Assembly: GCA_041657955.1 (NCBI GenBank)
Contig: JBBABA010000007.1
Span: forward strand, 27,117 to 91,116
Length of the DNA: 64,000 nucleotides
From: Thermoplasmata archaeon
Lineage (GTDB): Archaea > Thermoplasmatota > JASEFT01 > JBBABA01
Direction of reading: 5' to 3'
Part shown: one piece after another, positions 1 to 64,000 of the stretch
How the letters are laid out: each line of letters begins with the position of its first letter
Numbering within the stretch: the first letter of the stretch is position 1
The notes under the pieces: generated by a model
The model's database searches: none
What the model was told of the DNA's origin: nothing
Seen by the model: only the letters and a program-made list of their open reading frames with translations
Position numbers and translations under genes: made by a program

Positions 1-165
1 TATCAGAGGGCGTCGTATCAGACGGTGTTGTATCTGTCGGAGTTGTGTCGGATGGTGTTGTATCAGAGGGCGTTGTATCAGACGGTGTTGTATCTGTCGG
101 AGTTGTGTCGGATGGAGTAGTATCAGTTGGAGTTGTATCCGTTGGTGTTTGATCAGAAGTCGGGC
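1..165 (-). repeat. Coding tandem repeat, 15-bp unit in a 60-bp super-unit, encoding a D-T-T-P-S/T linker
   Basis: Bases 1-60 and 61-120 are nearly identical (a few mismatches). The reverse complement reads TPSDTTPTDTTPSDTTPSD repeatedly. Confidence 0.9.
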
Positions 166-925
166 TTTGCCCCGGTGGGTATACTGGTTCCTCGTTTCCA
201 ACCGTAAAATATGCCGATGGTTTGTTGCTGTCTGCTGGCCCGCCTACACCCGCACCCCAGCTCATGCCGTAGTTTCCGCTTGGATATTTATTTGATTCCT
301 TGAACGTGCCTCCGCCCCATCGGGTGATAAACCATGTTGCGGATTGTGTGTTGCCGCGAAAATACTCTTCACTTATGATACCCATGTACTTGTTCTTTGC
401 ACTCCCTTCAACAGTAAATGTACCAAGAACATTGGCATTTTTTTCAACTGCAAATGTTACTGATTGACTCGCCTTGTTTGTTGCATATACTTTTAGATAG
501 GCAGGGATGAGGCCGAGCTCGGTCATAGTAACGTCCATAGAGCTAAATCCAACACCGATACTTTTTGTCATCGCTTGTGTTCCATCTTTAGCTGATGCCA
601 CGGCCTGCAACTGCGTCGTCATTTGGTCTTCCGGCACTGAAAAGCTGCACTTATAACCGCCGCCGTCGTTGCCCACACCATACATGCACGGTGAAGCTTT
701 CTTCGATTGGTGGAAAGAGCCCGTTGATACTTCTACATAAATAGCTTGGCCGGCCAATCCCCTGTTGAAACCGCTTATATTAACAGTCCAATTTGCTTTA
801 CTTTTACTTGCTTCGACATTTTTAACCATACAAGTAAAACTCATTCCGATGAAAAAAACAGCAACTACGATAGAGAAGATAGATAACAACTGCTGAGTAT
901 TTCTCCAAAATTTGAAGAGCCTCAT
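1..925 (-). CDS. Surface/secreted protein, 3' end outside window; paralog of the 1051-4458 gene
   Basis: Absent from the ORF track because it runs off the window edge. The reverse complement of 923-925 is ATG. The translation MRLFKFWRNTQQLLSIFSIVVAVFFIGMSFTCMVKN... parallels MRFYKFWKNTQRLLCMLSILFVVFLIAANFTCMVKN... of the next gene. Both share GGGY.CSFS and WGAGVGGPADS motifs. The frame stays open through a (DTTP[ST])n linker to position 1. Confidence 0.75.
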   Translation of the reverse strand, partial: MRLFKFWRNTQQLLSIFSIVVAVFFIGMSFTCMVKNVEASKSKANWTVNISGFNRGLAGQAIYVEVSTGSFHQSKKASPCMYGVGNDGGGYKCSFSVPEDQMTTQLQAVASAKDGTQAMTKSIGVGFSSMDVTMTELGLIPAYLKVYATNKASQSVTFAVEKNANVLGTFTVEGSAKNKYMGIISEEYFRGNTQSATWFITRWGGGTFKESNKYPSGNYGMSWGAGVGGPADSNKPSAYFTVGNEEPVYPPGQSPTSDQTPTDTTPTDTTPSDTTPTDTTPSDTTPSDTTPSDTTPTDTTPSDTTPSD

Positions 926-1050
926 TTTTTCACCGATGATTATAATACCGTATATCTAGTGTAGATAATTACTATTTATATTTTATCGTACAATTTGACG
1001 CAGATATAAAAGGTTAACCAGTAACATTTTCAGAGGTTAAAGGGTGATAA

Positions 1051-4000
1051 TCATAATAATTCCCTTCGCCTAAATAAAAATGCAGACGCTGTTCCTACGG
1101 CGCCTATTGCAACTAATCCGCTTGCAACTCCTATCATCGTGTAGTCAGCTGTTGTTTCACTAACGTCGATGGGCGTGGCTGATGAATATTTGATGGTGAC
1201 GTTTTTCTCTGCGATATTGTTGTTAGAATCTTTATCGTATATCGGCTCTACCTCAACTATTATTTTTGCCTTAATCATGGATTTAATGGACGCGACATCT
1301 AGGAAAAATGTGTTGTTGACTTTGACAGAAGAGTTGGCGGGAAGGTCGTATATTGTCGTTACATTTCCCGCAGGGGTGTAATTTAATTTTCCGGATTCGT
1401 TAGTTACAATATAAAATCTAACCTCGAAACCGCTTTCTGATTCTAGATTAGCAGTTCCGATATTGCGTACTGTTGTGGTTATTGTGATGTTCGTACCATT
1501 TATGAGTGTTGTGGAAATTCTTCCACTCTCCGAGAAGACGTATACTTCCTTCTCATCTATGCTTACCTCCGTGCTACTTACCTCGTTAAAGACTTCTTGT
1601 GCGCAATATTCCGTTTCCCGTGATGATGATGCGTTCACAGCGATGTGGTTAATTAACCCCGCGTCTATTTTTGAGGGAATAGCGATTGTCAATTTTATCG
1701 TCTTTGTTTCTCCTGCCGCCAATTTTCCAATATCTACAAAAGAGTCGTTATTAGTATCGTTCAATGCTGTGCCGTCTTCCCAAAGGAGTTCTGCGCCCCA
1801 GTCAAGCGTTGATGCGTACTGGATGTTTATGGTATCGGCTGCGTTACCAGTGTTCGTGACGTTCAAAAGATATGCTATGTTCGTCCCGTCGCTCGTTTTG
1901 TTTTTAGTGGACGTTATCTCGATGCCGACGGAAGGTAAAATCGTTGTGTTTATTGTAGCATTATCGGACTTACCGCTTATCGGCGATCTAACAGCGATTG
2001 TAGTGACGATGCTAGAGCCCGCAGGAGATGCCTGCGGAATTGTTACTGATACATTTATTGTTTTTATTTCTTTTGAATATATTGTGAGTTTACTCACATA
2101 GCCTACTTTCTCTAGCTCTGCATCGGTTAGGTAGTCGAAGAACATCGCTGTTGAATTTTTGGAAGTGTTGTATGTAAATTCAAACTTATCGCCCATGAGT
2201 TGTTCGTTGCGCACTGTGAAATAACAGAAAACGCTTTGTCCTGCTTTTCCAGAGTTGTTTTGGGCTTTTGGATAAATTGTTATTCCGGGGGTTTCCGCAA
2301 TTGCCTTTATGGCTGTGTTTACCTCGGCGACTAAATCGCTTGCAAGTTTTCCCTTTACGGTTATGGTCTCGGTCGCACCGTCGGCAGCGTCTTCTGCGAT
2401 TTTTAATTTAACGAACAAGTTCACTGTGCCGTTTACCGGTATAGTTCCCGTGTCTATGCCGTTTATTTTATTTGTGTCCGAAAACAGCGACTCGCTTCTG
2501 TCCTTGTAAATAGAAACTTTACCTCTCCAATTGCTCCATGTTCCGTAACACGAGATTCCATCCAAGATGTTGGGGGTGTTTCCGCCATTCCTTGCTTCGA
2601 TAGTGTACCATATTTCTTTGCCAACCATTCCTTTTTGCTCGCCGGATGCCGGGGAGATTGGCGCCAGTGTGATGTTTGATGTTACCTTGATTGTGGCTGT
2701 AACGTTAACGCTTGCGCTTTTATTTATGGTATTGGACGTTGCTGTAACACCTATCGAAACGGAAGTGTTGCCGTAAGTATTGACGTCGTCTGCCGTCAAT
2801 TCAGGTGCTTTTACTTTTACGTAAAAGTCCTTAGAACCGTCTACAGGTAACTCAAAAGAAGAGAGGTTCGTGTCGTTGGTATCAACTATCGTCGCCTGCC
2901 ATGGAGAAGATAAGGATATTGTTACGTTGTTTGATTTGTCATATTCATTTTTAACACTCATCAAATATTTTTCCTCACCGCTTTGTTCGATCTTTTTTTC
3001 CGTATCTATTGCCGTCAGTATTATGCCCGGGAATTCCTTTACTGTAGTTATTATAGTGGTTGTAGAATGCACTGTTCCATTAACATTTGCAGAAACAACT
3101 GCATTATCCACGTCACCCTTCACAGTACTGTTCGGTACTGTTATGTTCACAGTAAATGATTTCGATTGCCCAACCGCCAGTTCTATGCCCATAGTCGAGT
3201 TGATCGGTGCACCAGACTCATTAACGATCTTTACTGCCCAACCTGCATGCTCCGCAATTCCGGATAGGGAGAAACTTCCGTTCTTGTTCCCCGTGTTCTC
3301 TGCAGTTATTTTGCAGCTGGTTGTTCTCCCCGCGTAACACTCGCTATACTGTTGCGTGGGTGATAAAACGATTTTTGGCTCTGGCTCTGGCGGCGGCGGA
3401 GGCGCTTCTGTTACAATCGGTCCATCATATGTGGGGGAATCCGTAGGACCAACCTTCCATATTGCCGAGAAATAATATTGATGATCGCCTGCTGGAAGCG
3501 TAGTGTTGTAAATATAGGTCAATCCTGTCTTTTCGTCGGCTCCCGCTGCACTTACGCTAATCATTGAATATCTGTTCCCGTCAATGTAGATGTTAAAACC
3601 GAACAATTTTCCTCCATCTATCTCGGGATGTTTGTAGGTGACTGTATATGTAAAATTTGTATTTGTGTCTCCCTGCGAAGGCGATACCCCCGCGTTGCTC
3701 AGTGTAGGTTGAATTGTACCAACATAGAAGTATGCTCCTGGTTCACTACTATCTGCAGGACCACCTACACCAGCACCCCATCTAACGCCATATCCGGTGC
3801 TACCTGATGGATAACTGCATTGTTCCCAATAAGAGTCGCCCCATTTTGCACTAAACCATGTGGGATTCTGCGTATTGCCGTAGAAATCATCTTCGGTTAC
3901 TGTACCGACCTTCTTGTTTTTCGCGTTCCCCTCTGCCGTGAACGTCCCCAGGGCGGTACCATAACCACCGCTTCCCTTATGCACACTAAATGTTACTTGT

Positions 4001-4458
4001 TGATTTATTTTGTTCGTGACATATATATCTAGATAGGCAGGACTCTTTCCAATGTCATTCATCTCGATATTCACGTCGTCCGGTCCCCACCAGACATTCG
4101 CTACTCCCGCCTGGCTTTTATCTTCAGCAGTAGCTAAAGCCTGTATGTCCTCGGACATCTGTGATTCGGATATCGAAAAACTGCATGAGTAACCGCCGCC
4201 GTCGTAGCCTGAGCTATACGAGTTCGGACTCGCCTTCACTTTTTTGTAAAAACCATACGCCGTCGCCACTTCTACATTGATAGTTTGACCGGCTAACCCT
4301 TTGTTATCACCGGTAACTCTGACACGCCAGTATCCTTTACTTGCCGTCGTGTTTTTGACCATACATGTAAAGTTTGCTGCTATGAGGAAAACAACGAATA
4401 AAATTGAGAGCATGCATAATAATCGCTGGGTGTTTTTCCAGAACTTGTAAAACCTCAT
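1051..4458 (-). CDS. Large membrane-anchored surface glycoprotein (S-layer/adhesin-like), 1135 aa
   Basis: N-terminal signal-anchor, then a ~215-aa domain shared with the upstream paralog. A beta-sandwich segment follows (FTYTVTYKHPEIDGG...GDHQYYF), then a PPPPPEPEP linker (nt ~3376-3404). Several NEW3/CARDB-like beta-sandwich repeats come next (e.g. KITAENTGNKNGSFSLSG..GWAVKI..VGQSKSFTVNITVP). The C-terminus is a TM helix (IGVASGLVAIGAVGTASAFLF) plus an RRRELL tail. N-x-S/T sequons are many. Confidence 0.8.
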   Translation of the reverse strand: MRFYKFWKNTQRLLCMLSILFVVFLIAANFTCMVKNTTASKGYWRVRVTGDNKGLAGQTINVEVATAYGFYKKVKASPNSYSSGYDGGGYSCSFSISESQMSEDIQALATAEDKSQAGVANVWWGPDDVNIEMNDIGKSPAYLDIYVTNKINQQVTFSVHKGSGGYGTALGTFTAEGNAKNKKVGTVTEDDFYGNTQNPTWFSAKWGDSYWEQCSYPSGSTGYGVRWGAGVGGPADSSEPGAYFYVGTIQPTLSNAGVSPSQGDTNTNFTYTVTYKHPEIDGGKLFGFNIYIDGNRYSMISVSAAGADEKTGLTYIYNTTLPAGDHQYYFSAIWKVGPTDSPTYDGPIVTEAPPPPPEPEPKIVLSPTQQYSECYAGRTTSCKITAENTGNKNGSFSLSGIAEHAGWAVKIVNESGAPINSTMGIELAVGQSKSFTVNITVPNSTVKGDVDNAVVSANVNGTVHSTTTIITTVKEFPGIILTAIDTEKKIEQSGEEKYLMSVKNEYDKSNNVTISLSSPWQATIVDTNDTNLSSFELPVDGSKDFYVKVKAPELTADDVNTYGNTSVSIGVTATSNTINKSASVNVTATIKVTSNITLAPISPASGEQKGMVGKEIWYTIEARNGGNTPNILDGISCYGTWSNWRGKVSIYKDRSESLFSDTNKINGIDTGTIPVNGTVNLFVKLKIAEDAADGATETITVKGKLASDLVAEVNTAIKAIAETPGITIYPKAQNNSGKAGQSVFCYFTVRNEQLMGDKFEFTYNTSKNSTAMFFDYLTDAELEKVGYVSKLTIYSKEIKTINVSVTIPQASPAGSSIVTTIAVRSPISGKSDNATINTTILPSVGIEITSTKNKTSDGTNIAYLLNVTNTGNAADTINIQYASTLDWGAELLWEDGTALNDTNNDSFVDIGKLAAGETKTIKLTIAIPSKIDAGLINHIAVNASSSRETEYCAQEVFNEVSSTEVSIDEKEVYVFSESGRISTTLINGTNITITTTVRNIGTANLESESGFEVRFYIVTNESGKLNYTPAGNVTTIYDLPANSSVKVNNTFFLDVASIKSMIKAKIIVEVEPIYDKDSNNNIAEKNVTIKYSSATPIDVSETTADYTMIGVASGLVAIGAVGTASAFLFRRRELL

Positions 4459-4835
4459 TTACATCATCTTTCCACTTTTATAACATCATATTCTGCTATC
4501 CACATATAAACATTTCGATATTTTTCTTATTTTCTGGCTTGTCTTGCCAATCAATGAATTCACTCACAGAAGTTTACATTTTAGTATATAAGTAAACAAG
4601 TCGGGATTTATATTGATGGAACCGCAACAATCAAAGCCAGGCACCATGTTCCATCTCATATATCCTTTAAAAAGTTATCTGTCGTTAGATGGAAATAAGC
4701 ACAATCTATAAAAACAACAGGGAGAAGATATTTATTTATGTAATTTAATATAGGCAGTAATAAATACTCATACTCAGTTAGATAATTAGATGACGGATAA
4801 TTTATCTGCCACCGATATCCATCAATGATAATGGC
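4459..4835. promoter_or_regulatory. AT-rich divergent promoter region between the 1135-aa gene and the giant gene
   Basis: This 377-bp gap separates divergent starts. On the minus strand TTATAAAA (4476-4483) is centred ~22 nt upstream of the ATG at 4458, a leaderless geometry. On the plus strand gataatttatc (~4795-4806) lies ~35 nt upstream of the ATG at 4836. Confidence 0.4.
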
Positions 4836-7800
4836 ATGTGGGGGTTCTCTGTGAAGAAAAAGGGCGCAATAGGGCTGGGTTATATTTACACATTCATCCT
4901 CTCCGCAGTTTTTTTAGTTGCCATAACTATCACAATTTCTACAATCCTCACAGACATGTCAAAACAATCGATTAAACTTCAATTCCAAGATGTGGCGAAT
5001 AAAATTGCAAATGAGATAGAGGAGGCTTTAATCGCATCATCAAAAAATCCTGGCTCGGAGTATGAGAAAAGAATAGAGCTCCCGAGAAGAATTGCCGGAG
5101 TAGAATATACGATAGAAGCGAGGAATAAAACAGTCTATATTAATTCTACAGAAAACATCAGAGACGTAGGATTGATTAAGGTAAGTGCGTCGCTCACAGG
5201 TTTTGCCGCGGAAAATGCAACATATATAAAGACTATAAACAGCAAGGCCCTTAGCGACGCTGGCTATGTATGGATTAAATACACTTACGACCCAACGACC
5301 AAACGCGGCGTTATCAAGGTTACGGATAATAGACCTGTGAAAACCCATCTTGAAATACAAGTTTCCAGCAACCAAACAGCAGGCACACCATTCGAAGTTA
5401 TTGTGAGGGCGAGGGATGAAAACAACGAGTTCAATGTAGATAGTTATTCCCAAAACGTTATGTTAGCACTCGAAGGTGGCTCGAAGTATAGTAACGATAG
5501 TGGTGTGCAGAGAGGAGTGTATCTTCCAGTAGAATACCACAAATTCACAGAGGCGGATAACGGCCAATATTCCTTTGTTGTAACGGCATACACCGCGGAA
5601 ACGATTACAAGATTTATAGCATACGACGACGGGAACCCATTACTGAAGGTAGATAGCGGCCCTGTACGAATAAGACATGCTGCCCTATTCAATTTTACAA
5701 TAGAAGGCTTACCACCATCGCTAACGCTAGTCGCGGGTGAAACATTTAGCGTTACCATCACCGCAAAGGACAAGTATACCAACATAATAGATGATTATCT
5801 CGGCGCGATTAATTTTATAACAAGCGATACTAAACTCACTACCGTTTTCCCCACTAGTTACAAATTTACAGGGAACGGGACAGGGAAAGATAACGGCATT
5901 CATAAATTTGACGGCATAAAGCTAACCTCTGCGGGCAATCAAACACTCTTTATTTATGGTGACGGGGCACTTATTAGCAACTACACCATAATAGTGGCAC
6001 CCTCAGAGCTATATGGGTTTTTCATTGGAGAAAAGATTGTTAGATGGTATAGCCCATGGTCAAATAGAAAACAAATAACAATTAGCGGATTGTACGAATC
6101 GGGACTTCAGGTTAAAATAACAGTGCCGTATGCAACTGGAATGCAGGACGATTTTGACGACCTGAGATTTACAACCGGTGATGGTGTTACGCCCATACCC
6201 TATTGGATAGAGAGCTATACCGCAAACACCCAGGCAACGGTTTGGGTAAAGGTTCCTGCATTTTCTAGCACTGCCACGACTAATATCTATATGTATTATG
6301 GTAGCCCTACAGTATCTTCGGCGAGCAGCGGGACCGATGTTTTTGAGTTTTTTGACGACTTTAATGATAATACTGCAGATCCTTCTAGATGGATATCGAC
6401 GGGTACAGTGACGGAATCTGGTGGTTATATTACCGTATCCTCAGATTCTAAGATTAAGAGCGAAAAAGACTTTCTAGAAAACACCACACTTGAATTTAAG
6501 ATGAAAACAGAATTAGGGGATGCAACAAATAGATTGGGGTATGCTGGTTACAATAACGATTCTTCATTGAACAATGTGACTTTTTATGATGATGACGATA
6601 GCGGAACTAATATTAATGTTGGAAGTGAAGCGAACGGCGTGTGGTCGGCTGCCACAGGACTCGGAATATCCGATAGAACAACAGCGTGGCAAAAGTATAA
6701 GATAGAAAGACGTGGCCAGGTGGGCAACAGGTTCTATCAAAACAATGCGTTACTTATAGACAAAACTACTAACGTGCCAACCGGAAAATTATGGGTCGAG
6801 TTCAAATCGATAGGTGCATATAACACATACATAGACGACGTAAGGGTTCGCAAGTATGTATCGCCGGACCCGGCTATAATTTTAGGTTCAGTTTTTACCA
6901 TAGGAGAAACGGCTGGCGGGTGGTATAACCCAAATCCATGGACAAACAGAAAGCAGATAGCGATTAGCGGATGGTACGAACCTGGGCTTCAGGTCAAAAT
7001 AACAGTGCCGTATGCAACAGGAATGCAAAGCAATTTTAACGACTTAATGTTTACAACCGATAATGGTTTTACCCCAATTCCACATTGGATAGAAGAAAGC
7101 CCCGTTCCCAACAAACAGGCAACGGCTTGGGTAAAGATTCCTCAATTTTCTAACACCGGTACTACTATTATCTATATGTATTATGGTAATCCTACAGTAT
7201 CTTCTACAGGCAACGGAACCGACGTTTTCGAGTTTTTTGACAATTTTACAGGTCCGGCAGGTGCGCCTCCAGATGCGAATAAATGGGATATAACATGGGG
7301 AGATATAGGCATACGTAGTTTTAATCTTACAGGCACGGGGGAGCTAAAAGGAGACAACACCGCGGGTGCACTTCACAGTGCCGCTTTATTCAGCGCCCCG
7401 ACGATACTGGAGGTCAAGGTTAAGACCGTATCCAATGCTCCAAACGGGCAAATGACTGCTGGCTTTTCTGTTTATCCCCCCTCGACCGTGAATGGTTTTG
7501 GATTCCAAGATTGTCCTGTATCTGACTACACCAGATTGGACAGTGTGTGGAGCCCACTCGATTCGAAAAAAGCCGCCACGAATTATTGGCACCTGATAAG
7601 AATTTCTGCAAAAAACTCTACTGTCGTAAATTTGTATATAGAAAATTTAAGCTCGAACACCACGGTGTATGATGCGGACCTTTCGAATATTATTTCTAGT
7701 GAAAATATAACGCTTGGAAAAAGATATGACGATATGTTCGGCAGCGAGGCCTATGAAACACGCTGGGATTGGGTTAGAATCCGCAAGTACACATCAGTGG

Positions 7801-10800
7801 AGCCGCCCGTAACCTTCGGAGGAGTACCCGTAGGAAATGTTTTCAGCATGAAAGTGACAGCGTTGGATGCGTTCGAAAACATAAAAACAGATTACAACGG
7901 GGGCGTGAACATAACCTCCACGGATACACGAAGCGGTGTGGAGGCGTACGTCTCTATTAATGGCGGTTCGCAGCAGTACCCGTCAATCTACGGCGATAGA
8001 ATTGTTTGGCAGGATAACAGGTACGGCAACTCTGAGATATTCGTATTTGACTCTAGATTTGGCTATACGAAGAGATTGACAAGTAATTCTGGGTCGGTAT
8101 ACGACCAATTTCCGAAGATATATGGAGACAAAGTTGTATGGGAAAGGAACAGTGGACAGGATTGCGATATATACATGTATGACCTGGCGTTAGATAGTAA
8201 TTGGGATGGCAAGCCCAACTATTTCGAGAACCTGGTTGACGATTATGCAATCAAGCCTATCATTATCGGCCTAGGTGACCAGCAAAGGCCCAGCATCTAT
8301 GAAAACAATGTTGTCTATCAGAACCATTCTGGCAGCAATTGGGAGATTTGCGTTTATAATATAACTACCGGCATAACCACAACAATAATCTCAGATACAA
8401 ACCAACGGTCGAATCCGAGCATATATGGAAACAAAATTGTGTGGCAGGATAAGCGAAATGGTAACTGGGACATCTATATGAATGATACTTCAACAGAGAC
8501 CATAATAACGTCAAACCCTTCTTCCAACGAAGAACTTCCTGCAATCTATGGGGACATAATAGTCTGGCAGCAAACTAACGGCATCGGGAAATACGACATA
8601 TTGGCATACAACCTCACCAGCAACGAGTACATACGAATAACCGGTGACCAAGTCGACAAAAATGAGAAAAATCCTCAGATATATTGCGACAGGGTTGTGT
8701 GGGAGGATTATAGATACGAAGATTCTGAAATATATTCATACAATATAACAACAGCTAATGAAAAGAGGATTACTTCAGACCCATCCGCTCAGGAAGCCCC
8801 TGTGGTTTATGGCGACAAAATTTTATGGCAGGATTCCAGAGGTGGAAATTACGACATATATTACAATATATCGGGCACATCATTCCCAATGAATTACACA
8901 TTCACAGTTGACAGCTTCTACGGCGAAGGGAAGGATAACGGTGTTCATGTATTCACCAACTTTACCCTTATAACAACAGGCATTCAAACAATAAAGGTAA
9001 GAAACGAAACTCCTGAAAAAATCACGGAAAATGTCAGCGATGGCATAAATGTCGTACCGTCTTCATTATATAGATATGCCATTGAGACAGACACTAGTGT
9101 TACCGCCGGTAAACCTTTTGATGTTACTATAACAGCCTACGATGCGTATAATAATGTAAAAACAGATTTTTACGGTGAAGTCCTCACTATAGATTCAGCA
9201 AATGATGACATCGCAACCTCGACTACGCTGCCAAAGCCCTTTGTTAACGGAAAGGCAACACTTAGCGTGAATCTCACAAAGGCGACAGAGCAAACAGATA
9301 ATTCCATTACCGTAAGAGTGAATCAGATATTAGGCACGCCGCACCCGAATATAGATATCGAGTCCCCGTCAATTGGGGTGGTGGCAGATGTTGTAAGCGG
9401 GTTAACAGTGACGGGGCTGCAAAATACCAGTGTAAATTCGTTTTCAAACATCATTACGATTAAAACAAATGACTCGTATGGAAACCCGTCCGATGTTAGC
9501 GAAGGTATTACCATTGATTTGCAAACAACGTCCGGAACAGGTAAATTTTACGATACGTCGATATGCTTCAACAACACTGCCAATCCAGGCGAGAAGCACG
9601 AGCTCACGACCGCTATGAACCTCAACAATTCCAGAATATATGGTGACAGGATTGTTTGGATGGAGAATAAAGGAGCTGACTGGGACATCTACGTCTCTAC
9701 ATACAGCCTCCCGGAGAACACCCCGACCAGATTAACGACAGACAGTTCTGACCAAAAGTATCCTTGGATATATGGAAATAAGGTTGTTTATCAAAGTAAT
9801 AAAAACGGCAACTGGGACATCTATCTCTATGATTTGTCCACGAGTATCGAGCAACGAATAACAACCAATGCCTATGACCAGATGTATCCGGTAATCTACG
9901 GCGATAGGATTGTATGGCAGGATTTCAGAAACACCGATGCACAAGGTTATCACCAATGGGACATATATATGTACCATATTCCAAGCGATACTGAAATTCA
10001 AGTTACGAACGATAATTCTAATCAAACATATCCTAAAATCTGGGGCGACGAAATTGTTTATCAAAATTATACAAGCTATTATTGGCAGATATACAATTAT
10101 ACTATTTCCAGCGGAATAGCAAAACAAATAACTGCTGACCCGTGGAATCATACAAGCGCAACCGTTACGAACACAACTTACGGGCACAGGATAATAGCTT
10201 GGGTGACTGAGGGCAAAGACGTCTATGGCTACAACGAGACCAACTCTACGGAATTTACGATAACCGCTCACTCGAACAGCGAAGAAAATATATCCGCATA
10301 CGAAGATTACATAGTGTACCAAAATTACACGGGTGAACATTGGCAGATATTCCGTTACAACCTTTCAAATTCCACATGGATACAGATTATTAATGATAAC
10401 GACAACTACGACCATACGTACCCAGCGGTTTACGAAAGCATAGTTACCTGGACTGGCCCAATACCAATTACGAGCGTACAAATCCCGATTGATGATGATA
10501 GTATTAGTTTCTATTATAAAGATAACGCCACGGGACAATACACGATAACGGCGTCCACCTCAAATGGATGGGCAGTTACCCCGCCGCCAATTACAGTTAC
10601 GCCCGCCCCGGTATCACAAATTGTTGTATCCTCTTCGTCTACGACAACCCAAGCTGGCACATCTCAAGCTATTAAAATAGAGTTAAAGGATGCGTGGGGC
10701 AACCCGTCCAACGCTACTGTTGATACCACGCTAAATGTCGCCACTGATTCAAATACAGGACAATTCTCGCTCGACAATATTACATGGAGTGATTATACTC

Positions 10801-13800
10801 AATCATATAGTGTCAACGTGCCCGTGAATACAAGTGACGTAACAATTTATTACAAAGACGATGGCGCCGGCACGCCCGTGATAAGCATCACTGGCGGCAG
10901 TTCGACAATAGATGGAAAACCAGTGAGCTGGAGTGGGGGCACCACCCAACAAACGGTTGTGGCGTCAATTATTACATCACTAAGTATAGATACGTCACCA
11001 CAGACAATTGTCGCGGGTATTCCGTCTACACCTATCATAATATCTACAGTTGATCAGTTTGGAAATCCATGCAACGTCACGAAAACCAATACATATCTAC
11101 AAACTACCCAATTGGATTTCGCGATTGAGAATGGGACAACATTAACAAATATAGATGCTAACGCAACCTACCATAGCGCTGGAGAACTCTGGTTGGCAGG
11201 TACGGGAGCGCCGAAACTCTTCGGCGGCAGTGATAAAGACATCGTTGCAGATGATTACTTCTTATCAACATATACAACACTCATTGACACACGCAATCCG
11301 ATAAACAGGACTGGAGTTATCAGTTATTATAATGTTAGCGCCCAAACAGCAGGTGCTTGTAAACTAAAGATATTCAGAAGTGTAGGTGTCGGGAGCGAAA
11401 TAAACACAATGTCCATACTATCTACAACACTCCCAAGTTCCCGAGAAAGCACATCGGCGATATGGAACGGTACGGGCGATACATACATATTTGGCGGATT
11501 CACGGGCAGCAGCTATCTGGATGCTATAGTAAAATTCAACTCAAGCACAGGAACCGTAACTACGTTGTCCTCAAAACTTCCGAGCGGAAGATCGGGCACA
11601 TCGGCGATATGGGATGGTACGAACGTATACATATTTGGCGGATATACTGGTAGTTATTTGGATCAGATTGTGAAATTCAACCCAAGTACGGGAACAGTAA
11701 TCACGCTAACCGCGACGCTTCCGAGCGGAAGATCGGGCACATCGGCGATATGGGATGGTACGAACGTATACATATTTGGCGGATACAATAGTGATGGAAA
11801 TCTGGATGAGATTGTCAAATTCAATCCGGGAACGGAAACTGTAACCACGTTGTCTGCAAAACTTCCGAGCGGGAGAACAAACACGTCGGCAGTATGGGAC
11901 GGCACAAACACATACATATTTGGCGGATACAACGATACTAGTTATTATCTAGATCAAATCGTTAAATTCAACCCAAGCACGGAAACTGCAACCACATTGT
12001 CTGCAAAACTTCCGAGCGGGAGAACAAACACATCGGCAGTATGGGACGGCACAAACGCGTACATATTTGGCGGGTATACTGGCAGTTATTTGGACCAGAT
12101 TGTGAAATTCAACCCAAGCACGGGAACAGTGACTATACTAACCGCGACGCTTCCGAGCGGAAGATCGGGCACATCAGCGATATGGGATAGTGCATGTGCG
12201 TATATCTTCGGCGGTAGCGGGGGAGGTACGAACCAAATCGTGACTGCGATGAAAATTGGTAGTTACGAGTTAGTCGGTGAAAGCGATGCGAATAACACGA
12301 TTGTTGGAGACAACATGTTTATTGTCTATTGGGGCGGCCAACCATCACCCATTCCCGTAAGAAAAGGCGACTTCATAGGCATATACCAAGAGACCACGCA
12401 AACAAAGATGAAAAGTTCAGGAGGCGCACTAAAGGCCAAAGTCGGCATAGATATAACAACTACTACATCTGCAGATACATGGGAAAGCTATCCGTACATA
12501 ATGAAAGTGAATGCTACTGGTACGGGAGTATATTTCTACAGTACGGGTTACATAACATCTACACCATTCGATACTCTCAGCGTAAGCAACTTTACTACGA
12601 TATCGTGGACATCTTATGTACCGACAGGCACATCATTAAAACTCCAGATACGCACAGCAGAAAGTAACGAGTCACTTCAAACAGCAGAATGGTATGGACC
12701 TACGGGCACGGATAGTTATTACATTGTAAACGGAGCGTTAAACTCGATACACAACGGCTCAAGATGGATTCAATACAATGCGATATTCGAGTCACCTGGC
12801 AATTTTGATACACCGATATTAAGCGACGTGACTATCCTATTCTCCTATCAAAACACTACGCTCAACTTATCATCCACTTCGCAATACGGCAGGTTTTCAT
12901 TGAGCAACATAGAATGGGTAAATGTCACTTCCGTGAATGTAACGAATATGTGGCCAGATAGCAAAACAAATGTTACAATATATTACAACGACACGCTTAC
13001 AGGCACGCCGACAATAACTATTTCATCGCCATCTATAACAGGCAACTATTCACAACAGGAGACGATAATCCCCGCCGGAATCAGTAAAACAGTGTTTATA
13101 ACACCCCCGACATCATCGTTTATTGACGAACCTTCGGATGTAATAACAATACAGACGCAGGATGAATATAGCAACCCAAAGAACGTAGGTTCAACTACGA
13201 TATTCAATCTATCATCGGATTCCGTTGGAGCATATTCTTTTTCGCTCTCGAAAACTTCGTGGAACCCTATAACAACTGTTACGATTCTTGCCAACACAAA
13301 CACAACAAACTTCTATTATAAGGATCCTGAGCAAGGCAACCCGACAATAACCGTTTGGGAATACCCGCACAATACGCCAAATGATTGGATAAACGGCACA
13401 CAATCACAAATAATTATGATGCCAATATGGACCCAAACAACAAAAACCGATTGGAATAACGGTACACTAGAACATGTCGACGTCAACACGAGCGAGGGGG
13501 ACGTGTTGATGGCGAATGAGTTTTTTCTTGACGTAAACACAACGGGTTTGTGGCATTTTAACGAAAGTAGCGGTTTCGTAGCCTACGACTCTTCGGGCAA
13601 CAACAATAACGGCAGCTTATACGGAAACACTACGATAGATAACTGCGAATCTACAATAGGGTGGAGTTCAAATCAATATGATTTTTATTCTGATTTTGCA
13701 GGGACAACCATTGATACAAATAAATTTAGATATAGTGGCGGCCCGCATGCTCAAAACGAAATACTCACGACTGGCTCCTCATCGGCCGCGTGGGGAACGA

Positions 13801-16800
13801 ACTACTTCTATTCCAAGCAGACTTTTGCAAGAATAGATGGTTTAACATTTCAGGGGAGAATGCAGACAGGCACCGCTGCTCAGAATACGATGTTTGGATG
13901 GCAGACGTCCACTGGTACTGACTATGGTACTATGCCGCATGCGTTCTATGTGCCTGATGCTAATACAATTTATTACTATGAGAATGGAGGGGGAACGGCG
14001 ACAGGATATTCCTTCACGGATGGCGTATGGTACGATGTGAAAATCGTATTAAAAACAGCAGGTGCAAAATATTATTATAAATTAACTACGTCAGACACCT
14101 GGATATTGGTGGCAGAAACATCCACAAGAACAGAAACAAGTCTTACAATCGGTTTTGACCATCACACTGGATACTGTTATATGGATAATTGGGCAGTTGG
14201 AACGGCTATGAGTTTGAACAGTGGGATAAAGATTGAGGGAAGCAATGGGCTAAACCTTCTAAAAATATCTACTACAACTAGCGATTCATACTATTACAAA
14301 ACAATCTCAGCCACAAACATGAATGAGAAGATTCTAAATGTTTCACTTTACATAAAAGATTCTACTGCTCTTGGTAAAATATTGAGAATACAGATTTATG
14401 TTGCAGATAGTTCATCATATAATTGGTATGTCCGCAAGGATATTCAACCATCGGCTTTGGCAATTGGCTGGAACAACTTGTCTTTTGACCTCGCGACGCC
14501 ATCGGGAACAACTGGCATACCTCTTCTGTATGCAACCTGCTTGATAAGAATCGACATAGATACCAACAACAACGCAGATACGTTTGCAGCGGGCGATATT
14601 GTAATGGATTTGTGGCGTTTGCCTGGATCGAGATGGGCAGAAGGAAAATTTAAGAGCGGGTTGAGTTTCGATGGGGTGGACGATTATGCAGACCTAAGCG
14701 ATACGCCCTTTGACTTTAGCAGTAGTTTTAGCATAGAGGCATGGGTTAAAACACCTGTCGCGAGCTCGAGTAACTGTATACTCTGGAAGACAAATTCATA
14801 CGGCATAGGTTATGGCAACACAGGGGCAGGTGGTATTGCTAACCAATTTGGATTCCATATATATAGCGGCACGGCATGGACAACAGCAAATGCCGGCGAA
14901 ACAGTTGCATTGAATACATGGCATCATGTGGTTGTAGTGTTTAATAATGATTTAGATACAATAAAGATATATGTGAATGGCGTCGAGAAAGGCAGTGCCT
15001 CTTATACATCTGTTGCCTCCAATTCGGCATATAATTTCCACATCGGGAATTATGATTTCTCACCAGATGGAGGATATTTCAACGGCACAATCGATGAAGT
15101 TGCAACCTACAACCGTGCTCTAACAGCAAGCGAAATCTATAACAATTATCTAAACTCCTCAAAGAATAAAATCACTTCAGCGATATTCGATGCCGGTCAA
15201 ACAGTATATCTCTCTCAAATCTCATGGAACGAAACAGTTGTAAACAATACTGATATAAAAACGAGTGTCAGAACTTCGATGGACGGCAGTAGTTGGAGTG
15301 ATTGGATGCCAACTGTATCCACCTCTTCGGGTTCGGGAATAAATAACGGTACGAATTATACAGGATATAGATATAAGAAACCAATAAATATAATAAATAG
15401 CGGGAGCGCGTTAACAGATTATCAAGTCCTGATTCAAAACCCTGTTTACAACGAGAGCAACTTAACCGGAAGTTGGCACTTTAATGAGGGCACGGCAACG
15501 TATACTCCCGACTCCTCCGGAAATTTAAATGATGGCACCTTAAATAATGGGCCTTTTTATGCGGATAATGGGGCATGGGGCAAAGCGTTGAATTTTGACG
15601 GTAACAACGATTATATATCGATCTCAAGCCAACCTTCTCTTAATCCAACTAGTGCGATCACAATAGAGTTTTGGGTTAATTTTGATACTCTGAGCAATGA
15701 TGATTATCTACTCTGGAAAATCAATCAGTATGGGATAGGATACAGCATAAACGCTGCAGGTTTTACCCTCAACAAGTTAAATTTCGCAGTAATGTCAGGT
15801 GGTGCTTGGAAGGTTGTTCCTAGCATTACGACGCCTACTACTGGCCAGTGGTATCATTTGGTAGGAACTTATAACGGCACTATACAAAAATTCTACATAA
15901 ACGGGGTGTTGGACAACTCTCTCTCATGGAGCGGAACAATCGACACAAATACAAATAACATTGGGATAGGAGCATATGCAACCCCCGGTGGATATATGGA
16001 CGGCTCCATCGACGAAGTCCGTATTTACAGCCGCGCCCTAAACCAAAGCGAAATTGGCGACTTATACAATATATCAACAAGAAAAGCAAAATTGGATTAC
16101 AGCGATGTCAGATTTTATTCCGCAGATGGAGTAGAGTTAAACTATTGGCAGCAGGGCGAGAATAAAACCTGGGTGAAGATACCATCCCTGCCCACGGGCA
16201 CGACCACGATATATGCGTATTATGGAAATCCGAATGTTACGAGTGCAAGCAACGGGAATAACGTCTTTATGTTTTTCGACGACTTCACAGGTTCCTCGAT
16301 AGACACAAACAAATGGCAGTGCAGCAACTATGATACCGCAACAAAATACCAGTTTGTAGAAAACAATATGCTAAAGGTGACTGGTGGTACTGGTAGCTGG
16401 AATACGGGGATGTATACCAAGCAGACCTTCGCGAGAGGAAAGTGGCTTGTGGAGGCGGATCTCAAACCTTACAGTAGTACAAGCCATCAGCTCATGTGGG
16501 GCGTGGATAAGGCATCACCAGCAACGTATTCATACGACCAGTATCCATATAATTACTACTATTATAGTTCGTATATCGATGTATATGAATATAGTGCTCA
16601 GAGAGTAGATAATGTAGAACCGTTTACTCTGAATATCTGGGCCAAACTTAGAATTAATGTAAAAGAGAGTTCGGGGGCAACATATTACATAAGTAACAAT
16701 GGTGGCCTTACATGGGAACAACAGTATGATTCCAGCACGGATTCTACCACACCTTTAAGAATCGGGTATGCTGGCTGTGATATGGGCTTCTATATCGACA

Positions 16801-19800
16801 ATTGGTTCATCCGCAAATATGCCTCCGTTGAGCCAACGGTTTCCATGGGTGGAGAAGTATTGGAGTGCGTAAGTTCATCTGCATCGGGCTATCCCCCCAA
16901 TGTCAATCAAAGTATGTTCAATACATCTTACCCTGCTTCCGGTCGTTATATTCAATTCAAAGCAGAGTTAATATCTACTACAAACACGACGCCTGTTTTA
17001 AGCGATGTGAATATTACCTACAGCAAAAAACCAGTCTGGACACAAACAGGAAAAGAGGATTTTGCAAAGGGAACTCTAACAAATTTGGACATGAACACCA
17101 CAGAAGGCGAGTTAAAACTGTACACTTGGTGGAATAATGGCTGGCATTATAGAGTTAAGGTGATAGTGAATACAGGTTATGCGTCAAGAATAAACCAAAC
17201 AATAAAAACACGGATTAATTTTACCGCGATTCTGTCTGGGCTTGGAGATAGTGGAACAATAGACCAAAACTCGATTAGAGTAATAAATTACAGGGGAGAA
17301 GAAGTCGATAGCAATGTTACGCGGTGGATATTTGCAGGAGACGGGATGGTTAAATGGAAATTAAGGGGATACCATGAAAAGGAAACGAATTATGTATATT
17401 TCATATACTTCGATATAACAGAAAACGGTGCGAAGAGTGCGCCAACAGGATATTCGCTGCCGAATGATTATGTGTTGGCTACGCACGCCACTGTCTCAGG
17501 TGCTGGTGGGGCAGGAGGGGGAATATATATAGCTCACATTGACGGAAATGGCAATGTAATCAACGACGCATTAAAATGGACAAAACTTTCCCCACCTGGA
17601 AATCAGGATTATACTACTTTAGCAATGGCAGACTTAGATAATGATGGTGACTATGATTTTATAAATTGTGTAGAAGTGAGTAACCTCTTACAGGTTCACC
17701 TGAACAAAGGCGATGAAACGTTCGTCACATCGTGGAGCACAACCTCATTCTATAGCGACTGGTCCAGCATAGTATTAGGTGATTTTAATGAGGATGGGTG
17801 GATGGATTTCGCATCGTTCCTCGACATAGGTGGAGATGCAAACTCCGATTTCTACGTTTTCCTTAACAACAAAGACGGCTCTTTTACACAAAAGTTTGTA
17901 GATGCAGGTGCAGGTTGGGATGCAAGAAGAGCTATCTCAGGTGATTTTGATAACGACAACAATATTGACGTAATATTCGGGTCTGTGAATAAAGGATTGG
18001 AAGTATTTTGGGGCGACGGAACAGGTAATTTCAAAGGCGGAGGTTTTGTTAGCGATTGGAGCGGGGACTTCCACGGGATGTGGGCAGTAGATTATGACCG
18101 TGATGGGTATTTGGATATATTTTTGAGAGGAAACAACAATGGAAAAGTCATAAAGAATCTCGGCAACAGAACATTCAATTATTCCGCAGGCGCCACTTTC
18201 TTGAATACAGGGATAGATTGGGGCGGCGGAAATGTTTTCGATTTGAACAATGACGGTTTGACGGACATTGCATTAGGCTCTTGGACAAGCGGCGGCTCAC
18301 AACTCTTTATATGTTATGGGAACACTGCAAATTGGTTCAATAACAGCGTAGTATTTGCAGACCTTTCCACAAAGGACGTTGTAGATCAATACTTTATGGA
18401 ATGGGGCGGGCCGGAATATGCCAAGGGATTAAACATTACCGTGGGCGTTGCCAATAAATCATCAAACATTAACGGCAGTATTGTTTCCAATATACTCGAT
18501 GCGGGGCAAAATGTAAAATGGGAAAACATATCTTGGAGCGCGGAAGCTAATGCCCCGACAACCCTGTATTATATAAAAACAAGAACTTCTCCGGATTTGG
18601 TATCGTGGAGCAATTGGTCGTCAATCTATACGAACCCAACACGGTCCCCGATTACAAGTCCGAATGCGAGATATATTCAATGGAAAGTGGAGCTTACTAC
18701 GGCAGACCCGACAATGACTCCCATATTAAAGGGCGTTACACTCTTCTATTCCTTAGCTTTCTCTGACACTACGCTGCCAACAATCACGGCTGTGCAGGCA
18801 AACGAGATTACATGGGATTCCAGACAGGTTAAATGGTGGACAGACGAGTTCGCAAACAGCACCGTAAGGTATGGGCCAAGTGAAAGTTATACAGATACAA
18901 TTTATCAAGACAACTATACACTGGAGCACGGCGTTCCGTTGACAAACCTAAAGGTGAACAGGACATATCATTATAACATCAGCAGTTCTGATTATAATGG
19001 CAATGTAGCTAACACGACTGACGATACGTTCGTAACAAATCAGTTTGCAACGTGGTTGCAGACTACAAAAGATGATTTTACTGCAGGCACATTGGATAAA
19101 ATTGACATAAACAGCAGCGCCGGAGATGTGAAAGTGAAAAGCGGCGAGACTTCGGGTACTATCACATCACAAATATACGATACAAATGATTGGGCGACAT
19201 GGAAGAATGTAACCTCAAATATTTCGTTGCCGTGGACTCAGACGAGCAAGACGGACTTCGGAGCAGGTACACTAAATAATACGGATATAAACAGCAGTGC
19301 AGGGGATGTGAAATTAAATATGGATCCGAGCAGGGGCACTGGAAAAGACGGGGCGTTAACAGTAACTGCTGCCAACACGATAGTTAACATTTATACATAT
19401 ACATCAGCAGATTATGCACCGGGTGCGGCGGCCATAGTCGTAAACAGCGCAACGGGATTCTCTACAGGTGACGAGGTTCTGATTATTCAACTGCAGGGAA
19501 CAAATGTCGGAGCATACGAATTCAAAACAATCACTGTGAGCGGCAATACATTCACCTTGAACAGCACTCTTACAAAGAACTTCTACGGCAGTGGAAGCAA
19601 CAGGAACAATGTGATACGGGTTCCACACTATACTGATGTTACTGTAAGCGGCAGCGGAAGTATTACTGCTTCTGCCTGGGATGGAACAAAGGGTGGTGTA
19701 GTAGTCTTCAGGGCGACTGGAACAGTAGGTGTGTTGGCATCATCCTCAGTAGTTCTAGGGAATCAAATAGACTTAAAAGGGAGTGGATGCCGCGTTGCGA

Positions 19801-22800
19801 GCAGTGCAGGATACTATAGCAACATTGCGGGAAACGTATGGTATATGTGGGATTATGGAGACACTACACCTCTTTACTTCCCGATAAATCTCATCGACGA
19901 CCAGGAAACGTCCGGCTCCAATGCATATTATTGGATGGAAAACGAGGCAACTTCGTATATTTACATCGACTTAACATATCCAAGGTGGTTGGGAAAAGCG
20001 GAGATTAATAATTATAACACTGGCAGCGATAGGGGCAACACCAGATACACTATCCAATATAACCCGACGTATTTCGATGCTAGTAAAGTGCCATCCGACA
20101 TGGGTGGCAGTTGGGTAACAGTAACTGCTTCTGCGAGTTCGCCGTATTCGAACCCTGGAACTATGAATGCACAGACTACGGGTTTCGTCGAATTTGATGC
20201 GCCCGTTTATACAAGATATGTTCGAATATATGCAGAAAGAATGACAGTTACTTATCTCACTTTAAACGAGATTAACTTATGGGAAGCTGCCGTTCCGAGT
20301 ATTGATGCAAGCGGCAAAGGATATAGGGGCGGAAGCGCAGACGGTGCAGCTTGGTCTTCTACGTATGCATACACGGGCGAAAGTTGGAATGGCGTTGGTG
20401 CCCGTGGACCGGGCGTTAATCAGGGGGGAGGCGGTGGCAGCATGATTGCCACTGGCGGTGCAGGTGCAGCTCATGCCACCAATGGACTCGCAGGAGCATA
20501 CTGCCATTCTTCATACAATTACACGGGCACTGCTTCAACTAACCAATACGGTACTACAAGTCTGTCAACGATATACCCCGGATCCGGTGGTGGCGGGGGA
20601 GGCGACGGCTACAGTGGCCCCAACGGCTCACCCGCAAACTCTTGGGGAAGATATGATTCATCGGGTACGAGGGGCGATGGCGGGGCAGGCGGAGGGATCA
20701 TAATGATCTTTGCAAATACGATAACAGTTACGGGCAAAATTAAAGCAGACGGAGGTTATGGACAACCAGGATACATATCCCAAACAAATTGTATCGGTGC
20801 CGGAGGCGGGGGCGGAGGCTCGGGCGGAAGCATATATCTCTTAAGTTCCACAATAAGCATAACTGGCGCTGGTTCTATAACTGCAGTAGGCGGCGGCGGT
20901 GGCAGTGCATATACGAGTGGATACAAATATGTTGTTGACGGTTCGTGGGCGCAGGACCCGATAGGTGGAAATGGCGGCAACGGCAGAATAAGATTGGATT
21001 ATACGACATTAACGGGTGCAACGAACCCAACCGCGTATATTGGTCCGTCTCCCCCTTCTCCTCCTTCACCCACGGGATATATTAGATCTCAGGTTTTCGA
21101 TGCCGGCGTTGTGGCACAGTGGGACAGCATAAACTGGACAGAGAACCTGCCGACAGGCACAGATATAACCATTCAAACAAGCACATCTCAAGACTGTATA
21201 TCATGGACTGAGTGGTCATCCTATACTATCGCTACAGGAGAGAAAATTACAAGCCCGAATGCTAGATACATACAATGGAACGCTACGTTAACCACCACGG
21301 ATTCTTCAAAAACACCGATATTAAGCGATGTAATCGTGACAATGATGTTAACGAACGCAGTCCAAAGCAGGACGTCCCCGGATAACATTACGTGGAGTGA
21401 TTGGACTGCTATTGTAAATAATCAAACGTCTAGTCCGAGCGGTAGATGTTTCCAGTGGAGAGCCCAACTCACTTTATCAGCAAGCGGAGAAACTCCGATT
21501 CTGCATGAAGTTTTGGTGAATTATACATATTTGACAGAAACAGATGATCCAATAATATCCAATGTAGCGAGCAGCAACATTGAGGCGACGAAAGCAACAA
21601 TCATGTGGGATACGAACGAGTTTACGAATGCTACGCTTGAATATGGCCCGACAATAAGTTATGGGATTACGATTAATATCACAACCTTCAAGTCAGGGCA
21701 CTCTGCAACACTGACAGGTTTGACGAGAAATTCGGTGTATCATTATAAAGTAAAGAGTTACGATTATTTCGGAAACGATGCTGTATCCGGTGATTACACG
21801 TTTACCACAGCGAATACATTCGATATATATCATACGACAAAAGATGATTGGGCCTCGGGCAACTTATCGAATGTGGATATTAACACTACTGTAGGAGATG
21901 TGAAATTAGTACTACCGAATGCAACAGGCGACCTCACATCGATTATCTTTGATGCTGGCGACAAAGTATATCTGAGCAATGTAACTTGGAATAAGGGGAC
22001 GCCCACAGGCATCGGTGGTGCGGGTATAATTGTTCAGGTTCGAACATCTATGGATAATATAACATGGAGCGACTGGACAACAGCAACATCCACATCGGGC
22101 TTCGGACCGATGAACGGCTCTGCTCCCATGTCTGGCAAATACTTCCAGTATAAAGCAAACCTCACGGGAAATGCCGTGCCGAACAGCGGGTTTGAGAATG
22201 ATTGGGCAAATTGGAGCACTAGAGATTCTTGGAGTTCTATTGCACTAGATGATTATTATAGCGGCACAAGAGCAGCGAGACTTAACGCCGTCGGAAGAGG
22301 GGCTGAGACGGATGTATACCAAAACGACGCAGAGGTATTCGGCGTTTCAGCATCTACACAGTATACGCTATATGCCTATGTAAAGCAAAAGGCAGGCACA
22401 GGGAATTATAAGATAACAATAGACTGGCTGACAAACGCAAAAGCCCACATATCATATTCCAATGACTGGACAGGTACGAATAAACCCCAGGTATGGACGC
22501 TGCATACATGGACTGGAACGTCGCCCGCGAATGCAGCCTACGCGAAGATAATATTGGGTGCGGCAGACGGCAACGAATTCTTATTTGATGATGTGAGATT
22601 TGTTGGTGGAAATAGTAGCACTACACATATATTAAATGACATTACAATTAGAGGAAGTTATGATACACTAACATCGATGCAAACAACAAAAGAAGATTTC
22701 AATACGGGCACAAAGGACAATAGCAACAATACCGAACTCGCAGAGAGCGGAAGCTTGAAACTTAACGAAAGAATAGGCACAACTAACTTGGCACTCGGTA

Positions 22801-25800
22801 AACCAGTGCTCAGCAGTGAAGGGCATTACAGTGGCGTGGCGGGAGGAGTTTGGTATACATCTGGAACTATAGAATATCACACCTTTAACTTAGTTGATGG
22901 CGACAAGTCCACTGCCTATACTGCATATTGGTTGGAGGACAATCCATCTGACACATCAAATTTATATGTTGACCTATTAGAAAAGAAGTGGATAGGCAAG
23001 ATTTATCTAAATGAGGCAAGTCAGCATGGTACAACATGGAGTTATAGAATATATTACAATACAAATGATTGGAATGGTGTTTGGTCAACAATCAGCTCCG
23101 CTACATGGGCGATGGTGGATTCTGCCGATTGTCAAGGCTCGATGAATCAAAATGAGGTTCGTTCTATTTACCTAAATACGCCGGTATATACAAGATTCAT
23201 AAACGTTACAATAGTGAAAATAAGCGGGGATTATGCTGTGTTGAATGAGATAGAGGTCTATGAATATCTAAAGCCGAATAACACAACGTATACATCACCC
23301 GTATGCGACGCAGGACAGCAGGTTGTATGGGATAACATCAACTGGAAATCAACCACTTCCAATTGGTATAGTTCTTCATGGACAAACAGAACGGTTATAA
23401 GAATTACAAACGATGGCGGCACGCTTACAGACTATCAGATAAAATTGATAGTGCCGTATATGTCGGGGATGCAGACAGACTTCGACGACATAAGATTCAC
23501 AACGGATGATGGAACTGTATTAATTCCATATTGGATCGGAAACTATACAGCCGGTTCGAATGCGGTTGTGTGGGTCAGGGTGCCAACTATTTCTGCTTTT
23601 GGTACGACTACGATATATATGTATTATGGAAACTCGGGTATTGTCAGTGCAAGCGGCTTTGATAACACCTTCGCCCAACCAAATTCTGTTAATGGGTTAA
23701 AACTCTGGCTTAAAGCCGACACAATTATAGGATTGACCGATGGAAGTGCGGTTACCACATGGACAGATTCGTCGGGCAACGGCAATAGTGTTACACAATC
23801 TACAGAAAGCAAGAAACCAGTATATAAAACAAATATTTTGAATGGAAAACCAGCAGTAAGGTTTACTGCAGCCGCATCGCAGACTATGACTACCTCTACT
23901 AACTTCCCAGCGCCGGTAACTGTGATTTACGTGGCACGTTTAACAGGCGGTGCAAATGCTAGAATGCTATCTGGTTTATCTAATAACTGGCTATTGGGGT
24001 TCTATGGCGGAACAAAAAATGATGTTTATTTCGAGGGTTGGGTTTATGACAGCACAGTAACGGCAGATACTAATTGGTATATCTTTAGTACAGTCATAAC
24101 AGGAACTGGAGTTAACTCAAAAGTTTATGATGGTGGAACTCTTTTTGCGGCAAATCAAGCTGGAATAACTGGACCAAACGGTTTGTCTCTGAGCGGCCAT
24201 CTGGCAGGGAGCGAATTCTCTAATGGAGAAATTGTAGAAGTTATTGTTTACAACCGCAGTCTCAGTGATATCGAACGCCAAAGTATTGAACGAATACTCA
24301 GTGCAAAATATAATCTATATTTATCAGCACCTGTGCCGTATTATGCATTCGACATAACTCCAGAGTGGTATAATTCGGCATGGAGTTCTAGAAAACCGAT
24401 TATAATAACCAATCCCAGTAGTTTGGTTACAGATATTCCTGTAAAAATTATATTGCCGTACCAAACTGGAATGCAAACCAATTTCAATGATATAAGATTT
24501 ACAACAAACGACGGCAAGACAGAAATACCATATTGGATAGAGAACTATACGGCGAGCACACAGATTACGTTGTGGGTGAAAGTGCCTGTGTTGTATGCTA
24601 TGACAAACAGCACGATATATGCATACTACGGGAATGGCGCTGTAGGCAATGTAAGCAGTTCGGTAAATGTGTGGGGCAGCGGGCTTGCCGGATTCTGGCG
24701 ATTTAATGATGGAAGTGGACAGATAGCAAATGACACCTCGCCAAACGGCAACGATGGCATCTTGGGTTCTACATCGGGTGCAGATGCGAACGACCCGATA
24801 TGGGTTGACGGAAAGCTTGGAAAGGCGCTCCAGTTTGATGGAAGCAACGATTATGTTGAAACGCTCGAATCACCATCATTGGCAGTAACTACGCAGTGTA
24901 CGGTAGAGGCGTGGTTTAGAACAACATACAGCGGTCAAGAAAAGATTGTTCGTCTAAAAGGGGCATCTGATAACGGAGTCGAGATGGAGGTTTCTGGGAC
25001 TAAGAAAGCCAGAGTTTCCGCGTATTTGGGCTCTTGGGTAAACGTTGAATATTCTGCTGGACCGGATCTTAATGACGGGAATTGGCACCACATTGTTTGT
25101 GTTGTGGATGGAACGAGTATGAAACTGTATGTTGATGGCACATATATTAACAGCGGGACCGGCTCAGCAAATCTCAATACCGGCAATGCAAAGGTTCGGA
25201 TAGGATTACACCCCTCCGGCGGTCTACCGTTTAACGGACCTATCGACGAGGTAAAAGTATACAATCGCGCACTAACCCTGGACGAAATCAAAGCCCATTA
25301 TGCTTCATATGTAGTGAACCCGACGTCTGAGTGGTACTCCCTGTCGTGGTATGATTATAGTTGGTCGCAGAAAAAACCTGTTTGGGTAATAAACAGCGGC
25401 AGCGAACTTACAAACTATCAGGTAAGAATAACGGTAAATTACGAGAGTGGAATGCTTGGCAACTTCAGCGACCTGAGGTTTACAAAAAACGACGGGGTTA
25501 CGTTGATTCCATATTACATACAGAATTATACAGCGGGCACACAAGCAACAGTTTGGGTTAATATATCCTTGCTGCCCGCTTCAACTAATACGATGATATA
25601 TATGTATTATGGAAATCCGAGCGCTGCCTCGGCAAGCAATGGAACGAATACCTTTGAATTTTTTGATGATTTTGAGGATGGTAGCATTGCAGATTGGGGT
25701 CAAGCGAGTGGTGCGGGGGGGTCGGTATCAACAGCTTTTGTAAAAACGGGCGTATATTCATTAAAACAAGACACAACAACAATTTATGCAGAATTATATA

Positions 25801-28800
25801 GGACATTTTCAGCGAACTTTATAACGGATAGAATTTTTGAGGCTTGGACAAGAACAGAAGATACAACAAGTCCTAAACAATTTCAGTTAGAAGTGGTTGG
25901 TGGAATTTATAATAATCGCATGTTAGTTGGATTTCATACTAATGGAAAATTTCAATGGTATAACGGAGCGTCATGGGTAGATACAGGGGTGGCATATTCG
26001 ATAAACACATGGTATTTTTATAGAATTGTAACCCACCTTGGTTCACCTTCGACGTATGATTGGTATGTATATGATACAGATATGTCATTAGTATTGAGTA
26101 GTACGAACTTAGGGGTACAAGGAACTGTGGCGAGTATTGGGGCATTTGCCTTTAGTGATGCGGGAGGAATTACTTATTATGATAACCTTCGTGTCCGCAA
26201 ATACGCCTCCATAGAACCAACAGTGAGTTTCACCGCACCTACTGCATATTCCCCAATTACAATCCAAACCCGCACATCTGCAGACAACATTGCATGGACA
26301 GATTGGACAAACGCCACAAACAATGAAAAAGTAGCGAGCGTACCTGGGAGATATATCCAATGGAGAAGCAATTTGTCTAGTGATATGGATATTTCAAAGA
26401 CTCCGATATTGGATTATGTTGAAATCAAGACAAAATTCGCCCAGGACACTGCACCATTAACAATTTCAAATATCGCAAACAGTACGACAGCGGCAACCGC
26501 TACAATAACATGGGGTACGAATAAGTTCTCCAACAGTGTAGTGGAATATGGTCTAACAGAGAGTTATGGGAGCACAACTACAGTAAGCGATTTGGCATTG
26601 AGTCATTGTGTAGTAGTAAACGGTTTGATACATAACATGACATATCATTACAAAGTGACATCATACGATGCATTTGGCACCTATAACACTTCAACCGATT
26701 ATACATTTACAACAACTGATAATCTTGTTTGGATACAAACAACGAAGAACGATTTTGACACGGGAACGTTATATGGTGCAGACGCCAACACAAATCCAGG
26801 AGATGTTTTAATATTAAACGTGCCCCCACTAACGTTTGATGTATCGAATGAATCGCAGTTTATCCAACAAGATGCGGCAAGCGGGACGGACTTTGTTGGT
26901 GGGACTGTGAAGTTGCACTATGTAGATGGAGGGCTTGGTGGGAATATAGCAAGTCAGGCTACTGTAACATTTGATAGGGGCGTAGGTACTCCTTCCGGAA
27001 TAGTTGACGGAAATAAAGTAACTTATTGCTGGGACGATACTGGTGGGATAGATGAAGGAGTTATATTGACTTTTTCATCAGCTAAGTTAGTGGGTAGAGT
27101 TGTCGTTTACAGTCATGACACATATTCATTTCGTGGTGCAAAACTGTTAGTTGATGGTGTAGAAAAATCATCTACGACAGCGACTATAACAAGCAGCTCA
27201 CCTTGGGTAATCAATCTTTCTCCTTACATATATGGTACTACTTTTAAAGTAGTGCGTACAAATGCAGCTTATGACTCAACCTTATCAGAAATTGAGATTT
27301 ATGAGGGTTCTATCATCTACCCAACTTCCCAATCGTATTATGTCACGACATCAAACATAAACCAAATCAACACGTCGAATTGGGTTTCGATTTCAGGTGT
27401 TAGTGTTTTACAGACAACGCCGACTAATACTTTGGTCAAATATCTCGTCTCTTTTGACGGAAGAACCACCTGGAACTATTGGAACGGTGCTTCTTGGCTA
27501 ACTTCGACTTTGGCCAATATCGATACAAACGGGATGAGCAAGAGTACGGTTGAGGGAATAAACGCCACTCAGTGGACATCTTCAGGAGGATTTCAGGCGG
27601 GCACAACAACTACGCTTGATTTTGCTGCCGCATTGAAGACTACGGATTCTGCTCAAACGCCATCAATAAGCCAAATTGTGATTTTTAGGCCTGGTATTTT
27701 AACATCGCCTATATTCGATGCAGGCGAGCCCGCATATTGGACAAATGTCTCTTGGACAGAAACTCTTCCGAGCGGTTCAGATATAACAATCCAAACAAGG
27801 GTGTCAAACGATAGCGCATGGGGCAATTGGTCGTCGCCGGTATCTACCGCCTCTGGTTCCGGATTGCTGAACGGTTCGTCCCCTGCAGTCGGAAGATATA
27901 TTCAATATAGGGTTAATTTAACTGCAACATCTTCCACACCCACCCTAAGCGACATTACGATTAAAGGCGCATTTGAACCTATCTGGACTCAGACTGGTAA
28001 AGAGGACTTCTCCTCAGGAACATTGAACAAAACGGATGTGAACACAAGTGCGGGCGACATAATGCTGTCAACCACGGAAAAACCGGCTTGGTTTGATTCT
28101 TCATGGAACTATAGAAAGTCAATAAACATCACATCAAGCTCCGCGCTTACGAATTACCAGGTGATGCTCTCAAATCCAGTTTACAACGAGGGTAATTTGG
28201 TCGGATGCTGGCATTTCGACGAGGGAAGCGGACAGGCAGCATATGACAATTCGTCGAATTGCAATGTTGGAACATTGGGCTCCGCTGTAGGTGCAGATGC
28301 GAACGATCCGACATGGGCCGATGGGAAGAGTGGAAAGGCGTTGCAGTTTAACGGGGATGATTATGTTAAGTTAGGTTATAGCCCGGATTGGAACTTTGGC
28401 ACAGGTAACTTTGCGATAGTCTTTTGGATAAAAACAACACAGACAGGACAGTATCCGGTGCTGATAAGCAGAGTCAGTGACGAATGGGGAATCTATCTTA
28501 GAAACGGGAATATTCATTTCTATACCCCTACGAAAGGAAACGTTGCTTTCACAAGCGGGACTGTAAATAACGGAGAGTGGAAGCATGTAGCGATCGTAAG
28601 GAGCGGCACGACATTAACTATGTATGTTGACTGCGCCTCGCAATATTCTGACGGCACATGGAACGATGACCTGACTGCAACTACGGAATTGTGGGTTGGT
28701 TATGACGGCTCGAATTCGTATTTCAACGGCATGCTAGACGAGGTTCGCATCTATAAACGTGCGCTGTCCATAGATGAAATCCAACAGCAATTTAACATCT

Positions 28801-29906
28801 CATCAAGAAAGGCAAAATTGGATTACGGAGACATACGATTTACAACTTCAACAGGCGTACCCTTGAGTTATTGGCAACAAGGAGAAAATAAGTTCTGGAT
28901 AAATATGACTTCACTGCCGGCAGGCACTACGATGATATATGCCTATTACGGAAATCCAAGCGCTACGAATGCTGGCAATGGAAATAATGTGTTTATGTTC
29001 TTTGATGACTTCAATGGCGGAGCTATAGACACAAACAAATGGCAATGCAGCAGCATCGGTACATATCAATTTATAGAAAACGGTATGCTAAAGGTGACTG
29101 GTGGCGCTAGTGCATGGACCGACGGAATGTACACAAAACTAACATTCCCACGCGATAATTGGCTGGTAGAATCGGATTATAAGTCAGTAGGCGGAACCTA
29201 TGCGATGTGGGGTGTAAATCAGGCAAACCCTCCAGATTATTATTACGCCAGATACCCATACAACTTTTACCCATACAGCACCACACTTACCATATACGAA
29301 AACGGTGGAAATTACGCTTCAAATATAGGCACCTTCAACGAAAATGTGTGGAACAAACTCAGAATAATGGTGAAAGCGAGTATTGGAGGAGTATATTATA
29401 TTAGTACCGATTGTGGCGCTACTTGGGGCCTGTGTAGGGATTCTGGTTTGGATTCGACCACGCCACTCAGAATAGGATATGCAGGACATAGCCGAGCATT
29501 CTATATCGACAATTGGTTCATACGCAAATACACAACAACTGAGCCGACTTATTTAATTGGTGGAGAAGAAGTCTGTACCGCATACCAGTCTTCCGGAAAT
29601 CTCACCTCGATGAAATATGATGCAGGCAGCGCAGTTAATTTGAGTAAAATATATTGGACTGCAACAACACCAGTCGGAACAACTATAAAAGTCCAGATAA
29701 GGAGCTCGGCAACAGAAGCAGGATTGGATAGTGCAACATGGTACGGGCCAACAGGCACGGAAGATAATTATACAACCAGTGGAGTGACTATTAATTCCAT
29801 CCATAATGGCGATAGGTGGATGCAGTATAAAATATATCTAGAAACCACAGATACAGCACAGACACCAATATTGAGTGAGATAAGAATAACATACATCAAA
29901 CAATGA
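4836..29906 (+). CDS. Giant extracellular multi-domain protein, 8,356 aa (putative adhesin / glycan-binding surface fibre)
   Basis: Single ORF with no in-frame stop over 25,071 nt. It has one N-terminal hydrophobic helix and no C-terminal anchor (ends ...ILSEIRITYIKQ). Domain motifs are listed as sub-features below. An alternative in-frame GTG at 4851 is preceded by the G-run gtggggg (4838-4844). Confidence 0.85.
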   Translation: MWGFSVKKKGAIGLGYIYTFILSAVFLVAITITISTILTDMSKQSIKLQFQDVANKIANEIEEALIASSKNPGSEYEKRIELPRRIAGVEYTIEARNKTVYINSTENIRDVGLIKVSASLTGFAAENATYIKTINSKALSDAGYVWIKYTYDPTTKRGVIKVTDNRPVKTHLEIQVSSNQTAGTPFEVIVRARDENNEFNVDSYSQNVMLALEGGSKYSNDSGVQRGVYLPVEYHKFTEADNGQYSFVVTAYTAETITRFIAYDDGNPLLKVDSGPVRIRHAALFNFTIEGLPPSLTLVAGETFSVTITAKDKYTNIIDDYLGAINFITSDTKLTTVFPTSYKFTGNGTGKDNGIHKFDGIKLTSAGNQTLFIYGDGALISNYTIIVAPSELYGFFIGEKIVRWYSPWSNRKQITISGLYESGLQVKITVPYATGMQDDFDDLRFTTGDGVTPIPYWIESYTANTQATVWVKVPAFSSTATTNIYMYYGSPTVSSASSGTDVFEFFDDFNDNTADPSRWISTGTVTESGGYITVSSDSKIKSEKDFLENTTLEFKMKTELGDATNRLGYAGYNNDSSLNNVTFYDDDDSGTNINVGSEANGVWSAATGLGISDRTTAWQKYKIERRGQVGNRFYQNNALLIDKTTNVPTGKLWVEFKSIGAYNTYIDDVRVRKYVSPDPAIILGSVFTIGETAGGWYNPNPWTNRKQIAISGWYEPGLQVKITVPYATGMQSNFNDLMFTTDNGFTPIPHWIEESPVPNKQATAWVKIPQFSNTGTTIIYMYYGNPTVSSTGNGTDVFEFFDNFTGPAGAPPDANKWDITWGDIGIRSFNLTGTGELKGDNTAGALHSAALFSAPTILEVKVKTVSNAPNGQMTAGFSVYPPSTVNGFGFQDCPVSDYTRLDSVWSPLDSKKAATNYWHLIRISAKNSTVVNLYIENLSSNTTVYDADLSNIISSENITLGKRYDDMFGSEAYETRWDWVRIRKYTSVEPPVTFGGVPVGNVFSMKVTALDAFENIKTDYNGGVNITSTDTRSGVEAYVSINGGSQQYPSIYGDRIVWQDNRYGNSEIFVFDSRFGYTKRLTSNSGSVYDQFPKIYGDKVVWERNSGQDCDIYMYDLALDSNWDGKPNYFENLVDDYAIKPIIIGLGDQQRPSIYENNVVYQNHSGSNWEICVYNITTGITTTIISDTNQRSNPSIYGNKIVWQDKRNGNWDIYMNDTSTETIITSNPSSNEELPAIYGDIIVWQQTNGIGKYDILAYNLTSNEYIRITGDQVDKNEKNPQIYCDRVVWEDYRYEDSEIYSYNITTANEKRITSDPSAQEAPVVYGDKILWQDSRGGNYDIYYNISGTSFPMNYTFTVDSFYGEGKDNGVHVFTNFTLITTGIQTIKVRNETPEKITENVSDGINVVPSSLYRYAIETDTSVTAGKPFDVTITAYDAYNNVKTDFYGEVLTIDSANDDIATSTTLPKPFVNGKATLSVNLTKATEQTDNSITVRVNQILGTPHPNIDIESPSIGVVADVVSGLTVTGLQNTSVNSFSNIITIKTNDSYGNPSDVSEGITIDLQTTSGTGKFYDTSICFNNTANPGEKHELTTAMNLNNSRIYGDRIVWMENKGADWDIYVSTYSLPENTPTRLTTDSSDQKYPWIYGNKVVYQSNKNGNWDIYLYDLSTSIEQRITTNAYDQMYPVIYGDRIVWQDFRNTDAQGYHQWDIYMYHIPSDTEIQVTNDNSNQTYPKIWGDEIVYQNYTSYYWQIYNYTISSGIAKQITADPWNHTSATVTNTTYGHRIIAWVTEGKDVYGYNETNSTEFTITAHSNSEENISAYEDYIVYQNYTGEHWQIFRYNLSNSTWIQIINDNDNYDHTYPAVYESIVTWTGPIPITSVQIPIDDDSISFYYKDNATGQYTITASTSNGWAVTPPPITVTPAPVSQIVVSSSSTTTQAGTSQAIKIELKDAWGNPSNATVDTTLNVATDSNTGQFSLDNITWSDYTQSYSVNVPVNTSDVTIYYKDDGAGTPVISITGGSSTIDGKPVSWSGGTTQQTVVASIITSLSIDTSPQTIVAGIPSTPIIISTVDQFGNPCNVTKTNTYLQTTQLDFAIENGTTLTNIDANATYHSAGELWLAGTGAPKLFGGSDKDIVADDYFLSTYTTLIDTRNPINRTGVISYYNVSAQTAGACKLKIFRSVGVGSEINTMSILSTTLPSSRESTSAIWNGTGDTYIFGGFTGSSYLDAIVKFNSSTGTVTTLSSKLPSGRSGTSAIWDGTNVYIFGGYTGSYLDQIVKFNPSTGTVITLTATLPSGRSGTSAIWDGTNVYIFGGYNSDGNLDEIVKFNPGTETVTTLSAKLPSGRTNTSAVWDGTNTYIFGGYNDTSYYLDQIVKFNPSTETATTLSAKLPSGRTNTSAVWDGTNAYIFGGYTGSYLDQIVKFNPSTGTVTILTATLPSGRSGTSAIWDSACAYIFGGSGGGTNQIVTAMKIGSYELVGESDANNTIVGDNMFIVYWGGQPSPIPVRKGDFIGIYQETTQTKMKSSGGALKAKVGIDITTTTSADTWESYPYIMKVNATGTGVYFYSTGYITSTPFDTLSVSNFTTISWTSYVPTGTSLKLQIRTAESNESLQTAEWYGPTGTDSYYIVNGALNSIHNGSRWIQYNAIFESPGNFDTPILSDVTILFSYQNTTLNLSSTSQYGRFSLSNIEWVNVTSVNVTNMWPDSKTNVTIYYNDTLTGTPTITISSPSITGNYSQQETIIPAGISKTVFITPPTSSFIDEPSDVITIQTQDEYSNPKNVGSTTIFNLSSDSVGAYSFSLSKTSWNPITTVTILANTNTTNFYYKDPEQGNPTITVWEYPHNTPNDWINGTQSQIIMMPIWTQTTKTDWNNGTLEHVDVNTSEGDVLMANEFFLDVNTTGLWHFNESSGFVAYDSSGNNNNGSLYGNTTIDNCESTIGWSSNQYDFYSDFAGTTIDTNKFRYSGGPHAQNEILTTGSSSAAWGTNYFYSKQTFARIDGLTFQGRMQTGTAAQNTMFGWQTSTGTDYGTMPHAFYVPDANTIYYYENGGGTATGYSFTDGVWYDVKIVLKTAGAKYYYKLTTSDTWILVAETSTRTETSLTIGFDHHTGYCYMDNWAVGTAMSLNSGIKIEGSNGLNLLKISTTTSDSYYYKTISATNMNEKILNVSLYIKDSTALGKILRIQIYVADSSSYNWYVRKDIQPSALAIGWNNLSFDLATPSGTTGIPLLYATCLIRIDIDTNNNADTFAAGDIVMDLWRLPGSRWAEGKFKSGLSFDGVDDYADLSDTPFDFSSSFSIEAWVKTPVASSSNCILWKTNSYGIGYGNTGAGGIANQFGFHIYSGTAWTTANAGETVALNTWHHVVVVFNNDLDTIKIYVNGVEKGSASYTSVASNSAYNFHIGNYDFSPDGGYFNGTIDEVATYNRALTASEIYNNYLNSSKNKITSAIFDAGQTVYLSQISWNETVVNNTDIKTSVRTSMDGSSWSDWMPTVSTSSGSGINNGTNYTGYRYKKPINIINSGSALTDYQVLIQNPVYNESNLTGSWHFNEGTATYTPDSSGNLNDGTLNNGPFYADNGAWGKALNFDGNNDYISISSQPSLNPTSAITIEFWVNFDTLSNDDYLLWKINQYGIGYSINAAGFTLNKLNFAVMSGGAWKVVPSITTPTTGQWYHLVGTYNGTIQKFYINGVLDNSLSWSGTIDTNTNNIGIGAYATPGGYMDGSIDEVRIYSRALNQSEIGDLYNISTRKAKLDYSDVRFYSADGVELNYWQQGENKTWVKIPSLPTGTTTIYAYYGNPNVTSASNGNNVFMFFDDFTGSSIDTNKWQCSNYDTATKYQFVENNMLKVTGGTGSWNTGMYTKQTFARGKWLVEADLKPYSSTSHQLMWGVDKASPATYSYDQYPYNYYYYSSYIDVYEYSAQRVDNVEPFTLNIWAKLRINVKESSGATYYISNNGGLTWEQQYDSSTDSTTPLRIGYAGCDMGFYIDNWFIRKYASVEPTVSMGGEVLECVSSSASGYPPNVNQSMFNTSYPASGRYIQFKAELISTTNTTPVLSDVNITYSKKPVWTQTGKEDFAKGTLTNLDMNTTEGELKLYTWWNNGWHYRVKVIVNTGYASRINQTIKTRINFTAILSGLGDSGTIDQNSIRVINYRGEEVDSNVTRWIFAGDGMVKWKLRGYHEKETNYVYFIYFDITENGAKSAPTGYSLPNDYVLATHATVSGAGGAGGGIYIAHIDGNGNVINDALKWTKLSPPGNQDYTTLAMADLDNDGDYDFINCVEVSNLLQVHLNKGDETFVTSWSTTSFYSDWSSIVLGDFNEDGWMDFASFLDIGGDANSDFYVFLNNKDGSFTQKFVDAGAGWDARRAISGDFDNDNNIDVIFGSVNKGLEVFWGDGTGNFKGGGFVSDWSGDFHGMWAVDYDRDGYLDIFLRGNNNGKVIKNLGNRTFNYSAGATFLNTGIDWGGGNVFDLNNDGLTDIALGSWTSGGSQLFICYGNTANWFNNSVVFADLSTKDVVDQYFMEWGGPEYAKGLNITVGVANKSSNINGSIVSNILDAGQNVKWENISWSAEANAPTTLYYIKTRTSPDLVSWSNWSSIYTNPTRSPITSPNARYIQWKVELTTADPTMTPILKGVTLFYSLAFSDTTLPTITAVQANEITWDSRQVKWWTDEFANSTVRYGPSESYTDTIYQDNYTLEHGVPLTNLKVNRTYHYNISSSDYNGNVANTTDDTFVTNQFATWLQTTKDDFTAGTLDKIDINSSAGDVKVKSGETSGTITSQIYDTNDWATWKNVTSNISLPWTQTSKTDFGAGTLNNTDINSSAGDVKLNMDPSRGTGKDGALTVTAANTIVNIYTYTSADYAPGAAAIVVNSATGFSTGDEVLIIQLQGTNVGAYEFKTITVSGNTFTLNSTLTKNFYGSGSNRNNVIRVPHYTDVTVSGSGSITASAWDGTKGGVVVFRATGTVGVLASSSVVLGNQIDLKGSGCRVASSAGYYSNIAGNVWYMWDYGDTTPLYFPINLIDDQETSGSNAYYWMENEATSYIYIDLTYPRWLGKAEINNYNTGSDRGNTRYTIQYNPTYFDASKVPSDMGGSWVTVTASASSPYSNPGTMNAQTTGFVEFDAPVYTRYVRIYAERMTVTYLTLNEINLWEAAVPSIDASGKGYRGGSADGAAWSSTYAYTGESWNGVGARGPGVNQGGGGGSMIATGGAGAAHATNGLAGAYCHSSYNYTGTASTNQYGTTSLSTIYPGSGGGGGGDGYSGPNGSPANSWGRYDSSGTRGDGGAGGGIIMIFANTITVTGKIKADGGYGQPGYISQTNCIGAGGGGGGSGGSIYLLSSTISITGAGSITAVGGGGGSAYTSGYKYVVDGSWAQDPIGGNGGNGRIRLDYTTLTGATNPTAYIGPSPPSPPSPTGYIRSQVFDAGVVAQWDSINWTENLPTGTDITIQTSTSQDCISWTEWSSYTIATGEKITSPNARYIQWNATLTTTDSSKTPILSDVIVTMMLTNAVQSRTSPDNITWSDWTAIVNNQTSSPSGRCFQWRAQLTLSASGETPILHEVLVNYTYLTETDDPIISNVASSNIEATKATIMWDTNEFTNATLEYGPTISYGITINITTFKSGHSATLTGLTRNSVYHYKVKSYDYFGNDAVSGDYTFTTANTFDIYHTTKDDWASGNLSNVDINTTVGDVKLVLPNATGDLTSIIFDAGDKVYLSNVTWNKGTPTGIGGAGIIVQVRTSMDNITWSDWTTATSTSGFGPMNGSAPMSGKYFQYKANLTGNAVPNSGFENDWANWSTRDSWSSIALDDYYSGTRAARLNAVGRGAETDVYQNDAEVFGVSASTQYTLYAYVKQKAGTGNYKITIDWLTNAKAHISYSNDWTGTNKPQVWTLHTWTGTSPANAAYAKIILGAADGNEFLFDDVRFVGGNSSTTHILNDITIRGSYDTLTSMQTTKEDFNTGTKDNSNNTELAESGSLKLNERIGTTNLALGKPVLSSEGHYSGVAGGVWYTSGTIEYHTFNLVDGDKSTAYTAYWLEDNPSDTSNLYVDLLEKKWIGKIYLNEASQHGTTWSYRIYYNTNDWNGVWSTISSATWAMVDSADCQGSMNQNEVRSIYLNTPVYTRFINVTIVKISGDYAVLNEIEVYEYLKPNNTTYTSPVCDAGQQVVWDNINWKSTTSNWYSSSWTNRTVIRITNDGGTLTDYQIKLIVPYMSGMQTDFDDIRFTTDDGTVLIPYWIGNYTAGSNAVVWVRVPTISAFGTTTIYMYYGNSGIVSASGFDNTFAQPNSVNGLKLWLKADTIIGLTDGSAVTTWTDSSGNGNSVTQSTESKKPVYKTNILNGKPAVRFTAAASQTMTTSTNFPAPVTVIYVARLTGGANARMLSGLSNNWLLGFYGGTKNDVYFEGWVYDSTVTADTNWYIFSTVITGTGVNSKVYDGGTLFAANQAGITGPNGLSLSGHLAGSEFSNGEIVEVIVYNRSLSDIERQSIERILSAKYNLYLSAPVPYYAFDITPEWYNSAWSSRKPIIITNPSSLVTDIPVKIILPYQTGMQTNFNDIRFTTNDGKTEIPYWIENYTASTQITLWVKVPVLYAMTNSTIYAYYGNGAVGNVSSSVNVWGSGLAGFWRFNDGSGQIANDTSPNGNDGILGSTSGADANDPIWVDGKLGKALQFDGSNDYVETLESPSLAVTTQCTVEAWFRTTYSGQEKIVRLKGASDNGVEMEVSGTKKARVSAYLGSWVNVEYSAGPDLNDGNWHHIVCVVDGTSMKLYVDGTYINSGTGSANLNTGNAKVRIGLHPSGGLPFNGPIDEVKVYNRALTLDEIKAHYASYVVNPTSEWYSLSWYDYSWSQKKPVWVINSGSELTNYQVRITVNYESGMLGNFSDLRFTKNDGVTLIPYYIQNYTAGTQATVWVNISLLPASTNTMIYMYYGNPSAASASNGTNTFEFFDDFEDGSIADWGQASGAGGSVSTAFVKTGVYSLKQDTTTIYAELYRTFSANFITDRIFEAWTRTEDTTSPKQFQLEVVGGIYNNRMLVGFHTNGKFQWYNGASWVDTGVAYSINTWYFYRIVTHLGSPSTYDWYVYDTDMSLVLSSTNLGVQGTVASIGAFAFSDAGGITYYDNLRVRKYASIEPTVSFTAPTAYSPITIQTRTSADNIAWTDWTNATNNEKVASVPGRYIQWRSNLSSDMDISKTPILDYVEIKTKFAQDTAPLTISNIANSTTAATATITWGTNKFSNSVVEYGLTESYGSTTTVSDLALSHCVVVNGLIHNMTYHYKVTSYDAFGTYNTSTDYTFTTTDNLVWIQTTKNDFDTGTLYGADANTNPGDVLILNVPPLTFDVSNESQFIQQDAASGTDFVGGTVKLHYVDGGLGGNIASQATVTFDRGVGTPSGIVDGNKVTYCWDDTGGIDEGVILTFSSAKLVGRVVVYSHDTYSFRGAKLLVDGVEKSSTTATITSSSPWVINLSPYIYGTTFKVVRTNAAYDSTLSEIEIYEGSIIYPTSQSYYVTTSNINQINTSNWVSISGVSVLQTTPTNTLVKYLVSFDGRTTWNYWNGASWLTSTLANIDTNGMSKSTVEGINATQWTSSGGFQAGTTTTLDFAAALKTTDSAQTPSISQIVIFRPGILTSPIFDAGEPAYWTNVSWTETLPSGSDITIQTRVSNDSAWGNWSSPVSTASGSGLLNGSSPAVGRYIQYRVNLTATSSTPTLSDITIKGAFEPIWTQTGKEDFSSGTLNKTDVNTSAGDIMLSTTEKPAWFDSSWNYRKSINITSSSALTNYQVMLSNPVYNEGNLVGCWHFDEGSGQAAYDNSSNCNVGTLGSAVGADANDPTWADGKSGKALQFNGDDYVKLGYSPDWNFGTGNFAIVFWIKTTQTGQYPVLISRVSDEWGIYLRNGNIHFYTPTKGNVAFTSGTVNNGEWKHVAIVRSGTTLTMYVDCASQYSDGTWNDDLTATTELWVGYDGSNSYFNGMLDEVRIYKRALSIDEIQQQFNISSRKAKLDYGDIRFTTSTGVPLSYWQQGENKFWINMTSLPAGTTMIYAYYGNPSATNAGNGNNVFMFFDDFNGGAIDTNKWQCSSIGTYQFIENGMLKVTGGASAWTDGMYTKLTFPRDNWLVESDYKSVGGTYAMWGVNQANPPDYYYARYPYNFYPYSTTLTIYENGGNYASNIGTFNENVWNKLRIMVKASIGGVYYISTDCGATWGLCRDSGLDSTTPLRIGYAGHSRAFYIDNWFIRKYTTTEPTYLIGGEEVCTAYQSSGNLTSMKYDAGSAVNLSKIYWTATTPVGTTIKVQIRSSATEAGLDSATWYGPTGTEDNYTTSGVTINSIHNGDRWMQYKIYLETTDTAQTPILSEIRITYIKQ
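4866..4949 (+). other. N-terminal hydrophobic helix resembling an archaeal class III (type IV pilin-like) signal peptide
   Basis: (MWGFSV)KKKG-AIGLGYIYTFILSAVFLVAITITISTIL. A short basic head ending in K-G/A is followed by a ~28-residue hydrophobic stretch with a VAIT motif like pilin/archaellin N-termini. Confidence 0.45.
5340..6005 (+). other. Three Ig-like (bacterial Big/invasin-type) domains
   Basis: Recurrent motif TAGTPFEVIVRARDENNEF / VAGETFSVTITAKDKYTNIIDDY. Further copies lie at ~7800-7950, 8880-9520, 10460-11100 and 12850-13400. Confidence 0.5.
6042..7800 (+). other. Two tandem units of DUF2341 plus a ConA-like/glucanase-like domain
   Basis: WSNRKQITISG..GLQVKITVPYATGMQDDFDDLRFTTGDGVTPIPYWIESY..ATVWVKVP..TNIYMYYG, followed by VFEFFDDF...VRVRKY. 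The second copy starts ~6921. Confidence 0.6.
7960..8866 (+). repeat. Seven-blade beta-propeller (archaeal surface-protein 'IYGDRIVWQD' repeat type)
   Basis: Seven ~42-aa repeats: PSIYGDRIVWQDNRYGNSEIFVFD, PKIYGDKVVWERNSGQDCDIYMYD, ... VVYGDKILWQDSRGGNYDIYYN. Confidence 0.7.
9620..10455 (+). repeat. Second seven-blade beta-propeller of the same repeat type (more diverged)
   Basis: SRIYGDRIVWMENKGADWDIYV, WIYGNKVVYQSNKNGNWDIYLYD, VIYGDRIVWQDFRN...WDIYMYH, KIWGDEIVYQNY..., AYEDYIVYQNYTGEHWQIFRYN, AVYESIVTWTG. Confidence 0.65.
11430..12255 (+). repeat. Six Kelch-type blades, partly near-identical at DNA level
   Basis: LPSGRSGTSAIWDGTNVYIFGGY...LDQIVKFNPSTGTV..L occurs six times. A 69-nt block at 11577-11645 recurs at 11718-11786 (141-bp offset). 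Blades 3/4 and 2/5 also share long near-identical runs. Confidence 0.8.
14620..15150 (+). other. LamG / Laminin_G_3-type lectin-fold domain
   Basis: GKFKSGLSFDGVDDYADL...SIEAWVK...TWHHVVVVFNNDLDTIKIYVNGVEKG...FNGTIDEVATYNRALTASEI. Confidence 0.6.
15364..16858 (+). repeat. Composite module A: DUF2341 split by a nested LamG domain, plus a ConA-like domain (paralog of 28103-29570)
   Basis: YKKPINIINSGSALTDYQVLIQNPVYNESNL | LamG (GKALNFDGNNDYISI..WYHLVGTYNG..KFYINGV..DEVRIYSRAL) | YSDVRFYSADGVELNYWQQGENKTWVKIP..IYAYYGNP | FMFFDDF...YIDNWFIRKYASVEP. Confidence 0.6.
17560..18330 (+). repeat. FG-GAP/VCBS (integrin-alpha-like) repeat region
   Basis: Repeated Ca-binding-type loops: ADLDNDGDYDF, GDFNEDGWMDF, GDFDNDNNIDV, VDYDRDGYLDIF, DLNNDGLTDI. 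Confidence 0.7.
18766..19040 (+). other. Fn3-like domain (copy 1 of 3; others at 21541-21812 and 26446-26722)
   Basis: PTITAVQANEITWDSRQVKWWTDEFANSTVRYGPSESY...LTNLKVNRTYHYNISSSDYNGN. Copies 2 and 3 keep the pattern W.T(N/D)(E/K)F.N(A/S).(L/V)EYG...Y and YHYKV.SYD.FGN. Confidence 0.55.
19758..20286 (+). other. Discoidin (F5/8 type C)-like domain, apparently nested inside the Gly-rich beta-helix domain
   Basis: INLIDDQETS..YYWMENEATSYIYIDL..RWLGKAEINNYN...YTRYVRIYAE...LNEINLWE. Confidence 0.5.
20300..21005 (+). other. Glycine-rich repetitive segment (putative beta-helix)
   Basis: GKGYRGGSADG...GGGGGS...GSGGGGGGDGYSG...GDGGAGGGIIMIFANTITVTGKIKADGGYGQPG...GAGGGGGGSGGSIYLLSSTISITGAGSITAVGGGGGSA...GGNGGNGRIRLDY. 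The segment is locally GC-rich. Confidence 0.8.
22173..22610 (+). other. CBM4/9-like carbohydrate-binding module
   Basis: VPNSGFENDWANWS...YSGTRAARLNA...YTLYAYVKQ...ILGAADGNEFLFDDVRFVG. Confidence 0.45.
22783..23265 (+). other. Discoidin (F5/8 type C)-like domain, copy 2 (a third, weaker copy at 26935-27306)
   Basis: NLALGKPVLSSEGH...FNLVDGDKSTAYTAYWLEDNPSDTSNLYVDLLEKKWIGKIYLNE...YTRFINVTIVKISGDYAVLNEIEVYE. Copy 3 ends TLSEIEIYE. Confidence 0.5.
23375..25620 (+). repeat. Three intact DUF2341 domains alternating with two LamG-type domains
   Basis: DUF2341 copies at ~23375-23640, 24375-24635 and 25355-25620, e.g. WSSRKPIIITNPSS..PVKIILPYQTGMQTNFNDIRFTTNDGKTEIPYWIENY. LamG domains at ~23690-24310 and 24680-25300 (GKALQFDGSNDYVE...NWHHIVCVVDGTSMKLYVDG...DEVKVYNRAL). 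Confidence 0.6.
28103..29570 (+). repeat. Composite module B: DUF2341 split by a nested LamG, plus a ConA-like domain (paralog of 15364-16858)
   Basis: YRKSINITSSSALTNYQVMLSNPVYNEGNL | LamG | YGDIRFTTSTGVPLSYWQQGENKFWINMT..IYAYYGNP | FMFFDDF...YIDNWFIRKYTTTEP. Collinear with module A over ~480 aa. Confidence 0.6.
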
Positions 29907-29922
29907 GGTAGAGTGAGTAAAA

Positions 29923-32900
29923 ATGACACGTCACAAAACTTTGGTCATAAGCATTGCATTATTTGTAGTTGTCACGATGTGCACCGCATTCCTAATTTCA
30001 CTAGAAACAAACCAACATCAATTTATGAAGGACTCCGATACGCATAACACATATCGCAACATCGTATCCGTGAGAGGACCACTGCCACCAGTTATAGAGA
30101 ACTATACCCCCGCATCCGATTCTATAACGATTTCGGAGGGCGATAGCCAAATATTCAATATAACAGCAAGCGTTGTTGAAAATGCGACTTCGAATTTTAC
30201 ATGGTATTTAGACGGACAACTCGTATCCGCCTCAGAGAATTATACCTCAGATAACTATACTTTTGTATCAAACTATAGTTCTGCAGAAGGAGGCAGTGCA
30301 GGCGTCTATAATATTATAGTATATTTGGTTTATAACAACATTAGCGGCAGTATAACTGTTAACATTTCACGTCCCTGGTCTATTCTAGTAAATGATGTGA
30401 ATTTAACATCTATGGTGACATTGGCACCAACGCCCGCAGTGAACACCACCATAACCGAGGAAGAAAACCGAACATTCTATACAAACACCAGCAATATCGA
30501 TACAAACAAAGCAAACATATCTATGAAATGGTATTTGAACGGCGAAATAGTTTCTACATCGGATAATTACACGTTTGTAGCGAATTATAGCTCTTCCGGC
30601 GTGTATAACGTAACACTCAATATCACAGATGGACAGCACTACCGCATATCCGAATGGTTGTTGACTGTGACAGATGTCCATAGATTAACATCAGTATACC
30701 CAGTGTTAACATACCCCGCAATAAACGAGAACGAAAGCTATACATTCAACATAACCACAAGCAGCCCCAGCATATACCCCCCGAACATCACATGGTATGT
30801 AAACGGGATACCGCAATCATTCCTAGAAAACTATACTTTCGTTTCGAATTACACCTCCGCGGGAGCATACAACATAACCGCAAACGTCGTTGATATGGAA
30901 TCCAATTTCACATATACATGGAATTTGACAGTAAGTGATGTAAACTGTCTTCAATTGATAAGTACAACGTTGGTTGTTGGAAATCAAACATTCAATGAAA
31001 ATCAAACATACATGTTTGTTCCGGATGTTGCCTGGTTAAATTGGACAAGCCTCTCGTTTAAATGGTACCTTAACGGCACGTTGGTATCTACGTCGCAGAA
31101 TTATACATTTGCTACCAACTACTCTTCTGCAAGTGCCTATGTTCTAAGATTGAATATAGCGGACAGCAATTATTCCGCTGATTTTACTTGGAATATTACT
31201 GTCGTTGATACTCCAAGACCGCCGATAATCCAATCCGCCGACCCTTCGATAAACGATTGCCTCCTATTAGAAGGAAGCAGCCAGACGTTTAATATTATAG
31301 TTACAGACACAACGGATTATTCTCCGAGCATATACTGGTATTTAGATGGAAATTTGGTTTCCACATCCACTTCCTTTGTGTTTGAAACGAATTATAGTTC
31401 TGCTGGATTTTATAACTTGACTGTAAACGTCACCGGCAGCGAAGGCAACGCCACAAAAAATTGGTTTGCAGAAGTAAGGGACCTAAACCGACCGCCAATA
31501 ACTACGAGATCTCCGGTGACGGATAATATCACGATAAACGAAACAACGAACGTGATTTTTACAATACGTGCAACAGACCTAGACGGCGATATGATTACAA
31601 TAAACTGGTCCTTGGATGGGGTTTTGATACCCAGCGCATATGAAACATATTCCTATATCCCGAATTACGTTTCCGCAGGTATACATAATGTAACTGTTAA
31701 CATCTCGGATGGTAAATCGAAGATAGTGTATGAGTGGAACATAACGGTGATGAACGTAAACAGAAAACCGACAATCATAAATTATATTCCAACGTCCAGC
31801 CCGACGATTATTGAATGTGAGAATCGAACATTTAACATCTCTGCCGTTGATCCGGATGGTGACCAGACAATAACAAACTGGTATTTGGACGATATACTTG
31901 TTGCGGCGAACTCCACCGCATACGAATTCGATACAGATTATTCATCTGCCAAGACGTACGTTCTAATCGCAAGGATAACAGACGGCGAGCTTGAAGTGTC
32001 CCATAGTTGGCTTATAACTGTTCTAAATAATAACAGGCCGCCCGAGATAAAGAGCGTAACACCGGCAAATCCAAACATTAGCATCAGCGATGGCGATACT
32101 GTTACATTCACTGCCGAATCCTCAGACGCCGACGGAACAGTTCCCATAATGAAGTGGTACTTAGACGATGCCCTTGTAGGAATCGGCACAACCTGCGTAT
32201 ACAATGCAGATTTCAATTCGTCTGGAACGCGCATATTTACGTTGTTAGTCACTGATGGCGAGGATTCCGAAAGGAACGTCTGGTGGATGAATATAACTGA
32301 CATAAACCGAGTTCCGATAATATATAAAACGATGCCTAGCGCAACACCAGTGACAATTACCGGGGGGGAAATGAACTTTAGCGTCGAAGTAATGGATTTA
32401 GATAATGACGCCTTATCATTTTATTGGTACCTGAATGGAACCGCAGTATCGAATTTTAAAAACTACACCATGCAGTTTAACCGTTCCTCTTCCAAAATAT
32501 ACAACCTCACTGTGATTGTTTCGGATAACAAATCAAATACGTCATACTATTGGACTCTTTACGTGAACATTTCGAACAAGAGGCCCATAGCCACAATTGT
32601 TTCGATAAACCCGAGCAACGCTACGCTCAAACAAAACATCGAATTTGTGGGCAACGGTACTGATGAAGATGGCATAGTCACCGGGTATCAATGGCGGTCG
32701 AGCATAGATGGCATCCTCAACAATAGTAAAAACTTCAATACCTCTAATCTTTCGCCCGGGAAGCATGCGATTTATCTAAAAGTCAAAGACAATGACAGCG
32801 AATGGTCTGATGAAGTAAACTCGACAGTGAGTATTAATCTTAGCCAGGAAACGACGACTCCTGCCGCACCCCCGCAGAAGGTCAACAATATTATTACCAT

Positions 32901-33156
32901 AGGGATTGTTGCAGGCACCGTTACTCTCATCGTATTGATACCCGTTTTTTACATCATAACAGTTAGAAAAGCGCCAACGAAGAAAGGATTAGTTTCAGAA
33001 ACGAGCAAACCCATAAAAAAGGTCGTGAAAAAAAGAAAACGGCCGAAAACCAGATTTTGCGCTCACTGCAAAAAGGAGATTCCGCGAGAGCTGATAGAAG
33101 TCGGGTGGGCAGAATGCCCCCATTGCGGAAAAGAGTGGGAGTCTCCTCATAAATAA
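29923..33156 (+). CDS. Type I membrane protein with ~10 PKD/Ig-like repeats and a cytoplasmic zinc-ribbon tail
   Basis: N-terminal signal-anchor, then ten ~95-aa repeats each ending W.(L/I)TV.DVNR.P. Each repeat holds a NYTF.(S/T)NYSSAG.YN(I/V)T motif (PKD-like Y..G.Y). TM helix at ~32885-32965. The tail is CAHC...CPHC (33052-33135). The gene starts 16 nt after the giant gene stop. Confidence 0.8.
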   Translation: MTRHKTLVISIALFVVVTMCTAFLISLETNQHQFMKDSDTHNTYRNIVSVRGPLPPVIENYTPASDSITISEGDSQIFNITASVVENATSNFTWYLDGQLVSASENYTSDNYTFVSNYSSAEGGSAGVYNIIVYLVYNNISGSITVNISRPWSILVNDVNLTSMVTLAPTPAVNTTITEEENRTFYTNTSNIDTNKANISMKWYLNGEIVSTSDNYTFVANYSSSGVYNVTLNITDGQHYRISEWLLTVTDVHRLTSVYPVLTYPAINENESYTFNITTSSPSIYPPNITWYVNGIPQSFLENYTFVSNYTSAGAYNITANVVDMESNFTYTWNLTVSDVNCLQLISTTLVVGNQTFNENQTYMFVPDVAWLNWTSLSFKWYLNGTLVSTSQNYTFATNYSSASAYVLRLNIADSNYSADFTWNITVVDTPRPPIIQSADPSINDCLLLEGSSQTFNIIVTDTTDYSPSIYWYLDGNLVSTSTSFVFETNYSSAGFYNLTVNVTGSEGNATKNWFAEVRDLNRPPITTRSPVTDNITINETTNVIFTIRATDLDGDMITINWSLDGVLIPSAYETYSYIPNYVSAGIHNVTVNISDGKSKIVYEWNITVMNVNRKPTIINYIPTSSPTIIECENRTFNISAVDPDGDQTITNWYLDDILVAANSTAYEFDTDYSSAKTYVLIARITDGELEVSHSWLITVLNNNRPPEIKSVTPANPNISISDGDTVTFTAESSDADGTVPIMKWYLDDALVGIGTTCVYNADFNSSGTRIFTLLVTDGEDSERNVWWMNITDINRVPIIYKTMPSATPVTITGGEMNFSVEVMDLDNDALSFYWYLNGTAVSNFKNYTMQFNRSSSKIYNLTVIVSDNKSNTSYYWTLYVNISNKRPIATIVSINPSNATLKQNIEFVGNGTDEDGIVTGYQWRSSIDGILNNSKNFNTSNLSPGKHAIYLKVKDNDSEWSDEVNSTVSINLSQETTTPAAPPQKVNNIITIGIVAGTVTLIVLIPVFYIITVRKAPTKKGLVSETSKPIKKVVKKRKRPKTRFCAHCKKEIPRELIEVGWAECPHCGKEWESPHK

Positions 33157-33394
33157 AATTAAACCATATGATCGTTTACCGGGGAAAGAGCATTTGCGGC
33201 CGCGTGAAGTTTAAGGAACCCCGTGAATTTAAAAGAAGGCATTGTACCGTTTATGAAGATGACCCACTAGTAAACTTCTTATATGTGGTAGATAAATTAG
33301 GTGAAATTTCCAATAATTGTAATCTATGCATAGTAGCATATATATGGGTGATAACAGTTGAGTGTAAGTCGAATGAAGTGGATGAGGAAAATAG

Positions 33395-36300
33395 ATGATG
33401 CTGATGAATGAAGAGAACAAGAAACCAGTTATAAGTTATAATAATCTAAAATCCCTTTGGTTAAACGAGAATTTTAGAATCGGGATTCTACTGATATGCA
33501 TATTTATCTTAGCACTCTTCTTAAGAACATACTTTGTGGTCGGTCCGTCCACTGCGGGTTTTGACGTTTCTGGTGGCTCAGATACCTTTTATTATAAGAG
33601 AACCATAGATTATGCACAGACGAATCACCGCCAGCTGACATGGGACCCGCTTCTTAACTATCCTTCCGGCTCCATAAACCCCAGGCCTCCTTTCTACACG
33701 TGGACAACTGTGGTTCTAGGAGATGTCTTGACGCCGGTCACCAGCCCGCTGCTCGGCTGGGACGAGTACACGACTACATTCTATATGTTCATGCTTATGC
33801 CTGCATTGTTCGGTGCGTTAACAGTCATCCCGCTCTACTACCTGGGCAGGGACATGTTCGGCAAAAAAGCAGGATTGATCGCGGCCTTTTTCTTGGCAAT
33901 AACACCTGGTCACTTAGAACGCTCGACGTTTGCTTTTTCAGACCATGATTCTTTTCTATTATTCTTTACAGTCTGCGGATTCTTTTTTTATTTACGATCT
34001 TTAGAAAAACTTGGCGACGAATATTGGGTGCGCGATTGGAAGAGCCCTACATCCATATTTACTGGCCTCAAATATTTCCTCAAACGAAATAAAATAGCGA
34101 TTGGTTATGCGGCGATGGCTGGCATGTCCTTCGGTGCTGTTTCCCTCGGTTGGCAAGGTTTTACGTATGTATTTGCGATTATATTTATCTATTATGTCGT
34201 CCAGATATTGACTAACCACGCGAGGCGTGTAGATTCTCTTGGCATTGCCGTTTGTACAGCTATATCCTTGGCTATTCCGTTGTTTATATCTATTCCACCG
34301 TATAATGCTACTGGCCTGGCCCTTACAGAGTGGGGTTTGTTGCCTGGTTTCATCATTCTCCTCGCGGTAATATGCGCAGCTTTTATCCTTGTACCGACAA
34401 GGGATTTCCCTTTGATACTAGTTATCGGAGTTACGGCGTTCATCACAGCGATGGCGCTTCTGATACTGACTTTTGTTATCCCAAGCATCGGCAATATGTT
34501 GTTCACTGGTGCAGGATACTTTATAAAAAACAAGTTGTACTCTACCATCGCGGAGGCGCAACCTGGCGATTTCAGCAGATTGGTGTTTTCGTATGGCCCA
34601 ATAACATTTTATCTGGCATTAATAGCGATAGTTTTTGCTGTATTGAGAACTTACAAAACATGGAAGAGCGCAGACGTATTCGCTACAGTGTGGGCAATTG
34701 TGTCGATTTACATGGCCCTGTCCGCAGTAAGATTTATGTTTAACGCCAGTCCTGTCTTTGCCGTACTTGCGGGCTATGGTTTATGGGAGATCATGAGAAG
34801 ACTGGATTTCCACACAGTTTGGAAGAACATTAAAGCTGCAAAGGGGGAGAGACTCCACACGTTTAGGAGGGAAGTAAAAAGCCTCCACATACTGGGTGTC
34901 TTGTTCGTGGCATTCTTGGTGTTGTATCCTAATCTGTGGTATGCCTTCGATGCGAGTATACCATTTGAGAAAAAGAAGGAGTATGACCAGAAGATATACG
35001 ACATTACGCCGGCGTTTCTCAGACCAGAAGGCTATGAGGGGGGGGGGCTATGGTATCTCGGCTCATTCGGCCCTTCATTTTCATCAGAATACTGGATAGA
35101 TGGTTATAAATGGCTTTCCGAACAGGATAATGACGTACCGGCAGAGATGAGGCCTGCGTTCGTGAGTTGGTGGGACTACGGATTCGAGGCGGCGCAATCC
35201 GGAAAACACCCGACTGCCGCAGATAACTTCCAGGCGGGATATCAATTTGCAGGAAATGTTATTACATCTCAGAATGAAAGTATGACCGTATCTATGTTCA
35301 TAATTCGCTTACTTGAAGGGGGCTCGGCATGGGAAAATAATGTTTCCAGTGGACGATTTAGTAAGGAAATAAGAGATGTTCTTGTTAATCGTTTAGGCAA
35401 TGAAAGGACAAACAAACTAGAAAAGATTATGACAGGGACTAGTGAAATTGTTGATATGGTGAATAATGACCCGGGCAAATATGAAATATTCAACCCGGAC
35501 ACAAATGAATATTCGGGACACAGCGACCTTACCTATTTCAATGCCAGGTACCTAGTGGGCCGTGCGTTACTAGAAGAACTAAACGACGAGTCGTTAGTAT
35601 CGTTATACCATGACGTTCGCGATGTAATGGGAAAATCTATCAGATACTTTGCAATCGACTCCAGACTGTTTCCGTTTAGCGCCACGAACACCGGCATATT
35701 CTATGCACCAGTAAAATTGGCCGATTACAGGATTATAGACGGCCAGCCGATAGATTTCATCGAAACCAAAGTAGAAACCGAAAGCGGCACTATAATGACA
35801 ATAGAGGATGCGAGCGAGATGGCACAAAAGGATTCAACATTTAGAATCAAGGATTACGTTCTAGAATACAAGAGGTCATTTTACAACAGTATGCTGTATA
35901 GGACGTACATAGGTTATAGCGGCTATGATTTAGGCATGGGAGACCAAGGCGTACCCGCAATCGCTCCAAAAGGGGAATTTGCCAACAACGATCAATTTTA
36001 TCCTATGCAGGGCTGGATGATGAAACATTTTAAACTCGCGTATAAAACAGCGTATTGGAACCCATATAACAGAAGCGTGGTAGAACAGTATCAGAACGCC
36101 TGGGTATTAATGTCTTACGATAAAGCCATCGAAAACCAAAAAACCTTTGGCGGTACAATAACAACATCTCTTTATTCCGCCGTGATGTTTCTGAAATATT
36201 ACGATGGCGCATTCATTAATGGAAGTATAAAAACCGAGGGCGGAATGCCGATACCAAATGTGCGGGTTACGGTTTTTGACGAATATGAAACACCGCACGA

Positions 36301-39300
36301 TACAGTACTCACAAACGAGTCTGGCTTCTACAGCATATTGGCGCCCTATGGCAACACGACCCTTAGGGTTTCATCCGGCGGCAGTCTCGACCAGCTGTTT
36401 CAAATCGAAAAGACAGTGCTCAACACAACAAACATAATAATCAGCGATGCTCAAGCCATGAGAGAAAATATAGACAACGACAGAGACGGCACTTATGACT
36501 ACAATATCAGAAATGACATAACGCTGAAATCTATAAAACTCACAGTCGAGACCAGAATAGATAACGCGGTGACAGATAAAACAGCGATAATAACACTAGA
36601 GAGCCCATCCCCAGTGCAGACAAAGAGCGTGAATACTGTAAACGGGGTCGCCGTGTTTAGCGACGTCGCCCCCAGCACATACGATATAACCGCTAAGTTC
36701 GGCAATCATACATCAATGCCTTTCGAGGCTACTTTTACACCTACGGACGCAGACGCCCCGCAGACCAGAACAATAAACGTCAATGGTTCTGTGATAGGAG
36801 GTTTCGTTAAATTGAGTGATGGAACCACAAAAGATAGTATCCGCCTCTCTCTTTATGATGAAGATGATAAAACTAAAAAAGAAACCACAAGCGGGAGCGA
36901 TGGGGCGTATACATTTAGCGGGCTGTTGCCTGGAAACTACACCCTTTCCGTAAAAGAGCCGGGTTTTCTGCCATTCACCAAATTATACACATTTACCGGA
37001 ACAGCGATAACAGAGGACGGGGAGGAAACAGACAGAGAGATAAGACTCGACGAGAACGTTAGCCTTATTCAACGAATTGTTGTAAACGGCTCAATTAGCG
37101 GCATTACTCAAGATGGTATAGCAGTCCCCCTCACAAACGCTATGATGCGATTCGATAACATGGATGGCGGCATAAGTGTGACCAGCATATCGAACGAAAG
37201 CGGTGCATATACTGTAGAATTGCCAAACGGAAATTTCACTGTGTACTCGAAATACGATTACGCTTATTGGAAATTAGAGAGTAAAACATCCGATACGTTT
37301 GTACACCTTTCAAGACTAAACACCGGCGATTTGGAAAAAACCGACTTCTATTACAATATCACTGCGAGCAATTCTAAACATATTAGTAAGGTGGATGGAA
37401 CGGTATATGCCGACCTCAACGATAACGGCATAAATGAAGCTTCCGAAATAGTTACCGATACATGTGTCACTTTCACTTCAATGGACAATGCTTCCCTAAA
37501 TCTACCGACGAACGCTAATGGCTCATATCGTACATACATCCCACAGGGAAGGTACTTTGTAAATGCTACATACTACGACTACGCGGCTATGAACGATTCC
37601 GTGTATGCGTATGCAGACATTATAAACATCAACGAAAAGGCTATGGAGTTGCCGCCGATTGTTTTACGAAAGGCCGCGAAGGTAAGCGGTATGCTGTATT
37701 GGGACCACAACAACGACAGTGAATATAATATAGGAGAGGAATTGAGTGATACAACTATCCTATTTTGGAACAATAAGTGCTCAATAAAAACAATGTCTAG
37801 TGACAATGGCTCTTATCAAATATTTTTGCCACGGGGAAACGAATACAATATTACAGGAGTTTATTATAACGTAATGGATAGGACAGATATCGTATCAGAC
37901 AACGATAAAGTAGCTGACATTTCGCTTGAACCGAAAAACATTACAGTAACTACTAGAGTATATTACGATAGCAATAATAATGGTGTGTTCGACAACAATG
38001 AAGTGCCCATAGATAACATTCTCTTAAATTTTGAGGGGATCGGAGCATACACCAAGAGCGTGTATAATATAACTACGGTAAGTGGGAAGTGCAATGTCTC
38101 GTTGATACCTGGAAAATATAGAATAATAAATTCTACAAATATAGAAAACAAGACGTATTATTCCTATTCTATAGACGTAAATATAGATATCGGAAACAAA
38201 CCTATAGCCATAGAGGTTTCTGCTGAGAAGTTGGTATATGTTAACGTGAGTGCGTTTGTAGAAAACACCGGGGAGTATGTTTCCGCGCAAGTGGAATTCG
38301 CGGTAAAAGGAAATCGCGGAGAAAACAAGACTTTCGTCGCAACCAACGGCTCATATTCAGGGTACATAAGGGCGGGCGAATATAATGTCTGGAGTGAATA
38401 TGTAAACCAGACCGATAACAAACATTACGTGAGCCTATTTAAGACCGTAATAAATAATGAACCGAGCATCGCAATTACACTCGTTGAAGGCATGAGAATT
38501 CTTGCCTCCGCTACATACATAAATGCGATTGGCCTCGCTACCAACGTTGGAGAAACGGACATTCCGGTCAAATTTACAAAGATAGATGACAAAGCGATTA
38601 GGACTATTTCGCTCGGAAATCTTGGAGCAGGCAGCGTCTATCTTCCGCCTACAGAGTATATGCTGAATATAGATTACAGTAAAGACGAGGGTTCGGGGCC
38701 GACTGTAAACGCAAAATACTCGTATTACAAACCCGAGGAGAATATACCTTCACCGTCCATCTCCGTAACGTCATATAACCTTTCGATTCCACTAAACAAA
38801 ACAGTTAGAGCGTACGGAACCACATTCTTCGATAAAAACAACAATGGAATGAGCGATTCTGGCGAAGAACAAAGTAATGTAAGGGTCACCTTCTTTGGCA
38901 ATAAGGGAGGAACCTATGAGTGCACTACGGATACAAGTGGACAGTATAATTTTTATGCACCGTTCGATGTCTACAGGGTAAAAGTTGAAAAAATTGGTTT
39001 TGAGGAGGAACCGGTTGTTGGAAGCGTTGCAATAACTCCTGGAAATGTAATGAATAACATCAGTATAGTGCAGATAGAACCGCTCCTAAATGGTATTGCT
39101 TATTATGATGATGCACGAGATGGAATATACAACGGCACTGAACAGAAAGTCTACATGACTAAACTGGAATTCGTAGGAGAACGCAATACATCTGCACCTC
39201 TTGATACAATCACTAGCGATGGGTATCATGGTATCAAACTGTCGCCGGGCAAATATACGGTGTATGCAGTCGGTTACGATACGGCCCAGAACATTTACTC

Positions 39301-40744
39301 CATTATAGATTCCGTTGAGATACCAACCAGCAACAATAGAACATATCACCACGATTTGCCGTTTTATAGAGGGATGTCGATAACTGGCAAGGTATCTTAT
39401 TGCAACACCACTGGAGCAACAATAGACATGCCAAGCGGGGAGATAGCATTTAAAAAAGGTGACACTTCGCTGAAGATCGCTGTAGCGCGCGGAACATATG
39501 ATACCGTGTTGCCGATGGGCGAATACGCTGCATCTGTGTCTCATACATCTCGGGAATTTAACATAGATATGCCGTACAATGTGGAGAAGAAATTAAATGT
39601 AACCGAGCAGCAAACTGCGTACAATCTTGAGCTCTCTAAAGAAAAGAAGTATACATTTGAACTAACGGCCTCAAATCCAGCACAAACAACCTCGCAGGGT
39701 GCCTCTATCCAATATAACATTATTGTGGAGAATACGGGAAACGAAAATAACAATATCTCGCTTGAATGCGCATATGTGGGTTGGGAAATCTCAATAGATA
39801 ACAGCGCGTTAGAACTAAAAATCGGGGAGTCGAAAAACACTACGATTCGTGTTCACACATCATCAGACGCTACAAGCACCGATCCGCACCAGATACAAGT
39901 AACAGGGAAGTCCCGGATAAACACCGGAGTTACGGACACCCTATCTTTGACGACAAATATAAAGCAGGTTTATGGTGTAGAAATAACTACATTGAACCCC
40001 AAACAAAGCATATTGCCGAATACGTCAGCAACATATACATTTACGATAACTAACGATGGCAACGGTTTAGATACGTTCTCGCTATTTAACTCCACACTAC
40101 CAGATGGCTGGACAGTGAACTTCAATAGAACGTCTATAGACATTGGTCCGAAAGGCAGCGGTGAAATATCGGCTACTGTTGAAAACACCGTAGGTGCAGG
40201 GAACAGCACAGTTTTGACAATATACGCGTTTTCTAAAGACAACGTGACCTCGGCTCAAGTGAACATCACGACAAATGCCAAGACCGCCAGTGTAACTGCC
40301 AGAGCAAGCGATATCACTTTCCAGAATGCGGATTTAAGAGAAGGCGGGCAAATAACGATAAATGCAACGGTTCTTAACAGCGAGGTCCCGCTTAAAGATA
40401 CAATCATAGAATTCTATATTGCTGGAAGATATATAGGAAACGAAACGCTCTTTAGATTAGACGAGAATGAAATAAGAAATGTGAGCGTAACACTAAACGT
40501 TTCAAGCGGAGAATGGAATAAAACGATCCTGAGAGAATCTGAATATCCGGTCACGTTGAGAATTGCGGACCTGCAGAACAACACAATTGCCATGAGTGAT
40601 GGCGCGAAGATGCTGTTTGTCGGAGTGAAAGTAGAACAGGTATTCAACTGGAAACCGATCATATTCGTTGTTGGAATCGTGGTGGCAACCCTACTTGTTC
40701 TGATGATTCTCCGGGTTATAGCGAAAAGAAAGGGAAGGATCTGA
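33395..40744 (+). CDS. aglB: Archaeal oligosaccharyltransferase AglB (STT3 family) with a ~1,500-aa C-terminal extension
   Basis: Polytopic N-terminal half. WWDYG motif at nt 35168-35182 (SWWDYGFEAAQSGKHPTAADNFQ). From ~36200 come CarboxypepD_reg/SdrD-B-like repeats (GSIKTEGGMPIPNVRVTVFDE..., GTTFFDKNNNGMSDSGEE...). NEW3/CARDB-like domains follow at ~39650-40500. The C-terminal TM is IIFVVGIVVATLLVLMIL plus KRKGRI. Confidence 0.85.
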   Translation: MMLMNEENKKPVISYNNLKSLWLNENFRIGILLICIFILALFLRTYFVVGPSTAGFDVSGGSDTFYYKRTIDYAQTNHRQLTWDPLLNYPSGSINPRPPFYTWTTVVLGDVLTPVTSPLLGWDEYTTTFYMFMLMPALFGALTVIPLYYLGRDMFGKKAGLIAAFFLAITPGHLERSTFAFSDHDSFLLFFTVCGFFFYLRSLEKLGDEYWVRDWKSPTSIFTGLKYFLKRNKIAIGYAAMAGMSFGAVSLGWQGFTYVFAIIFIYYVVQILTNHARRVDSLGIAVCTAISLAIPLFISIPPYNATGLALTEWGLLPGFIILLAVICAAFILVPTRDFPLILVIGVTAFITAMALLILTFVIPSIGNMLFTGAGYFIKNKLYSTIAEAQPGDFSRLVFSYGPITFYLALIAIVFAVLRTYKTWKSADVFATVWAIVSIYMALSAVRFMFNASPVFAVLAGYGLWEIMRRLDFHTVWKNIKAAKGERLHTFRREVKSLHILGVLFVAFLVLYPNLWYAFDASIPFEKKKEYDQKIYDITPAFLRPEGYEGGGLWYLGSFGPSFSSEYWIDGYKWLSEQDNDVPAEMRPAFVSWWDYGFEAAQSGKHPTAADNFQAGYQFAGNVITSQNESMTVSMFIIRLLEGGSAWENNVSSGRFSKEIRDVLVNRLGNERTNKLEKIMTGTSEIVDMVNNDPGKYEIFNPDTNEYSGHSDLTYFNARYLVGRALLEELNDESLVSLYHDVRDVMGKSIRYFAIDSRLFPFSATNTGIFYAPVKLADYRIIDGQPIDFIETKVETESGTIMTIEDASEMAQKDSTFRIKDYVLEYKRSFYNSMLYRTYIGYSGYDLGMGDQGVPAIAPKGEFANNDQFYPMQGWMMKHFKLAYKTAYWNPYNRSVVEQYQNAWVLMSYDKAIENQKTFGGTITTSLYSAVMFLKYYDGAFINGSIKTEGGMPIPNVRVTVFDEYETPHDTVLTNESGFYSILAPYGNTTLRVSSGGSLDQLFQIEKTVLNTTNIIISDAQAMRENIDNDRDGTYDYNIRNDITLKSIKLTVETRIDNAVTDKTAIITLESPSPVQTKSVNTVNGVAVFSDVAPSTYDITAKFGNHTSMPFEATFTPTDADAPQTRTINVNGSVIGGFVKLSDGTTKDSIRLSLYDEDDKTKKETTSGSDGAYTFSGLLPGNYTLSVKEPGFLPFTKLYTFTGTAITEDGEETDREIRLDENVSLIQRIVVNGSISGITQDGIAVPLTNAMMRFDNMDGGISVTSISNESGAYTVELPNGNFTVYSKYDYAYWKLESKTSDTFVHLSRLNTGDLEKTDFYYNITASNSKHISKVDGTVYADLNDNGINEASEIVTDTCVTFTSMDNASLNLPTNANGSYRTYIPQGRYFVNATYYDYAAMNDSVYAYADIININEKAMELPPIVLRKAAKVSGMLYWDHNNDSEYNIGEELSDTTILFWNNKCSIKTMSSDNGSYQIFLPRGNEYNITGVYYNVMDRTDIVSDNDKVADISLEPKNITVTTRVYYDSNNNGVFDNNEVPIDNILLNFEGIGAYTKSVYNITTVSGKCNVSLIPGKYRIINSTNIENKTYYSYSIDVNIDIGNKPIAIEVSAEKLVYVNVSAFVENTGEYVSAQVEFAVKGNRGENKTFVATNGSYSGYIRAGEYNVWSEYVNQTDNKHYVSLFKTVINNEPSIAITLVEGMRILASATYINAIGLATNVGETDIPVKFTKIDDKAIRTISLGNLGAGSVYLPPTEYMLNIDYSKDEGSGPTVNAKYSYYKPEENIPSPSISVTSYNLSIPLNKTVRAYGTTFFDKNNNGMSDSGEEQSNVRVTFFGNKGGTYECTTDTSGQYNFYAPFDVYRVKVEKIGFEEEPVVGSVAITPGNVMNNISIVQIEPLLNGIAYYDDARDGIYNGTEQKVYMTKLEFVGERNTSAPLDTITSDGYHGIKLSPGKYTVYAVGYDTAQNIYSIIDSVEIPTSNNRTYHHDLPFYRGMSITGKVSYCNTTGATIDMPSGEIAFKKGDTSLKIAVARGTYDTVLPMGEYAASVSHTSREFNIDMPYNVEKKLNVTEQQTAYNLELSKEKKYTFELTASNPAQTTSQGASIQYNIIVENTGNENNNISLECAYVGWEISIDNSALELKIGESKNTTIRVHTSSDATSTDPHQIQVTGKSRINTGVTDTLSLTTNIKQVYGVEITTLNPKQSILPNTSATYTFTITNDGNGLDTFSLFNSTLPDGWTVNFNRTSIDIGPKGSGEISATVENTVGAGNSTVLTIYAFSKDNVTSAQVNITTNAKTASVTARASDITFQNADLREGGQITINATVLNSEVPLKDTIIEFYIAGRYIGNETLFRLDENEIRNVSVTLNVSSGEWNKTILRESEYPVTLRIADLQNNTIAMSDGAKMLFVGVKVEQVFNWKPIIFVVGIVVATLLVLMILRVIAKRKGRI

Positions 40745-40755
40745 GTTTTTAGGGG

Positions 40756-41328
40756 TTACGCCCTTCCGTGTGATTCTCCAATTTTTATTCCTGCCGCAAT
40801 AAGGTGCGCAATCCGTATCGGCTCAGGCATAACGCCCCGTAAGGTCGTGATGTCCATGACCTCCTTAACCTCGGATAATTTCAAGCCGACATAATTTACA
40901 TAAAGATTGCTGCGCCCTCTTTTTATCTGCACGATTTCCTTGGATATTATTACATTCCATCTTCTATTCCAGTCTGTAAACTTTTGTTTAAGCACCTTTT
41001 TCATAGAATTTAAATCTGGTTTTTTACGGGTTATAGTAATGACTGGAATATTTAAATCGCCATATAATTTTTGTATATCAATTACGTTGAAGCCACCGAA
41101 TGCGATGCCGTCTATCATTATTGTTTTTATTTGCTCCTTGTATCGCGAAGCTTTTATCATCTCGATTAATTTGTCTGTAGCGTCCCTGCCATCTACCTCG
41201 ACTTTAGTTTTTAAAACAGCATCCATGTAAAAATTGCCGCGAAGGAGAACTGCAACGACCTCGGTTGTTTTATCCGTAAATTTGAACGGGGCATCGTCTA
41301 TTCCGAGCGTACGGATTTGGGATTTCAT
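40756..41328 (-). CDS. DUF99 / UPF0215 family protein
   Basis: LGIDDAPF...VVAVLLRG..YMDAVL..KVEVDGRDATDKL...IMIDGIAFGGFNVIDI is typical of archaeal DUF99. Confidence 0.7.
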   Translation of the reverse strand: MKSQIRTLGIDDAPFKFTDKTTEVVAVLLRGNFYMDAVLKTKVEVDGRDATDKLIEMIKASRYKEQIKTIMIDGIAFGGFNVIDIQKLYGDLNIPVITITRKKPDLNSMKKVLKQKFTDWNRRWNVIISKEIVQIKRGRSNLYVNYVGLKLSEVKEVMDITTLRGVMPEPIRIAHLIAAGIKIGESHGRA

Positions 41329-41370
41329 GGAAAATTGTATAGGTTGTATTACATAATAGATTTTATGAGA

Positions 41371-41733
41371 TTATACAAGGGACAGCTTTCCAGTAATACT
41401 ATCAATCATTGCATTAGATGCTGGTCCTATCCCAAGGCATGTAATTGTTCCTGCCGGGACTTCCGTTAAGCCGGCATCCGTTATAAGCGACGTTGTTAAA
41501 TCTTTATTCTCCGCCAGCGTTTTAAGTTCGTAGAGTTCTTCTAAATTCAGTGCTTTCACGACAACCTTGCGCTGCCCCTCATTGTACCATTTCTTGAACA
41601 CATCTGTATCGTTCTTCTTTGCGGAAAGTGCACAATTTACTGCCGCATGCGCCACCTGGACCGCTAATTTGCCTTGTGAAAGTTTTAAATCGCCTCTTAC
41701 CACTACAACTATCTTATATTCCACATTGTTCAC
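41371..41733 (-). CDS. pth2: Peptidyl-tRNA hydrolase, archaeal type (Pth2)
   Basis: KIVVVVRGDLKLSQGKLAVQVAHAAV...TDAGLTEVPAGTITCLGIGP. Its start overlaps the cdc6 stop by 20 nt. Confidence 0.9.
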   Translation of the reverse strand: MNNVEYKIVVVVRGDLKLSQGKLAVQVAHAAVNCALSAKKNDTDVFKKWYNEGQRKVVVKALNLEELYELKTLAENKDLTTSLITDAGLTEVPAGTITCLGIGPASNAMIDSITGKLSLV

Positions 41734-42904
41734 CCTTTCCTTCTTTTAACATCTCCACTAAATTTCTTTCTAAATTCAAAACTGGAATGTCAAGTATAGA
41801 AATGACTGTGGTGTGCCCTGCGATGCCTTTTCCTGATTCCTTGGCGCTGATTATGCCGACCGCATCCAAATCGGTTATGTATTTCCAAAATTGTGTATGC
41901 CCTCGTTTTTCTGTATTATACTCCTCACACACCAATTCATATGCCTTTTCCGCCTCTCCGGTTGTCGTGTATGCCTTGTTCTTTAAACTGCGGGATATTG
42001 CCAGAAGTACCAATTTTTTATTTATGTCGAGTTCTCTTATTTTTTCCTCGGTAATCGTCGAATGTGTTTCCGCTCTCGCTCTTCTCACATGCTCGGGTGT
42101 CATAATATCCTTTCCTTCTTCATCTGCCAGCATTCCAGACTTTTCCAATAACTCTATAGCAAACCTTGCGTCGCCGTATTCGGAGGCGGCCTCTGATATG
42201 AGAGAACTTATATCGTTGTCTGCAACGCCCGGATGTAGTGCCAATTCCACGCGTTTTTGGATGATATCGCATAGCTCTGGCTGCGAATATTTGTTCAATT
42301 CTATAACGTTTGTCCGCTTAAATGTGCTCAATGTAGCGGAGTCCAGCAGGTCTAAAACATTTTTTTGGGATATTGCTATTAAAGATATGGATCCCTTTGG
42401 CACAGAGCTTTCAGCGTCAAAACGGGTTAAGGCATAGATAAGGTCGGACTTAGACTTCTTAATCAGAACATCGAACTCGTCCAGGATTATTATCAACTGT
42501 GCTTTCTCTTTGACTATGTGCTTTTGCAGGGATTCGAGCATTTCTGTTATGGAAAATCCCCTGTCTGGAAAATTCGGGGCAAAATGATTCAATATTTTTA
42601 ATATAACCGCATTTTCAGTCGGCCTTCTCCTGCAGTTCACCTCGACGTATTGAACGTTCTTCCCATTTTCCCTCGAAAATTTTTGAAAACTCGAACAGAG
42701 GTATTTGGCCAAAACAGTTTTCCCGGTTCCGACGCTGCCAGTTATCAAAACGTTCTGCGAGACATTGCCGAAGAGCAATGCCGTGAATGTTCCAATCAGC
42801 CTTTGAATCTCTTTTTCCCTATGGGGCAGTTCTTCGGGCACATAGTCGAAAGAGAGTTTGCCAATGTCCTTGAAGACGCTTTTGCCGAAATGCGGGCTTT
42901 GCAT
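41714..42904 (-). CDS. cdc6: Orc1/Cdc6 replication initiator
   Basis: LSFDYVPEELPHREKEIQ, Walker A GSVGTGKT, DEFD Walker B and a C-terminal winged helix. The track ORF extends to 42982. I prefer the internal ATG at 42904 (MQSPHFGK...) because a TATA-like box (42926-42934, minus strand CTTTTAATA) sits ~26 nt upstream. Confidence 0.85.
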   Translation of the reverse strand: MQSPHFGKSVFKDIGKLSFDYVPEELPHREKEIQRLIGTFTALLFGNVSQNVLITGSVGTGKTVLAKYLCSSFQKFSRENGKNVQYVEVNCRRRPTENAVILKILNHFAPNFPDRGFSITEMLESLQKHIVKEKAQLIIILDEFDVLIKKSKSDLIYALTRFDAESSVPKGSISLIAISQKNVLDLLDSATLSTFKRTNVIELNKYSQPELCDIIQKRVELALHPGVADNDISSLISEAASEYGDARFAIELLEKSGMLADEEGKDIMTPEHVRRARAETHSTITEEKIRELDINKKLVLLAISRSLKNKAYTTTGEAEKAYELVCEEYNTEKRGHTQFWKYITDLDAVGIISAKESGKGIAGHTTVISILDIPVLNLERNLVEMLKEGKGEQCGI

Positions 42905-43075
42905 ATGACCGGATATGGGATGGCGTATTAAAAGAAAAATGTTGTTATGTGTGAGGAGGCGACTGCCACCAAGATAAAGCATGTATTCGATTATGCTGGC
43001 GAACGGCGCAGACTAGGTTAAATTGACAGTCACCGTAAGAAGAACAAATATAATAGCACACAGCTATTTTCCCCC

Positions 43076-43831
43076 GTGCAATTCCAACCCATATACAACC
43101 AACCAGCAATGCTAATCAAAAATAACGAGATCGTTCTCGTTCTCGCGGACCTGCATTTGGGAATAGAATATGAGTTCTCGTTAAAAGGAGTGAATATACC
43201 GTCCCAAACCGAGAGCGTCCTTAAGAATGTTCTAGATCTTTGCATTACACATTCGGTTGACAGGCTGATATTACTGGGCGACGTGAAGCATACTGTCCCA
43301 GGCGCCTCTAGCCGAGAGTTAAGTGAAATTCGCTATTTTCTCAAAAAGCTTTCAGACAATGTAAAGGCGATAGATGTCGTGCCTGGAAATCACGATGGCG
43401 GCCTAAAGAGATTGATACAGCCAAACATAACTTTTCATAATTCGAGCGGGTTTGCCTTGGAAGATTTTGGTTTTGCCCACGGCCATGCATGGCCCAGCAA
43501 AGACGTTATGGATTGTAAACGTGTTTTTATCGGGCATAACCACCTCAGCGTAATGTTTGTCGGCGAGTTCGGCAAAAGAACGTGCGAACCTTGCTGGCTC
43601 CGAACAAAGCTCGATTTAAGCAAAAGCAAAAAGAGGTATCCTGACGCAAATCCTGAAATGATAATCGTGCCGTCCATGTGCAGATTTGGCAGCGGGAGCA
43701 TAGTAAATCTTCCAGGCGTAAAATTTCTCGGGCCGCTATTTCATAACGGCATGATCGATATAGAAAACGGTGCAGCGTATTTATTGAACGGGGCGTTCCT
43801 GGGAAAGGTCGGAGACTTAAGAGTCATCTGA
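43076..43831 (+). CDS. Calcineurin-like metallophosphoesterase (MJ0037-type)
   Basis: VLADLHLG, LLGDVKH, VPGNHDG and GFAHGH motifs. GTG start at 43076, ~26 nt after TATA-like aaatataata. Alternative ATG at 43109. Confidence 0.7.
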   Translation: MQFQPIYNQPAMLIKNNEIVLVLADLHLGIEYEFSLKGVNIPSQTESVLKNVLDLCITHSVDRLILLGDVKHTVPGASSRELSEIRYFLKKLSDNVKAIDVVPGNHDGGLKRLIQPNITFHNSSGFALEDFGFAHGHAWPSKDVMDCKRVFIGHNHLSVMFVGEFGKRTCEPCWLRTKLDLSKSKKRYPDANPEMIIVPSMCRFGSGSIVNLPGVKFLGPLFHNGMIDIENGAAYLLNGAFLGKVGDLRVI

Positions 43832-43929
43832 TAAACATCGAGAAGTCTGGAAAAATGTTTGATTGACCCTTCACACCTCCACAAAACTATTTTATATGCC
43901 ATAATTATACTTGCATTCGCATCGTTATT

Positions 43930-45204
43930 GTGTGTGTCTCTATGAGTGTTGATATTTTTATCAAGAATGCGGGCGAACTAATTACATTGAGAGGAAAAAA
44001 CTGCCCAAGAACCGGAAAAGAGATGAGAAATTTAGGAATAATACCTGATGGTGCAGTAATTATATCGGGTGGGAAAATCGTCTCTGTAGGGGAAACAAAG
44101 GAATTGGAGAAACAAGCCAAAAGAATGGATAAAATAAAAACCATAGATGCAGGCAACAAGGTTGTTATGCCTGGATTCGTGGACCCGCATACACATCTGA
44201 TTTTCGCAGGATCGAGAGAGCACGAACTTGAATTGAAGTTAGAGGGCGCCACATACACGGAGATATTAAAGAAAGGCGGCGGGATATTGAATACGGTTAA
44301 AGCGACGAGGAGAGCAAGCAAAAGAGAGCTGATATCGTCCGCGATATCGCGGCTGGATACGATGCTGGAATTTGGCACGACCACTGCCGAAGCAAAAAGC
44401 GGATACGGGCTTACAGTAAAGGACGAAATAAAAATGCTGGAAGCGGTGAGGGAAATCGGGCATCCCATAGACGTTGTCCCGACGTTCATGGGCGCCCATG
44501 CAGTTCCGCCGGAATACGCGGGAAAAGAAGATGTTTATGTTGATTTGATAATCGACAAGATGCTCCCGGAAATCGCAAAGAGAAACCTTGCAGAATTCTG
44601 CGATGTGTTCTGCGAAAAGGGAGTGTTCACCGCCGAACAATCCAGAAGGTTGTTAAAAGCTGCTAAAAAATACAAACTTATCCCGAAAATTCATGCGGAT
44701 GAGATGGTTGATACCGGCGGCGCGGCACTTGCCGCAGAGGTCGGCGCAATATCCGCAGAACACCTCCTCAAGTCGTCCCAGAAAGGCCTGGATGCAATGG
44801 CAAAGAAGAAAGTCATCGCGACGCTGCTGCCCGCAAGCGTATTTACATTGATGCTGGACGCACACGCTGATGCGAGATATATGATCGAAAAAGGAATACC
44901 TGTCGCATTAGGCACAGACCTATGCCCGAATTGCTGGAATGAATCGATGCAGACGATAATCTCGATGGCTTGCTATAAGATGAAAATGCTTCCTTCTGAG
45001 GCGATAACTGCTGCAACCATTAATGCCGCATATGCGATTAATAGAGGAAAAAACGTTGGGAGTATAGAGATTGACAAGAAAGCGGATATTATAGTTTTAA
45101 ATGTGCCTAATTATAAACAAATACCATATCGTTTTGGGATAAATCTAGTGGATAAAGTAATAAAGAACGGCAGATTAGTGGTAGAGAACGGAAAGATTTT
45201 GTAA
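43930..45204 (+). CDS. hutI: Imidazolonepropionase-like amidohydrolase
   Basis: PGFVDPHTHLIFAGSREHE...GATYTEILKKGGGILNTVKATR...KIHADE...GTDLCP. The start is ambiguous (GTG 43930 or ATG 43942). Confidence 0.75.
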   Translation: MCVSMSVDIFIKNAGELITLRGKNCPRTGKEMRNLGIIPDGAVIISGGKIVSVGETKELEKQAKRMDKIKTIDAGNKVVMPGFVDPHTHLIFAGSREHELELKLEGATYTEILKKGGGILNTVKATRRASKRELISSAISRLDTMLEFGTTTAEAKSGYGLTVKDEIKMLEAVREIGHPIDVVPTFMGAHAVPPEYAGKEDVYVDLIIDKMLPEIAKRNLAEFCDVFCEKGVFTAEQSRRLLKAAKKYKLIPKIHADEMVDTGGAALAAEVGAISAEHLLKSSQKGLDAMAKKKVIATLLPASVFTLMLDAHADARYMIEKGIPVALGTDLCPNCWNESMQTIISMACYKMKMLPSEAITAATINAAYAINRGKNVGSIEIDKKADIIVLNVPNYKQIPYRFGINLVDKVIKNGRLVVENGKIL

Positions 45205-45209
45205 TGTGA

Positions 45210-45644
45210 TTATTTCTTTCCTATCTCTCTGATTTTTCTGTGCATTTTCACAACGCTTTCCACTGCTGCCTTTGCTCTATCTATCCTGTCCTCTGCCTGC
45301 AAACGGCTCATGCCCGGCCCGGTAATTCCGAGGGCAACTGGTTTTTCAAACTCTACTGAAAGGTCGGTTATTTTTCTCGACACGTGCTGAATTACGATTT
45401 CGTCGTGCGCGGTTTCTCCCTCGATTACTGCACCCAGCGTAACAACACCGTCTACGTCCTTTCGTTTTAGCAGTCCCTTGATAGCAAGCGGCATGTCGAA
45501 GACTCCTGGCACACTGACAACGTGCGACACCTTCGCTCCGAGGAATTCTGCATGAACCTTTGCCTGCTCGAGCATCATCGTAGTAATGTCAAAATTGAAC
45601 TCAGATACTACGATTGCTATATTCATGTTGTTTTCCTTACTCAT
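45210..45644 (-). CDS. ribH: 6,7-dimethyl-8-ribityllumazine synthase
   Basis: NIAIVVSEFNFDITTMMLE...VPGVFDMPLA...DGVVTLGAVIEGETAHDE. Confidence 0.85.
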   Translation of the reverse strand: MSKENNMNIAIVVSEFNFDITTMMLEQAKVHAEFLGAKVSHVVSVPGVFDMPLAIKGLLKRKDVDGVVTLGAVIEGETAHDEIVIQHVSRKITDLSVEFEKPVALGITGPGMSRLQAEDRIDRAKAAVESVVKMHRKIREIGKK

Positions 45645-45687
45645 CTGTTTTCACCTCCTTTTATTTTTAATCCAAATGCTATCTCCA

Positions 45688-46616
<929 letters not shown>

Positions 46617-46633
<17 letters not shown>

Positions 46634-47333
46634 CCTTGTTTTTATTCCACCATTCGATTATTTCTCTTCCTTCGAGGAATACAAGATTATTCCTCTCGCT
46701 GTATTTAATGGCATCTGTTTTTGAAAGTGATTTCCCGTTTTCGCCTAGCATTTCGCATATCGCGGCGGTTGGTATTAATCCTGCACCGACTGCCATAGCC
46801 GTTGCAAGTTCCGTATGCCCTTTTCTTTTCGACAATAATCCACCCGAAGCGTTTAGAATGTGTATGTGGCCCGGCGACCTGAATCTCTTGCCGAATGTTT
46901 CCTGGGCTTTTTTCCTATTCATGTCCTTTATCTCGCCTGCCGTTTGGGCAAATTCGCGTATCGTAAGCGCGCGGTCGTGATCTGATATTCCAGTAAATGT
47001 TTTTCTGTGATTTATTGTTAATGAAAACGAAGACTTCGCATCATATGGTATGTCGTTTGGTATCAATTTCTTCAACACCGTGTATTGTGTGTTTGCAGAG
47101 CTGAACAAGTCGGTAAGATACGGCAATTCCAATTTGCTCCAGATGTTTTCGTGTGCAGTAATACATATGAGGCCTCCGCCATCGGTTCGCATCTTTTTGA
47201 TATGTTCCGTTGTAACAAACTGCGAGGCTATGACCAGATCGGTCTCCTCTTCCCGCCCTTCAGCATCGTATATCATGATAATTTCGCCCTTCTGTAATTT
47301 CTCGATGGCCTTCCCCGCTCTATCCGACATCAT
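46617..47333 (-). CDS. ribB: 3,4-dihydroxy-2-butanone-4-phosphate synthase
   Basis: GEIIMIYDAEGREEETDLVIASQFVT...DGGGLIC...SFSLTINHRKTFTGISDHDRA...FRSPGHIHIL. TATA-like ataaattaatataaac lies ~27 nt upstream (minus strand, ~47354-47369). Confidence 0.9.
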
Positions 47334-47451
47334 ACAAGCTGAAATTGGGCACGTTTATATTAATTTATGGTATATACCAAAAAAATTGTATGTCTATCCA
47401 AATTCCTTATCAAATTTAGGTATATCCACTTAAACTTTATAAAGTGGAACT

Positions 47452-47973
47452 ATGTATATCTGTCATGTGAACAGGATCAAAGTAATAAATGAACCTACGG
47501 AATTGGTTTCGATATTCACTGCTTTGAATACCAAAATCAAAAAAGAAGTTTTTGAGGAGCTTTCAAAAGACTGGTGCACTATTCAAGATGTTGAAAAAAA
47601 GTTTGGGGCAGAAGGGAAAAATGTACTTCAAATGCTGGAGAAGATGAAGATGCTGGAAGTACATTGGCAATGTAATAGTGACAAGAAGTCGGAAAAAACG
47701 TACCGCTCAAATTTTTCTTCATTTTACATCAGCACCGCCTGCGGAGTAGATGACATATCCGGCGTATTCGATGTAATTAATACGCCAGATGACGTATTTA
47801 TGAAATTGGAAAAGAAGATTATAGAGATGGTTGGTGATGGTGGGAAGTTTATAGGCGACATCATAGAACAATGCGACATCTCGTTATTAAAACTCAAATG
47901 TGTCGTCAGAAGATCGGCACACCTGGAGATAAAGGGGCAGCATGTAGAGAAAATAAACAGTGAAAACAAATAA
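47452..47973 (+). CDS. Putative winged-helix (ArsR-like) protein
   Basis: The N-terminal ~70 aa look wHTH-like (ELVSIFTALNTKIKKEVFEELSKDWCTIQDVEKKFG...VLQMLEKMKMLEV). The TATA-like ctttataaa at 47435-47443 suggests the real start may be the in-frame GTG at 47467. Confidence 0.4.
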   Translation: MYICHVNRIKVINEPTELVSIFTALNTKIKKEVFEELSKDWCTIQDVEKKFGAEGKNVLQMLEKMKMLEVHWQCNSDKKSEKTYRSNFSSFYISTACGVDDISGVFDVINTPDDVFMKLEKKIIEMVGDGGKFIGDIIEQCDISLLKLKCVVRRSAHLEIKGQHVEKINSENK

Positions 47974-48400
47974 ACAGAGCACGGAGAGATATATGGGTAA
48001 AAAAACAGATGGAACAAATGGATACCGGGGTGTTAAAAAGTTTTTACCGTTTATCTCTGGTGCACTCACCATAATCCTGCTGGCGTTCTTTTATTTTGCA
48101 ATAACACCGCTGATTACAACCTCCGTAGAGGTCGTGATACTCGCTATACTCTGTATTTTACTCGGCGTTCTTATCGTCATAATCTCGCACATGGGAACTC
48201 TAATTCCAAACCTTGACAGAAAAAGCGAGTCAGTGGCGAATTTTATAGCAGGAGTAAACTGCGTCGTTCTGATAATCATAATAATTGTAGCGTATCGGGC
48301 ATTGACCGACGTTGTTACTTTTTCATATATACCGATATCCACAACACTTGCCACGGTCAGTGTGTTTCTATTCTTTAGCTCCGGAATAGTGGGACGATGA
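47960..48400 (+). CDS. Small integral membrane protein (about 4 TM helices), function unknown
   Basis: Four hydrophobic stretches. The stop overlaps the trm56 start (ATGA). The start may be the Met at 47993. Confidence 0.5.
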   Translation: MKTNKQSTERYMGKKTDGTNGYRGVKKFLPFISGALTIILLAFFYFAITPLITTSVEVVILAILCILLGVLIVIISHMGTLIPNLDRKSESVANFIAGVNCVVLIIIIIVAYRALTDVVTFSYIPISTTLATVSVFLFFSSGIVGR

Positions 48401-48912
48401 TAGCTGTTCTTAGGCTTGGCCATAGAATAGATCGCGACAAACGAGTTACCACCCATGTTGGCTTGGTAGCACGGGCGTTTGGTGCAGATAAAATTTTTAT
48501 TACTACTAGGGACGAAAAGTTAGAAGACACTCTAAAAAAAATTGTCGGGAAATTTGGTGGAAATTTTGAGATTACAACCGGCGTTAATTATAGGGAAATG
48601 ATAAAAAGATGGAAGGGCAAGATAGTCCATTTGACAATGTATGGTGAGCAGATAGATTCAGTACTTCCGAAAATTCGAAAATCAGGCGACTTGTTAATAA
48701 TAGTCGGTTCTGAGAAGGTGCCGAGAGAGATATACGAATATGCCGATTACAACATCGCAGTTGGGAACCAACCACACTCGGAGGTTGCCGCTTTGGCAGT
48801 GCTTTTAGACAGGTATTTCCAGGGAAAGGAGCTAAAAAAAGAATTTGATGGCGATATAAAAATCATTCCAAACAAACGAGGGAAAACTGTAACCAGCAAT
48901 ACAAAAAGATAA
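48397..48912 (+). CDS. trm56: tRNA (cytidine56-2'-O)-methyltransferase aTrm56
   Basis: MIAVLRLGHRIDRDKRVTTHVGLVARAFGADKIFI...HLTMYGE...IVGSEKVP...ADYNIAVGNQPHSEVAALAV. Confidence 0.9.
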   Translation: MIAVLRLGHRIDRDKRVTTHVGLVARAFGADKIFITTRDEKLEDTLKKIVGKFGGNFEITTGVNYREMIKRWKGKIVHLTMYGEQIDSVLPKIRKSGDLLIIVGSEKVPREIYEYADYNIAVGNQPHSEVAALAVLLDRYFQGKELKKEFDGDIKIIPNKRGKTVTSNTKR

Positions 48913-48968
48913 TTTCTCCCTCCAATAAAAAGATATAATCGTTAATATTATCCTATAAATGAAGAGCT

Positions 48969-49883
48969 ATGCCCAAAAATTCCGAAGCCCCTAAAAACCT
49001 AAAACCGATTATCATAAGCATACTCATAGACGTCGGTATCGCTTCCCTGGTTGCCATTGTAGTAGTGGGATCGATGGCTGCGTACTCCCAGAACTGGCCG
49101 CCGTTGGTAGTGATAGAATCGAGCAGCATGATGCACGGAAGCGACAGCAGTGTTGGAACAATCGACACTGGCGACCTGACACTTGTAAAACACATAGGCG
49201 ATAAAAATGAAATAATAACTTATGTCAGGGGGAGAGCTACGGGCTATACCACGTATGGCGACTATGGCGATGTTGTTATTTATAGCCCGCCCAAGAATGT
49301 AAGGGCAGACCCTACGCCGGTGATACATAGGCCGTTTTTGTGGCTAGAATACAATAGCACCGGCAAAAGTTTTGACGCTCCGGAACTGGCATCACTCCAG
49401 TATGGCATTGACTGGGAGACGGACAGCGGTTCATGCTATAATATTAAGAGCAGCATAAAGCTAAAAGACGTGGGATATAGGTATGTAGAGGTCAATATTG
49501 CAATAAACGACCTGCTTACACCTGCGCACAGCGGATTTGTCACCCTCGGCGATAACAACCGAGGGATATACGACCAAAGAACTAACACGTGCAGAGAGCT
49601 CGTAAAAACAGAGTGGATAATAGGGAAGGCACAGGGAGAGATCCCGTGGTTTGGTTTATTGAAACTGTACGTAGACGGGAGCATCACTCCAAGCAATCCG
49701 GCACCGCAGGTTAGCATAATTCTGCTAGTGGCTACAGTACTGACAATAATACTATTACCCATCGCCTTGGAGGTATGCATAACGCTTTTGGAGAAGAAAA
49801 ACCAAAAAGAAGAGGCAAGCGATTGTGTGAAAGAGAAGAAGAGAACGATGCCGCGTTTTTGTATAAAAAAGAAAAAAGAATAG
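48969..49883 (+). CDS. Signal peptidase I, archaeal/Sec11 type (S26B), long form
   Basis: N-terminal TM, ESSSMMHG (catalytic Ser box), GDLTLVK, VIHRP, TLGDNN box, then a second TM and a Lys-rich tail. Confidence 0.75.
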   Translation: MPKNSEAPKNLKPIIISILIDVGIASLVAIVVVGSMAAYSQNWPPLVVIESSSMMHGSDSSVGTIDTGDLTLVKHIGDKNEIITYVRGRATGYTTYGDYGDVVIYSPPKNVRADPTPVIHRPFLWLEYNSTGKSFDAPELASLQYGIDWETDSGSCYNIKSSIKLKDVGYRYVEVNIAINDLLTPAHSGFVTLGDNNRGIYDQRTNTCRELVKTEWIIGKAQGEIPWFGLLKLYVDGSITPSNPAPQVSIILLVATVLTIILLPIALEVCITLLEKKNQKEEASDCVKEKKRTMPRFCIKKKKE

Positions 49884-49936
49884 GATAATTGTAAAATTAC
49901 ATCCATAATCGTTGCGATGGCGGGAGGCTATCATAT

Positions 49937-51718
49937 ATGAACTGCAATAAAAAGACAATATTTGTAACGTTATTCGTATTGTTAGCGGTAGTGGCAGTCA
50001 TATTGTTATTTTCGGCGATGGAGGTGAAGGCGTCAACTATAACTGTGGACGATGATGGTGGGAAGGATTATACGAGCATTCAGGGCGCAATCAATGCTTC
50101 GTCATCGGGTGATACTGTTTATGTCTACAACGGCACATATTGCGAACAAATTACAATAAACAAAACCATAAATTTGACAGGAGAGAGTGCTCAAAACACA
50201 ATAATAAGAGGGGACGCCACGCCCTCAAGTAAAGGCATTTATATCGAACACGGTATGAATATGAGCACCTACATTAATATTAGCACCTTAAAAATTGAGA
50301 ACTTCTATTACGGCATCTATATTCATAGCTCGTATAACAACATCACTTCAAACGAAATCGTAAATTGTTATTACGGGATATATTTGCAGGGTATTCTATC
50401 GCCACTCGGTTATCCTCCCCCTACCGTCCCTTCAGAAAAAAACAAAATCACCCATAACAAAATAACGAATTGTGGTTTTGGGGTCTATCTCGGAGATGCA
50501 ACTAAATTGAACAGTGTCGCCTTAAACTCAATAATAAATTCCAATTACAGTGTCTATATAGATTCCAATGGGTTTGGTAAGAACCTCATCTATTCTAACA
50601 ATATGATAAACGCCACTCTGGGTGCATACGACGCTATAGATGAATATTCATCAAATAAAGGAAGCCTTTGGAATGAGAGTAAAAGAGGTAACTATTGGAG
50701 TGACTATAATGGCTCGGACTTAGACGATGACGGTATCGGAGATTTCCCATACATTATTTCTGGTGGAAGTTCTAAGGATTGGTACCCACTCATGAGAGTG
50801 GTTGATATAACTTCGATAAGCCCATCTATAAACCACGCTCCTATTGTAATGCTAATTGTCAATCAATCCACAACAGTAGGGGCAAAGTTCACTTATCGGG
50901 TGAATGCATCAGATGAAGATAACGATAACTTGACATATTCCTCGAATATAGGATACATAAACAATACTGTTTTCTTCACCTTCACGCCAACAACGAGCGG
51001 AATATATAATATCACAATAACAGCTAACGACAGCAAAACGCAAACCTCGATAACATTTGTACTGAACGTCTTGAACAGCTCGCCCGTAATACTATCGATC
51101 CCAGCGCAGAACGTAACTATCGGAAACAATTTTACCTATCAAATAGTCGCAACCGATGCAGATAACGACGCATTAGCATATAACGCAAGCATAGGCACAA
51201 TAAACGCTACAGGTTTCTTCTCTTATACACCAAATACTACAGGCACCTACAACATAACAATAACCGTAAACGACAGCAAAACAGAAACCAACATAGCATT
51301 TGTTTTGAATGTAACAAATCTCCCGCCAGTTATAGCAATAACATCTCCTTTTGATAATTCGACAGTTAATGGAACTATAACAATGATCGGTACATCATCA
51401 GACGATGTTTTGGTCCAAAACGCTCAGATAAAGATAGACGGCGGAAATTGGATTGATGCCGTTGGCAATACATCATGGAACTATATACTAAACACTACGG
51501 CACTTACAAACGGAAATCACACAATAACCGTCCGTGCTTACGACGGAACGTATTATTCACCGGAGAAGTCGATAACAATAAATGTAGATAACAAGAAAAT
51601 AGAGGAAAAACCAGCGGAACCTAAGAAAGAGTTTATCCCGTTCGCGAGTTTCAACGTCATCATGCTCAATATTCTTGCCTTGGCGGTTTTGATCGATTTG
51701 ACAAGAAGAAAAAAGTGA
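49937..51718 (+). CDS. Secreted right-handed beta-helix (NosD/PbH1-like) protein with cadherin-like and Ig-like domains and an IPFA-TM-RRKK C-terminus
   Basis: Signal peptide, then TITVDDDGGKDYTSIQGAINASSSGDTVYVYNGTYCEQITINKTINLTGE. Two repeats follow (TYRVNASDEDNDNLTYS / TYQIVATDADNDALAYN), then an Ig-like domain. The C-terminus is KKEFIPFASFNVIMLNILALAVLIDLTRRKK. Confidence 0.75.
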   Translation: MNCNKKTIFVTLFVLLAVVAVILLFSAMEVKASTITVDDDGGKDYTSIQGAINASSSGDTVYVYNGTYCEQITINKTINLTGESAQNTIIRGDATPSSKGIYIEHGMNMSTYINISTLKIENFYYGIYIHSSYNNITSNEIVNCYYGIYLQGILSPLGYPPPTVPSEKNKITHNKITNCGFGVYLGDATKLNSVALNSIINSNYSVYIDSNGFGKNLIYSNNMINATLGAYDAIDEYSSNKGSLWNESKRGNYWSDYNGSDLDDDGIGDFPYIISGGSSKDWYPLMRVVDITSISPSINHAPIVMLIVNQSTTVGAKFTYRVNASDEDNDNLTYSSNIGYINNTVFFTFTPTTSGIYNITITANDSKTQTSITFVLNVLNSSPVILSIPAQNVTIGNNFTYQIVATDADNDALAYNASIGTINATGFFSYTPNTTGTYNITITVNDSKTETNIAFVLNVTNLPPVIAITSPFDNSTVNGTITMIGTSSDDVLVQNAQIKIDGGNWIDAVGNTSWNYILNTTALTNGNHTITVRAYDGTYYSPEKSITINVDNKKIEEKPAEPKKEFIPFASFNVIMLNILALAVLIDLTRRKK

Positions 51719-51830
51719 GTCGATTGTATAAACCGCCCAGACGGGTTTCAAAGGGTGTCTGGGCGAACAGAACACACCCTTTGAAAATCCCAAAACAAAA
51801 ACAGGAGAATCGAATACTATGCACTCACAT
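51620..51830 (+). repeat. Copy 1 of a ~200-bp duplicated 3' cassette (sorting-signal coding end plus structured 3' region)
   Basis: Aligns with 55120-55320. It includes a 34/34-nt identical run gcggttttgatcgatttgacaagaagaaaaaagt and the conserved cgcccagac...gtctgggcg...caccctttg. Confidence 0.85.
51734..51783 (+). other. Conserved hairpin / possible pseudoknot downstream of the stop codon (copy 1)
   Basis: Stem A pairs 51734-51742 cgcccagac with 51757-51765 gtctgggcg. Stem B pairs 51749-51758 caaagggtgt with 51774-51783 acaccctttg. The 5' arm of stem B lies in the loop of stem A. Confidence 0.6.
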
Positions 51831-53885
51831 TCTCAACAATCTTCGATTTTGAAACCAAATATCAATATTTTCTATCTTCAAGCAATGTTTATCTCCTACC
51901 TCAACGACATTCCCCAATCGCTCAACCGAATAATTTTTATTATTTTCAATTTTAGAAACTACAAGAAAGGCATCATCCTAGTAGCAGCCGCAGGCGTAGA
52001 CGGCAGGGGAACGTCTGTCTGGACTGTGGATTATCCCGCACAGTACACGTCGGTAATTTCAGTCGCGGCTTATGACAACAACCTACAACATCCGTTCTGG
52101 TCGTCGAATGGGCCAGCTAATGAACTTTCCGCGCCTGGCGTTGATATTCTATCAACGTGGACGGGCGGCGGATATACGAAACTTTCAGGAACGTCAATGT
52201 CAACGCCATACGTCACAGGAATGATCGCTTTGCTGATGGAGAAAGAACATTATGATGCACTGGAGACTTCTGCAAAGAAGGATAAGAAAAATCATCTCAC
52301 GCCCGATACGATACGAGGGGTATTCCAGGCGACGGCGCATGATTTGGGAAGTATTGGAAAGGATGATCTATTCGGATTTGGAAGTGTTCATACAGACGCG
52401 TTGTTCTACGGGAAACCTGCGGAGAACTATTTCCATGTCGAGTTCTTGGGTTACGGGACGGACGACGATGTGCCGTTTGGCATTAGGAATACGAATCTGG
52501 TCGAAGAAAACTTCGTGGATACTTTTAACATATATAGACTGCAAGACAACAGCACGAATGAAACCAAGAGATACATTATAGCGGACTACACATATAAGAA
52601 TCATCCCGTGAATGTGGACAGTAGTTGGACAGGAATACTTCAGTATGTAAAATCGATTGGGGTCTATTTACCCTCGTGTCAAAATGGCGAATACGATTGT
52701 TGGTGGGACGGAACAGCAATTTATGTTGATGACGGTAGTGTAAATGGTATATCTACAAATTGGACAGAGTTCGATCCCTATTCCAATAATATGCCTAACT
52801 TGGACTCTGTTGCCGTAAATAGTACGGTCCATATGCGAGTGGTTGTGAGTGTAGCGGAAAATCAAGCAAGTCAGTTCTCTAACTTGAGTAGTTCTGGGGG
52901 AATACTTGTAAGAAAAGAATACTGGTGTAAAAGTGGCTATGATATGTATCCGCAATACACTGGATCTTATTGTTATTGGTTTAAACAAGTGTTCCAAACA
53001 CAATGGAAAACAGACATGGGCACTACAGGCTCTACTAGTAATGCAAAGTCGAATCCTTTCAGTGTAACCACTTTGAATTACTGGTCCAATGACGGTGTTA
53101 CTCTCAGCACGCCTATGAAGATACTCCTAGGTTTGAATTTATCAGCCAGTGATTCAGATTGGGACGGACTCTACGATTTAGAAGAACGTCTGAAAGGTAC
53201 AGACCCAGCGAGGAAAGACACAGACAACGACCGTCTCAACGACTATTTCGAGTGCACACAAAACGGCACTGGCGGTTGGGGCGAGACAGGTATAATATAT
53301 GCCGAGAAACCTGACCCGCTCAAAAAGGACATCTATGTAGAGGTGGATTGGATGCCCTCTAACGGCGCATCAGACCCAGAGCATAAACTATCGAGTGCTA
53401 ATTTAACTGCGATATGGGGGTACTTTAACGCAAAGAATATTGCGATACACATCGATCAGGGGAATATGAGCGGCGGTACAAGTGTTACACATTATACATC
53501 AGTATATGGTGAAGAATGGTATAGAGACCAGACGGCTTTCTTTGCACAAAATAGGAGAAACATTTTCCATTATTGTTTGATTTGTCACAATCTAAGCACT
53601 GGAGATGCAGGTGGAGGATACATGGGAGGCTTGTCATTTGTAGTTGCAGGTGCGACCACATCAGACGTAATTAAGAGTTTTATGCACGAACTCGGCCACA
53701 ATATACTGGGGGCAACGTCAACAGATTGGGGAAGTCACAGAGACTCTTATGATGATGGACACTGTTATCAGAACACTTGCGCGATGTATAAGACAAGCAA
53801 AACTGGAGCTCAAAACTATTGTAGTGATTGTTGGGATGACGTTAAATTGACGACTTGTTTGTCACACTATGATGGGAGGAAATAG
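51819..53885 (+). CDS. Chimeric secreted protein: subtilase (S8) remnant lacking the Asp/His region, TSP3-like Ca-binding repeats and an HExxH metalloprotease-like domain
   Basis: GIILVAAAG...YPAQYTSVISVAAYD...FWSSNGPANELSAPGVDILST...LSGTSMSTPYVTGMIALL is only the C-terminal half of S8 (Ser box at 52188-52199). DSDWDGLYDLEE..GTDPARKDTDNDRLNDY is TSP3-like. IYVEVDWM...FMHELGHNILG follows (HExxH at 53685-53699). The first ~50 codons have no protease similarity and the real start is uncertain. Confidence 0.6.
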   Translation: MHSHSQQSSILKPNINIFYLQAMFISYLNDIPQSLNRIIFIIFNFRNYKKGIILVAAAGVDGRGTSVWTVDYPAQYTSVISVAAYDNNLQHPFWSSNGPANELSAPGVDILSTWTGGGYTKLSGTSMSTPYVTGMIALLMEKEHYDALETSAKKDKKNHLTPDTIRGVFQATAHDLGSIGKDDLFGFGSVHTDALFYGKPAENYFHVEFLGYGTDDDVPFGIRNTNLVEENFVDTFNIYRLQDNSTNETKRYIIADYTYKNHPVNVDSSWTGILQYVKSIGVYLPSCQNGEYDCWWDGTAIYVDDGSVNGISTNWTEFDPYSNNMPNLDSVAVNSTVHMRVVVSVAENQASQFSNLSSSGGILVRKEYWCKSGYDMYPQYTGSYCYWFKQVFQTQWKTDMGTTGSTSNAKSNPFSVTTLNYWSNDGVTLSTPMKILLGLNLSASDSDWDGLYDLEERLKGTDPARKDTDNDRLNDYFECTQNGTGGWGETGIIYAEKPDPLKKDIYVEVDWMPSNGASDPEHKLSSANLTAIWGYFNAKNIAIHIDQGNMSGGTSVTHYTSVYGEEWYRDQTAFFAQNRRNIFHYCLICHNLSTGDAGGGYMGGLSFVVAGATTSDVIKSFMHELGHNILGATSTDWGSHRDSYDDGHCYQNTCAMYKTSKTGAQNYCSDCWDDVKLTTCLSHYDGRK

Positions 53886-55217
53886 ATGAGACGTTTTGTA
53901 ATTATTTTCTTCTTACTCCTTGTAATACTTTCTGCAGCTAATTGCATAAACAAAACCGTTACCTCTGAACAGTCCTATCCTCTAACAGTTCACATAAGCG
54001 ACTTCATGAATCAAACATACGAAGTTACATTGGTATTACTTGATATGGAAGGAAAAGAGATATGGAACGTGACGTCCCACCTCAACGCGTCCGGACCATA
54101 TGCTCGAAGTTATTGGATCGTGTCCGAAAATATTACTGTCACGACCGGATACTATCTATTAGAAGTACACTTGAACGACAGCAGGACGGCAAAGCTAAAT
54201 ATTAAAGTTGATGAATGCCGAACCCAAGTAGATGTATTGATAACACCCGATATTGTACATATTATGAGTAAACCCTACTCTCCTCTAGATATTTATGTCA
54301 ATAACCCAACAGATTCACATGAGATTACATTGACGTTATTTAATGGCGAGGGAGAAGAGATATGGAACACAACGTTTCTTTCTAATGCATCCAGTAGAAC
54401 TGCATTCGAGAATGTTACCACTATACCTGGATATTATTTACTAAGGGTATATTTAGACGGTAACAAAATAGGAGAAGATAATGTCGGAGTTGGTATGTTT
54501 CGTGGCAAGGTTGGTGTGCAGATATCATCAAGTGGAATAGACATAGCACAAAAGACAATTGATTATGGAAACGAACCTCCAGAAATAATAAATTATTCTG
54601 CCCCCAACAATTCCACACTCAAAGAAAATGAAAACTTCACCTTCAACGTTTCAGCAATAGATTTAGACGGAGACAATCTGACATATATGTGGCATTTCGA
54701 CAATGCTTCGGTATCTAATACAACAACTTACACTTTGCAAACAAACTATACCTCCGCAGGCACGCATAACATTACAGTCGTTGTTTTTGACAGCAGATAC
54801 AACACAGACCAATCATGGAATTTAACCGTCGTTAATGTAAACCTCAAACCAATGGCGACTATAATATCTGCAACACCAAACATCACAAAGGTCGGTGAAG
54901 GAATAACATTAATCGGTCGCGGAAACGATACAGATGGCTCTATCGTTGCTTACCAATGGCGAACGAATTCTACGATATTGGGAATGAATTCAACGATAAT
55001 GTTGTCGAACCTATCTGTAGGAAATCATACAATCTACTTCAAAGTCCAGGACAACGATGGCGATTGGTCGGATGAGGTTTCGATGACAGTGGAAATAAAG
55101 GAGAAAGAAAAAATCGACGACAAAAAGACATTTATCCCATTTGCAAATGTTAGTACCGTTATACTCAACATCCTTATTTTAGCGGTTTTGATCGATTTGA
55201 CAAGAAGAAAAAAGTAA
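53886..55217 (+). CDS. Secreted protein with an internal N-terminal duplication, two PKD-like domains and an IPFA-TM-RRKK C-terminus
   Basis: Signal peptide, then duplicated EVTLVLLDMEGKEIWNVTSHLNAS..GYYLLEVHLND / EITLTLFNGEGEEIWNTTFLSNAS..GYYLLRVYLDG. The PKD repeats resemble those of the 29923 gene (TYTLQTNYTSAGTHNITVVVFD; GSIVAYQWRT...GNHTIYFKVQDNDGDWSDEV). The C-terminus is KKTFIPFANVSTVILNILILAVLIDLTRRKK. Confidence 0.75.
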   Translation: MRRFVIIFFLLLVILSAANCINKTVTSEQSYPLTVHISDFMNQTYEVTLVLLDMEGKEIWNVTSHLNASGPYARSYWIVSENITVTTGYYLLEVHLNDSRTAKLNIKVDECRTQVDVLITPDIVHIMSKPYSPLDIYVNNPTDSHEITLTLFNGEGEEIWNTTFLSNASSRTAFENVTTIPGYYLLRVYLDGNKIGEDNVGVGMFRGKVGVQISSSGIDIAQKTIDYGNEPPEIINYSAPNNSTLKENENFTFNVSAIDLDGDNLTYMWHFDNASVSNTTTYTLQTNYTSAGTHNITVVVFDSRYNTDQSWNLTVVNVNLKPMATIISATPNITKVGEGITLIGRGNDTDGSIVAYQWRTNSTILGMNSTIMLSNLSVGNHTIYFKVQDNDGDWSDEVSMTVEIKEKEKIDDKKTFIPFANVSTVILNILILAVLIDLTRRKK

Positions 55218-55320
55218 ATCGATGGTATAAAACGCCCAGACAGGTTCAAAGGGTGTCTGGGCGAACAAAACGCACCCTTTGAAAATTTCCAAAAAGTAGG
55301 AGATTATGCATCCACTATCC
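55120..55320 (+). repeat. Copy 2 of the duplicated 3' cassette
   Basis: See 51620-51830. Hairpin arms are at 55233-55241/55255-55263 and 55247-55255/55273-55281. Confidence 0.85.
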
Positions 55321-55514
55321 ATCCGCAAATGCCGCGCAAGCGGACGACGAAAAAAGAAATCTCTTGGAGCGAGCACTCTCGAATCTGGCAGTGTTCTTCC
55401 GCCGTCAAAAGCGTCGGTTGCACAACATACTATTAACGACAATCATGATTTATCCACAGTATAAATGCAGTGGGGTTCTTCTTTTATGCAACTAAAACGC
55501 CGAACAACTACATT

Positions 55515-56237
55515 CTATTCCGCTGGTTCCTCCGACATGATCCTTATGGAGTAGCCGTCGTGATATGAAAATTTGTATATTGGCAGGTCTATACTAAAAC
55601 CTACTCCTTTCGCATCCACGAATATTTCCCAATTCCCGTCCATGGGTGTTTTTATTGGCTCCATGTTGATAACTTCGCTCTGATTGAATCTGTGCTGGTA
55701 CCATATCTGGCCGTCCGGTGTTTTTATTGTTACGTCTATGTACCTTGGCGTGCTGCTGATCTCTTTGCTCATCATGTTTGTAATGTTCTCGATTAGCTGT
55801 GCCTGCGTAACCTGAAGGTTTTGTAAGGCGGAAACATTTATGAAGACATTTATAAAAGGAAACAATGTTGTGAATTGTTGTAGCGTTGCGTTTAACATTG
55901 ACAGCTCTTCCAATAATTGCTGGAGGGCTGTAGTGTTCACCATGGGCGTGTTTTCGAATATTTCGGAAGTAGCCAGCAATGTAGTTGTTATGTCTATCCT
56001 CATCTCTTTTGTGCGATTTTTTATGGGTATCATCGTGTTGCTTTCGTGTTGCATGCTTGACGGGTTGCCCGGATCTGTGGTAAACTCGTATGTTATGTAC
56101 CTTGTTGTATTGGTGTATGTTATGACAGGATGCTTTTCAGGAATAAAAATGTCCTTGGCCTGGTGAACGTCCAAACATCCGCTTGTAGAAACTACTAACA
56201 TTGTTATCGCAGCGATTACAAGAAGATGCTCTTTCAT
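55515..56237 (-). CDS. Putative secreted lipoprotein, function unknown
   Basis: MKEHLLVIAAITMLVVSTSGC is a signal peptide with a lipobox-like SGC. No recognisable domain. Confidence 0.5.
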   Translation of the reverse strand: MKEHLLVIAAITMLVVSTSGCLDVHQAKDIFIPEKHPVITYTNTTRYITYEFTTDPGNPSSMQHESNTMIPIKNRTKEMRIDITTTLLATSEIFENTPMVNTTALQQLLEELSMLNATLQQFTTLFPFINVFINVSALQNLQVTQAQLIENITNMMSKEISSTPRYIDVTIKTPDGQIWYQHRFNQSEVINMEPIKTPMDGNWEIFVDAKGVGFSIDLPIYKFSYHDGYSIRIMSEEPAE

Positions 56238-56386
56238 CGCACAGTGAGTTGTTTATGTCATTATTAAATTTTCCGAAGTATTGATTCCGTATGGATAATT
56301 TAGAAACATTTTAGATTAAGATTATATGCTCTAATTGCATATTATGATGTGTTGTGATGCGATAAATCAAAAAACGGAGGCAGGAA

Positions 56387-57421
56387 ATGGCACCAGAACT
56401 CTGCAAACTTGTTAGTGAAATCAGGAAAAAGAGCAAACCGTATAGATACGACACGTCCAGGTACATTTCTTCCTGGACTGAAAAAGAAGTCCTAAACGGG
56501 GAAATTGTCGATGCTTTGACTGTCATTTTGCGAACAAGGGGCTGTGCATGGGCATTGGAAAGCGGTTGCTCCATGTGCGGCTATATAAACGACACTGTAC
56601 AGAAGGCGGTCTCCGATGAGGATATCTTAATGCAGTTCTCCGAAGCTATGAAAAATATAAAGAACCAAAAAATTGTGAAAATTTTCACCTCTGGCAGCTT
56701 TTTTGATGAGGGGGAAATCTCATCTTTTGCGAAGAAAAAAATGATTGAGATACTTGCAGATAAAGCAGAAAAAATATCCGTAGAAAGCAGGTTGGAATAT
56801 ATATCTGACGAGCGGCTGCGCCCGGCGATAGAAATATGCGAGAACAAGGACGCCCAGTTGGAGGTTGCTGTCGGCTTGGAATCAGCAAATGATGTGATAT
56901 TGGAGCACAGTATTAACAAAAATATCCGTTTTACAGATTATTTGAGGGCGGCAGAAGTGCTAAAAGAGAATAAAGTCCTTGTAAAAACATACCTGCTGGT
57001 AAAACCGCCCTTCCTGACAGAGAAGGAAGCCATAATGGACGCGCTGAATTCCGTGAAAAGCATCCGCGATATTTCAAACACGATTTCGTTTAACCCGGTA
57101 AATATCCAAAATTACACTTTAGTGGAGCATTTGTGGCACCGCGGAGAGTACGAACCGCCCTGGCTGTGGTCTCTCGTAGAGATATTGAAGGAAAGCAGTA
57201 AAATCACAAATGCAAGGCTTCTTTCCGCGCCAAGCGGTGCAGGTACGAAAAGAGGCGTACATAACTGCGGAAAATGCGACGACACCGTGTTGAAAGCCGT
57301 TCAAAACTTTTCGCTCTATGGCAACGCGGATGTCTTTGGCGGTCTCCATTGCGATTGCAAAGAAGAATGGCATGATGTATTGGACTTAGAACATTTTGCT
57401 AGATGCACGTTATCTACATAG
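56387..57421 (+). CDS. Radical SAM protein of the archaeal TIGR01210 / RaSEA-like family (archaeosine pathway partner)
   Basis: LRTRGCAWALESGCSMCGY cysteine cluster, an Elp3-like core, and C-terminal CGKC...CDC cysteines. GGAGG lies 7 nt upstream of the ATG. Confidence 0.6.
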   Translation: MAPELCKLVSEIRKKSKPYRYDTSRYISSWTEKEVLNGEIVDALTVILRTRGCAWALESGCSMCGYINDTVQKAVSDEDILMQFSEAMKNIKNQKIVKIFTSGSFFDEGEISSFAKKKMIEILADKAEKISVESRLEYISDERLRPAIEICENKDAQLEVAVGLESANDVILEHSINKNIRFTDYLRAAEVLKENKVLVKTYLLVKPPFLTEKEAIMDALNSVKSIRDISNTISFNPVNIQNYTLVEHLWHRGEYEPPWLWSLVEILKESSKITNARLLSAPSGAGTKRGVHNCGKCDDTVLKAVQNFSLYGNADVFGGLHCDCKEEWHDVLDLEHFARCTLST

Positions 57422-58085
57422 ATGCTACGACCAATGAATGTATCATACCGGCAGTATTTTTACAGTTGTCTGCAGCGTTCTCTACAGCGTGAAGCATGTC
57501 ATTAATTACGATTATCGGCCTGGCATCCAAACTCGATGACATCAGCCTTCTTTTTATTTTGAAGTATGTATCGTCCATCTCATGTTCCAATACATCGACT
57601 TCATTTTCATATTTCGCTACAATTTCGTTGTTCTTTCCAAAGTTATCCATCATCTGTTTTAATGCCTTGCACGCCTTATCCAATTTACCGCTCATCTCTT
57701 TAAGCATCTCGCATATGTCCCTTGGTATCTCGACGTTCGCGTCGAGCAATATACTCATATCTCGGCTAGCTTCTTTTAGCCAATCTGCGACGAGGTCGGA
57801 GCGTTTTATTAGGTGCATTAGATCCTCCCTTTCCTTGTGCGGGAGTTCTCCCCTACTCAATTCCTCAAACACTTTAACTTCTATGTCGTCCGCTTCTTTT
57901 TCGCTAATTTGCAGTCTTTCAACACTCTTTCTTGCACATACTTTATCATCTATACACAGGCAAGACATAGCATTATTAAATTCAGTAGCTGTTTCCACTA
58001 CCCTTCCAATATGCTCTCTAGTCTCCCTCACAATAATGGATTCTCTTCTGGTTTCAAACCATTTGAGCAACGCTTTTTCACTCAA
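57414..58085 (-). CDS. DUF47 (PhoU-like, TIGR00153) family protein
   Basis: 223-aa all-helical protein with DUF47-like N-terminus LLKWFETRRESIIVRETREHIGRVVE and EADDIE / ENAADNCKN motifs. Its start overlaps the ABC ATPase stop by 8 nt. Confidence 0.65.
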   Translation of the reverse strand: MSEKALLKWFETRRESIIVRETREHIGRVVETATEFNNAMSCLCIDDKVCARKSVERLQISEKEADDIEVKVFEELSRGELPHKEREDLMHLIKRSDLVADWLKEASRDMSILLDANVEIPRDICEMLKEMSGKLDKACKALKQMMDNFGKNNEIVAKYENEVDVLEHEMDDTYFKIKRRLMSSSLDARPIIVINDMLHAVENAADNCKNTAGMIHSLVVASM

Positions 58086-59181
58086 GTTTTAACACCTCCG
58101 GCAAACCTTCTTCCGGTTTCTTATATACGCATGTCTTTTCTGGGTCAAATATTACTATAACGCTCTCGTCTTTATTAAATCTTTTATTACTTGTAATGGG
58201 AACGTCTACGTTTAGATAGTCGCCGCCTTTTGTTTTGAGTACATATCTGATGTAACTGCTAATAAATATGATATCGTGTATAACCGCAACTACGGTGTTC
58301 TCCCGATTATCCTCGCCCTTTTCCAATACGATATTTTCTGGCCTAACCGATACAACAATAGCATCTCCATAGGTAAATCCATGACTTTTTAATCTGAGTA
58401 TATCTCCATCATTCATCTCAACCACAATATTGGGCCCATCTACCATAGACACTATGCCCTCAATAAAATTAGATTCTCCTACGAAATTTGCAGTAAATAT
58501 CTTCTTTGGATTGTTGTACAAATTCTGCGGTGTGTTTATTTCGACTATCTTGCCTGCTTTCATTACAACAACTCTATCGGAAATAGACATAGCTTCTTCT
58601 TGGTCGTGCGTCACATGGATAGCTGTCAAATTCAGAGTTTTAACCAGTCTGCGCAACTCCCGCCTCAATCCCATTCTTTCCACCACGTCCAATGCTGAAA
58701 GCGGCTCATCCAGCAACAATAATTTAGTATCTGAGCATAATGCTCTTGCGAGAGAGGTTTTTTGCTGCGAGCCGCCAGATAATTCCCGCGGATAAAGTGC
58801 TTTTTGATTGAGGAGCTTTACTAATCTAAGCGCTTCGTTACCAATCTTGGTTGCTCTCTCTCTATCCCGACCCTTTACTCTACCAGAGTACGTCGCGTTG
58901 TTCCAGACATTTAGGTGCGGAAATAAAGCTATATTTTGAAATACATAGCCAATATTTCTTTCATATATTGGCACATTATTCATGAGTTTGCCGTCAATAT
59001 AAACCTCGCCAGAGGTGGGCTCCAATATGCCGGCGATCATTCGTACAATGGTAGTTTTACCACAACCGCTGGGTCCAAGGATTGTCACGTACTCACCACT
59101 CTTCACGTTTAGATTTATGTTGTCCGCCGCGGCGATGCTGCCAAAACGCATTGTAAGATTTTTTAATTCTATAACTGGCAT
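58078..59181 (-). CDS. ABC transporter ATP-binding protein with C-terminal TOBE-like domain (ATPase 2)
   Basis: Walker A GPSGCGKTT, LSGGSQQ signature, LLLDEP Walker B, and a C-terminal beta-rich regulatory domain. Confidence 0.85.
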   Translation of the reverse strand: MPVIELKNLTMRFGSIAAADNINLNVKSGEYVTILGPSGCGKTTIVRMIAGILEPTSGEVYIDGKLMNNVPIYERNIGYVFQNIALFPHLNVWNNATYSGRVKGRDRERATKIGNEALRLVKLLNQKALYPRELSGGSQQKTSLARALCSDTKLLLLDEPLSALDVVERMGLRRELRRLVKTLNLTAIHVTHDQEEAMSISDRVVVMKAGKIVEINTPQNLYNNPKKIFTANFVGESNFIEGIVSMVDGPNIVVEMNDGDILRLKSHGFTYGDAIVVSVRPENIVLEKGEDNRENTVVAVIHDIIFISSYIRYVLKTKGGDYLNVDVPITSNKRFNKDESVIVIFDPEKTCVYKKPEEGLPEVLKLE

Positions 59182-60279
59182 TTAAACACCTACCTCTTTT
59201 ATTAAACCGAACTTTGGATATTCAAAGGCAATCAGTTTTTCCTGTGGAAATTTTACCCTTACTTTTTCTCCCTTGGAGTAACTAAGCGCAATTGTACTCT
59301 GAAGCTTTGAGACTATCTTTCTGCCATTATCGAGTTTCACATCCAGCGTCGTAAATTTTCCGAGAAACGTGAAATCCTCAATCTCTCCAAAGAATGTGTT
59401 GGGGCCACCTTCGTTTTGTTTATCGACGACCACATATTCTATTTTTATGCTTGCTACTACCTTGTCGCCAATGTTAAATTCCCCGTTTGTCATGATGGTA
59501 TCATCATAAGTGCCCTTGATTGTTAGTAGATCATCTGTTTTATTTACAATGACGCCTTCTATAAAATTTGAAAATCCGATAAAATTGGCTACAAACGGGT
59601 TCTTGGGTATGTCAAACAATTTTTGTGGTGTATCGATTTGTTCCAATCTTCCATTTTTAATCACTGCGATTCTGTCAGAGATAGACATTGCTTCCTCTTG
59701 ATCGTGCGTCACATGGATTGCCGTAATATTCAGGTCCTTTACGAGTTTTCTTAATTCGTACCGCAGTTCGATTCTCAATCTTGCATCAAGTGCCCTGAGA
59801 GGTTCATCCAACAAGAGTACACTCGCATTCGCCGCTAGTGCCCTTGCCAATCCACACCTTTGCTGCATCCCGCCACTTAATTCACTTGGCAAGGCATCAG
59901 GTCGTTTCCATAATCGTACCATAGTCAACATTTCTTTCCCGATGGTGCTTATCTCCTGCTCTCCCACACCCTGAATTCTCGGGGCAAACGTAGTATTTTC
60001 CCAAACATTGAAATGAGGAAATAAGGAATATGTTTGAGGGAAATAGACAGCACTTCTCTTCTCTGGCGGATATTCATTAACCGGTTCTCCTCCGATAAAC
60101 ACATCACCAGAATCTTGCTCTACCAAACCAGCGATAATTTTTAGTATAGTAGTTTTTCCTGCCCCCGTAGGCCCAATTATTGTTAAATATTCACCATCTT
60201 TAACGTCGATTGTGAAGTCGTCCACTGCCGTAAGTGAACCGTATCTTTTTGTTATGTTCGATAATCTTATTGCAGCCAT
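59182..60279 (-). CDS. ABC transporter ATP-binding protein with C-terminal TOBE-like domain (ATPase 1)
   Basis: GPTGAGKTT, LSGGMQQR, LLLDEP. It abuts ATPase 2 with no gap. Confidence 0.85.
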   Translation of the reverse strand: MAAIRLSNITKRYGSLTAVDDFTIDVKDGEYLTIIGPTGAGKTTILKIIAGLVEQDSGDVFIGGEPVNEYPPEKRSAVYFPQTYSLFPHFNVWENTTFAPRIQGVGEQEISTIGKEMLTMVRLWKRPDALPSELSGGMQQRCGLARALAANASVLLLDEPLRALDARLRIELRYELRKLVKDLNITAIHVTHDQEEAMSISDRIAVIKNGRLEQIDTPQKLFDIPKNPFVANFIGFSNFIEGVIVNKTDDLLTIKGTYDDTIMTNGEFNIGDKVVASIKIEYVVVDKQNEGGPNTFFGEIEDFTFLGKFTTLDVKLDNGRKIVSKLQSTIALSYSKGEKVRVKFPQEKLIAFEYPKFGLIKEVGV

Positions 60280-60283
60280 ATCT

Positions 60284-62215
60284 TCATTTCACCTTTTTGG
60301 TGACATATCTAAGTAACAACAAAGAGATGAACGAAACTCCGATTAACACGATGCATGCAAGAGCGGCGGGGTAATACGACTGCTGCTTGGTGATTAAATC
60401 GACAATGTATACTGGAGCGGTGATTATTTTGCTATCTTTTGCTATTACCGCTATTGTTGCCCCTGTTTCATCAAGGCTTCTAGTAAATGTCATTATTGCG
60501 CCTGCCAATATCGAGGGTTTAATCATTGGGAACAATACCTTCCTGAAGTTCTGCAGAGGTCCAGCACCTAATGTTCTTCCAGTTTCTTCATAACTCATAT
60601 CTGTGCACTCTACGGCGGAACTTACGCTTCTGACTATAAATGGGTATGTAAACGCGATATGAGCAAGGATTATTAACAAAAGTTCATAGGAAATTGGTTG
60701 AAAAATCGGTTGGCGCCAAAACAGACCGAGCGAGAAACCGAGTGCCGCTGTTGGTACAATGATAGGTATATCAGTCAAGGTATCTAAAGTAGCAGTCAAT
60801 TTTTTATTTTTGCCCCTTGCGATTAGTATTGCCAATGGTATGCCAAGTAATAGATTTGCGGCAGTAACAATTGCTGCAACGATAAGGGAGATTAGTAAGC
60901 TGTATTGAAGAGTTGCCCAGTCAACACCAGTCGCCTTAGCACTAAATATGTAACCGATAATAAAGAAGGCAGGTATGATAACAATACCGAAGAAGAAGAT
61001 AAATGAGGATGCATTTTTCAATTTTGGCACAAACCCCCTGCTCAATAACGTTTCGTATCTTGGCCACACCTTTTGAGTCGGTAGTTTAAACCTAGTTATC
61101 AGCATTTTGACAGCGATCAGGAGCAGTATCGAGGATATTATCAATATCATGCTGATAAACGCAAGTGCTGGTTCCAAATGAAGAAAATTGGACTGTTTTA
61201 TAGTGCCAATCAGTGCTGGCCCAGTTATCCCCGCGGTAGAGGCGAGATTCTCTATTTTTAATGGTATGAGCATAGAAAGAGTAATCATAGTGGCACCTGT
61301 TTCGCTTAAACTTCTTGCTAAGCACAATATTGTACCAGTCGCTAGCCCTCCTCTAAAAAGCGGCATTGTAATCGTTCTAGCAACAGTAAATGGTGAGGCA
61401 CCGAGTGTACCCGCTGCAATTTCATAAGAGATGTCTATTTCCTCTATGGCAGCAGCAAGCGACCTTACCATATATGGATAAGAGAACGCTACATGAAGAA
61501 GAACGACCAGAAGAAATGGTGATGAAACAAAACTAGCGGCACCAAACGGTATGAGGATGCCTTTTTCTGATGGAATTGCCGCCCAGAATATGGCGATGGA
61601 GAATCCGAGCGCAGCAGTCGGTACCGCAATAGGCAGATCTACTAAAACATCCAGGTACCGTTTTCCAGGAAATTTTTTCCTCGCTAAAAGCCATGCCAAC
61701 GGTAAACCGGCAACAAAATCTATTACAACTACAACCAACGCAACCGCGATGGAAAACCACAATGCATTTATTATGATCGGCATTAGACTTATTGTAGTAG
61801 ATTTGATTTGGGGAACATTTGAGATGGCGGCAGAAGCGTTCTTACTCACGGTCTTGACTTTAAAATAAGAAGAAGAGTCCATTGACAAACCAGACAACGT
61901 ATAATTAGTATTGTTCGCTTCTTTTATTGTCGCGATAAGTGTAGAATTGCTTGGTTCAAAATCGCTTATCGAAGAAGTATGGATTTCATATTTGCTGAAA
62001 TTTACATCACCCGAACGATTCCAGGACAGCGTTATGGATTTTGTATCCGAAAAGACATATTTTTGAAGGTCGTCACCATGTGTGACGGAATAAGATAATA
62101 CATACACGGTGGGGGTTATGATGATGAATAAAAAGAACAGCACAATGAACGAATACCAAGTTTTGTTAAACCATTTTTTACCTATCACCGTATCCAACTT
62201 TCGTGATATTTGCAT
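60284..62215 (-). CDS. Fused double ABC permease (CysTW/ModB/WtpB-like oxyanion type) with an N-terminal Fn3-like ectodomain
   Basis: Two permease halves each carry an EAA-type loop (AAGTLGASPF...ARSLSETGATM; TGRTLGAGPL...TRSLDETGATI). Between TM1 and TM2 (nt ~61841-62053) is ITLSWNRSGDVNFSKYEIHTSS...YTLSGLSMDSSSYFKVKTVS. Confidence 0.75.
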   Translation of the reverse strand: MQISRKLDTVIGKKWFNKTWYSFIVLFFLFIIITPTVYVLSYSVTHGDDLQKYVFSDTKSITLSWNRSGDVNFSKYEIHTSSISDFEPSNSTLIATIKEANNTNYTLSGLSMDSSSYFKVKTVSKNASAAISNVPQIKSTTISLMPIIINALWFSIAVALVVVVIDFVAGLPLAWLLARKKFPGKRYLDVLVDLPIAVPTAALGFSIAIFWAAIPSEKGILIPFGAASFVSSPFLLVVLLHVAFSYPYMVRSLAAAIEEIDISYEIAAGTLGASPFTVARTITMPLFRGGLATGTILCLARSLSETGATMITLSMLIPLKIENLASTAGITGPALIGTIKQSNFLHLEPALAFISMILIISSILLLIAVKMLITRFKLPTQKVWPRYETLLSRGFVPKLKNASSFIFFFGIVIIPAFFIIGYIFSAKATGVDWATLQYSLLISLIVAAIVTAANLLLGIPLAILIARGKNKKLTATLDTLTDIPIIVPTAALGFSLGLFWRQPIFQPISYELLLIILAHIAFTYPFIVRSVSSAVECTDMSYEETGRTLGAGPLQNFRKVLFPMIKPSILAGAIMTFTRSLDETGATIAVIAKDSKIITAPVYIVDLITKQQSYYPAALACIVLIGVSFISLLLLRYVTKKVK

Positions 62216-62295
62216 TTTTACACCTGTGAATTATCTTAATATTTGTCAGTATTACTCAAATTCTTCAATAGCGTATCTCATCATGTATGTGCCTA

Positions 62296-62478
62296 TTAGC
62301 TTCCTGAGCAGGTGGTCTTTATTTTTTTCCTTCTTTCCTCGCGGTTGTCGTACTTTTCCAGAAGTTCTACAAGTTCGTTGACGCCGACGAGGACATTTTC
62401 ACTCTGTTTCTCAAGCTTAACAAAGAACTGTTTTTCTTGCGGTATTAACCAAGAAATTATTCCCATAACACTCCTCAC
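62296..62478 (-). pseudogene. 5' remnant of a second DUF47/PhoU-like gene
   Basis: GIISWLIPQEKQFFVKLEKQSENVLVGVNELVELLEKYD matches the canonical DUF47 N-terminus (W..L.P.E..FF.L.E......V.G...L.ELL). The ORF stops after 60 codons. Only ~80 nt remain before the permease start. Confidence 0.5.
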
Positions 62479-62736
62479 TATTTTGTAAGTCTACTGTAGG
62501 CTTAGGTATGTACGAAGTGATAGCAGATATGGTTTAAAATGTGCTGAACATAAAATATATATCAATATATATTAGACAGTACGAAATTGAAAGCAATCAA
62601 ACCACAGCCAGATTAAATAAAAATATGTGGTATATATCAATAAATATCAGTAATCGCAATAATTAAAAATACGTCCAACCTTGTTTATAGAAAAAACACC
62701 GTTTTTGCTATATTGGTGAGAGAAAATATTGTGTAA

Positions 62737-63573
62737 TCACTTTACCTTGATGCCTTTCGGGTCAAATACCGGTTTTGGGAACTTTAAGTCTAGCGACTCT
62801 ATTGTTTCAATTATTATCTGCGATATCGCAAGGTTGCGGAACCACTTCTTGTCAGCTGGGATTATGTACCAGGGTGCCCGCTTCGTGTTGCATTTCGAGA
62901 TGGCGTCCTCAAATGCCTGAGTGTATTCGCTCCATAGTTGGCGTTCCTTCAGGTCCGTCGGGTTTATCTTCCAGTTCTTTGACGGGTCGTCGATCCGCTC
63001 TTGCAAGCGGCGCTTCTGCTCCTCTTTGCTTACGTGCAGGAAAAACTTGAGGATTTTCGTATTGTTCTCGGAAAGCATCCTCTCAAAATCATTTATCTGC
63101 CAGTAGCGGTTGGACCAGACTGACTTGGGGGCGATGTTGTGCACCCGCACGGCCAAGACGTCCTCGTAATGAGACCTGTTGAATATTCCTATCTCGCCGC
63201 GCGGCGGGACGACCTTGTGAATTCTCCACAAGAAGTCGTGGGCCGTTTCCTCGTAGGTAGGTAACCTGAAAGACGCGACGTTGCATATGCGGGGATTTAT
63301 CCCGTGCATGACGTGGCGTATCGTGCCGTCCTTCCCGGCTGCATCCATCCCCTGGAGTATTATCAAGAGAGAGTGACTGTTCGACGCGAACAACAGATAC
63401 TGGAGTTCTTCGAGCCTTTTCTGGTTGTGTTCAAGGATCTTGTTTGCGATGTCTTTTTCCTCAAAACCGAACGTATTTCTCGGATCGTATTTTGATAGAT
63501 TGACCTTCTTTCCTGGCCTGACTATCAGCTCTTCGCTAAGCTTCTTAAGCGACATCTTTGCTCCCCATGCCAA
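62737..63573 (-). CDS. ppk2: Polyphosphate kinase 2 family protein
   Basis: LLIILQGMDAAGKDGTIRHV P-loop, FNRSHYEDVL, and a length of 278 aa typical of single-domain PPK2. Confidence 0.85.
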   Translation of the reverse strand: MAWGAKMSLKKLSEELIVRPGKKVNLSKYDPRNTFGFEEKDIANKILEHNQKRLEELQYLLFASNSHSLLIILQGMDAAGKDGTIRHVMHGINPRICNVASFRLPTYEETAHDFLWRIHKVVPPRGEIGIFNRSHYEDVLAVRVHNIAPKSVWSNRYWQINDFERMLSENNTKILKFFLHVSKEEQKRRLQERIDDPSKNWKINPTDLKERQLWSEYTQAFEDAISKCNTKRAPWYIIPADKKWFRNLAISQIIIETIESLDLKFPKPVFDPKGIKVK

Positions 63574-63591
63574 CCTAAAAACACCAAGGCA

Positions 63592-64000
63592 TTACTTGGT
63601 TTGCTTCTGCAGCGGCAACCATTCTATAAGGAGTCTCTTTTTAAATACTTTTTCAAATAGATCTTTCTTTTCGCTCGTTGCGAACGACTCGTGTTCGTAG
63701 TCTGCTTCCGAGTTGCAGACGATTTTTACCATGCTTGCGCCACAATAGACGCGCACAGGTTTGACAGTAGATATATGCGACGCGTCCAGACCGTCTGCTA
63801 TGCGAAGCAATGCCGAAAGAACGTTCACCCTAAACCTGTCCGGCGGATTAAGCAGCGCAAAGTTGTAGTCGCCGTCCTGCGGCGGCCTCTTGCGATGGTA
63901 TCTAGCAACACTTCCGACGATGTACCGCTCCCGCGTAACGAACGGAAGGTTTTTGTCATTGAGTATCATGGAGAGCGAACTCTTGTGGTGGCCCTTGCCG
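63592..64000 (-). CDS. Ppx/GppA-type HD-domain protein, C-terminal part (5' end outside window)
   Basis: The frame stays open upstream of the track Met to the window edge (..GKGHHKSSLSMILND...). ARYHRKRPP and LSALLRIADGLDASH motifs are typical of exopolyphosphatase C-terminal domains. Confidence 0.6.
   Translation of the reverse strand, partial: GKGHHKSSLSMILNDKNLPFVTRERYIVGSVARYHRKRPPQDGDYNFALLNPPDRFRVNVLSALLRIADGLDASHISTVKPVRVYCGASMVKIVCNSEADYEHESFATSEKKDLFEKVFKKRLLIEWLPLQKQTK

What the first reader, a model, noticed from the sequence alone, without database searches (positions are those of the whole stretch)
4836..29906. Intact 25-kb gene encoding an 8,356-aa mosaic surface protein
One ORF without a single in-frame stop covers about 39% of the window. 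At ~110 Da per residue the product would be roughly 0.9 MDa. I recognise at least ten extracellular binding folds: Ig-like, DUF2341, ConA-like, LamG, two 7-blade propellers, a 6-blade Kelch propeller, FG-GAP, Fn3, discoidin, CBM-like and a Gly-rich beta-helix. No catalytic domain is visible. There is only one hydrophobic helix, at the extreme N-terminus, and no C-terminal anchor. Archaeal proteins of this size and composition are rare and essentially uncharacterised. The architecture suggests a cell-anchored or pilin-like fibre that binds glycans, particles or other cells.
Basis: partly seen in the sequence, partly recalled or inferred. Interest (0 to 1): 0.85.

Follow-up and report, generated by a model that had tools for sequence, protein, structure and literature searches.

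The report
Giant pilin-headed archaeal surface adhesin
A real 25-kb gene in an uncultured Thermoplasmata archaeon encodes a ~0.9-MDa, probably sugar-coated surface protein whose first ~170 residues are a complete type-IV-pilus "minor pilin" module, so it is by far the largest pilin-like protein found in these searches and is probably a pilus- or membrane-tethered array of sugar-binding (lectin-like) domains that sticks the cell to surfaces or other cells.

Summary
The ORF is real: 4836..29906 (+), 8,356 codons, no stop. The other five frames carry 290-552 stops. Three independent metagenome assemblies reproduce it base for base. The one exception is an in-frame 141-bp Kelch unit (8,356 vs 8,309 aa) bounded by a 68-bp perfect repeat.

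There is no catalytic domain, one N-terminal helix and no C-terminal anchor.

New result: residues 1-168 are a complete DUF7266 module with a class III (prepilin) signal, KKKG|AIGLGYIYTF. Elsewhere DUF7266 genes, stand-alone or fused to at most 2,207 aa, sit in prepilin-peptidase/DUF7289/DUF7266/PilB3/PilC operons.

The giant is an orphan copy, about 4x larger than any relative. It is co-operonic with a 1,077-aa PKD protein and a 2,449-aa AglB oligosaccharyltransferase, and it is sequon-enriched.

Best reading: an N-glycosylated, extreme "modular pilin" adhesin, held by its pilin helix in the membrane or at a pilus tip. Host: an uncultured Thermoplasmata archaeon with no close genome.

This is a new variant of a known kind. 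Interest is moderate to high.

The parts
4836..29906 (+). Giant gene, 8,356 codons (8,309 in one other assembly)
   Evidence: independent contigs
4836..5339 (+). aa 1-168: complete DUF7266 pilin-like head. Class III signal (KKKG|AIGLGYIYTF, predicted cut after G10), a 58-residue alpha-helix (aa 13-70) and a beta-sheet head.
   Evidence: Pfam 35.7-39.5 bits vs cut-off 27.6. 131 relatives, all with the module at the N-terminus. Motif statistics. End-to-end alignment. AF2 pLDDT 80.6.
5340..6149 (+). aa 169-438: Ig-like (Big_1/Filamin-like) stalk
   Evidence: Only homologues P0001-P0004, which carry PF02369/PF16640/PF00630; weak Pfam hits
6150..7802 (+). aa 439-989: two DUF2341 + ConA/LamG-like pairs
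7944..8876 (+). aa 1037-1347: 7-bladed TIGR04275 (Methanosarcina-type) beta-propeller
9594..10535 (+). aa 1587-1900: second 7-bladed TIGR04275 beta-propeller (5 blades by HMM, 2 degenerate blades by eye)
   Evidence: sequence
11361..12197 (+). aa 2176-2454: 6-bladed Kelch propeller, encoded by the gene's only tandem DNA array (period 141 bp, 76% matches)
11577..11717 (+). One Kelch unit (47 codons) absent from the ENA contig. It is bounded by a 68-bp perfect direct repeat (11577-11644 / 11718-11785).
13788..16835 (+). aa 2985-4000: LamG x4, DUF2341 x1, interspersed WSDW sandwiches
17514..18425 (+). aa ~4227-4530: FG-GAP/VCBS-type propeller repeats
19338..21077 (+). aa 4835-5414: Gly-rich AgmC_N-like putative beta-helix with an F5/8-type-C (discoidin) domain inserted at aa 5013-5141
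22872..23237 (+). aa 6013-6134: second F5/8 type C (discoidin) domain
23478..26219 (+). aa 6215-7128: three DUF2341 + three LamG modules
28347..29897 (+). aa 7838-8354: LamG, DUF2341, ConA-like and a terminal WSDW sandwich. No C-terminal anchor. Diverged paralogue of the aa ~3745-4008 block (66% DNA identity).
21069..21356 (+). Reference copy of the unannotated ~90-aa 'WSDW' beta-sandwich (11 copies, starting at aa 2572, 3445, 3983, 4548, 5415, 5505, 5699, 6151, 7112, 7621, 8255). A 37-aa WxQTxKxDFxxGTL motif also occurs 9 times.
29923..33156 (+). Operon partner, 16-nt gap after the giant: 1,077-aa PKD/Ig-repeat membrane protein with 66 sequons, a TM helix at aa 986 and a cytoplasmic CxxC...CxxC zinc-ribbon tail
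33168..33398 (+). 76-aa ORF of unknown function. It overlaps the AglB start by 4 nt and is called as a gene in two independent annotations.
33395..40744 (+). 2,449-aa AglB/STT3 oligosaccharyltransferase: ~10 TM helices, WWDYG at aa 592, CarboxypepD_reg/SdrD_B repeats and a C-terminal TM helix
1051..4458 (-). Divergent 1,135-aa sequon-rich surface protein with a C-terminal TM anchor. A paralogous 887-aa gene starts at 925 and runs off the left edge of the window.

Best explanation
The gene encodes an extreme 'modular type IV pilin'. A complete DUF7266 minor-pilin-like module (aa 1-168) carries about 8,190 aa of non-catalytic binding modules: lectin-like LamG/ConA and DUF2341 pairs, discoidin domains, four to five beta-propellers, a beta-helix, and Ig/Fn3-like spacers.

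Proposed sequence of events:
1. The precursor is inserted into the membrane through its class III signal (inferred).
2. A prepilin peptidase of the PibD/FlaK type cuts after Gly10 (inferred from the family motif).
3. The mature hydrophobic alpha-helix keeps the protein in the membrane, ready for assembly. From there a PilB3/PilC-type machine encoded elsewhere in the genome may lift it onto the tip of a type IV pilus. The tip is the only position where so bulky a cargo fits; this is inferred by analogy with bacterial modular pilins.
4. The ectodomain is N-glycosylated by the AglB encoded in the same operon (inferred from operon structure and sequon enrichment).
5. The multi-lectin/propeller array binds glycans, particles or other cells (inferred from domain content).

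Shown here: the ORF, its domains, the homology and completeness of the head, the family's pilus-operon context, and the operon with AglB.
For: Gene reality; identical sequence in independent assemblies.

The head is DUF7266:
- It scores above Pfam's gathering threshold.
- An exhaustive HMMER search finds 131 representatives, with the module always at the N-terminus. 59 of them are <200 aa and 35 are >=800 aa; the maximum is 2,207 aa.
- The giant aligns over the full length of stand-alone members and keeps the family-invariant residues G15, F20, S23, A24, L27, P72, Y91.

Class III pattern: G/A at -1 in 91% of relatives, a charged n-region, then a conserved G-Y/F five to six residues downstream. 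This is comparable with the experimentally studied processing sites DA|VS, RA|VS and KG|QV listed in PMC4371748.

Fold: AF2 gives a 58-residue N-terminal helix plus a beta head, pLDDT 80.6.

Family context:
- KaiC-like, DUF7289, DUF7266, PilB3-type T2SSE, T2SSF x2.
- The closest small relative, P0006 (41% identical), lies next to a Peptidase_A24/Arc_PepC_II prepilin peptidase, DUF7289, PilB3 and PilC.
- In 12 of the 14 metagenome loci that have >=1 kb of upstream flank, the DUF7266 ORF (164-1,918 aa) directly follows a DUF7289-like gene. T2SSE and/or T2SSF are present in 6 loci.
- Other large fusions carry Beta_helix/NosD, CBM96 and DUF2341.

Precedent:
- Bacterial modular pilins carry grafted vWA or ConA-like lectin modules and are modelled at the tip (PMC8179133).
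- Large DUF2341 proteins in archaeal T4P loci have been predicted to be tip adhesins (PMC4858521).

Glycosylation:
- The gaps are 16 nt (giant to PKD gene) and 11 nt (PKD gene to orf76), and orf76 overlaps the AglB start by 4 nt.
- AglB has an STT3 domain and a WWDYG motif.
- The giant has 179 N-x-S/T sequons against 135 +/- 10 after shuffling. Cytoplasmic neighbours have 0-3 each.
Against: - The giant is not in a pilus operon. About 84 kb of the contig is accessible (the window, ~9 kb to its left and ~6 kb to its right). It holds no DUF7289-like gene, no other DUF7266 gene, no PilB3-type ATPase and no prepilin peptidase.
- The only type IV filament genes nearby, 6.6 kb upstream, are genuine archaellum genes. 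ArlH, ArlI and ArlJ score above the NCBIfam equivalog cut-offs, and an ArlG-like protein scores below its cut-off.
- Foldseek finds no significant PDB match for the head model, so the 'pilin fold' rests on topology alone.
- The giant has Gly at +3, which is unusual for the family, though P0005 shares it.
- It is unclear how a 0.9-MDa ectodomain could be exported and carried by a filament.
- Makarova et al. place such minor pilin-like proteins at the pilus base rather than the tip.
- There are no expression data.
Confidence: 0.55

Rival explanations
1. Membrane-tethered glycocalyx or matrix protein. The DUF7266 head, cleaved or not, serves only as an N-terminal membrane anchor. The 0.9-MDa glycosylated ectodomain forms a protective and adhesive coat on a possibly wall-less Thermoplasmata cell, or is shed into a biofilm matrix. 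No filament is involved.
For: - Orphan position, away from any pilus operon or partner pilin genes.
- Embedded among other anchored, sequon-rich surface proteins and an oligosaccharyltransferase.
- Sulfolobus bindosome proteins show that class III signals are used on large non-pilin surface proteins (PMC4371748).
- Halomucin-type giant archaeal glycoproteins exist (my own knowledge, not checked here).
Against: - The head is a complete, well-conserved DUF7266 domain, with family-invariant residues retained through its beta head. It is not merely a hydrophobic helix, which argues that family-specific interactions are kept.
- All other members with readable context are in pilus operons.
Confidence: 0.3
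2. Base-anchored accessory of a type IV filament. DUF7289 and DUF7266 would be pilus counterparts of the archaellum stator pair ArlF/ArlG, membrane-anchored at the base of the machine. The giant would then be a stator-like anchor carrying a huge extracellular extension, possibly working with the neighbouring ArlG-H-I-J archaellum genes.
For: - The position of DUF7289/DUF7266 just before the ATPase mirrors arlF/arlG before arlH-I-J.
- Makarova et al. place minor pilin-like proteins near the pilus base.
- An archaellum arlG-H-I-J block lies 6.6 kb upstream on the same strand, and its ArlG-like protein is itself extended by Ig/filamin repeats.
Against: - Profile comparison finds no relationship between DUF7266 and the ArlG-like protein (probability 0.5%).
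- The local ATPase is only 34.5% identical to the PilB3-type ATPase of DUF7266 operons.
- Two opposite-strand genes separate the archaellum block from the giant.
Confidence: 0.1
3. Assembly artefact: a chimeric or repeat-collapsed contig that fuses several smaller surface-protein genes.
For: - Short-read metagenome origin.
- The Logan assembly breaks inside the Kelch array, and two assemblies disagree by one 141-bp unit.
Against: - Outside the Kelch array the gene has no internal DNA repeat better than 81% identity over 634 nt, and no exact repeat of 100 bp or more.
- Three assemblies are 100% identical over all shared parts, and between them they cover the whole gene.
- A 25-kb stop-free frame cannot arise by chance joins.
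- GC3 matches the neighbours.
Confidence: 0.03

Closest known systems
Bacterial modular type IV pilins (Streptococcus sanguinis PilB with a vWA module and PilC with a ConA-like lectin module; PMC8179133, PMC9934059)
   Same: An N-terminal pilin module joined by a short linker to non-pilin adhesive modules. LamG_3 (PF13385) is among the grafted modules. A bulky cargo implies tip display.
   Different: - Those are bacterial, with the IPR012902 N-methylation motif.
- They are a few hundred residues long; the largest in that survey was 860 aa.
- They are encoded in the pilus locus and were tested experimentally.
- The giant is archaeal, about 10x longer, an orphan gene, and untested.
DUF7266-headed fusion proteins (600-2,207 aa) in PilB3/PilC operons of uncultured archaea
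   Same: A homologous head (25-41% identity). Cargo of beta-helix, CBM or DUF2341 modules. No C-terminal anchor was seen in those inspected.
   Different: - They directly follow a DUF7289-like gene inside a pilus operon, together with other large pilin-like proteins.
- The giant is about 4x longer, has a different cargo set, lacks those partners nearby, and is instead coupled to a PKD protein and an AglB.
Large DUF2341 proteins of archaeal T4P loci (arCOG03508, Methanococcus Epd-type systems), predicted tip adhesins by analogy with PilY1 (PMC4858521)
   Same: DUF2341-containing, large, archaeal, and predicted to be adhesive pilus accessories.
   Different: Those lie in the pilus locus. Whether they carry pilin heads was not examined here. 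No homology beyond DUF2341 was tested.
Sulfolobus bindosome substrate-binding proteins (class III signals on non-pilins; PMC4371748)
   Same: A class III signal on a protein much larger than a pilin, with surface retention through the processed N-terminal helix.
   Different: Bindosome proteins are solute-binding proteins of ~4x pilin size with a dedicated Bas system. There is no sequence relation.
Halomucin of Haloquadratum walsbyi (9,159 aa; from my own knowledge, not checked here)
   Same: A giant, secreted, glycosylation-prone archaeal surface protein of similar size.
   Different: Mucin-like repeats, no pilin-type head known, different phylum.

Membership tests
DUF7266 (Pfam PF23928) | Match to the family HMM above the gathering score | tested here: met
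   35.7 bits (1,000-aa tile) and 39.5 bits (180-aa query) against a cut-off of 27.6. My own family HMM gives 118 bits.
DUF7266 (Pfam PF23928) | Module at the extreme N-terminus and complete, comparable to stand-alone ~150-aa members | tested here: met
   All 131 relatives match at their N-terminus. The giant's aa 1-168 align end to end with 12 complete small members and share the invariant residues.
DUF7266 (Pfam PF23928) | Encoded directly after a DUF7289-like gene in a PilB3/PilC operon | tested here: not met
   This holds for the relatives. No DUF7289, PilB3-type ATPase or second DUF7266 gene occurs in the ~84 kb accessible around the giant.
Archaeal type IV pilin-like proteins (class III signal peptide substrates) | Short charged n-region, G/A at -1, then a hydrophobic H-domain at the N-terminus | tested here: met
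   MWGFSVKKKG|AIGLGYIYTFILSAVFLVAITITIS. The family has G/A at -1 in 91% of members. The pattern is comparable to the known sites in PMC4371748.
Archaeal type IV pilin-like proteins (class III signal peptide substrates) | Cleavage by a PibD/FlaK/EppA prepilin peptidase | not testable with these tools
   A peptidase gene (Peptidase_A24 + Arc_PepC_II) lies beside the closest small relative (L058). None lies in the accessible part of this contig.
Archaeal type IV pilin-like proteins (class III signal peptide substrates) | Lollipop fold: a long N-terminal alpha-helix packed on a beta-sheet head | tested here: inconclusive
   The AF2 model has a helix at aa 13-70 plus 7 strands, pLDDT 80.6. Foldseek against the PDB gives no hit with E <= 0.001.
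Archaeal type IV pilin-like proteins (class III signal peptide substrates) | Incorporation into a filament | not testable with these tools
   Needs microscopy or biochemistry.
Modular type IV pilins (sensu Raynaud et al. 2021) | A pilin module followed by domain(s) not specific to pilus biology | tested here: met
   The head (aa 1-168) is followed by Ig-like, DUF2341, LamG, propellers and more.
Modular type IV pilins (sensu Raynaud et al. 2021) | Bacterial IPR012902 prepilin N-methylation motif | tested here: not met
   No Pfam or NCBIfam hit to bacterial prepilin motifs at the N-terminus. The head is of the archaeal type, so the resemblance is in design, not in family membership.
PilY1/PilC-type pilus tip adhesins | C-terminal PilY1 beta-propeller (IPR008707 / PF05567) | tested here: not met
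   No such hit in the Pfam tiles. Only DUF2341 is shared, according to PMC4858521.
AglB/STT3 oligosaccharyltransferase (operon partner at 33395..40744) | Multi-TM STT3 domain plus a WWDYG motif | tested here: met
   STT3 scores 84.8 bits against a cut-off of 24.5. There are ~10 TM helices and WWDYG at aa 592. TIGR04154 scores 231 bits, below its 450 cut-off.

The most novel reading that the evidence does not exclude
The protein really is assembled onto a type IV pilus. That would make it a ~0.9-MDa tip subunit, roughly ten times larger than any described modular pilin. It would be serviced in cis by its own giant oligosaccharyltransferase and a PKD/zinc-ribbon membrane partner, and in trans by a pilus machine encoded elsewhere. 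In effect it would be a retractable or tethered multi-lectin 'fishing line' for capturing polysaccharide particles or partner cells in an uncultured Thermoplasmata lineage.
Probability: 0.25. Interest if true: 0.75.

Novelty: new variant of a known kind. Interest (0 to 1): 0.55.

Why it matters
Modular pilins explain how simple type IV filaments acquire new functions, but the described cases are bacterial and small. This gene shows the same design pushed to an extreme in archaea: a complete minor-pilin module carrying about 8,200 residues of lectin-like and propeller domains, four times larger than any other member of its family among 1.84 billion representative proteins.

- If it is displayed on a pilus, it sets a new upper bound on what type IV machinery can export and carry.
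- If it is only membrane-tethered, it shows pilin heads being recycled as anchors for a glycocalyx in a lineage that may lack a cell wall.

Either way it gives the uncharacterised families DUF7266 and DUF7289 a concrete, testable role as pilus-operon pilin-like proteins. It also links a dedicated giant AglB to a single giant substrate, a useful handle on archaeal N-glycosylation. Finally, it flags a candidate adhesion determinant for an uncultured Thermoplasmata group that has no close genome.

Tried and rejected
A 5,000-aa homologue query timed out.
- Scanning GTDB species genomes with the C-terminal 5,000 aa found no relative.
- The N-terminal 420 aa and 2,000 aa gave only domain-level hits (28-43% identity, at most 23% coverage) and no orthologue.
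- Synteny next to Orc1/Cdc6 in 24 related Thermoplasmata loci shows no giant gene and no giant AglB.
- I first read the upstream T2SSE/T2SSF cluster as the giant's pilus machine. NCBIfam shows it is the archaellum (ArlH/I/J above the equivalog cut-offs), so I downgraded it.
- Foldseek of the head and of the WSDW module gave no significant PDB match. PDB sequence search of the N-terminus gave nothing.
- The DUF7266 head is not related to ArlG by hhalign. Its similarity to DUF7289 is limited to the signal region.
- A search for homologues of the canonical operon partners, the prepilin peptidase and DUF7289 in the window and its flanks found none.
- A literature search for DUF7266 and for the sample accessions found nothing.
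- Two of my iterative Ig-like HMMs (IgB and IgC) drifted across domain boundaries and were discarded.
- The TafC and AgmC_N NCBIfam hits are far below their cut-offs. They reflect only a shared LamG or Gly-rich fold, not membership.
- There are no tRNA genes in the window.
- No archaeosortase-type C-terminal sorting model hit the neighbouring anchored proteins.
Full report
OBSERVATION

The window has one ORF from 4836 to 29906 on the + strand, with an ATG start and 8,356 codons. The other five frames of the same stretch carry 290-552 stop codons, and their longest open run is 210 codons. From base composition, the chance of 8,356 stop-free codons is about 10^-233. GC3 (0.42) matches the neighbouring genes (0.41-0.47), so the gene looks native. 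The product would weigh 915 kDa, have pI 4.7 and be rich in T, S, G and N. The only strongly hydrophobic 19-residue windows start at aa 10-24, one marginal window lies at aa 4955, and there is no C-terminal anchor.

IS IT AN ASSEMBLY ARTEFACT?

The downstream and upstream neighbours were found on independent contigs:
- ENA ERZ27247322:k141_226942 (135 kb).
- ENA ERZ27249422:k141_326213 (6.2 kb).
- Two Logan contigs of SRR8449812.

All are 100% identical to the window over their shared parts, with one exception. The 135-kb ENA contig lacks exactly 141 bp (window 11577..11717, 47 codons), which is one Kelch blade. Its product is therefore 8,309 aa and otherwise identical over the parts compared.

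The indel is bounded by a 68-bp perfect direct repeat, and the Kelch units are otherwise 70-85% identical. The two Logan contigs end at window 11606 and start at 12146, inside the same array. This array is the only tandem repeat in the gene (period 141 bp). Elsewhere the best internal DNA similarity is 81% over 316 nt or 77% over 634 nt, and there is no exact repeat of 100 bp or more.

So the gene as a whole is not repeat-limited. Only the Kelch copy number (6 vs 5) is unsettled, and both versions stay in frame.

DOMAINS

Ten overlapping 1,000-aa tiles were scanned against Pfam and NCBIfam, and within-protein HMM iteration followed. They give:
- DUF7266, aa 15-106.
- An Ig-like stretch, aa 169-438. 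It is supported only through four homologues that carry Big_1/Big_3_5/Filamin.
- 7 DUF2341 and 11 LamG/ConA-like domains, of which 7 are strong.
- Two TIGR04275 propellers of seven blades each, aa 1037-1347 and 1587-1900.
- Six Kelch blades, aa 2176-2454.
- FG-GAP_3 repeats, aa ~4227-4530.
- A Gly-rich (21% G) AgmC_N-like region, aa 4835-5414, interrupted by a discoidin domain.
- A second discoidin domain, aa 6013-6134.
- Three to four Fn3-like domains, just under Pfam's cut-off.
- Two recurrent unannotated elements: a ~90-aa 'WSDW' module (11 copies) and a 37-aa WxQTxKxDFxxGTL motif (9 copies).

The WSDW module models confidently as a beta-sandwich (pLDDT 86.5). It resembles CBM32/discoidin and phage jelly-rolls only weakly (E >= 0.015, TM 0.4-0.6).

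About 62% of the protein is assigned to modules. Relaxed searches of ten of the eleven gaps of at least 90 aa (aa 5792-5944 was not scanned) found only faint Ig-like signals and no enzyme domain.

THE N-TERMINUS

DUF7266 is above Pfam's gathering score. An exhaustive HMMER search of 1.84 billion representatives with aa 1-170 found 131 relatives:
- Every one carries the module at its N-terminus.
- 59 are shorter than 200 aa and 35 are at least 800 aa.
- The longest is 2,207 aa.

Across the family, the residue aligned with Gly10 of the giant is G or A in 91%. It is preceded by K/R/D/N and followed by a hydrophobic stretch with a conserved G-Y/F. This is the class III (prepilin) signal pattern. 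Compare the studied archaeal processing sites DA|VS, RA|VS and KG|QV in PMC4371748.

In the giant's own subgroup the spacing is [KRD][GA]|xxxxGY, for example KG|YVQIGYIYTF in P0006. This predicts cleavage at KKKG|AIGLGYIYTF.

The giant's first 168 residues align end to end with complete stand-alone DUF7266 proteins and keep the invariant residues. The AF2 model (pLDDT 80.6) has a 58-residue helix (aa 13-70) followed by a beta-sheet head, the gross shape of a type IV pilin. Foldseek finds no significant PDB match, so the fold assignment stays inconclusive.

WHAT DUF7266 PROTEINS TRAVEL WITH

Stand-alone members lie in operons of the form KaiC-like ATPase, DUF7289, DUF7266, PilB3-type T2SSE, then T2SSF x2. 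One of these operons is followed by a 1,765-aa FG-GAP/BNR protein.

The giant head's closest small relative, P0006 (41% identity), lies in the order: Peptidase_A24/Arc_PepC_II prepilin peptidase, a 166-aa ORF, DUF7289, DUF7266, two further ORFs, PilB3, PilC x2.

A metagenome scan with a DUF7266 alignment returned 19 loci:
- In 12 of the 14 loci with at least 1 kb of upstream flank, the DUF7266 ORF (164 to 1,918 aa) directly follows a DUF7289-like gene.
- T2SSE and/or T2SSF genes are present in six loci.
- The other large ORFs of these operons also start with class III-like signals.

Large fusions carry Beta_helix/NosD, CBM96, DUF2341 and even a HINT domain. DUF7266 is thus a pilin-like component of euryarchaeal type IV pilus loci that is often used as a carrier for big extracellular modules.

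THE GIANT'S OWN CONTEXT IS DIFFERENT

It is preceded by a divergent 1,135-aa surface-protein gene. It is followed by three tightly packed genes: a 1,077-aa PKD/Ig membrane protein with a cytoplasmic zinc ribbon (16-nt gap), a 76-aa ORF (11-nt gap), and a 2,449-aa AglB (4-nt overlap). The AglB has about 10 TM helices, a WWDYG motif, CarboxypepD_reg repeats and a C-terminal TM helix.

The giant has 179 N-x-S/T sequons against 135 +/- 10 after shuffling, and the PKD protein has 66 against 22 +/- 4. Cytoplasmic neighbours have 0-3 each.

On the same contig, 6.6 kb upstream and on the same strand, lie an ArlG-like protein, ArlH, ArlI and ArlJ. NCBIfam identifies these as archaellum proteins: ArlH scores 247.7 against a cut-off of 215, FlaI 734 against 550, and ArlJ 560.8 against 550. 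This is not a PilB3-type pilus system; the two ATPases are 34.5% identical.

The ~84 kb that could be read contains no DUF7289, no second DUF7266 gene, no PilB3-type ATPase and no prepilin peptidase. The right flank is phosphate metabolism.

HOST

Orc1/Cdc6, NucS, PTH2, aTrm56, AglB and the archaellum genes mark an archaeon. The best Orc1/Cdc6 matches among 185,579 species genomes are uncultured Thermoplasmata / 'Methanomassiliicoccales' MAGs at no more than 57% identity. None of them has a giant gene or a giant AglB beside Cdc6. No close relative of the giant exists in the genome collection. The protein collection holds only domain-level relatives.

MECHANISM

Best explanation (confidence 0.55): an N-glycosylated, extreme modular type IV pilin-like adhesin. 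The steps are:
- Membrane insertion via the class III signal.
- Cleavage after G10.
- Retention by the hydrophobic helix.
- Possibly, extraction onto a pilus tip by a PilB3/PilC machine encoded in trans.
- N-glycosylation by the operon's AglB.
- Multivalent binding through the lectin-like and propeller modules.

All of these steps are inferred. What is shown is the ORF, the domain map, the homology and completeness of the head, the family's pilus-operon context, and the operon with AglB.

Tip placement follows the steric argument made for bacterial modular pilins (PMC8179133). It also follows the earlier prediction that large DUF2341 proteins in archaeal T4P loci are tip adhesins (PMC4858521).

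Main rival (confidence 0.3): the head is only a membrane anchor for a glycocalyx or matrix protein. The orphan position and the bindosome precedent favour this reading.

A base-anchored, stator-like role (confidence 0.1) is suggested only by gene order; hhalign finds no DUF7266-ArlG relationship.

Mis-assembly is unlikely (confidence 0.03).

COMPARISON AND NOVELTY

In design the protein matches modular pilins. In family it is a DUF7266 member by sequence, but it fails the family's usual operon context.

It differs from all relatives in four ways:
- Size: 3.8x the next largest DUF7266 protein, and about 10x the largest bacterial modular pilin in the 2021 survey.
- Cargo composition.
- Detachment from the pilus locus.
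- Coupling to a giant AglB.

Giant archaeal surface proteins as such are known: halomucin (from memory), and proteins over 10,000 aa in Asgard archaea according to the 2023 giant-gene preprint. I therefore rate it a new variant of a known kind, with interest 0.55.

Noticed in passing
window 33395-40744 (+): The AglB/STT3 oligosaccharyltransferase is 2,449 aa. Its catalytic part has ~10 TM helices and WWDYG at aa 592. It is followed by ~1,800 aa of CarboxypepD_reg/SdrD_B/'choice-of-anchor T'-like repeats and a second, C-terminal TM helix. From memory, AglB proteins are usually about 600-1,000 aa.
   Followed up: partly
L035 16258-21476 (same contig, 1.8-7 kb left of window position 1): An archaellum block arlG-like/arlH/arlI/arlJ lies on the giant's strand. 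The ArlG-like protein is 389 aa because Ig/filamin-like repeats are appended to the ~140-aa ArlG domain. No archaellin or arlF is immediately upstream; a DegT aminotransferase sits there instead.
   Followed up: partly
window 1051-4458 (-) and 1-925 (-): Two paralogous large surface proteins (1,135 aa and 887 aa) are divergent from the giant. They have near-identical N-termini (MR[FL][YF]KFW[KR]NTQ...) and C-terminal anchors ending FLFRR[RK]ELL. No Pfam family scores above threshold.
   Followed up: no
window 29923-33156 (+): The PKD/Ig protein after the giant has the highest sequon density in the window (6.1 per 100 aa). After its TM helix it has a lysine-rich cytoplasmic tail with a CxxC...CxxC zinc ribbon, which is unusual for a surface protein.
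   Followed up: no
window 49937-51718 (+) and 53886-55217 (+): Two surface proteins (NosD/Big and PKD) share a nearly identical C-terminal tail, FIPFA..(TM)..LAVLIDLTRRKK. It looks like a sorting or anchoring signal, but no NCBIfam CTERM model hit it.
   Followed up: partly
window 51819-53885 (+): The 688-aa subtilase ORF matches only positions 126-288 of the 288-position Peptidase_S8 profile, starting at its residue 31. The N-terminal catalytic part seems to be missing, or the start is mis-set.
   Followed up: no
giant aa 2085-7751 (window ~11088-28088): A 37-aa motif, WxQTxKxDFxxGTLxxxDxNxxxGDV, recurs 9 times, usually just before a new module block. It has no database family, and it may be a linker or a strand-swap element.
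   Followed up: no
P0046 (2,071 aa, DUF7266-headed relative): A HINT/intein-like domain (PT-HINT, 59.6 bits) sits in the middle of a pilin-headed beta-helix protein. This hints at autoproteolytic release or splicing in some family members.
   Followed up: no
L039, L041, L037, L046, L048, L052: Canonical DUF7266 operons encode four to five proteins with class III-like signals. Several are 1,000-1,900 aa, so they look like whole sets of large pilin-like proteins rather than one adhesin.
   Followed up: partly
L004 (CP070751.1): One of the nearest relatives by Orc1/Cdc6 is titled as a 5.16-Mb Thermoplasmata MAG chromosome, which is large for the class.
   Followed up: no
window 55515-64000 and L056: The right part of the window is a phosphate/polyphosphate island: Pst-like ABC transporter, PhoU-like genes and PPK2, with PPK1 and a Ppx-GppA/CHAD gene just beyond the edge.
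   Followed up: no

What the first reader, a model, noticed from the sequence alone, without database searches (positions are those of the whole stretch)
36200..40744. AglB with a ~1,500-aa beta-sandwich C-terminal extension and a second membrane anchor
The STT3 core with WWDYG at 35168-35182 ends around nt 36200. The ORF continues for another ~4.5 kb. That part encodes about eight CarboxypepD_reg/SdrD-B-like repeats, NEW3-like and CARDB-like domains of the kind seen in the neighbouring S-layer-like protein, and a terminal TM helix plus KRKGRI. Characterised archaeal AglBs that I know of are well under half this length. The tail could tether the enzyme into the surface layer, act as a substrate-recruiting scaffold, or itself be a structural envelope component.
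Basis: partly seen in the sequence, partly recalled or inferred. Interest (0 to 1): 0.65.

Follow-up and report, generated by a model that had tools for sequence, protein, structure and literature searches.

The report
Giant archaeal glycosylation enzyme with anchored arm
This is a real 2,449-residue version of the archaeal protein-glycosylating enzyme AglB, carrying a long string of small beta-sandwich domains that ends in a second membrane anchor; the design proves conserved across a whole archaeal phylum (Thermoplasmatota) yet I found no description of it in the paper library searched.

Summary
ORF 33395-40744 (+) is one uninterrupted 2,449-aa gene. Three metagenome assemblies cover the core/extension junction, and none has an indel inside the ORF.

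The first 935 aa are a complete AglB/STT3 oligosaccharyltransferase:
- The AF2 model's best match is A. fulgidus AglB (7E9S).
- D63, D183-H-D185, T384-I-x-E387 and WWDYG592-596 are invariant in 115/115 giant relatives.

About 15 beta-sandwich domains follow:
- 12 are prealbumin/CarboxypepD_reg-like.
- 2 are NEW3-like.
- 1 is CARDB-like.

The protein ends in a TM helix and the KRKGRI tail.

The architecture is not unique to this genome. Hundreds of Thermoplasmatota proteins of 2,000-3,200 aa share it, including one from the cultured Aciduliprofundum sp. MAR08-339. Nearly all of them end in a C-terminal anchor.

New findings:
- The first beta domain is as conserved as the enzyme core. The other domains diverge fast but stay co-linear.
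- The arm has twice the N-glycosylation sequons expected from its composition.
- In 43 of 60 related loci a ~250-aa CARDB membrane protein is encoded immediately downstream, often with a 4-nt overlap. In this window its C-terminal half appears fused onto AglB.

Most likely this is an active OST with a self-glycosylated, doubly anchored envelope arm. The arm's function is inferred, not shown.

The parts
33395..40744 (+). Whole gene: giant AglB, 2,449 aa plus stop codon
   Evidence: Single ORF. No indel inside it in three assemblies. More than 190 full-length relatives of 2,000-3,200 aa.
33395..34954 (+). Membrane-embedded GT-C/STT3 core, aa 1-520 (multi-helix bundle)
   Evidence: Pfam STT3 84.8 bits, cutoff 24.5. 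Aligns to A. fulgidus AglB-L residues 7-576. AF2 model helical, pLDDT 87. Foldseek top hit 7E9S.
33581..33583 (+). D63, first catalytic acidic residue (aligns with AfAglB-L D47)
   Evidence: HMMER alignment GGSDTFYY / GGNDPWYY. D in 115/115 relatives.
33941..33949 (+). D183-H184-D185, second DXD-type metal/catalytic motif (aligns with AfAglB-L D161-H-H163)
   Evidence: alignment. Invariant in 115/115.
34544..34555 (+). T384-I385-A386-E387, TIXE motif of the flexible external loop
   Evidence: Aligns to TIAE of AfAglB-L. T, I and E invariant in 115/115.
34955..36214 (+). Extracellular catalytic/globular domain of AglB, aa 521-940
   Evidence: AF2 model mixed alpha/beta with high confidence. Whole-core Foldseek match to AglB, STT3 and PglB structures. 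38% mean identity to relatives.
35168..35182 (+). WWDYG motif (aa 592-596)
   Evidence: present in all 120 listed relatives, and invariant in the 115 aligned full-length ones.
35657..35710 (+). D755-x-R757-x-x-P760 ... I768-F-Y770-A771-P772: family-invariant third motif, candidate DK/MI-equivalent with Ile in the Lys position
   Evidence: Column counts. Compared by eye with the variant consensus E<>KXXX(M/I/P) and MXXIXXX(I/V/W) in PMC3703281. The assignment is an inference.
36215..36514 (+). bS1: first CarboxypepD_reg-like beta-sandwich (aa 941-1040), as conserved as the enzyme core
   Evidence: Pfam CarboxypepD_reg 43.4 bits. Repeat HMM. 42% mean identity vs 38% for the core.
36515..39676 (+). 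bS2-bS12: eleven further prealbumin/CarboxypepD_reg/SdrD_B-like beta-sandwich domains (aa 1041-2094). Boundaries are approximate; bS2, bS9 and bS12 are inferred from spacing and the all-beta model
   Evidence: repeat starts 1134, 1230, 1345, 1443, 1529, 1621, 1817, 1911. AF2 all-beta model. 14-20% identity but low gap fraction in relatives. Family profile hits NOMO2 at E=1e-39.
39677..40282 (+). Two NEW3/choice-of-anchor-T-like beta-sandwich domains (aa 2095-2296)
   Evidence: NPCBM_assoc 24.9 bits, cutoff 24.4. NCBIfam choice_anch_T 58 bits, below cutoff 70. Conserved NxGN...W columns.
40283..40624 (+). CARDB-like domain (aa 2297-2410), homologous to the second domain of the separately encoded downstream partner of other giant AglBs
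   Evidence: CARDB 15.5 bits, sub-threshold. BLAST to partner proteins E 2e-7 to 3e-4. Partner HMM 23.5 bits, aa 2157-2447. Absent from most relatives, gap fraction 0.61. Low-confidence part of the model.
40655..40723 (+). C-terminal transmembrane helix (aa ~2421-2443), preceded by F-N-W-K
   Evidence: Hydropathy. Same FNW(R/K)+TM tail in 13 relatives.
40724..40741 (+). Basic cytoplasmic tail KRKGRI
   Evidence: 193 of 196 relatives of >=2,000 aa end in a TM plus K/R-rich tail.

Best explanation
The gene encodes a functional archaeal oligosaccharyltransferase (AglB) of a Thermoplasmatota-wide 'giant AglB' family.

Shown:
- Residues 1-935 are a complete AglB with every recognisable catalytic motif under strict conservation.
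- Residues 941-2410 are about 15 beta-sandwich domains.
- The chain ends in a TM helix with a basic tail.

Inferred from the established AglB topology (C-terminal globular domain outside the cell) and the positive-inside rule:
- The whole arm is extracellular.
- The last helix re-enters the membrane, so the arm is a loop or arch tethered at both ends.

Inferred from conservation:
- bS1 is part of the enzyme proper.
- The following domains act mainly through their number and length, as a spacer or rod. Their sequences drift while the domain count is kept.

Inferred from a two-fold sequon excess:
- The arm is itself heavily N-glycosylated, probably by its own or neighbouring catalytic domains.
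- It therefore contributes to the glycoprotein coat of the cell, while holding the enzyme in register with that coat.

The terminal CARDB-like domain plus TM corresponds to a small type-I membrane protein. In most relatives that protein is a separate gene translationally coupled to aglB. In this lineage it is fused, which argues that AglB and this partner work together at the membrane.
For: Reality of the ORF:
- Searches show no indel in three assemblies.

AglB identity:
- Pfam STT3.
- Alignment to 3WAJ.
- AF2 core pLDDT 87 / pTM 0.87.
- Foldseek top hits 7E9S, 3WAK and 5GMY at TM 0.54-0.61, followed by STT3A/B, yeast Stt3 and PglB.

Active-site integrity:
- D63, DHD183-185, TIxE384-387 and WWDYG are invariant in 115/115 relatives.

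Conserved architecture:
- 196 of 253 relatives are >=2,000 aa, and 193 of those have a C-terminal TM plus basic tail.
- 59 of 62 complete ORFs in GTDB species genomes are >=2,000 aa and end in such an anchor.
- A cultured Aciduliprofundum has a 2,081-aa version.

Arm anatomy:
-.

Differential conservation:
- Core 38%, bS1 42%, other domains 14-23% identity, with gap fractions mostly below 0.17.
- Lengths are tightly clustered within clades, for example 2,117-2,196 aa across 62 clusters.

Sequon excess:
- 50 observed vs 24.9 +/- 4.3 expected, with 0 of 2,000 shuffles reaching the observed count.
- z > 2 in 82% of 114 relatives.

Surface-protein character:
- 26 relatives end in PGF+TM+RRR. The best-scoring tails tested pass the NCBIfam Loki-/Heimdall-CTERM sorting-domain cutoffs.

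Partner gene:
- Present in 43 of 60 loci.
- It has a 4-nt overlap with aglB in 13 loci and lies within -4..+5 nt in 25.
- It carries a CARDB domain scoring 27-59 bits.
- Its HMM matches the extreme C-termini of 31 longer AglBs, which mostly lack a separate partner gene.
- It also matches window aa 2157-2447.
- The window's nearest core relatives are of this fused type.
Against: - No expression, protein or activity data exist for any family member.
- The function of the arm is inferred from composition and conservation only.
- An enzyme is normally needed in far lower copy number than a coat protein, so 'structural envelope component' may overstate its contribution.
- The AF2 model gives no reliable inter-domain geometry (pTM 0.43). 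'Arch' versus 'compact bundle' is therefore open.
- The match between the window's C-terminus and the partner family is weak: 23.5 bits with high bias, found only with filters off, and BLAST E-values of 2e-7 to 3e-4 against a one-sequence subject.
- The DK/MI-type Ser/Thr pocket motif could not be aligned objectively.
- I could not determine whether the genome also has an ordinary short AglB.
Confidence: 0.6

Rival explanations
1. OST accessory scaffold. The arm and the CARDB partner play in cis the role that non-catalytic luminal subunits (ribophorins, OST48/Wbp1) or translocon-associated rods (NOMO) play in eukaryotes. They would capture or hold nascent or unfolded secreted polypeptides near the active site, and the C-terminal TM would pack against the STT3 helix bundle. 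The glycans on the arm would then be incidental.
For: - bS1 is conserved like the catalytic core.
- The partner gene is conserved and translationally coupled, and is fused in several clades, which is Rosetta-stone logic.
- The family profile's best PDB sequence hit is the translocon-associated NOMO2, E=1e-39 in four stretches.
- Eukaryotic OST accessory subunits are likewise luminal beta-rich domains on single C-terminal TM helices (established knowledge of the yeast and human OST structures 6EZN and 6S7O, which appear as core matches).
Against: - Domains bS2-bS12 are only 14-20% identical across the family, which is low for a specific substrate-binding surface.
- No chaperone-like or lectin domain was detected.
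- The NOMO similarity is at the repeat-domain superfamily level. The window protein alone does not reach NOMO in PDB, and its hits to NOMO-derived Pfam models are below cutoff.
- No structure-based evidence for TM packing could be obtained.
Confidence: 0.25
2. Adhesin or interaction arm. The fast-evolving beta-sandwich string is a surface-exposed binding or shielding structure (cell-cell contact, attachment, or a virus decoy). It would merely use AglB as a convenient polytopic membrane anchor, with no functional coupling to glycosylation.
For: - Low sequence conservation of most arm domains, typical of exposed surface proteins.
- The gene sits next to very large surface or adhesin-like genes in this window: an 8,356-aa DUF2341/LamG/Kelch protein and a 1,077-aa PKD/Ig protein.
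Against: - That neighbourhood is not conserved in 80 related loci.
- Both ends are membrane-anchored and no distal tip or binding domain is present.
- The domain number is conserved and co-linear over a whole phylum.
- The fusion to AglB has been maintained in at least 190 sequence clusters, which is hard to explain without functional coupling.
Confidence: 0.1
3. Artefact: two adjacent genes (aglB and a surface protein) joined by an assembly or sequencing error, or a decaying pseudo-enzyme.
For: - A few related records are split or truncated: L026, L060 and L080, and JGI members of 872 + 1,278 aa on one contig.
Against: - Three assemblies show no indel in the ORF.
- 59 of 62 complete orthologous ORFs are continuous.
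- The catalytic residues are invariant.
- The split cases lack the C-terminal anchor and sit in otherwise giant clades, so they look like the errors.
Confidence: 0.02

Closest known systems
Archaeal oligosaccharyltransferase AglB (e.g. Archaeoglobus fulgidus AglB-L, PDB 3WAJ/5GMY/7E9S, 868 aa)
   Same: - GT-C fold over the whole 935-aa core: Foldseek E=1e-20, TM 0.57/0.61.
- The acidic residue D63 (=D47), DHD (=D161-x-H163), TIxE and WWDYG are all present and aligned.
- An extracellular globular domain follows the last core TM.
   Different: - 2.8 times longer. Characterised A. fulgidus AglBs are 591-868 aa (PMC3703281).
- ~15 extra beta-sandwich domains and a second, C-terminal membrane anchor.
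- Ile rather than Lys at the probable second signature position of the DK-type motif (inference).
- Scores below the TIGR04154 subfamily cutoff, 228 vs 450 bits.
NOMO (Nodal modulator), the rod-like subunit of the eukaryotic BOS complex at the ER translocon (PDB 9C7V)
   Same: - A string of a dozen prealbumin/CarboxypepD_reg-like beta-sandwich domains on the non-cytoplasmic side, ending in one TM helix and a short cytoplasmic tail.
- The family profile hits NOMO2 at E=1e-39 over four stretches spanning residues 54-1091.
- NOMO-derived Pfam models (PF22904, PF23194, PF22902) are precomputed hits in most relatives.
- NOMO is described as 12 prealbumin-like domains that may set ER sheet spacing (PMC11186639).
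   Different: - NOMO is a separate protein with a signal peptide, not fused to an enzyme.
- It partners with Nicalin and TMEM147, which were not looked for here.
- The similarity is at repeat-domain level. The window protein alone gives only sub-threshold NOMO Pfam hits and no PDB hit to NOMO.
- No specific ancestry is claimed.
Archaeal surface (S-layer-type) glycoproteins with PGF-CTERM/archaeosortase or C-terminal TM anchors (e.g. Haloferax volcanii S-layer glycoprotein)
   Same: - Extracellular beta-sandwich arrays.
- Strong enrichment of N-glycosylation sequons.
- C-terminal TM plus basic tail. In 26 relatives a PGF-type tripartite signal is present, and the best-scoring tails tested pass the Loki-/Heimdall-CTERM models.
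   Different: - The N-terminus is a polytopic enzyme rather than a cleaved signal peptide.
- The window's own tail matches no known sorting-signal model.
- There is no evidence of lattice formation or of high abundance.
Non-catalytic subunits of the eukaryotic OST complex (ribophorin I/Ost1, OST48/Wbp1)
   Same: - Luminal beta-rich domains on a single C-terminal TM with a short basic cytosolic tail, associated with STT3 (established knowledge).
- The conserved, translationally coupled ~250-aa CARDB type-I membrane partner of giant AglBs has that overall shape.
   Different: - No sequence or fold similarity to these subunits was detected or tested.
- The analogy is architectural only.

Membership tests
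AglB / STT3 / PglB oligosaccharyltransferases (GT-C) | Multi-helix GT-C membrane domain recognised by the STT3 profile | tested here: met
   Pfam PF02516 84.8 bits vs cutoff 24.5, aa 62-460. AF2 core is helical through aa ~537.
AglB / STT3 / PglB oligosaccharyltransferases (GT-C) | Catalytic acidic residues in the first external loop and second DXD-type motif | tested here: met
   D63 aligns with AfAglB-L D47. D183-H184-D185 aligns with D161-H-H163. All are invariant in 115/115 relatives.
AglB / STT3 / PglB oligosaccharyltransferases (GT-C) | TIXE motif in external loop 5 | tested here: met
   T384-I385-A-E387 aligned to TIAE of 3WAJ. T, I and E invariant.
AglB / STT3 / PglB oligosaccharyltransferases (GT-C) | [quoted passage not shown] | tested here: met
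   aa 592-596. Present in all 120 listed relatives.
AglB / STT3 / PglB oligosaccharyltransferases (GT-C) | DK or MI motif forming the Ser/Thr(+2) pocket | tested here: inconclusive
   HMMER alignments to 3WAJ stop before the motif. The family-invariant I768-x-Y-A-P772 resembles the variant consensus E<>KXXX(M/I/P) but with Ile for Lys. The assignment was made by eye.
AglB / STT3 / PglB oligosaccharyltransferases (GT-C) | Overall fold of a solved OST | tested here: met
   Foldseek: 7E9S E=1.1e-20, TMq 0.57 / TMt 0.61. The next hits are 3WAK, 5GMY, STT3A, STT3B, yeast Stt3 and PglB.
AglB / STT3 / PglB oligosaccharyltransferases (GT-C) | Transfer of a lipid-linked glycan to Asn in N-X-S/T | not testable with these tools
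   Needs an enzyme assay or glycoproteomics.
TIGR04154 archaeosortase-A-associated OST subfamily | Score at or above the curated NCBIfam cutoff | tested here: not met
   228 bits vs cutoff 450, aligned only over aa 31-630.
Archaeosortase substrates (PGF-CTERM and related sorting domains) | C-terminal tripartite signal (motif + TM + basic tail) recognised by a sorting-domain model | tested here: not met
   The window tail (FNWK + TM + KRKGRI) matches no NCBIfam sorting model at E<=1. Among four PGF-type tails of relatives tested, P0002 passes both the Loki-CTERM (24.5/19.9) and Heimdall-CTERM (25.1/24) cutoffs, P0004 passes Loki-CTERM only (23.6/19.9), and P0011 and P0022 fall below all cutoffs.
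NOMO / BOS-complex rod | Array of ~12 prealbumin-like domains followed by one TM and a short cytosolic tail | tested here: met
   About 12 CarboxypepD_reg-like domains plus 3 others, then a TM and a 6-aa tail. Family profile vs 9C7V_B gives E=1e-39. This is an architectural and superfamily-level match only.
NOMO / BOS-complex rod | Curated NOMO domain models above threshold; partnership with Nicalin/TMEM147 | tested here: not met
   NOMO_5th 16.8 bits and NOMO1-like_9th 18.1 bits against a cutoff of 27. Partners were not searched for. It is therefore not filed as a NOMO family member.
S-layer glycoproteins | Forms a paracrystalline surface lattice and is a major cell-surface protein | not testable with these tools
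   Only indirect features are available: sequon excess and anchor types.

The most novel reading that the evidence does not exclude
Thermoplasmatota use a multi-component oligosaccharyltransferase rather than the single-subunit enzyme assumed for Archaea. It would consist of a giant AglB whose NOMO-like rod and C-terminal helix fold back onto the catalytic membrane domain, together with a dedicated, translationally coupled CARDB type-I membrane subunit. That subunit is fused in this lineage. The assembly would double as a fixed-length, self-glycosylated envelope spacer. It would be an archaeal counterpart, convergent or ancestral, of the accessory luminal subunits and rods that surround STT3 and the translocon in eukaryotes.
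Probability: 0.25. Interest if true: 0.75.

Novelty: new variant of a known kind. Interest (0 to 1): 0.6.

Why it matters
AglB is treated as the textbook single-subunit, ~600-1,000-aa archaeal OST. Here a whole phylum, including gut and sediment methanogens (Methanomassiliicoccales), marine groups II/III and deep-sea DHVE2, carries a version two to four times larger.

The distinctive features are these:
- a conserved, co-linear, sequon-rich rod;
- a second membrane anchor;
- a dedicated small membrane partner.

Public databases label these proteins only generically ('STT3 domain-containing', 'carboxypeptidase regulatory-like', 'glycosyltransferase family 39'). Seven of the eight literature searches asked whether this architecture had been described, and they found nothing.

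If the arm is a spacer or coat element, it links the glycosylation machinery physically to envelope architecture. That matters in lineages whose cell envelopes are poorly understood, several of which lack classical S-layers. If the partner and arm act as OST accessory modules, this would be the first hint of a multi-component OST outside eukaryotes.

A cultured organism, Aciduliprofundum sp. MAR08-339, carries the gene pair, so both ideas are testable.

Tried and rejected
1. Frameshift or chimera. Rejected by laying contigs of four runs on 33000-41200 and by orthologue ORF lengths.

2. Degenerate pseudo-enzyme. Rejected by column counts.

3. Conserved neighbourhood with the 8,356-aa and 1,077-aa surface proteins, Endo_dU or Cdc6. 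BLAST of the window's neighbours against ORFs of 80 related loci found at most one hit each. The adjacency is local and not part of the system.

4. A specific global fold for the arm. Foldseek of the 1,193-aa model returned only generic multi-Ig arrays (alpha-2-macroglobulins, HYDIN-like proteins, integrins, the B. anthracis TIE protein) at TM ~0.1. This is uninformative beyond 'beta-sandwich string'.

5. A known sorting signal in the window's own tail. None was found.

6. Objective alignment of the DK/MI motif to 3WAJ, using both the single sequence and the family profile. The alignments end at chain residues 576 and 595.

It was redone with 32 sequences.

8. Literature searches for giant AglB/STT3 in Thermoplasmatota, Methanomassiliicoccales or Aciduliprofundum, or for AglB combined with CarboxypepD_reg domains. 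Nothing relevant was found.

9. Cluster look-ups to find isolates among Methanomassiliicoccales hits. Only MAGs and enrichment genomes turned up. An isolate was found only via the DHVE2 query.
Full report
**What is in the sequence**

ORF 33395..40744 on the + strand is a single uninterrupted frame of 2,449 codons. Hydropathy shows the expected cluster of helices in aa 21-519. After that there is nothing hydrophobic until one final segment, aa ~2416-2445. The protein ends ...FNWKPIIFVVGIVVATLLVLMILRVIAKRKGRI.

Pfam finds STT3 (84.8 bits), CarboxypepD_reg (100.8 bits, three stretches), SdrD_B, CarbopepD_reg_2 and a weak NEW3 hit. NCBIfam finds the archaeal STT3 subfamily model, but below its cutoff (228 vs 450 bits). 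It also finds choice-of-anchor T at aa 2161-2263.

**Is the long ORF real?**

I laid Logan contigs of four metagenomes on 33000-41200.
- The source assembly is a landfill metagenome at 177x word depth, and it is identical.
- An independent groundwater assembly covers 35888-36662, which includes the proposed junction, with no difference at all.
- A ~97%-identical strain from a third study covers 33684-36617 with 81 substitutions and no gap.
- All seven small indels reported lie upstream of 33395 or downstream of 40744.
- The one replaced block inside the ORF (37537-37662) differs by 6 nt, so it stays in frame.

Substitutions without frame-breaking indels are the signature of a translated, selected ORF.

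**The core is a complete AglB that looks active**

phmmer against PDB aligns aa 22-618 to A. fulgidus AglB-L residues 7-576. The alignment pairs these residues:
- D63 with D47;
- D183-H-D185 with D161-H-H163;
- T384-I-A-E387 with TIAE;
- WWDYG with WWDYG.

In a MAFFT alignment of 115 full-length relatives, all of these residues are invariant. So are H605-P606, N611-F612, D755, R757, P760, Y770-A771-P772, and I768 (114/115).

An AF2 model of aa 1-935 has pLDDT 87.2 and pTM 0.87. Its best Foldseek matches are 7E9S, 3WAK and 5GMY (A. fulgidus AglB-L; E down to 1e-20, TM 0.54-0.61). Human STT3A/B, yeast Stt3 and PglB follow.

The DK/MI Ser/Thr-pocket motif could not be aligned objectively. By eye, the invariant T-G-I768-F-Y-A-P772 lines up with T-G-K618-Y-Y-A-M of AfAglB-L. 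That fits the published variant consensus E<>KXXX(M/I/P), but with Ile as in the MI motif (PMC3703281). This suggests an Ile-type pocket, and I mark it as an inference.

**The extension**

Scanning ten overlapping 200-aa fragments against Pfam, together with an iterated repeat HMM built in the sandbox, places CarboxypepD_reg/SdrD_B-like repeats at aa 941, 1134, 1230, 1345, 1443, 1529, 1621, 1817 and 1911. Spacing implies further domains between them. NEW3-like domains lie at ~2095-2296 and a CARDB-like domain at ~2297-2410.

An AF2 model of aa 1228-2420 (32-sequence alignment) is entirely beta, with mean pLDDT 80.5. Confidence falls in the last ~130 residues. Counting the three domains upstream of the model gives about 15 beta-sandwich domains.

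The model's Foldseek matches are generic arrays of Ig-like domains with TM ~0.1. There is no specific global fold.

A profile of the family searched against PDB sequences gives human NOMO2 (9C7V_B) as its best hit. NOMO2 is the 12-domain prealbumin-like rod of the ER BOS complex. The hit has E=1e-39, in four stretches spanning NOMO residues 54-1091, and it ranks ahead of AglB itself. The window protein alone does not reach NOMO, and its hits to NOMO-derived Pfam models are sub-threshold. The relation is therefore one of repeat-domain superfamily plus overall architecture (rod, one C-terminal TM, short tail). It is not family membership.

**Not a peculiarity of this genome**

A word-indexed search with the full protein found 439 relatives. 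The best 120 are almost all 2,100-2,800 aa, ~30% identical, and carry STT3 plus CarboxypepD_reg domains. They come from Thermoplasmatota and Methanomassiliicoccales MAGs.

An exhaustive HMMER search with the core alone (aa 1-935) found 1,689 representatives at E<=1e-3 and 282 at <=1e-30. The top 150 are again mostly 2,000-3,200 aa.
- Of the 253 proteins in hand, 196 are >=2,000 aa.
- 193 of those end in a hydrophobic helix plus a K/R-rich tail.
- Shorter entries mostly lack the anchor and look truncated.
- Two length classes look like genuine shorter relatives: ~1,100-1,260 aa (aligned to the window core only through about aa 640-670) and two proteins of ~950 aa (core matched to about aa 885-895).

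A scan of GTDB species genomes found 581 relatives. The best 80 loci are all labelled Thermoplasmatota or its subgroups, or carry generic labels; two are labelled as bacteria, which are evidently mis-binned. The named subgroups are Methanomassiliicoccales, Methanomassiliicoccus spp., DHVE2, marine group III, Poseidoniia and 'Ca. Saliniplasma'. Of 62 ORFs complete in their contigs, 59 are >=2,000 aa and end in an anchor. The three exceptions end without an anchor inside otherwise giant clades, and they look like assembly frameshifts.

A search from a DHVE2 member recovered a 2,081-aa protein of the cultured Aciduliprofundum sp. MAR08-339. NCBI names it 'putative membrane protein, required for N-linked glycosylation'.

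Database names elsewhere are generic. Seven of the eight full-text searches concerned prior description of this architecture, and they found none. Characterised A. fulgidus AglBs are 591-868 aa.

**How the parts evolve**

I mapped a 50-sequence alignment onto the window protein. Mean identity and gap fraction by region are:

| Region | Mean identity | Gap fraction |
|---|---|---|
| Membrane core | 38% | — |
| External catalytic domain | 38% | — |
| bS1, first beta-sandwich (aa 941-1040) | 42% | — |
| bS2-bS12 and NEW3 domains | 14-23% | mostly 0.02-0.17 |
| CARDB-like domain | — | 0.61 (absent from most relatives) |

The low gap fractions show that the domains are retained and stay co-linear even as they diverge. 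Within clades, total length is tightly kept; one group of 62 clusters spans only 2,117-2,196 aa. I read this as follows. bS1 belongs to the enzyme. The rest of the arm is selected for the number and length of its domains and for its surface chemistry, rather than for a specific binding surface.

**The arm looks like a glycoprotein**

Fifty of the protein's 55 N-X-S/T sequons lie in aa 941-2449. Shuffling aa 941-2414 gives 24.9 +/- 4.3, and none of 2,000 shuffles reaches 50. The external catalytic domain shows no excess, with 3 observed against 2.9 expected. Across 114 relatives the median z is 4.7, and 82% have z>2.

**Three kinds of C-terminal anchor, and a partner gene**

Relatives end in one of three ways, and the types are clade-specific:
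- a plain TM plus basic tail;
- PGF(E/G)+TM+RRR (26 proteins);
- FNW(R/K)+TM+KKK, as in the window.

Four PGF-type tails were tested. P0002 passes the NCBIfam cutoffs of both the Loki-CTERM and Heimdall-CTERM sorting domains, P0004 passes Loki-CTERM only, and P0011 and P0022 fall below all cutoffs. The window's tail matches no sorting model.

While clustering ORFs around the 80 loci, one family stood out. It is a ~250-aa protein with a signal peptide, two beta domains, a TM and a basic tail, and it is encoded directly after aglB in 43 of 60 loci.
- Its start overlaps the aglB stop by 4 nt in 13 loci and lies within -4..+5 nt in 25.
- Its second domain is a significant CARDB domain, at 27-59 bits.
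- The pair is present, with the 4-nt overlap, in the complete genome of Aciduliprofundum sp. MAR08-339.

An HMM of these partners matches the extreme C-termini of 31 giant AglBs. Most of these are longer than 2,400 aa, but six are 2,228-2,342 aa. P0050 scores E=1e-37; it still retains the internal TM and signal segments, so it is a plain read-through fusion. The others have a single terminal TM. Loci with such long AglBs lack a separate partner gene.

With filters off, the same HMM matches window aa 2157-2447 at 23.5 bits. That is E=5.6e-7 against all window ORFs, and no other window ORF is hit. BLAST of individual partners against the window protein aligns their CARDB+TM halves to aa ~2280-2448, with E from 2e-7 to 3e-4.

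The window's nearest relatives by core identity (P0079, P0046, P0140, P0080, P0031, P0006) are all of this fused type. Downstream of the window's aglB there is only Endo_dU, on the opposite strand.

The 'second membrane anchor' of the finding is therefore most likely the anchor of a partner protein. That partner is separate in most of the phylum and fused here. For the window protein itself the evidence is moderate, not strong.

**How it most likely works**

Shown: an intact AglB core, an all-beta arm and a terminal TM, all conserved across a phylum.

Following from established AglB topology (13 TM helices, C-terminal domain outside, as in 3WAJ) and from the positive-inside rule: the arm is extracellular, and its last helix returns to the membrane with KRKGRI in the cytoplasm. 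The arm is therefore tethered at both ends.

Inferred:
- The arm is N-glycosylated and forms part of the cell's glycoprotein coat.
- It acts as a fixed-length spacer or tether that keeps the OST in register with the envelope.
- bS1 is an integral part of the enzyme.
- AglB works together with the CARDB partner.

The main rival is that the arm and partner are accessory modules for substrate handling, analogous to eukaryotic OST subunits or NOMO. I cannot separate the two readings with sequence data, and they are not mutually exclusive.

**Context**

The window's aglB follows an 8,356-aa surface protein (DUF7266 N-terminus, DUF2341, LamG, Kelch, FG-GAP, F5/8-C) and a 1,077-aa PKD/Ig protein. This adjacency is not conserved elsewhere, and these neighbours do not contain NEW3 or CARDB domains.

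**Verdict**

The object is a new, uncharacterised architectural variant of a well-known enzyme. It is widespread in public data but was not described in the paper library searched. It comes with a conserved partner gene and with a cultured organism in which it can be tested.

Noticed in passing
window 49937-51718 (+) and 53886-55217 (+): Two secreted Ig/PKD-domain proteins (593 and 443 aa) end in almost the same tail: K-x-F-I-P-F-A-(S/N)...V-I-(M)-L-N-I-L-(A/I)-L-A-V-L-I-D-L-T-R-R-K-K. This is a shared motif + TM + basic-tail signal reminiscent of archaeosortase/exosortase sorting domains. It matches no NCBIfam sorting model. A subtilase (51819-53885) lies between them.
   Followed up: partly
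window 4836-29906 (+): An 8,356-aa ORF. It has an N-terminal DUF7266-type hydrophobic start, then multiple DUF2341, Laminin_G_3, Kelch propeller, FG-GAP, F5/8 type C and purple-acid-phosphatase-N domains. There is no C-terminal anchor. It is a giant surface protein directly upstream of the aglB region.
   Followed up: partly
window 29923-33156 (+): A 1,077-aa protein with an N-terminal TM and PKD/Ig-like repeats. After a K/R-rich stretch it has a C-terminal CxxC...CxxC zinc-ribbon-like end (…FCAHCKKEIP…WAECPHCGKEW…). That implies a cytoplasmic C-terminus, although hydropathy of the intervening region was not examined.
   Followed up: no
L082 12243-13016 (Aciduliprofundum sp. MAR08-339, CP003168.1) and 42 other loci, e.g. 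L043 16216-16992: A conserved ~250-aa CARDB type-I membrane protein is translationally coupled to the giant aglB, with a 4-nt overlap in 13 loci. Most records appear to leave it unnamed. It is a candidate AglB partner or subunit.
   Followed up: yes
proteins P0212, P0219, P0222, P0224, P0229, P0230, P0232, P0236, P0244, P0250: An even larger class of AglB relatives, 3,146-3,228 aa. The STT3 core starts only at about residue 330-410, so there is an additional N-terminal extension, and WWDYG lies at ~935-995. All end in a C-terminal anchor.
   Followed up: no
proteins P0200, P0204, P0208, P0210, P0214, P0215, P0218, P0227, P0252: A consistent ~1,110-1,200-aa class of relatives. They align to the window core only through about aa 640-670 and almost all lack a C-terminal anchor (P0204 has one). 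They may be a mid-sized AglB lineage or paralogue, and their taxonomy is unknown.
   Followed up: no
window 48969-49883 (+): A 304-aa membrane protein with an SSSMxH motif, suggestive of a type I signal peptidase. It has no Pfam hit at E<=1e-3. It sits just upstream of the two proteins with the shared IPF-type tail.
   Followed up: no
P0050 (2,667 aa): This relative contains the complete partner sequence (HMM 20-252, E=1e-37) after two retained internal hydrophobic segments at 2352-2403. It looks like a simple read-through fusion of aglB and its partner, or a missed stop codon in that assembly.
   Followed up: partly
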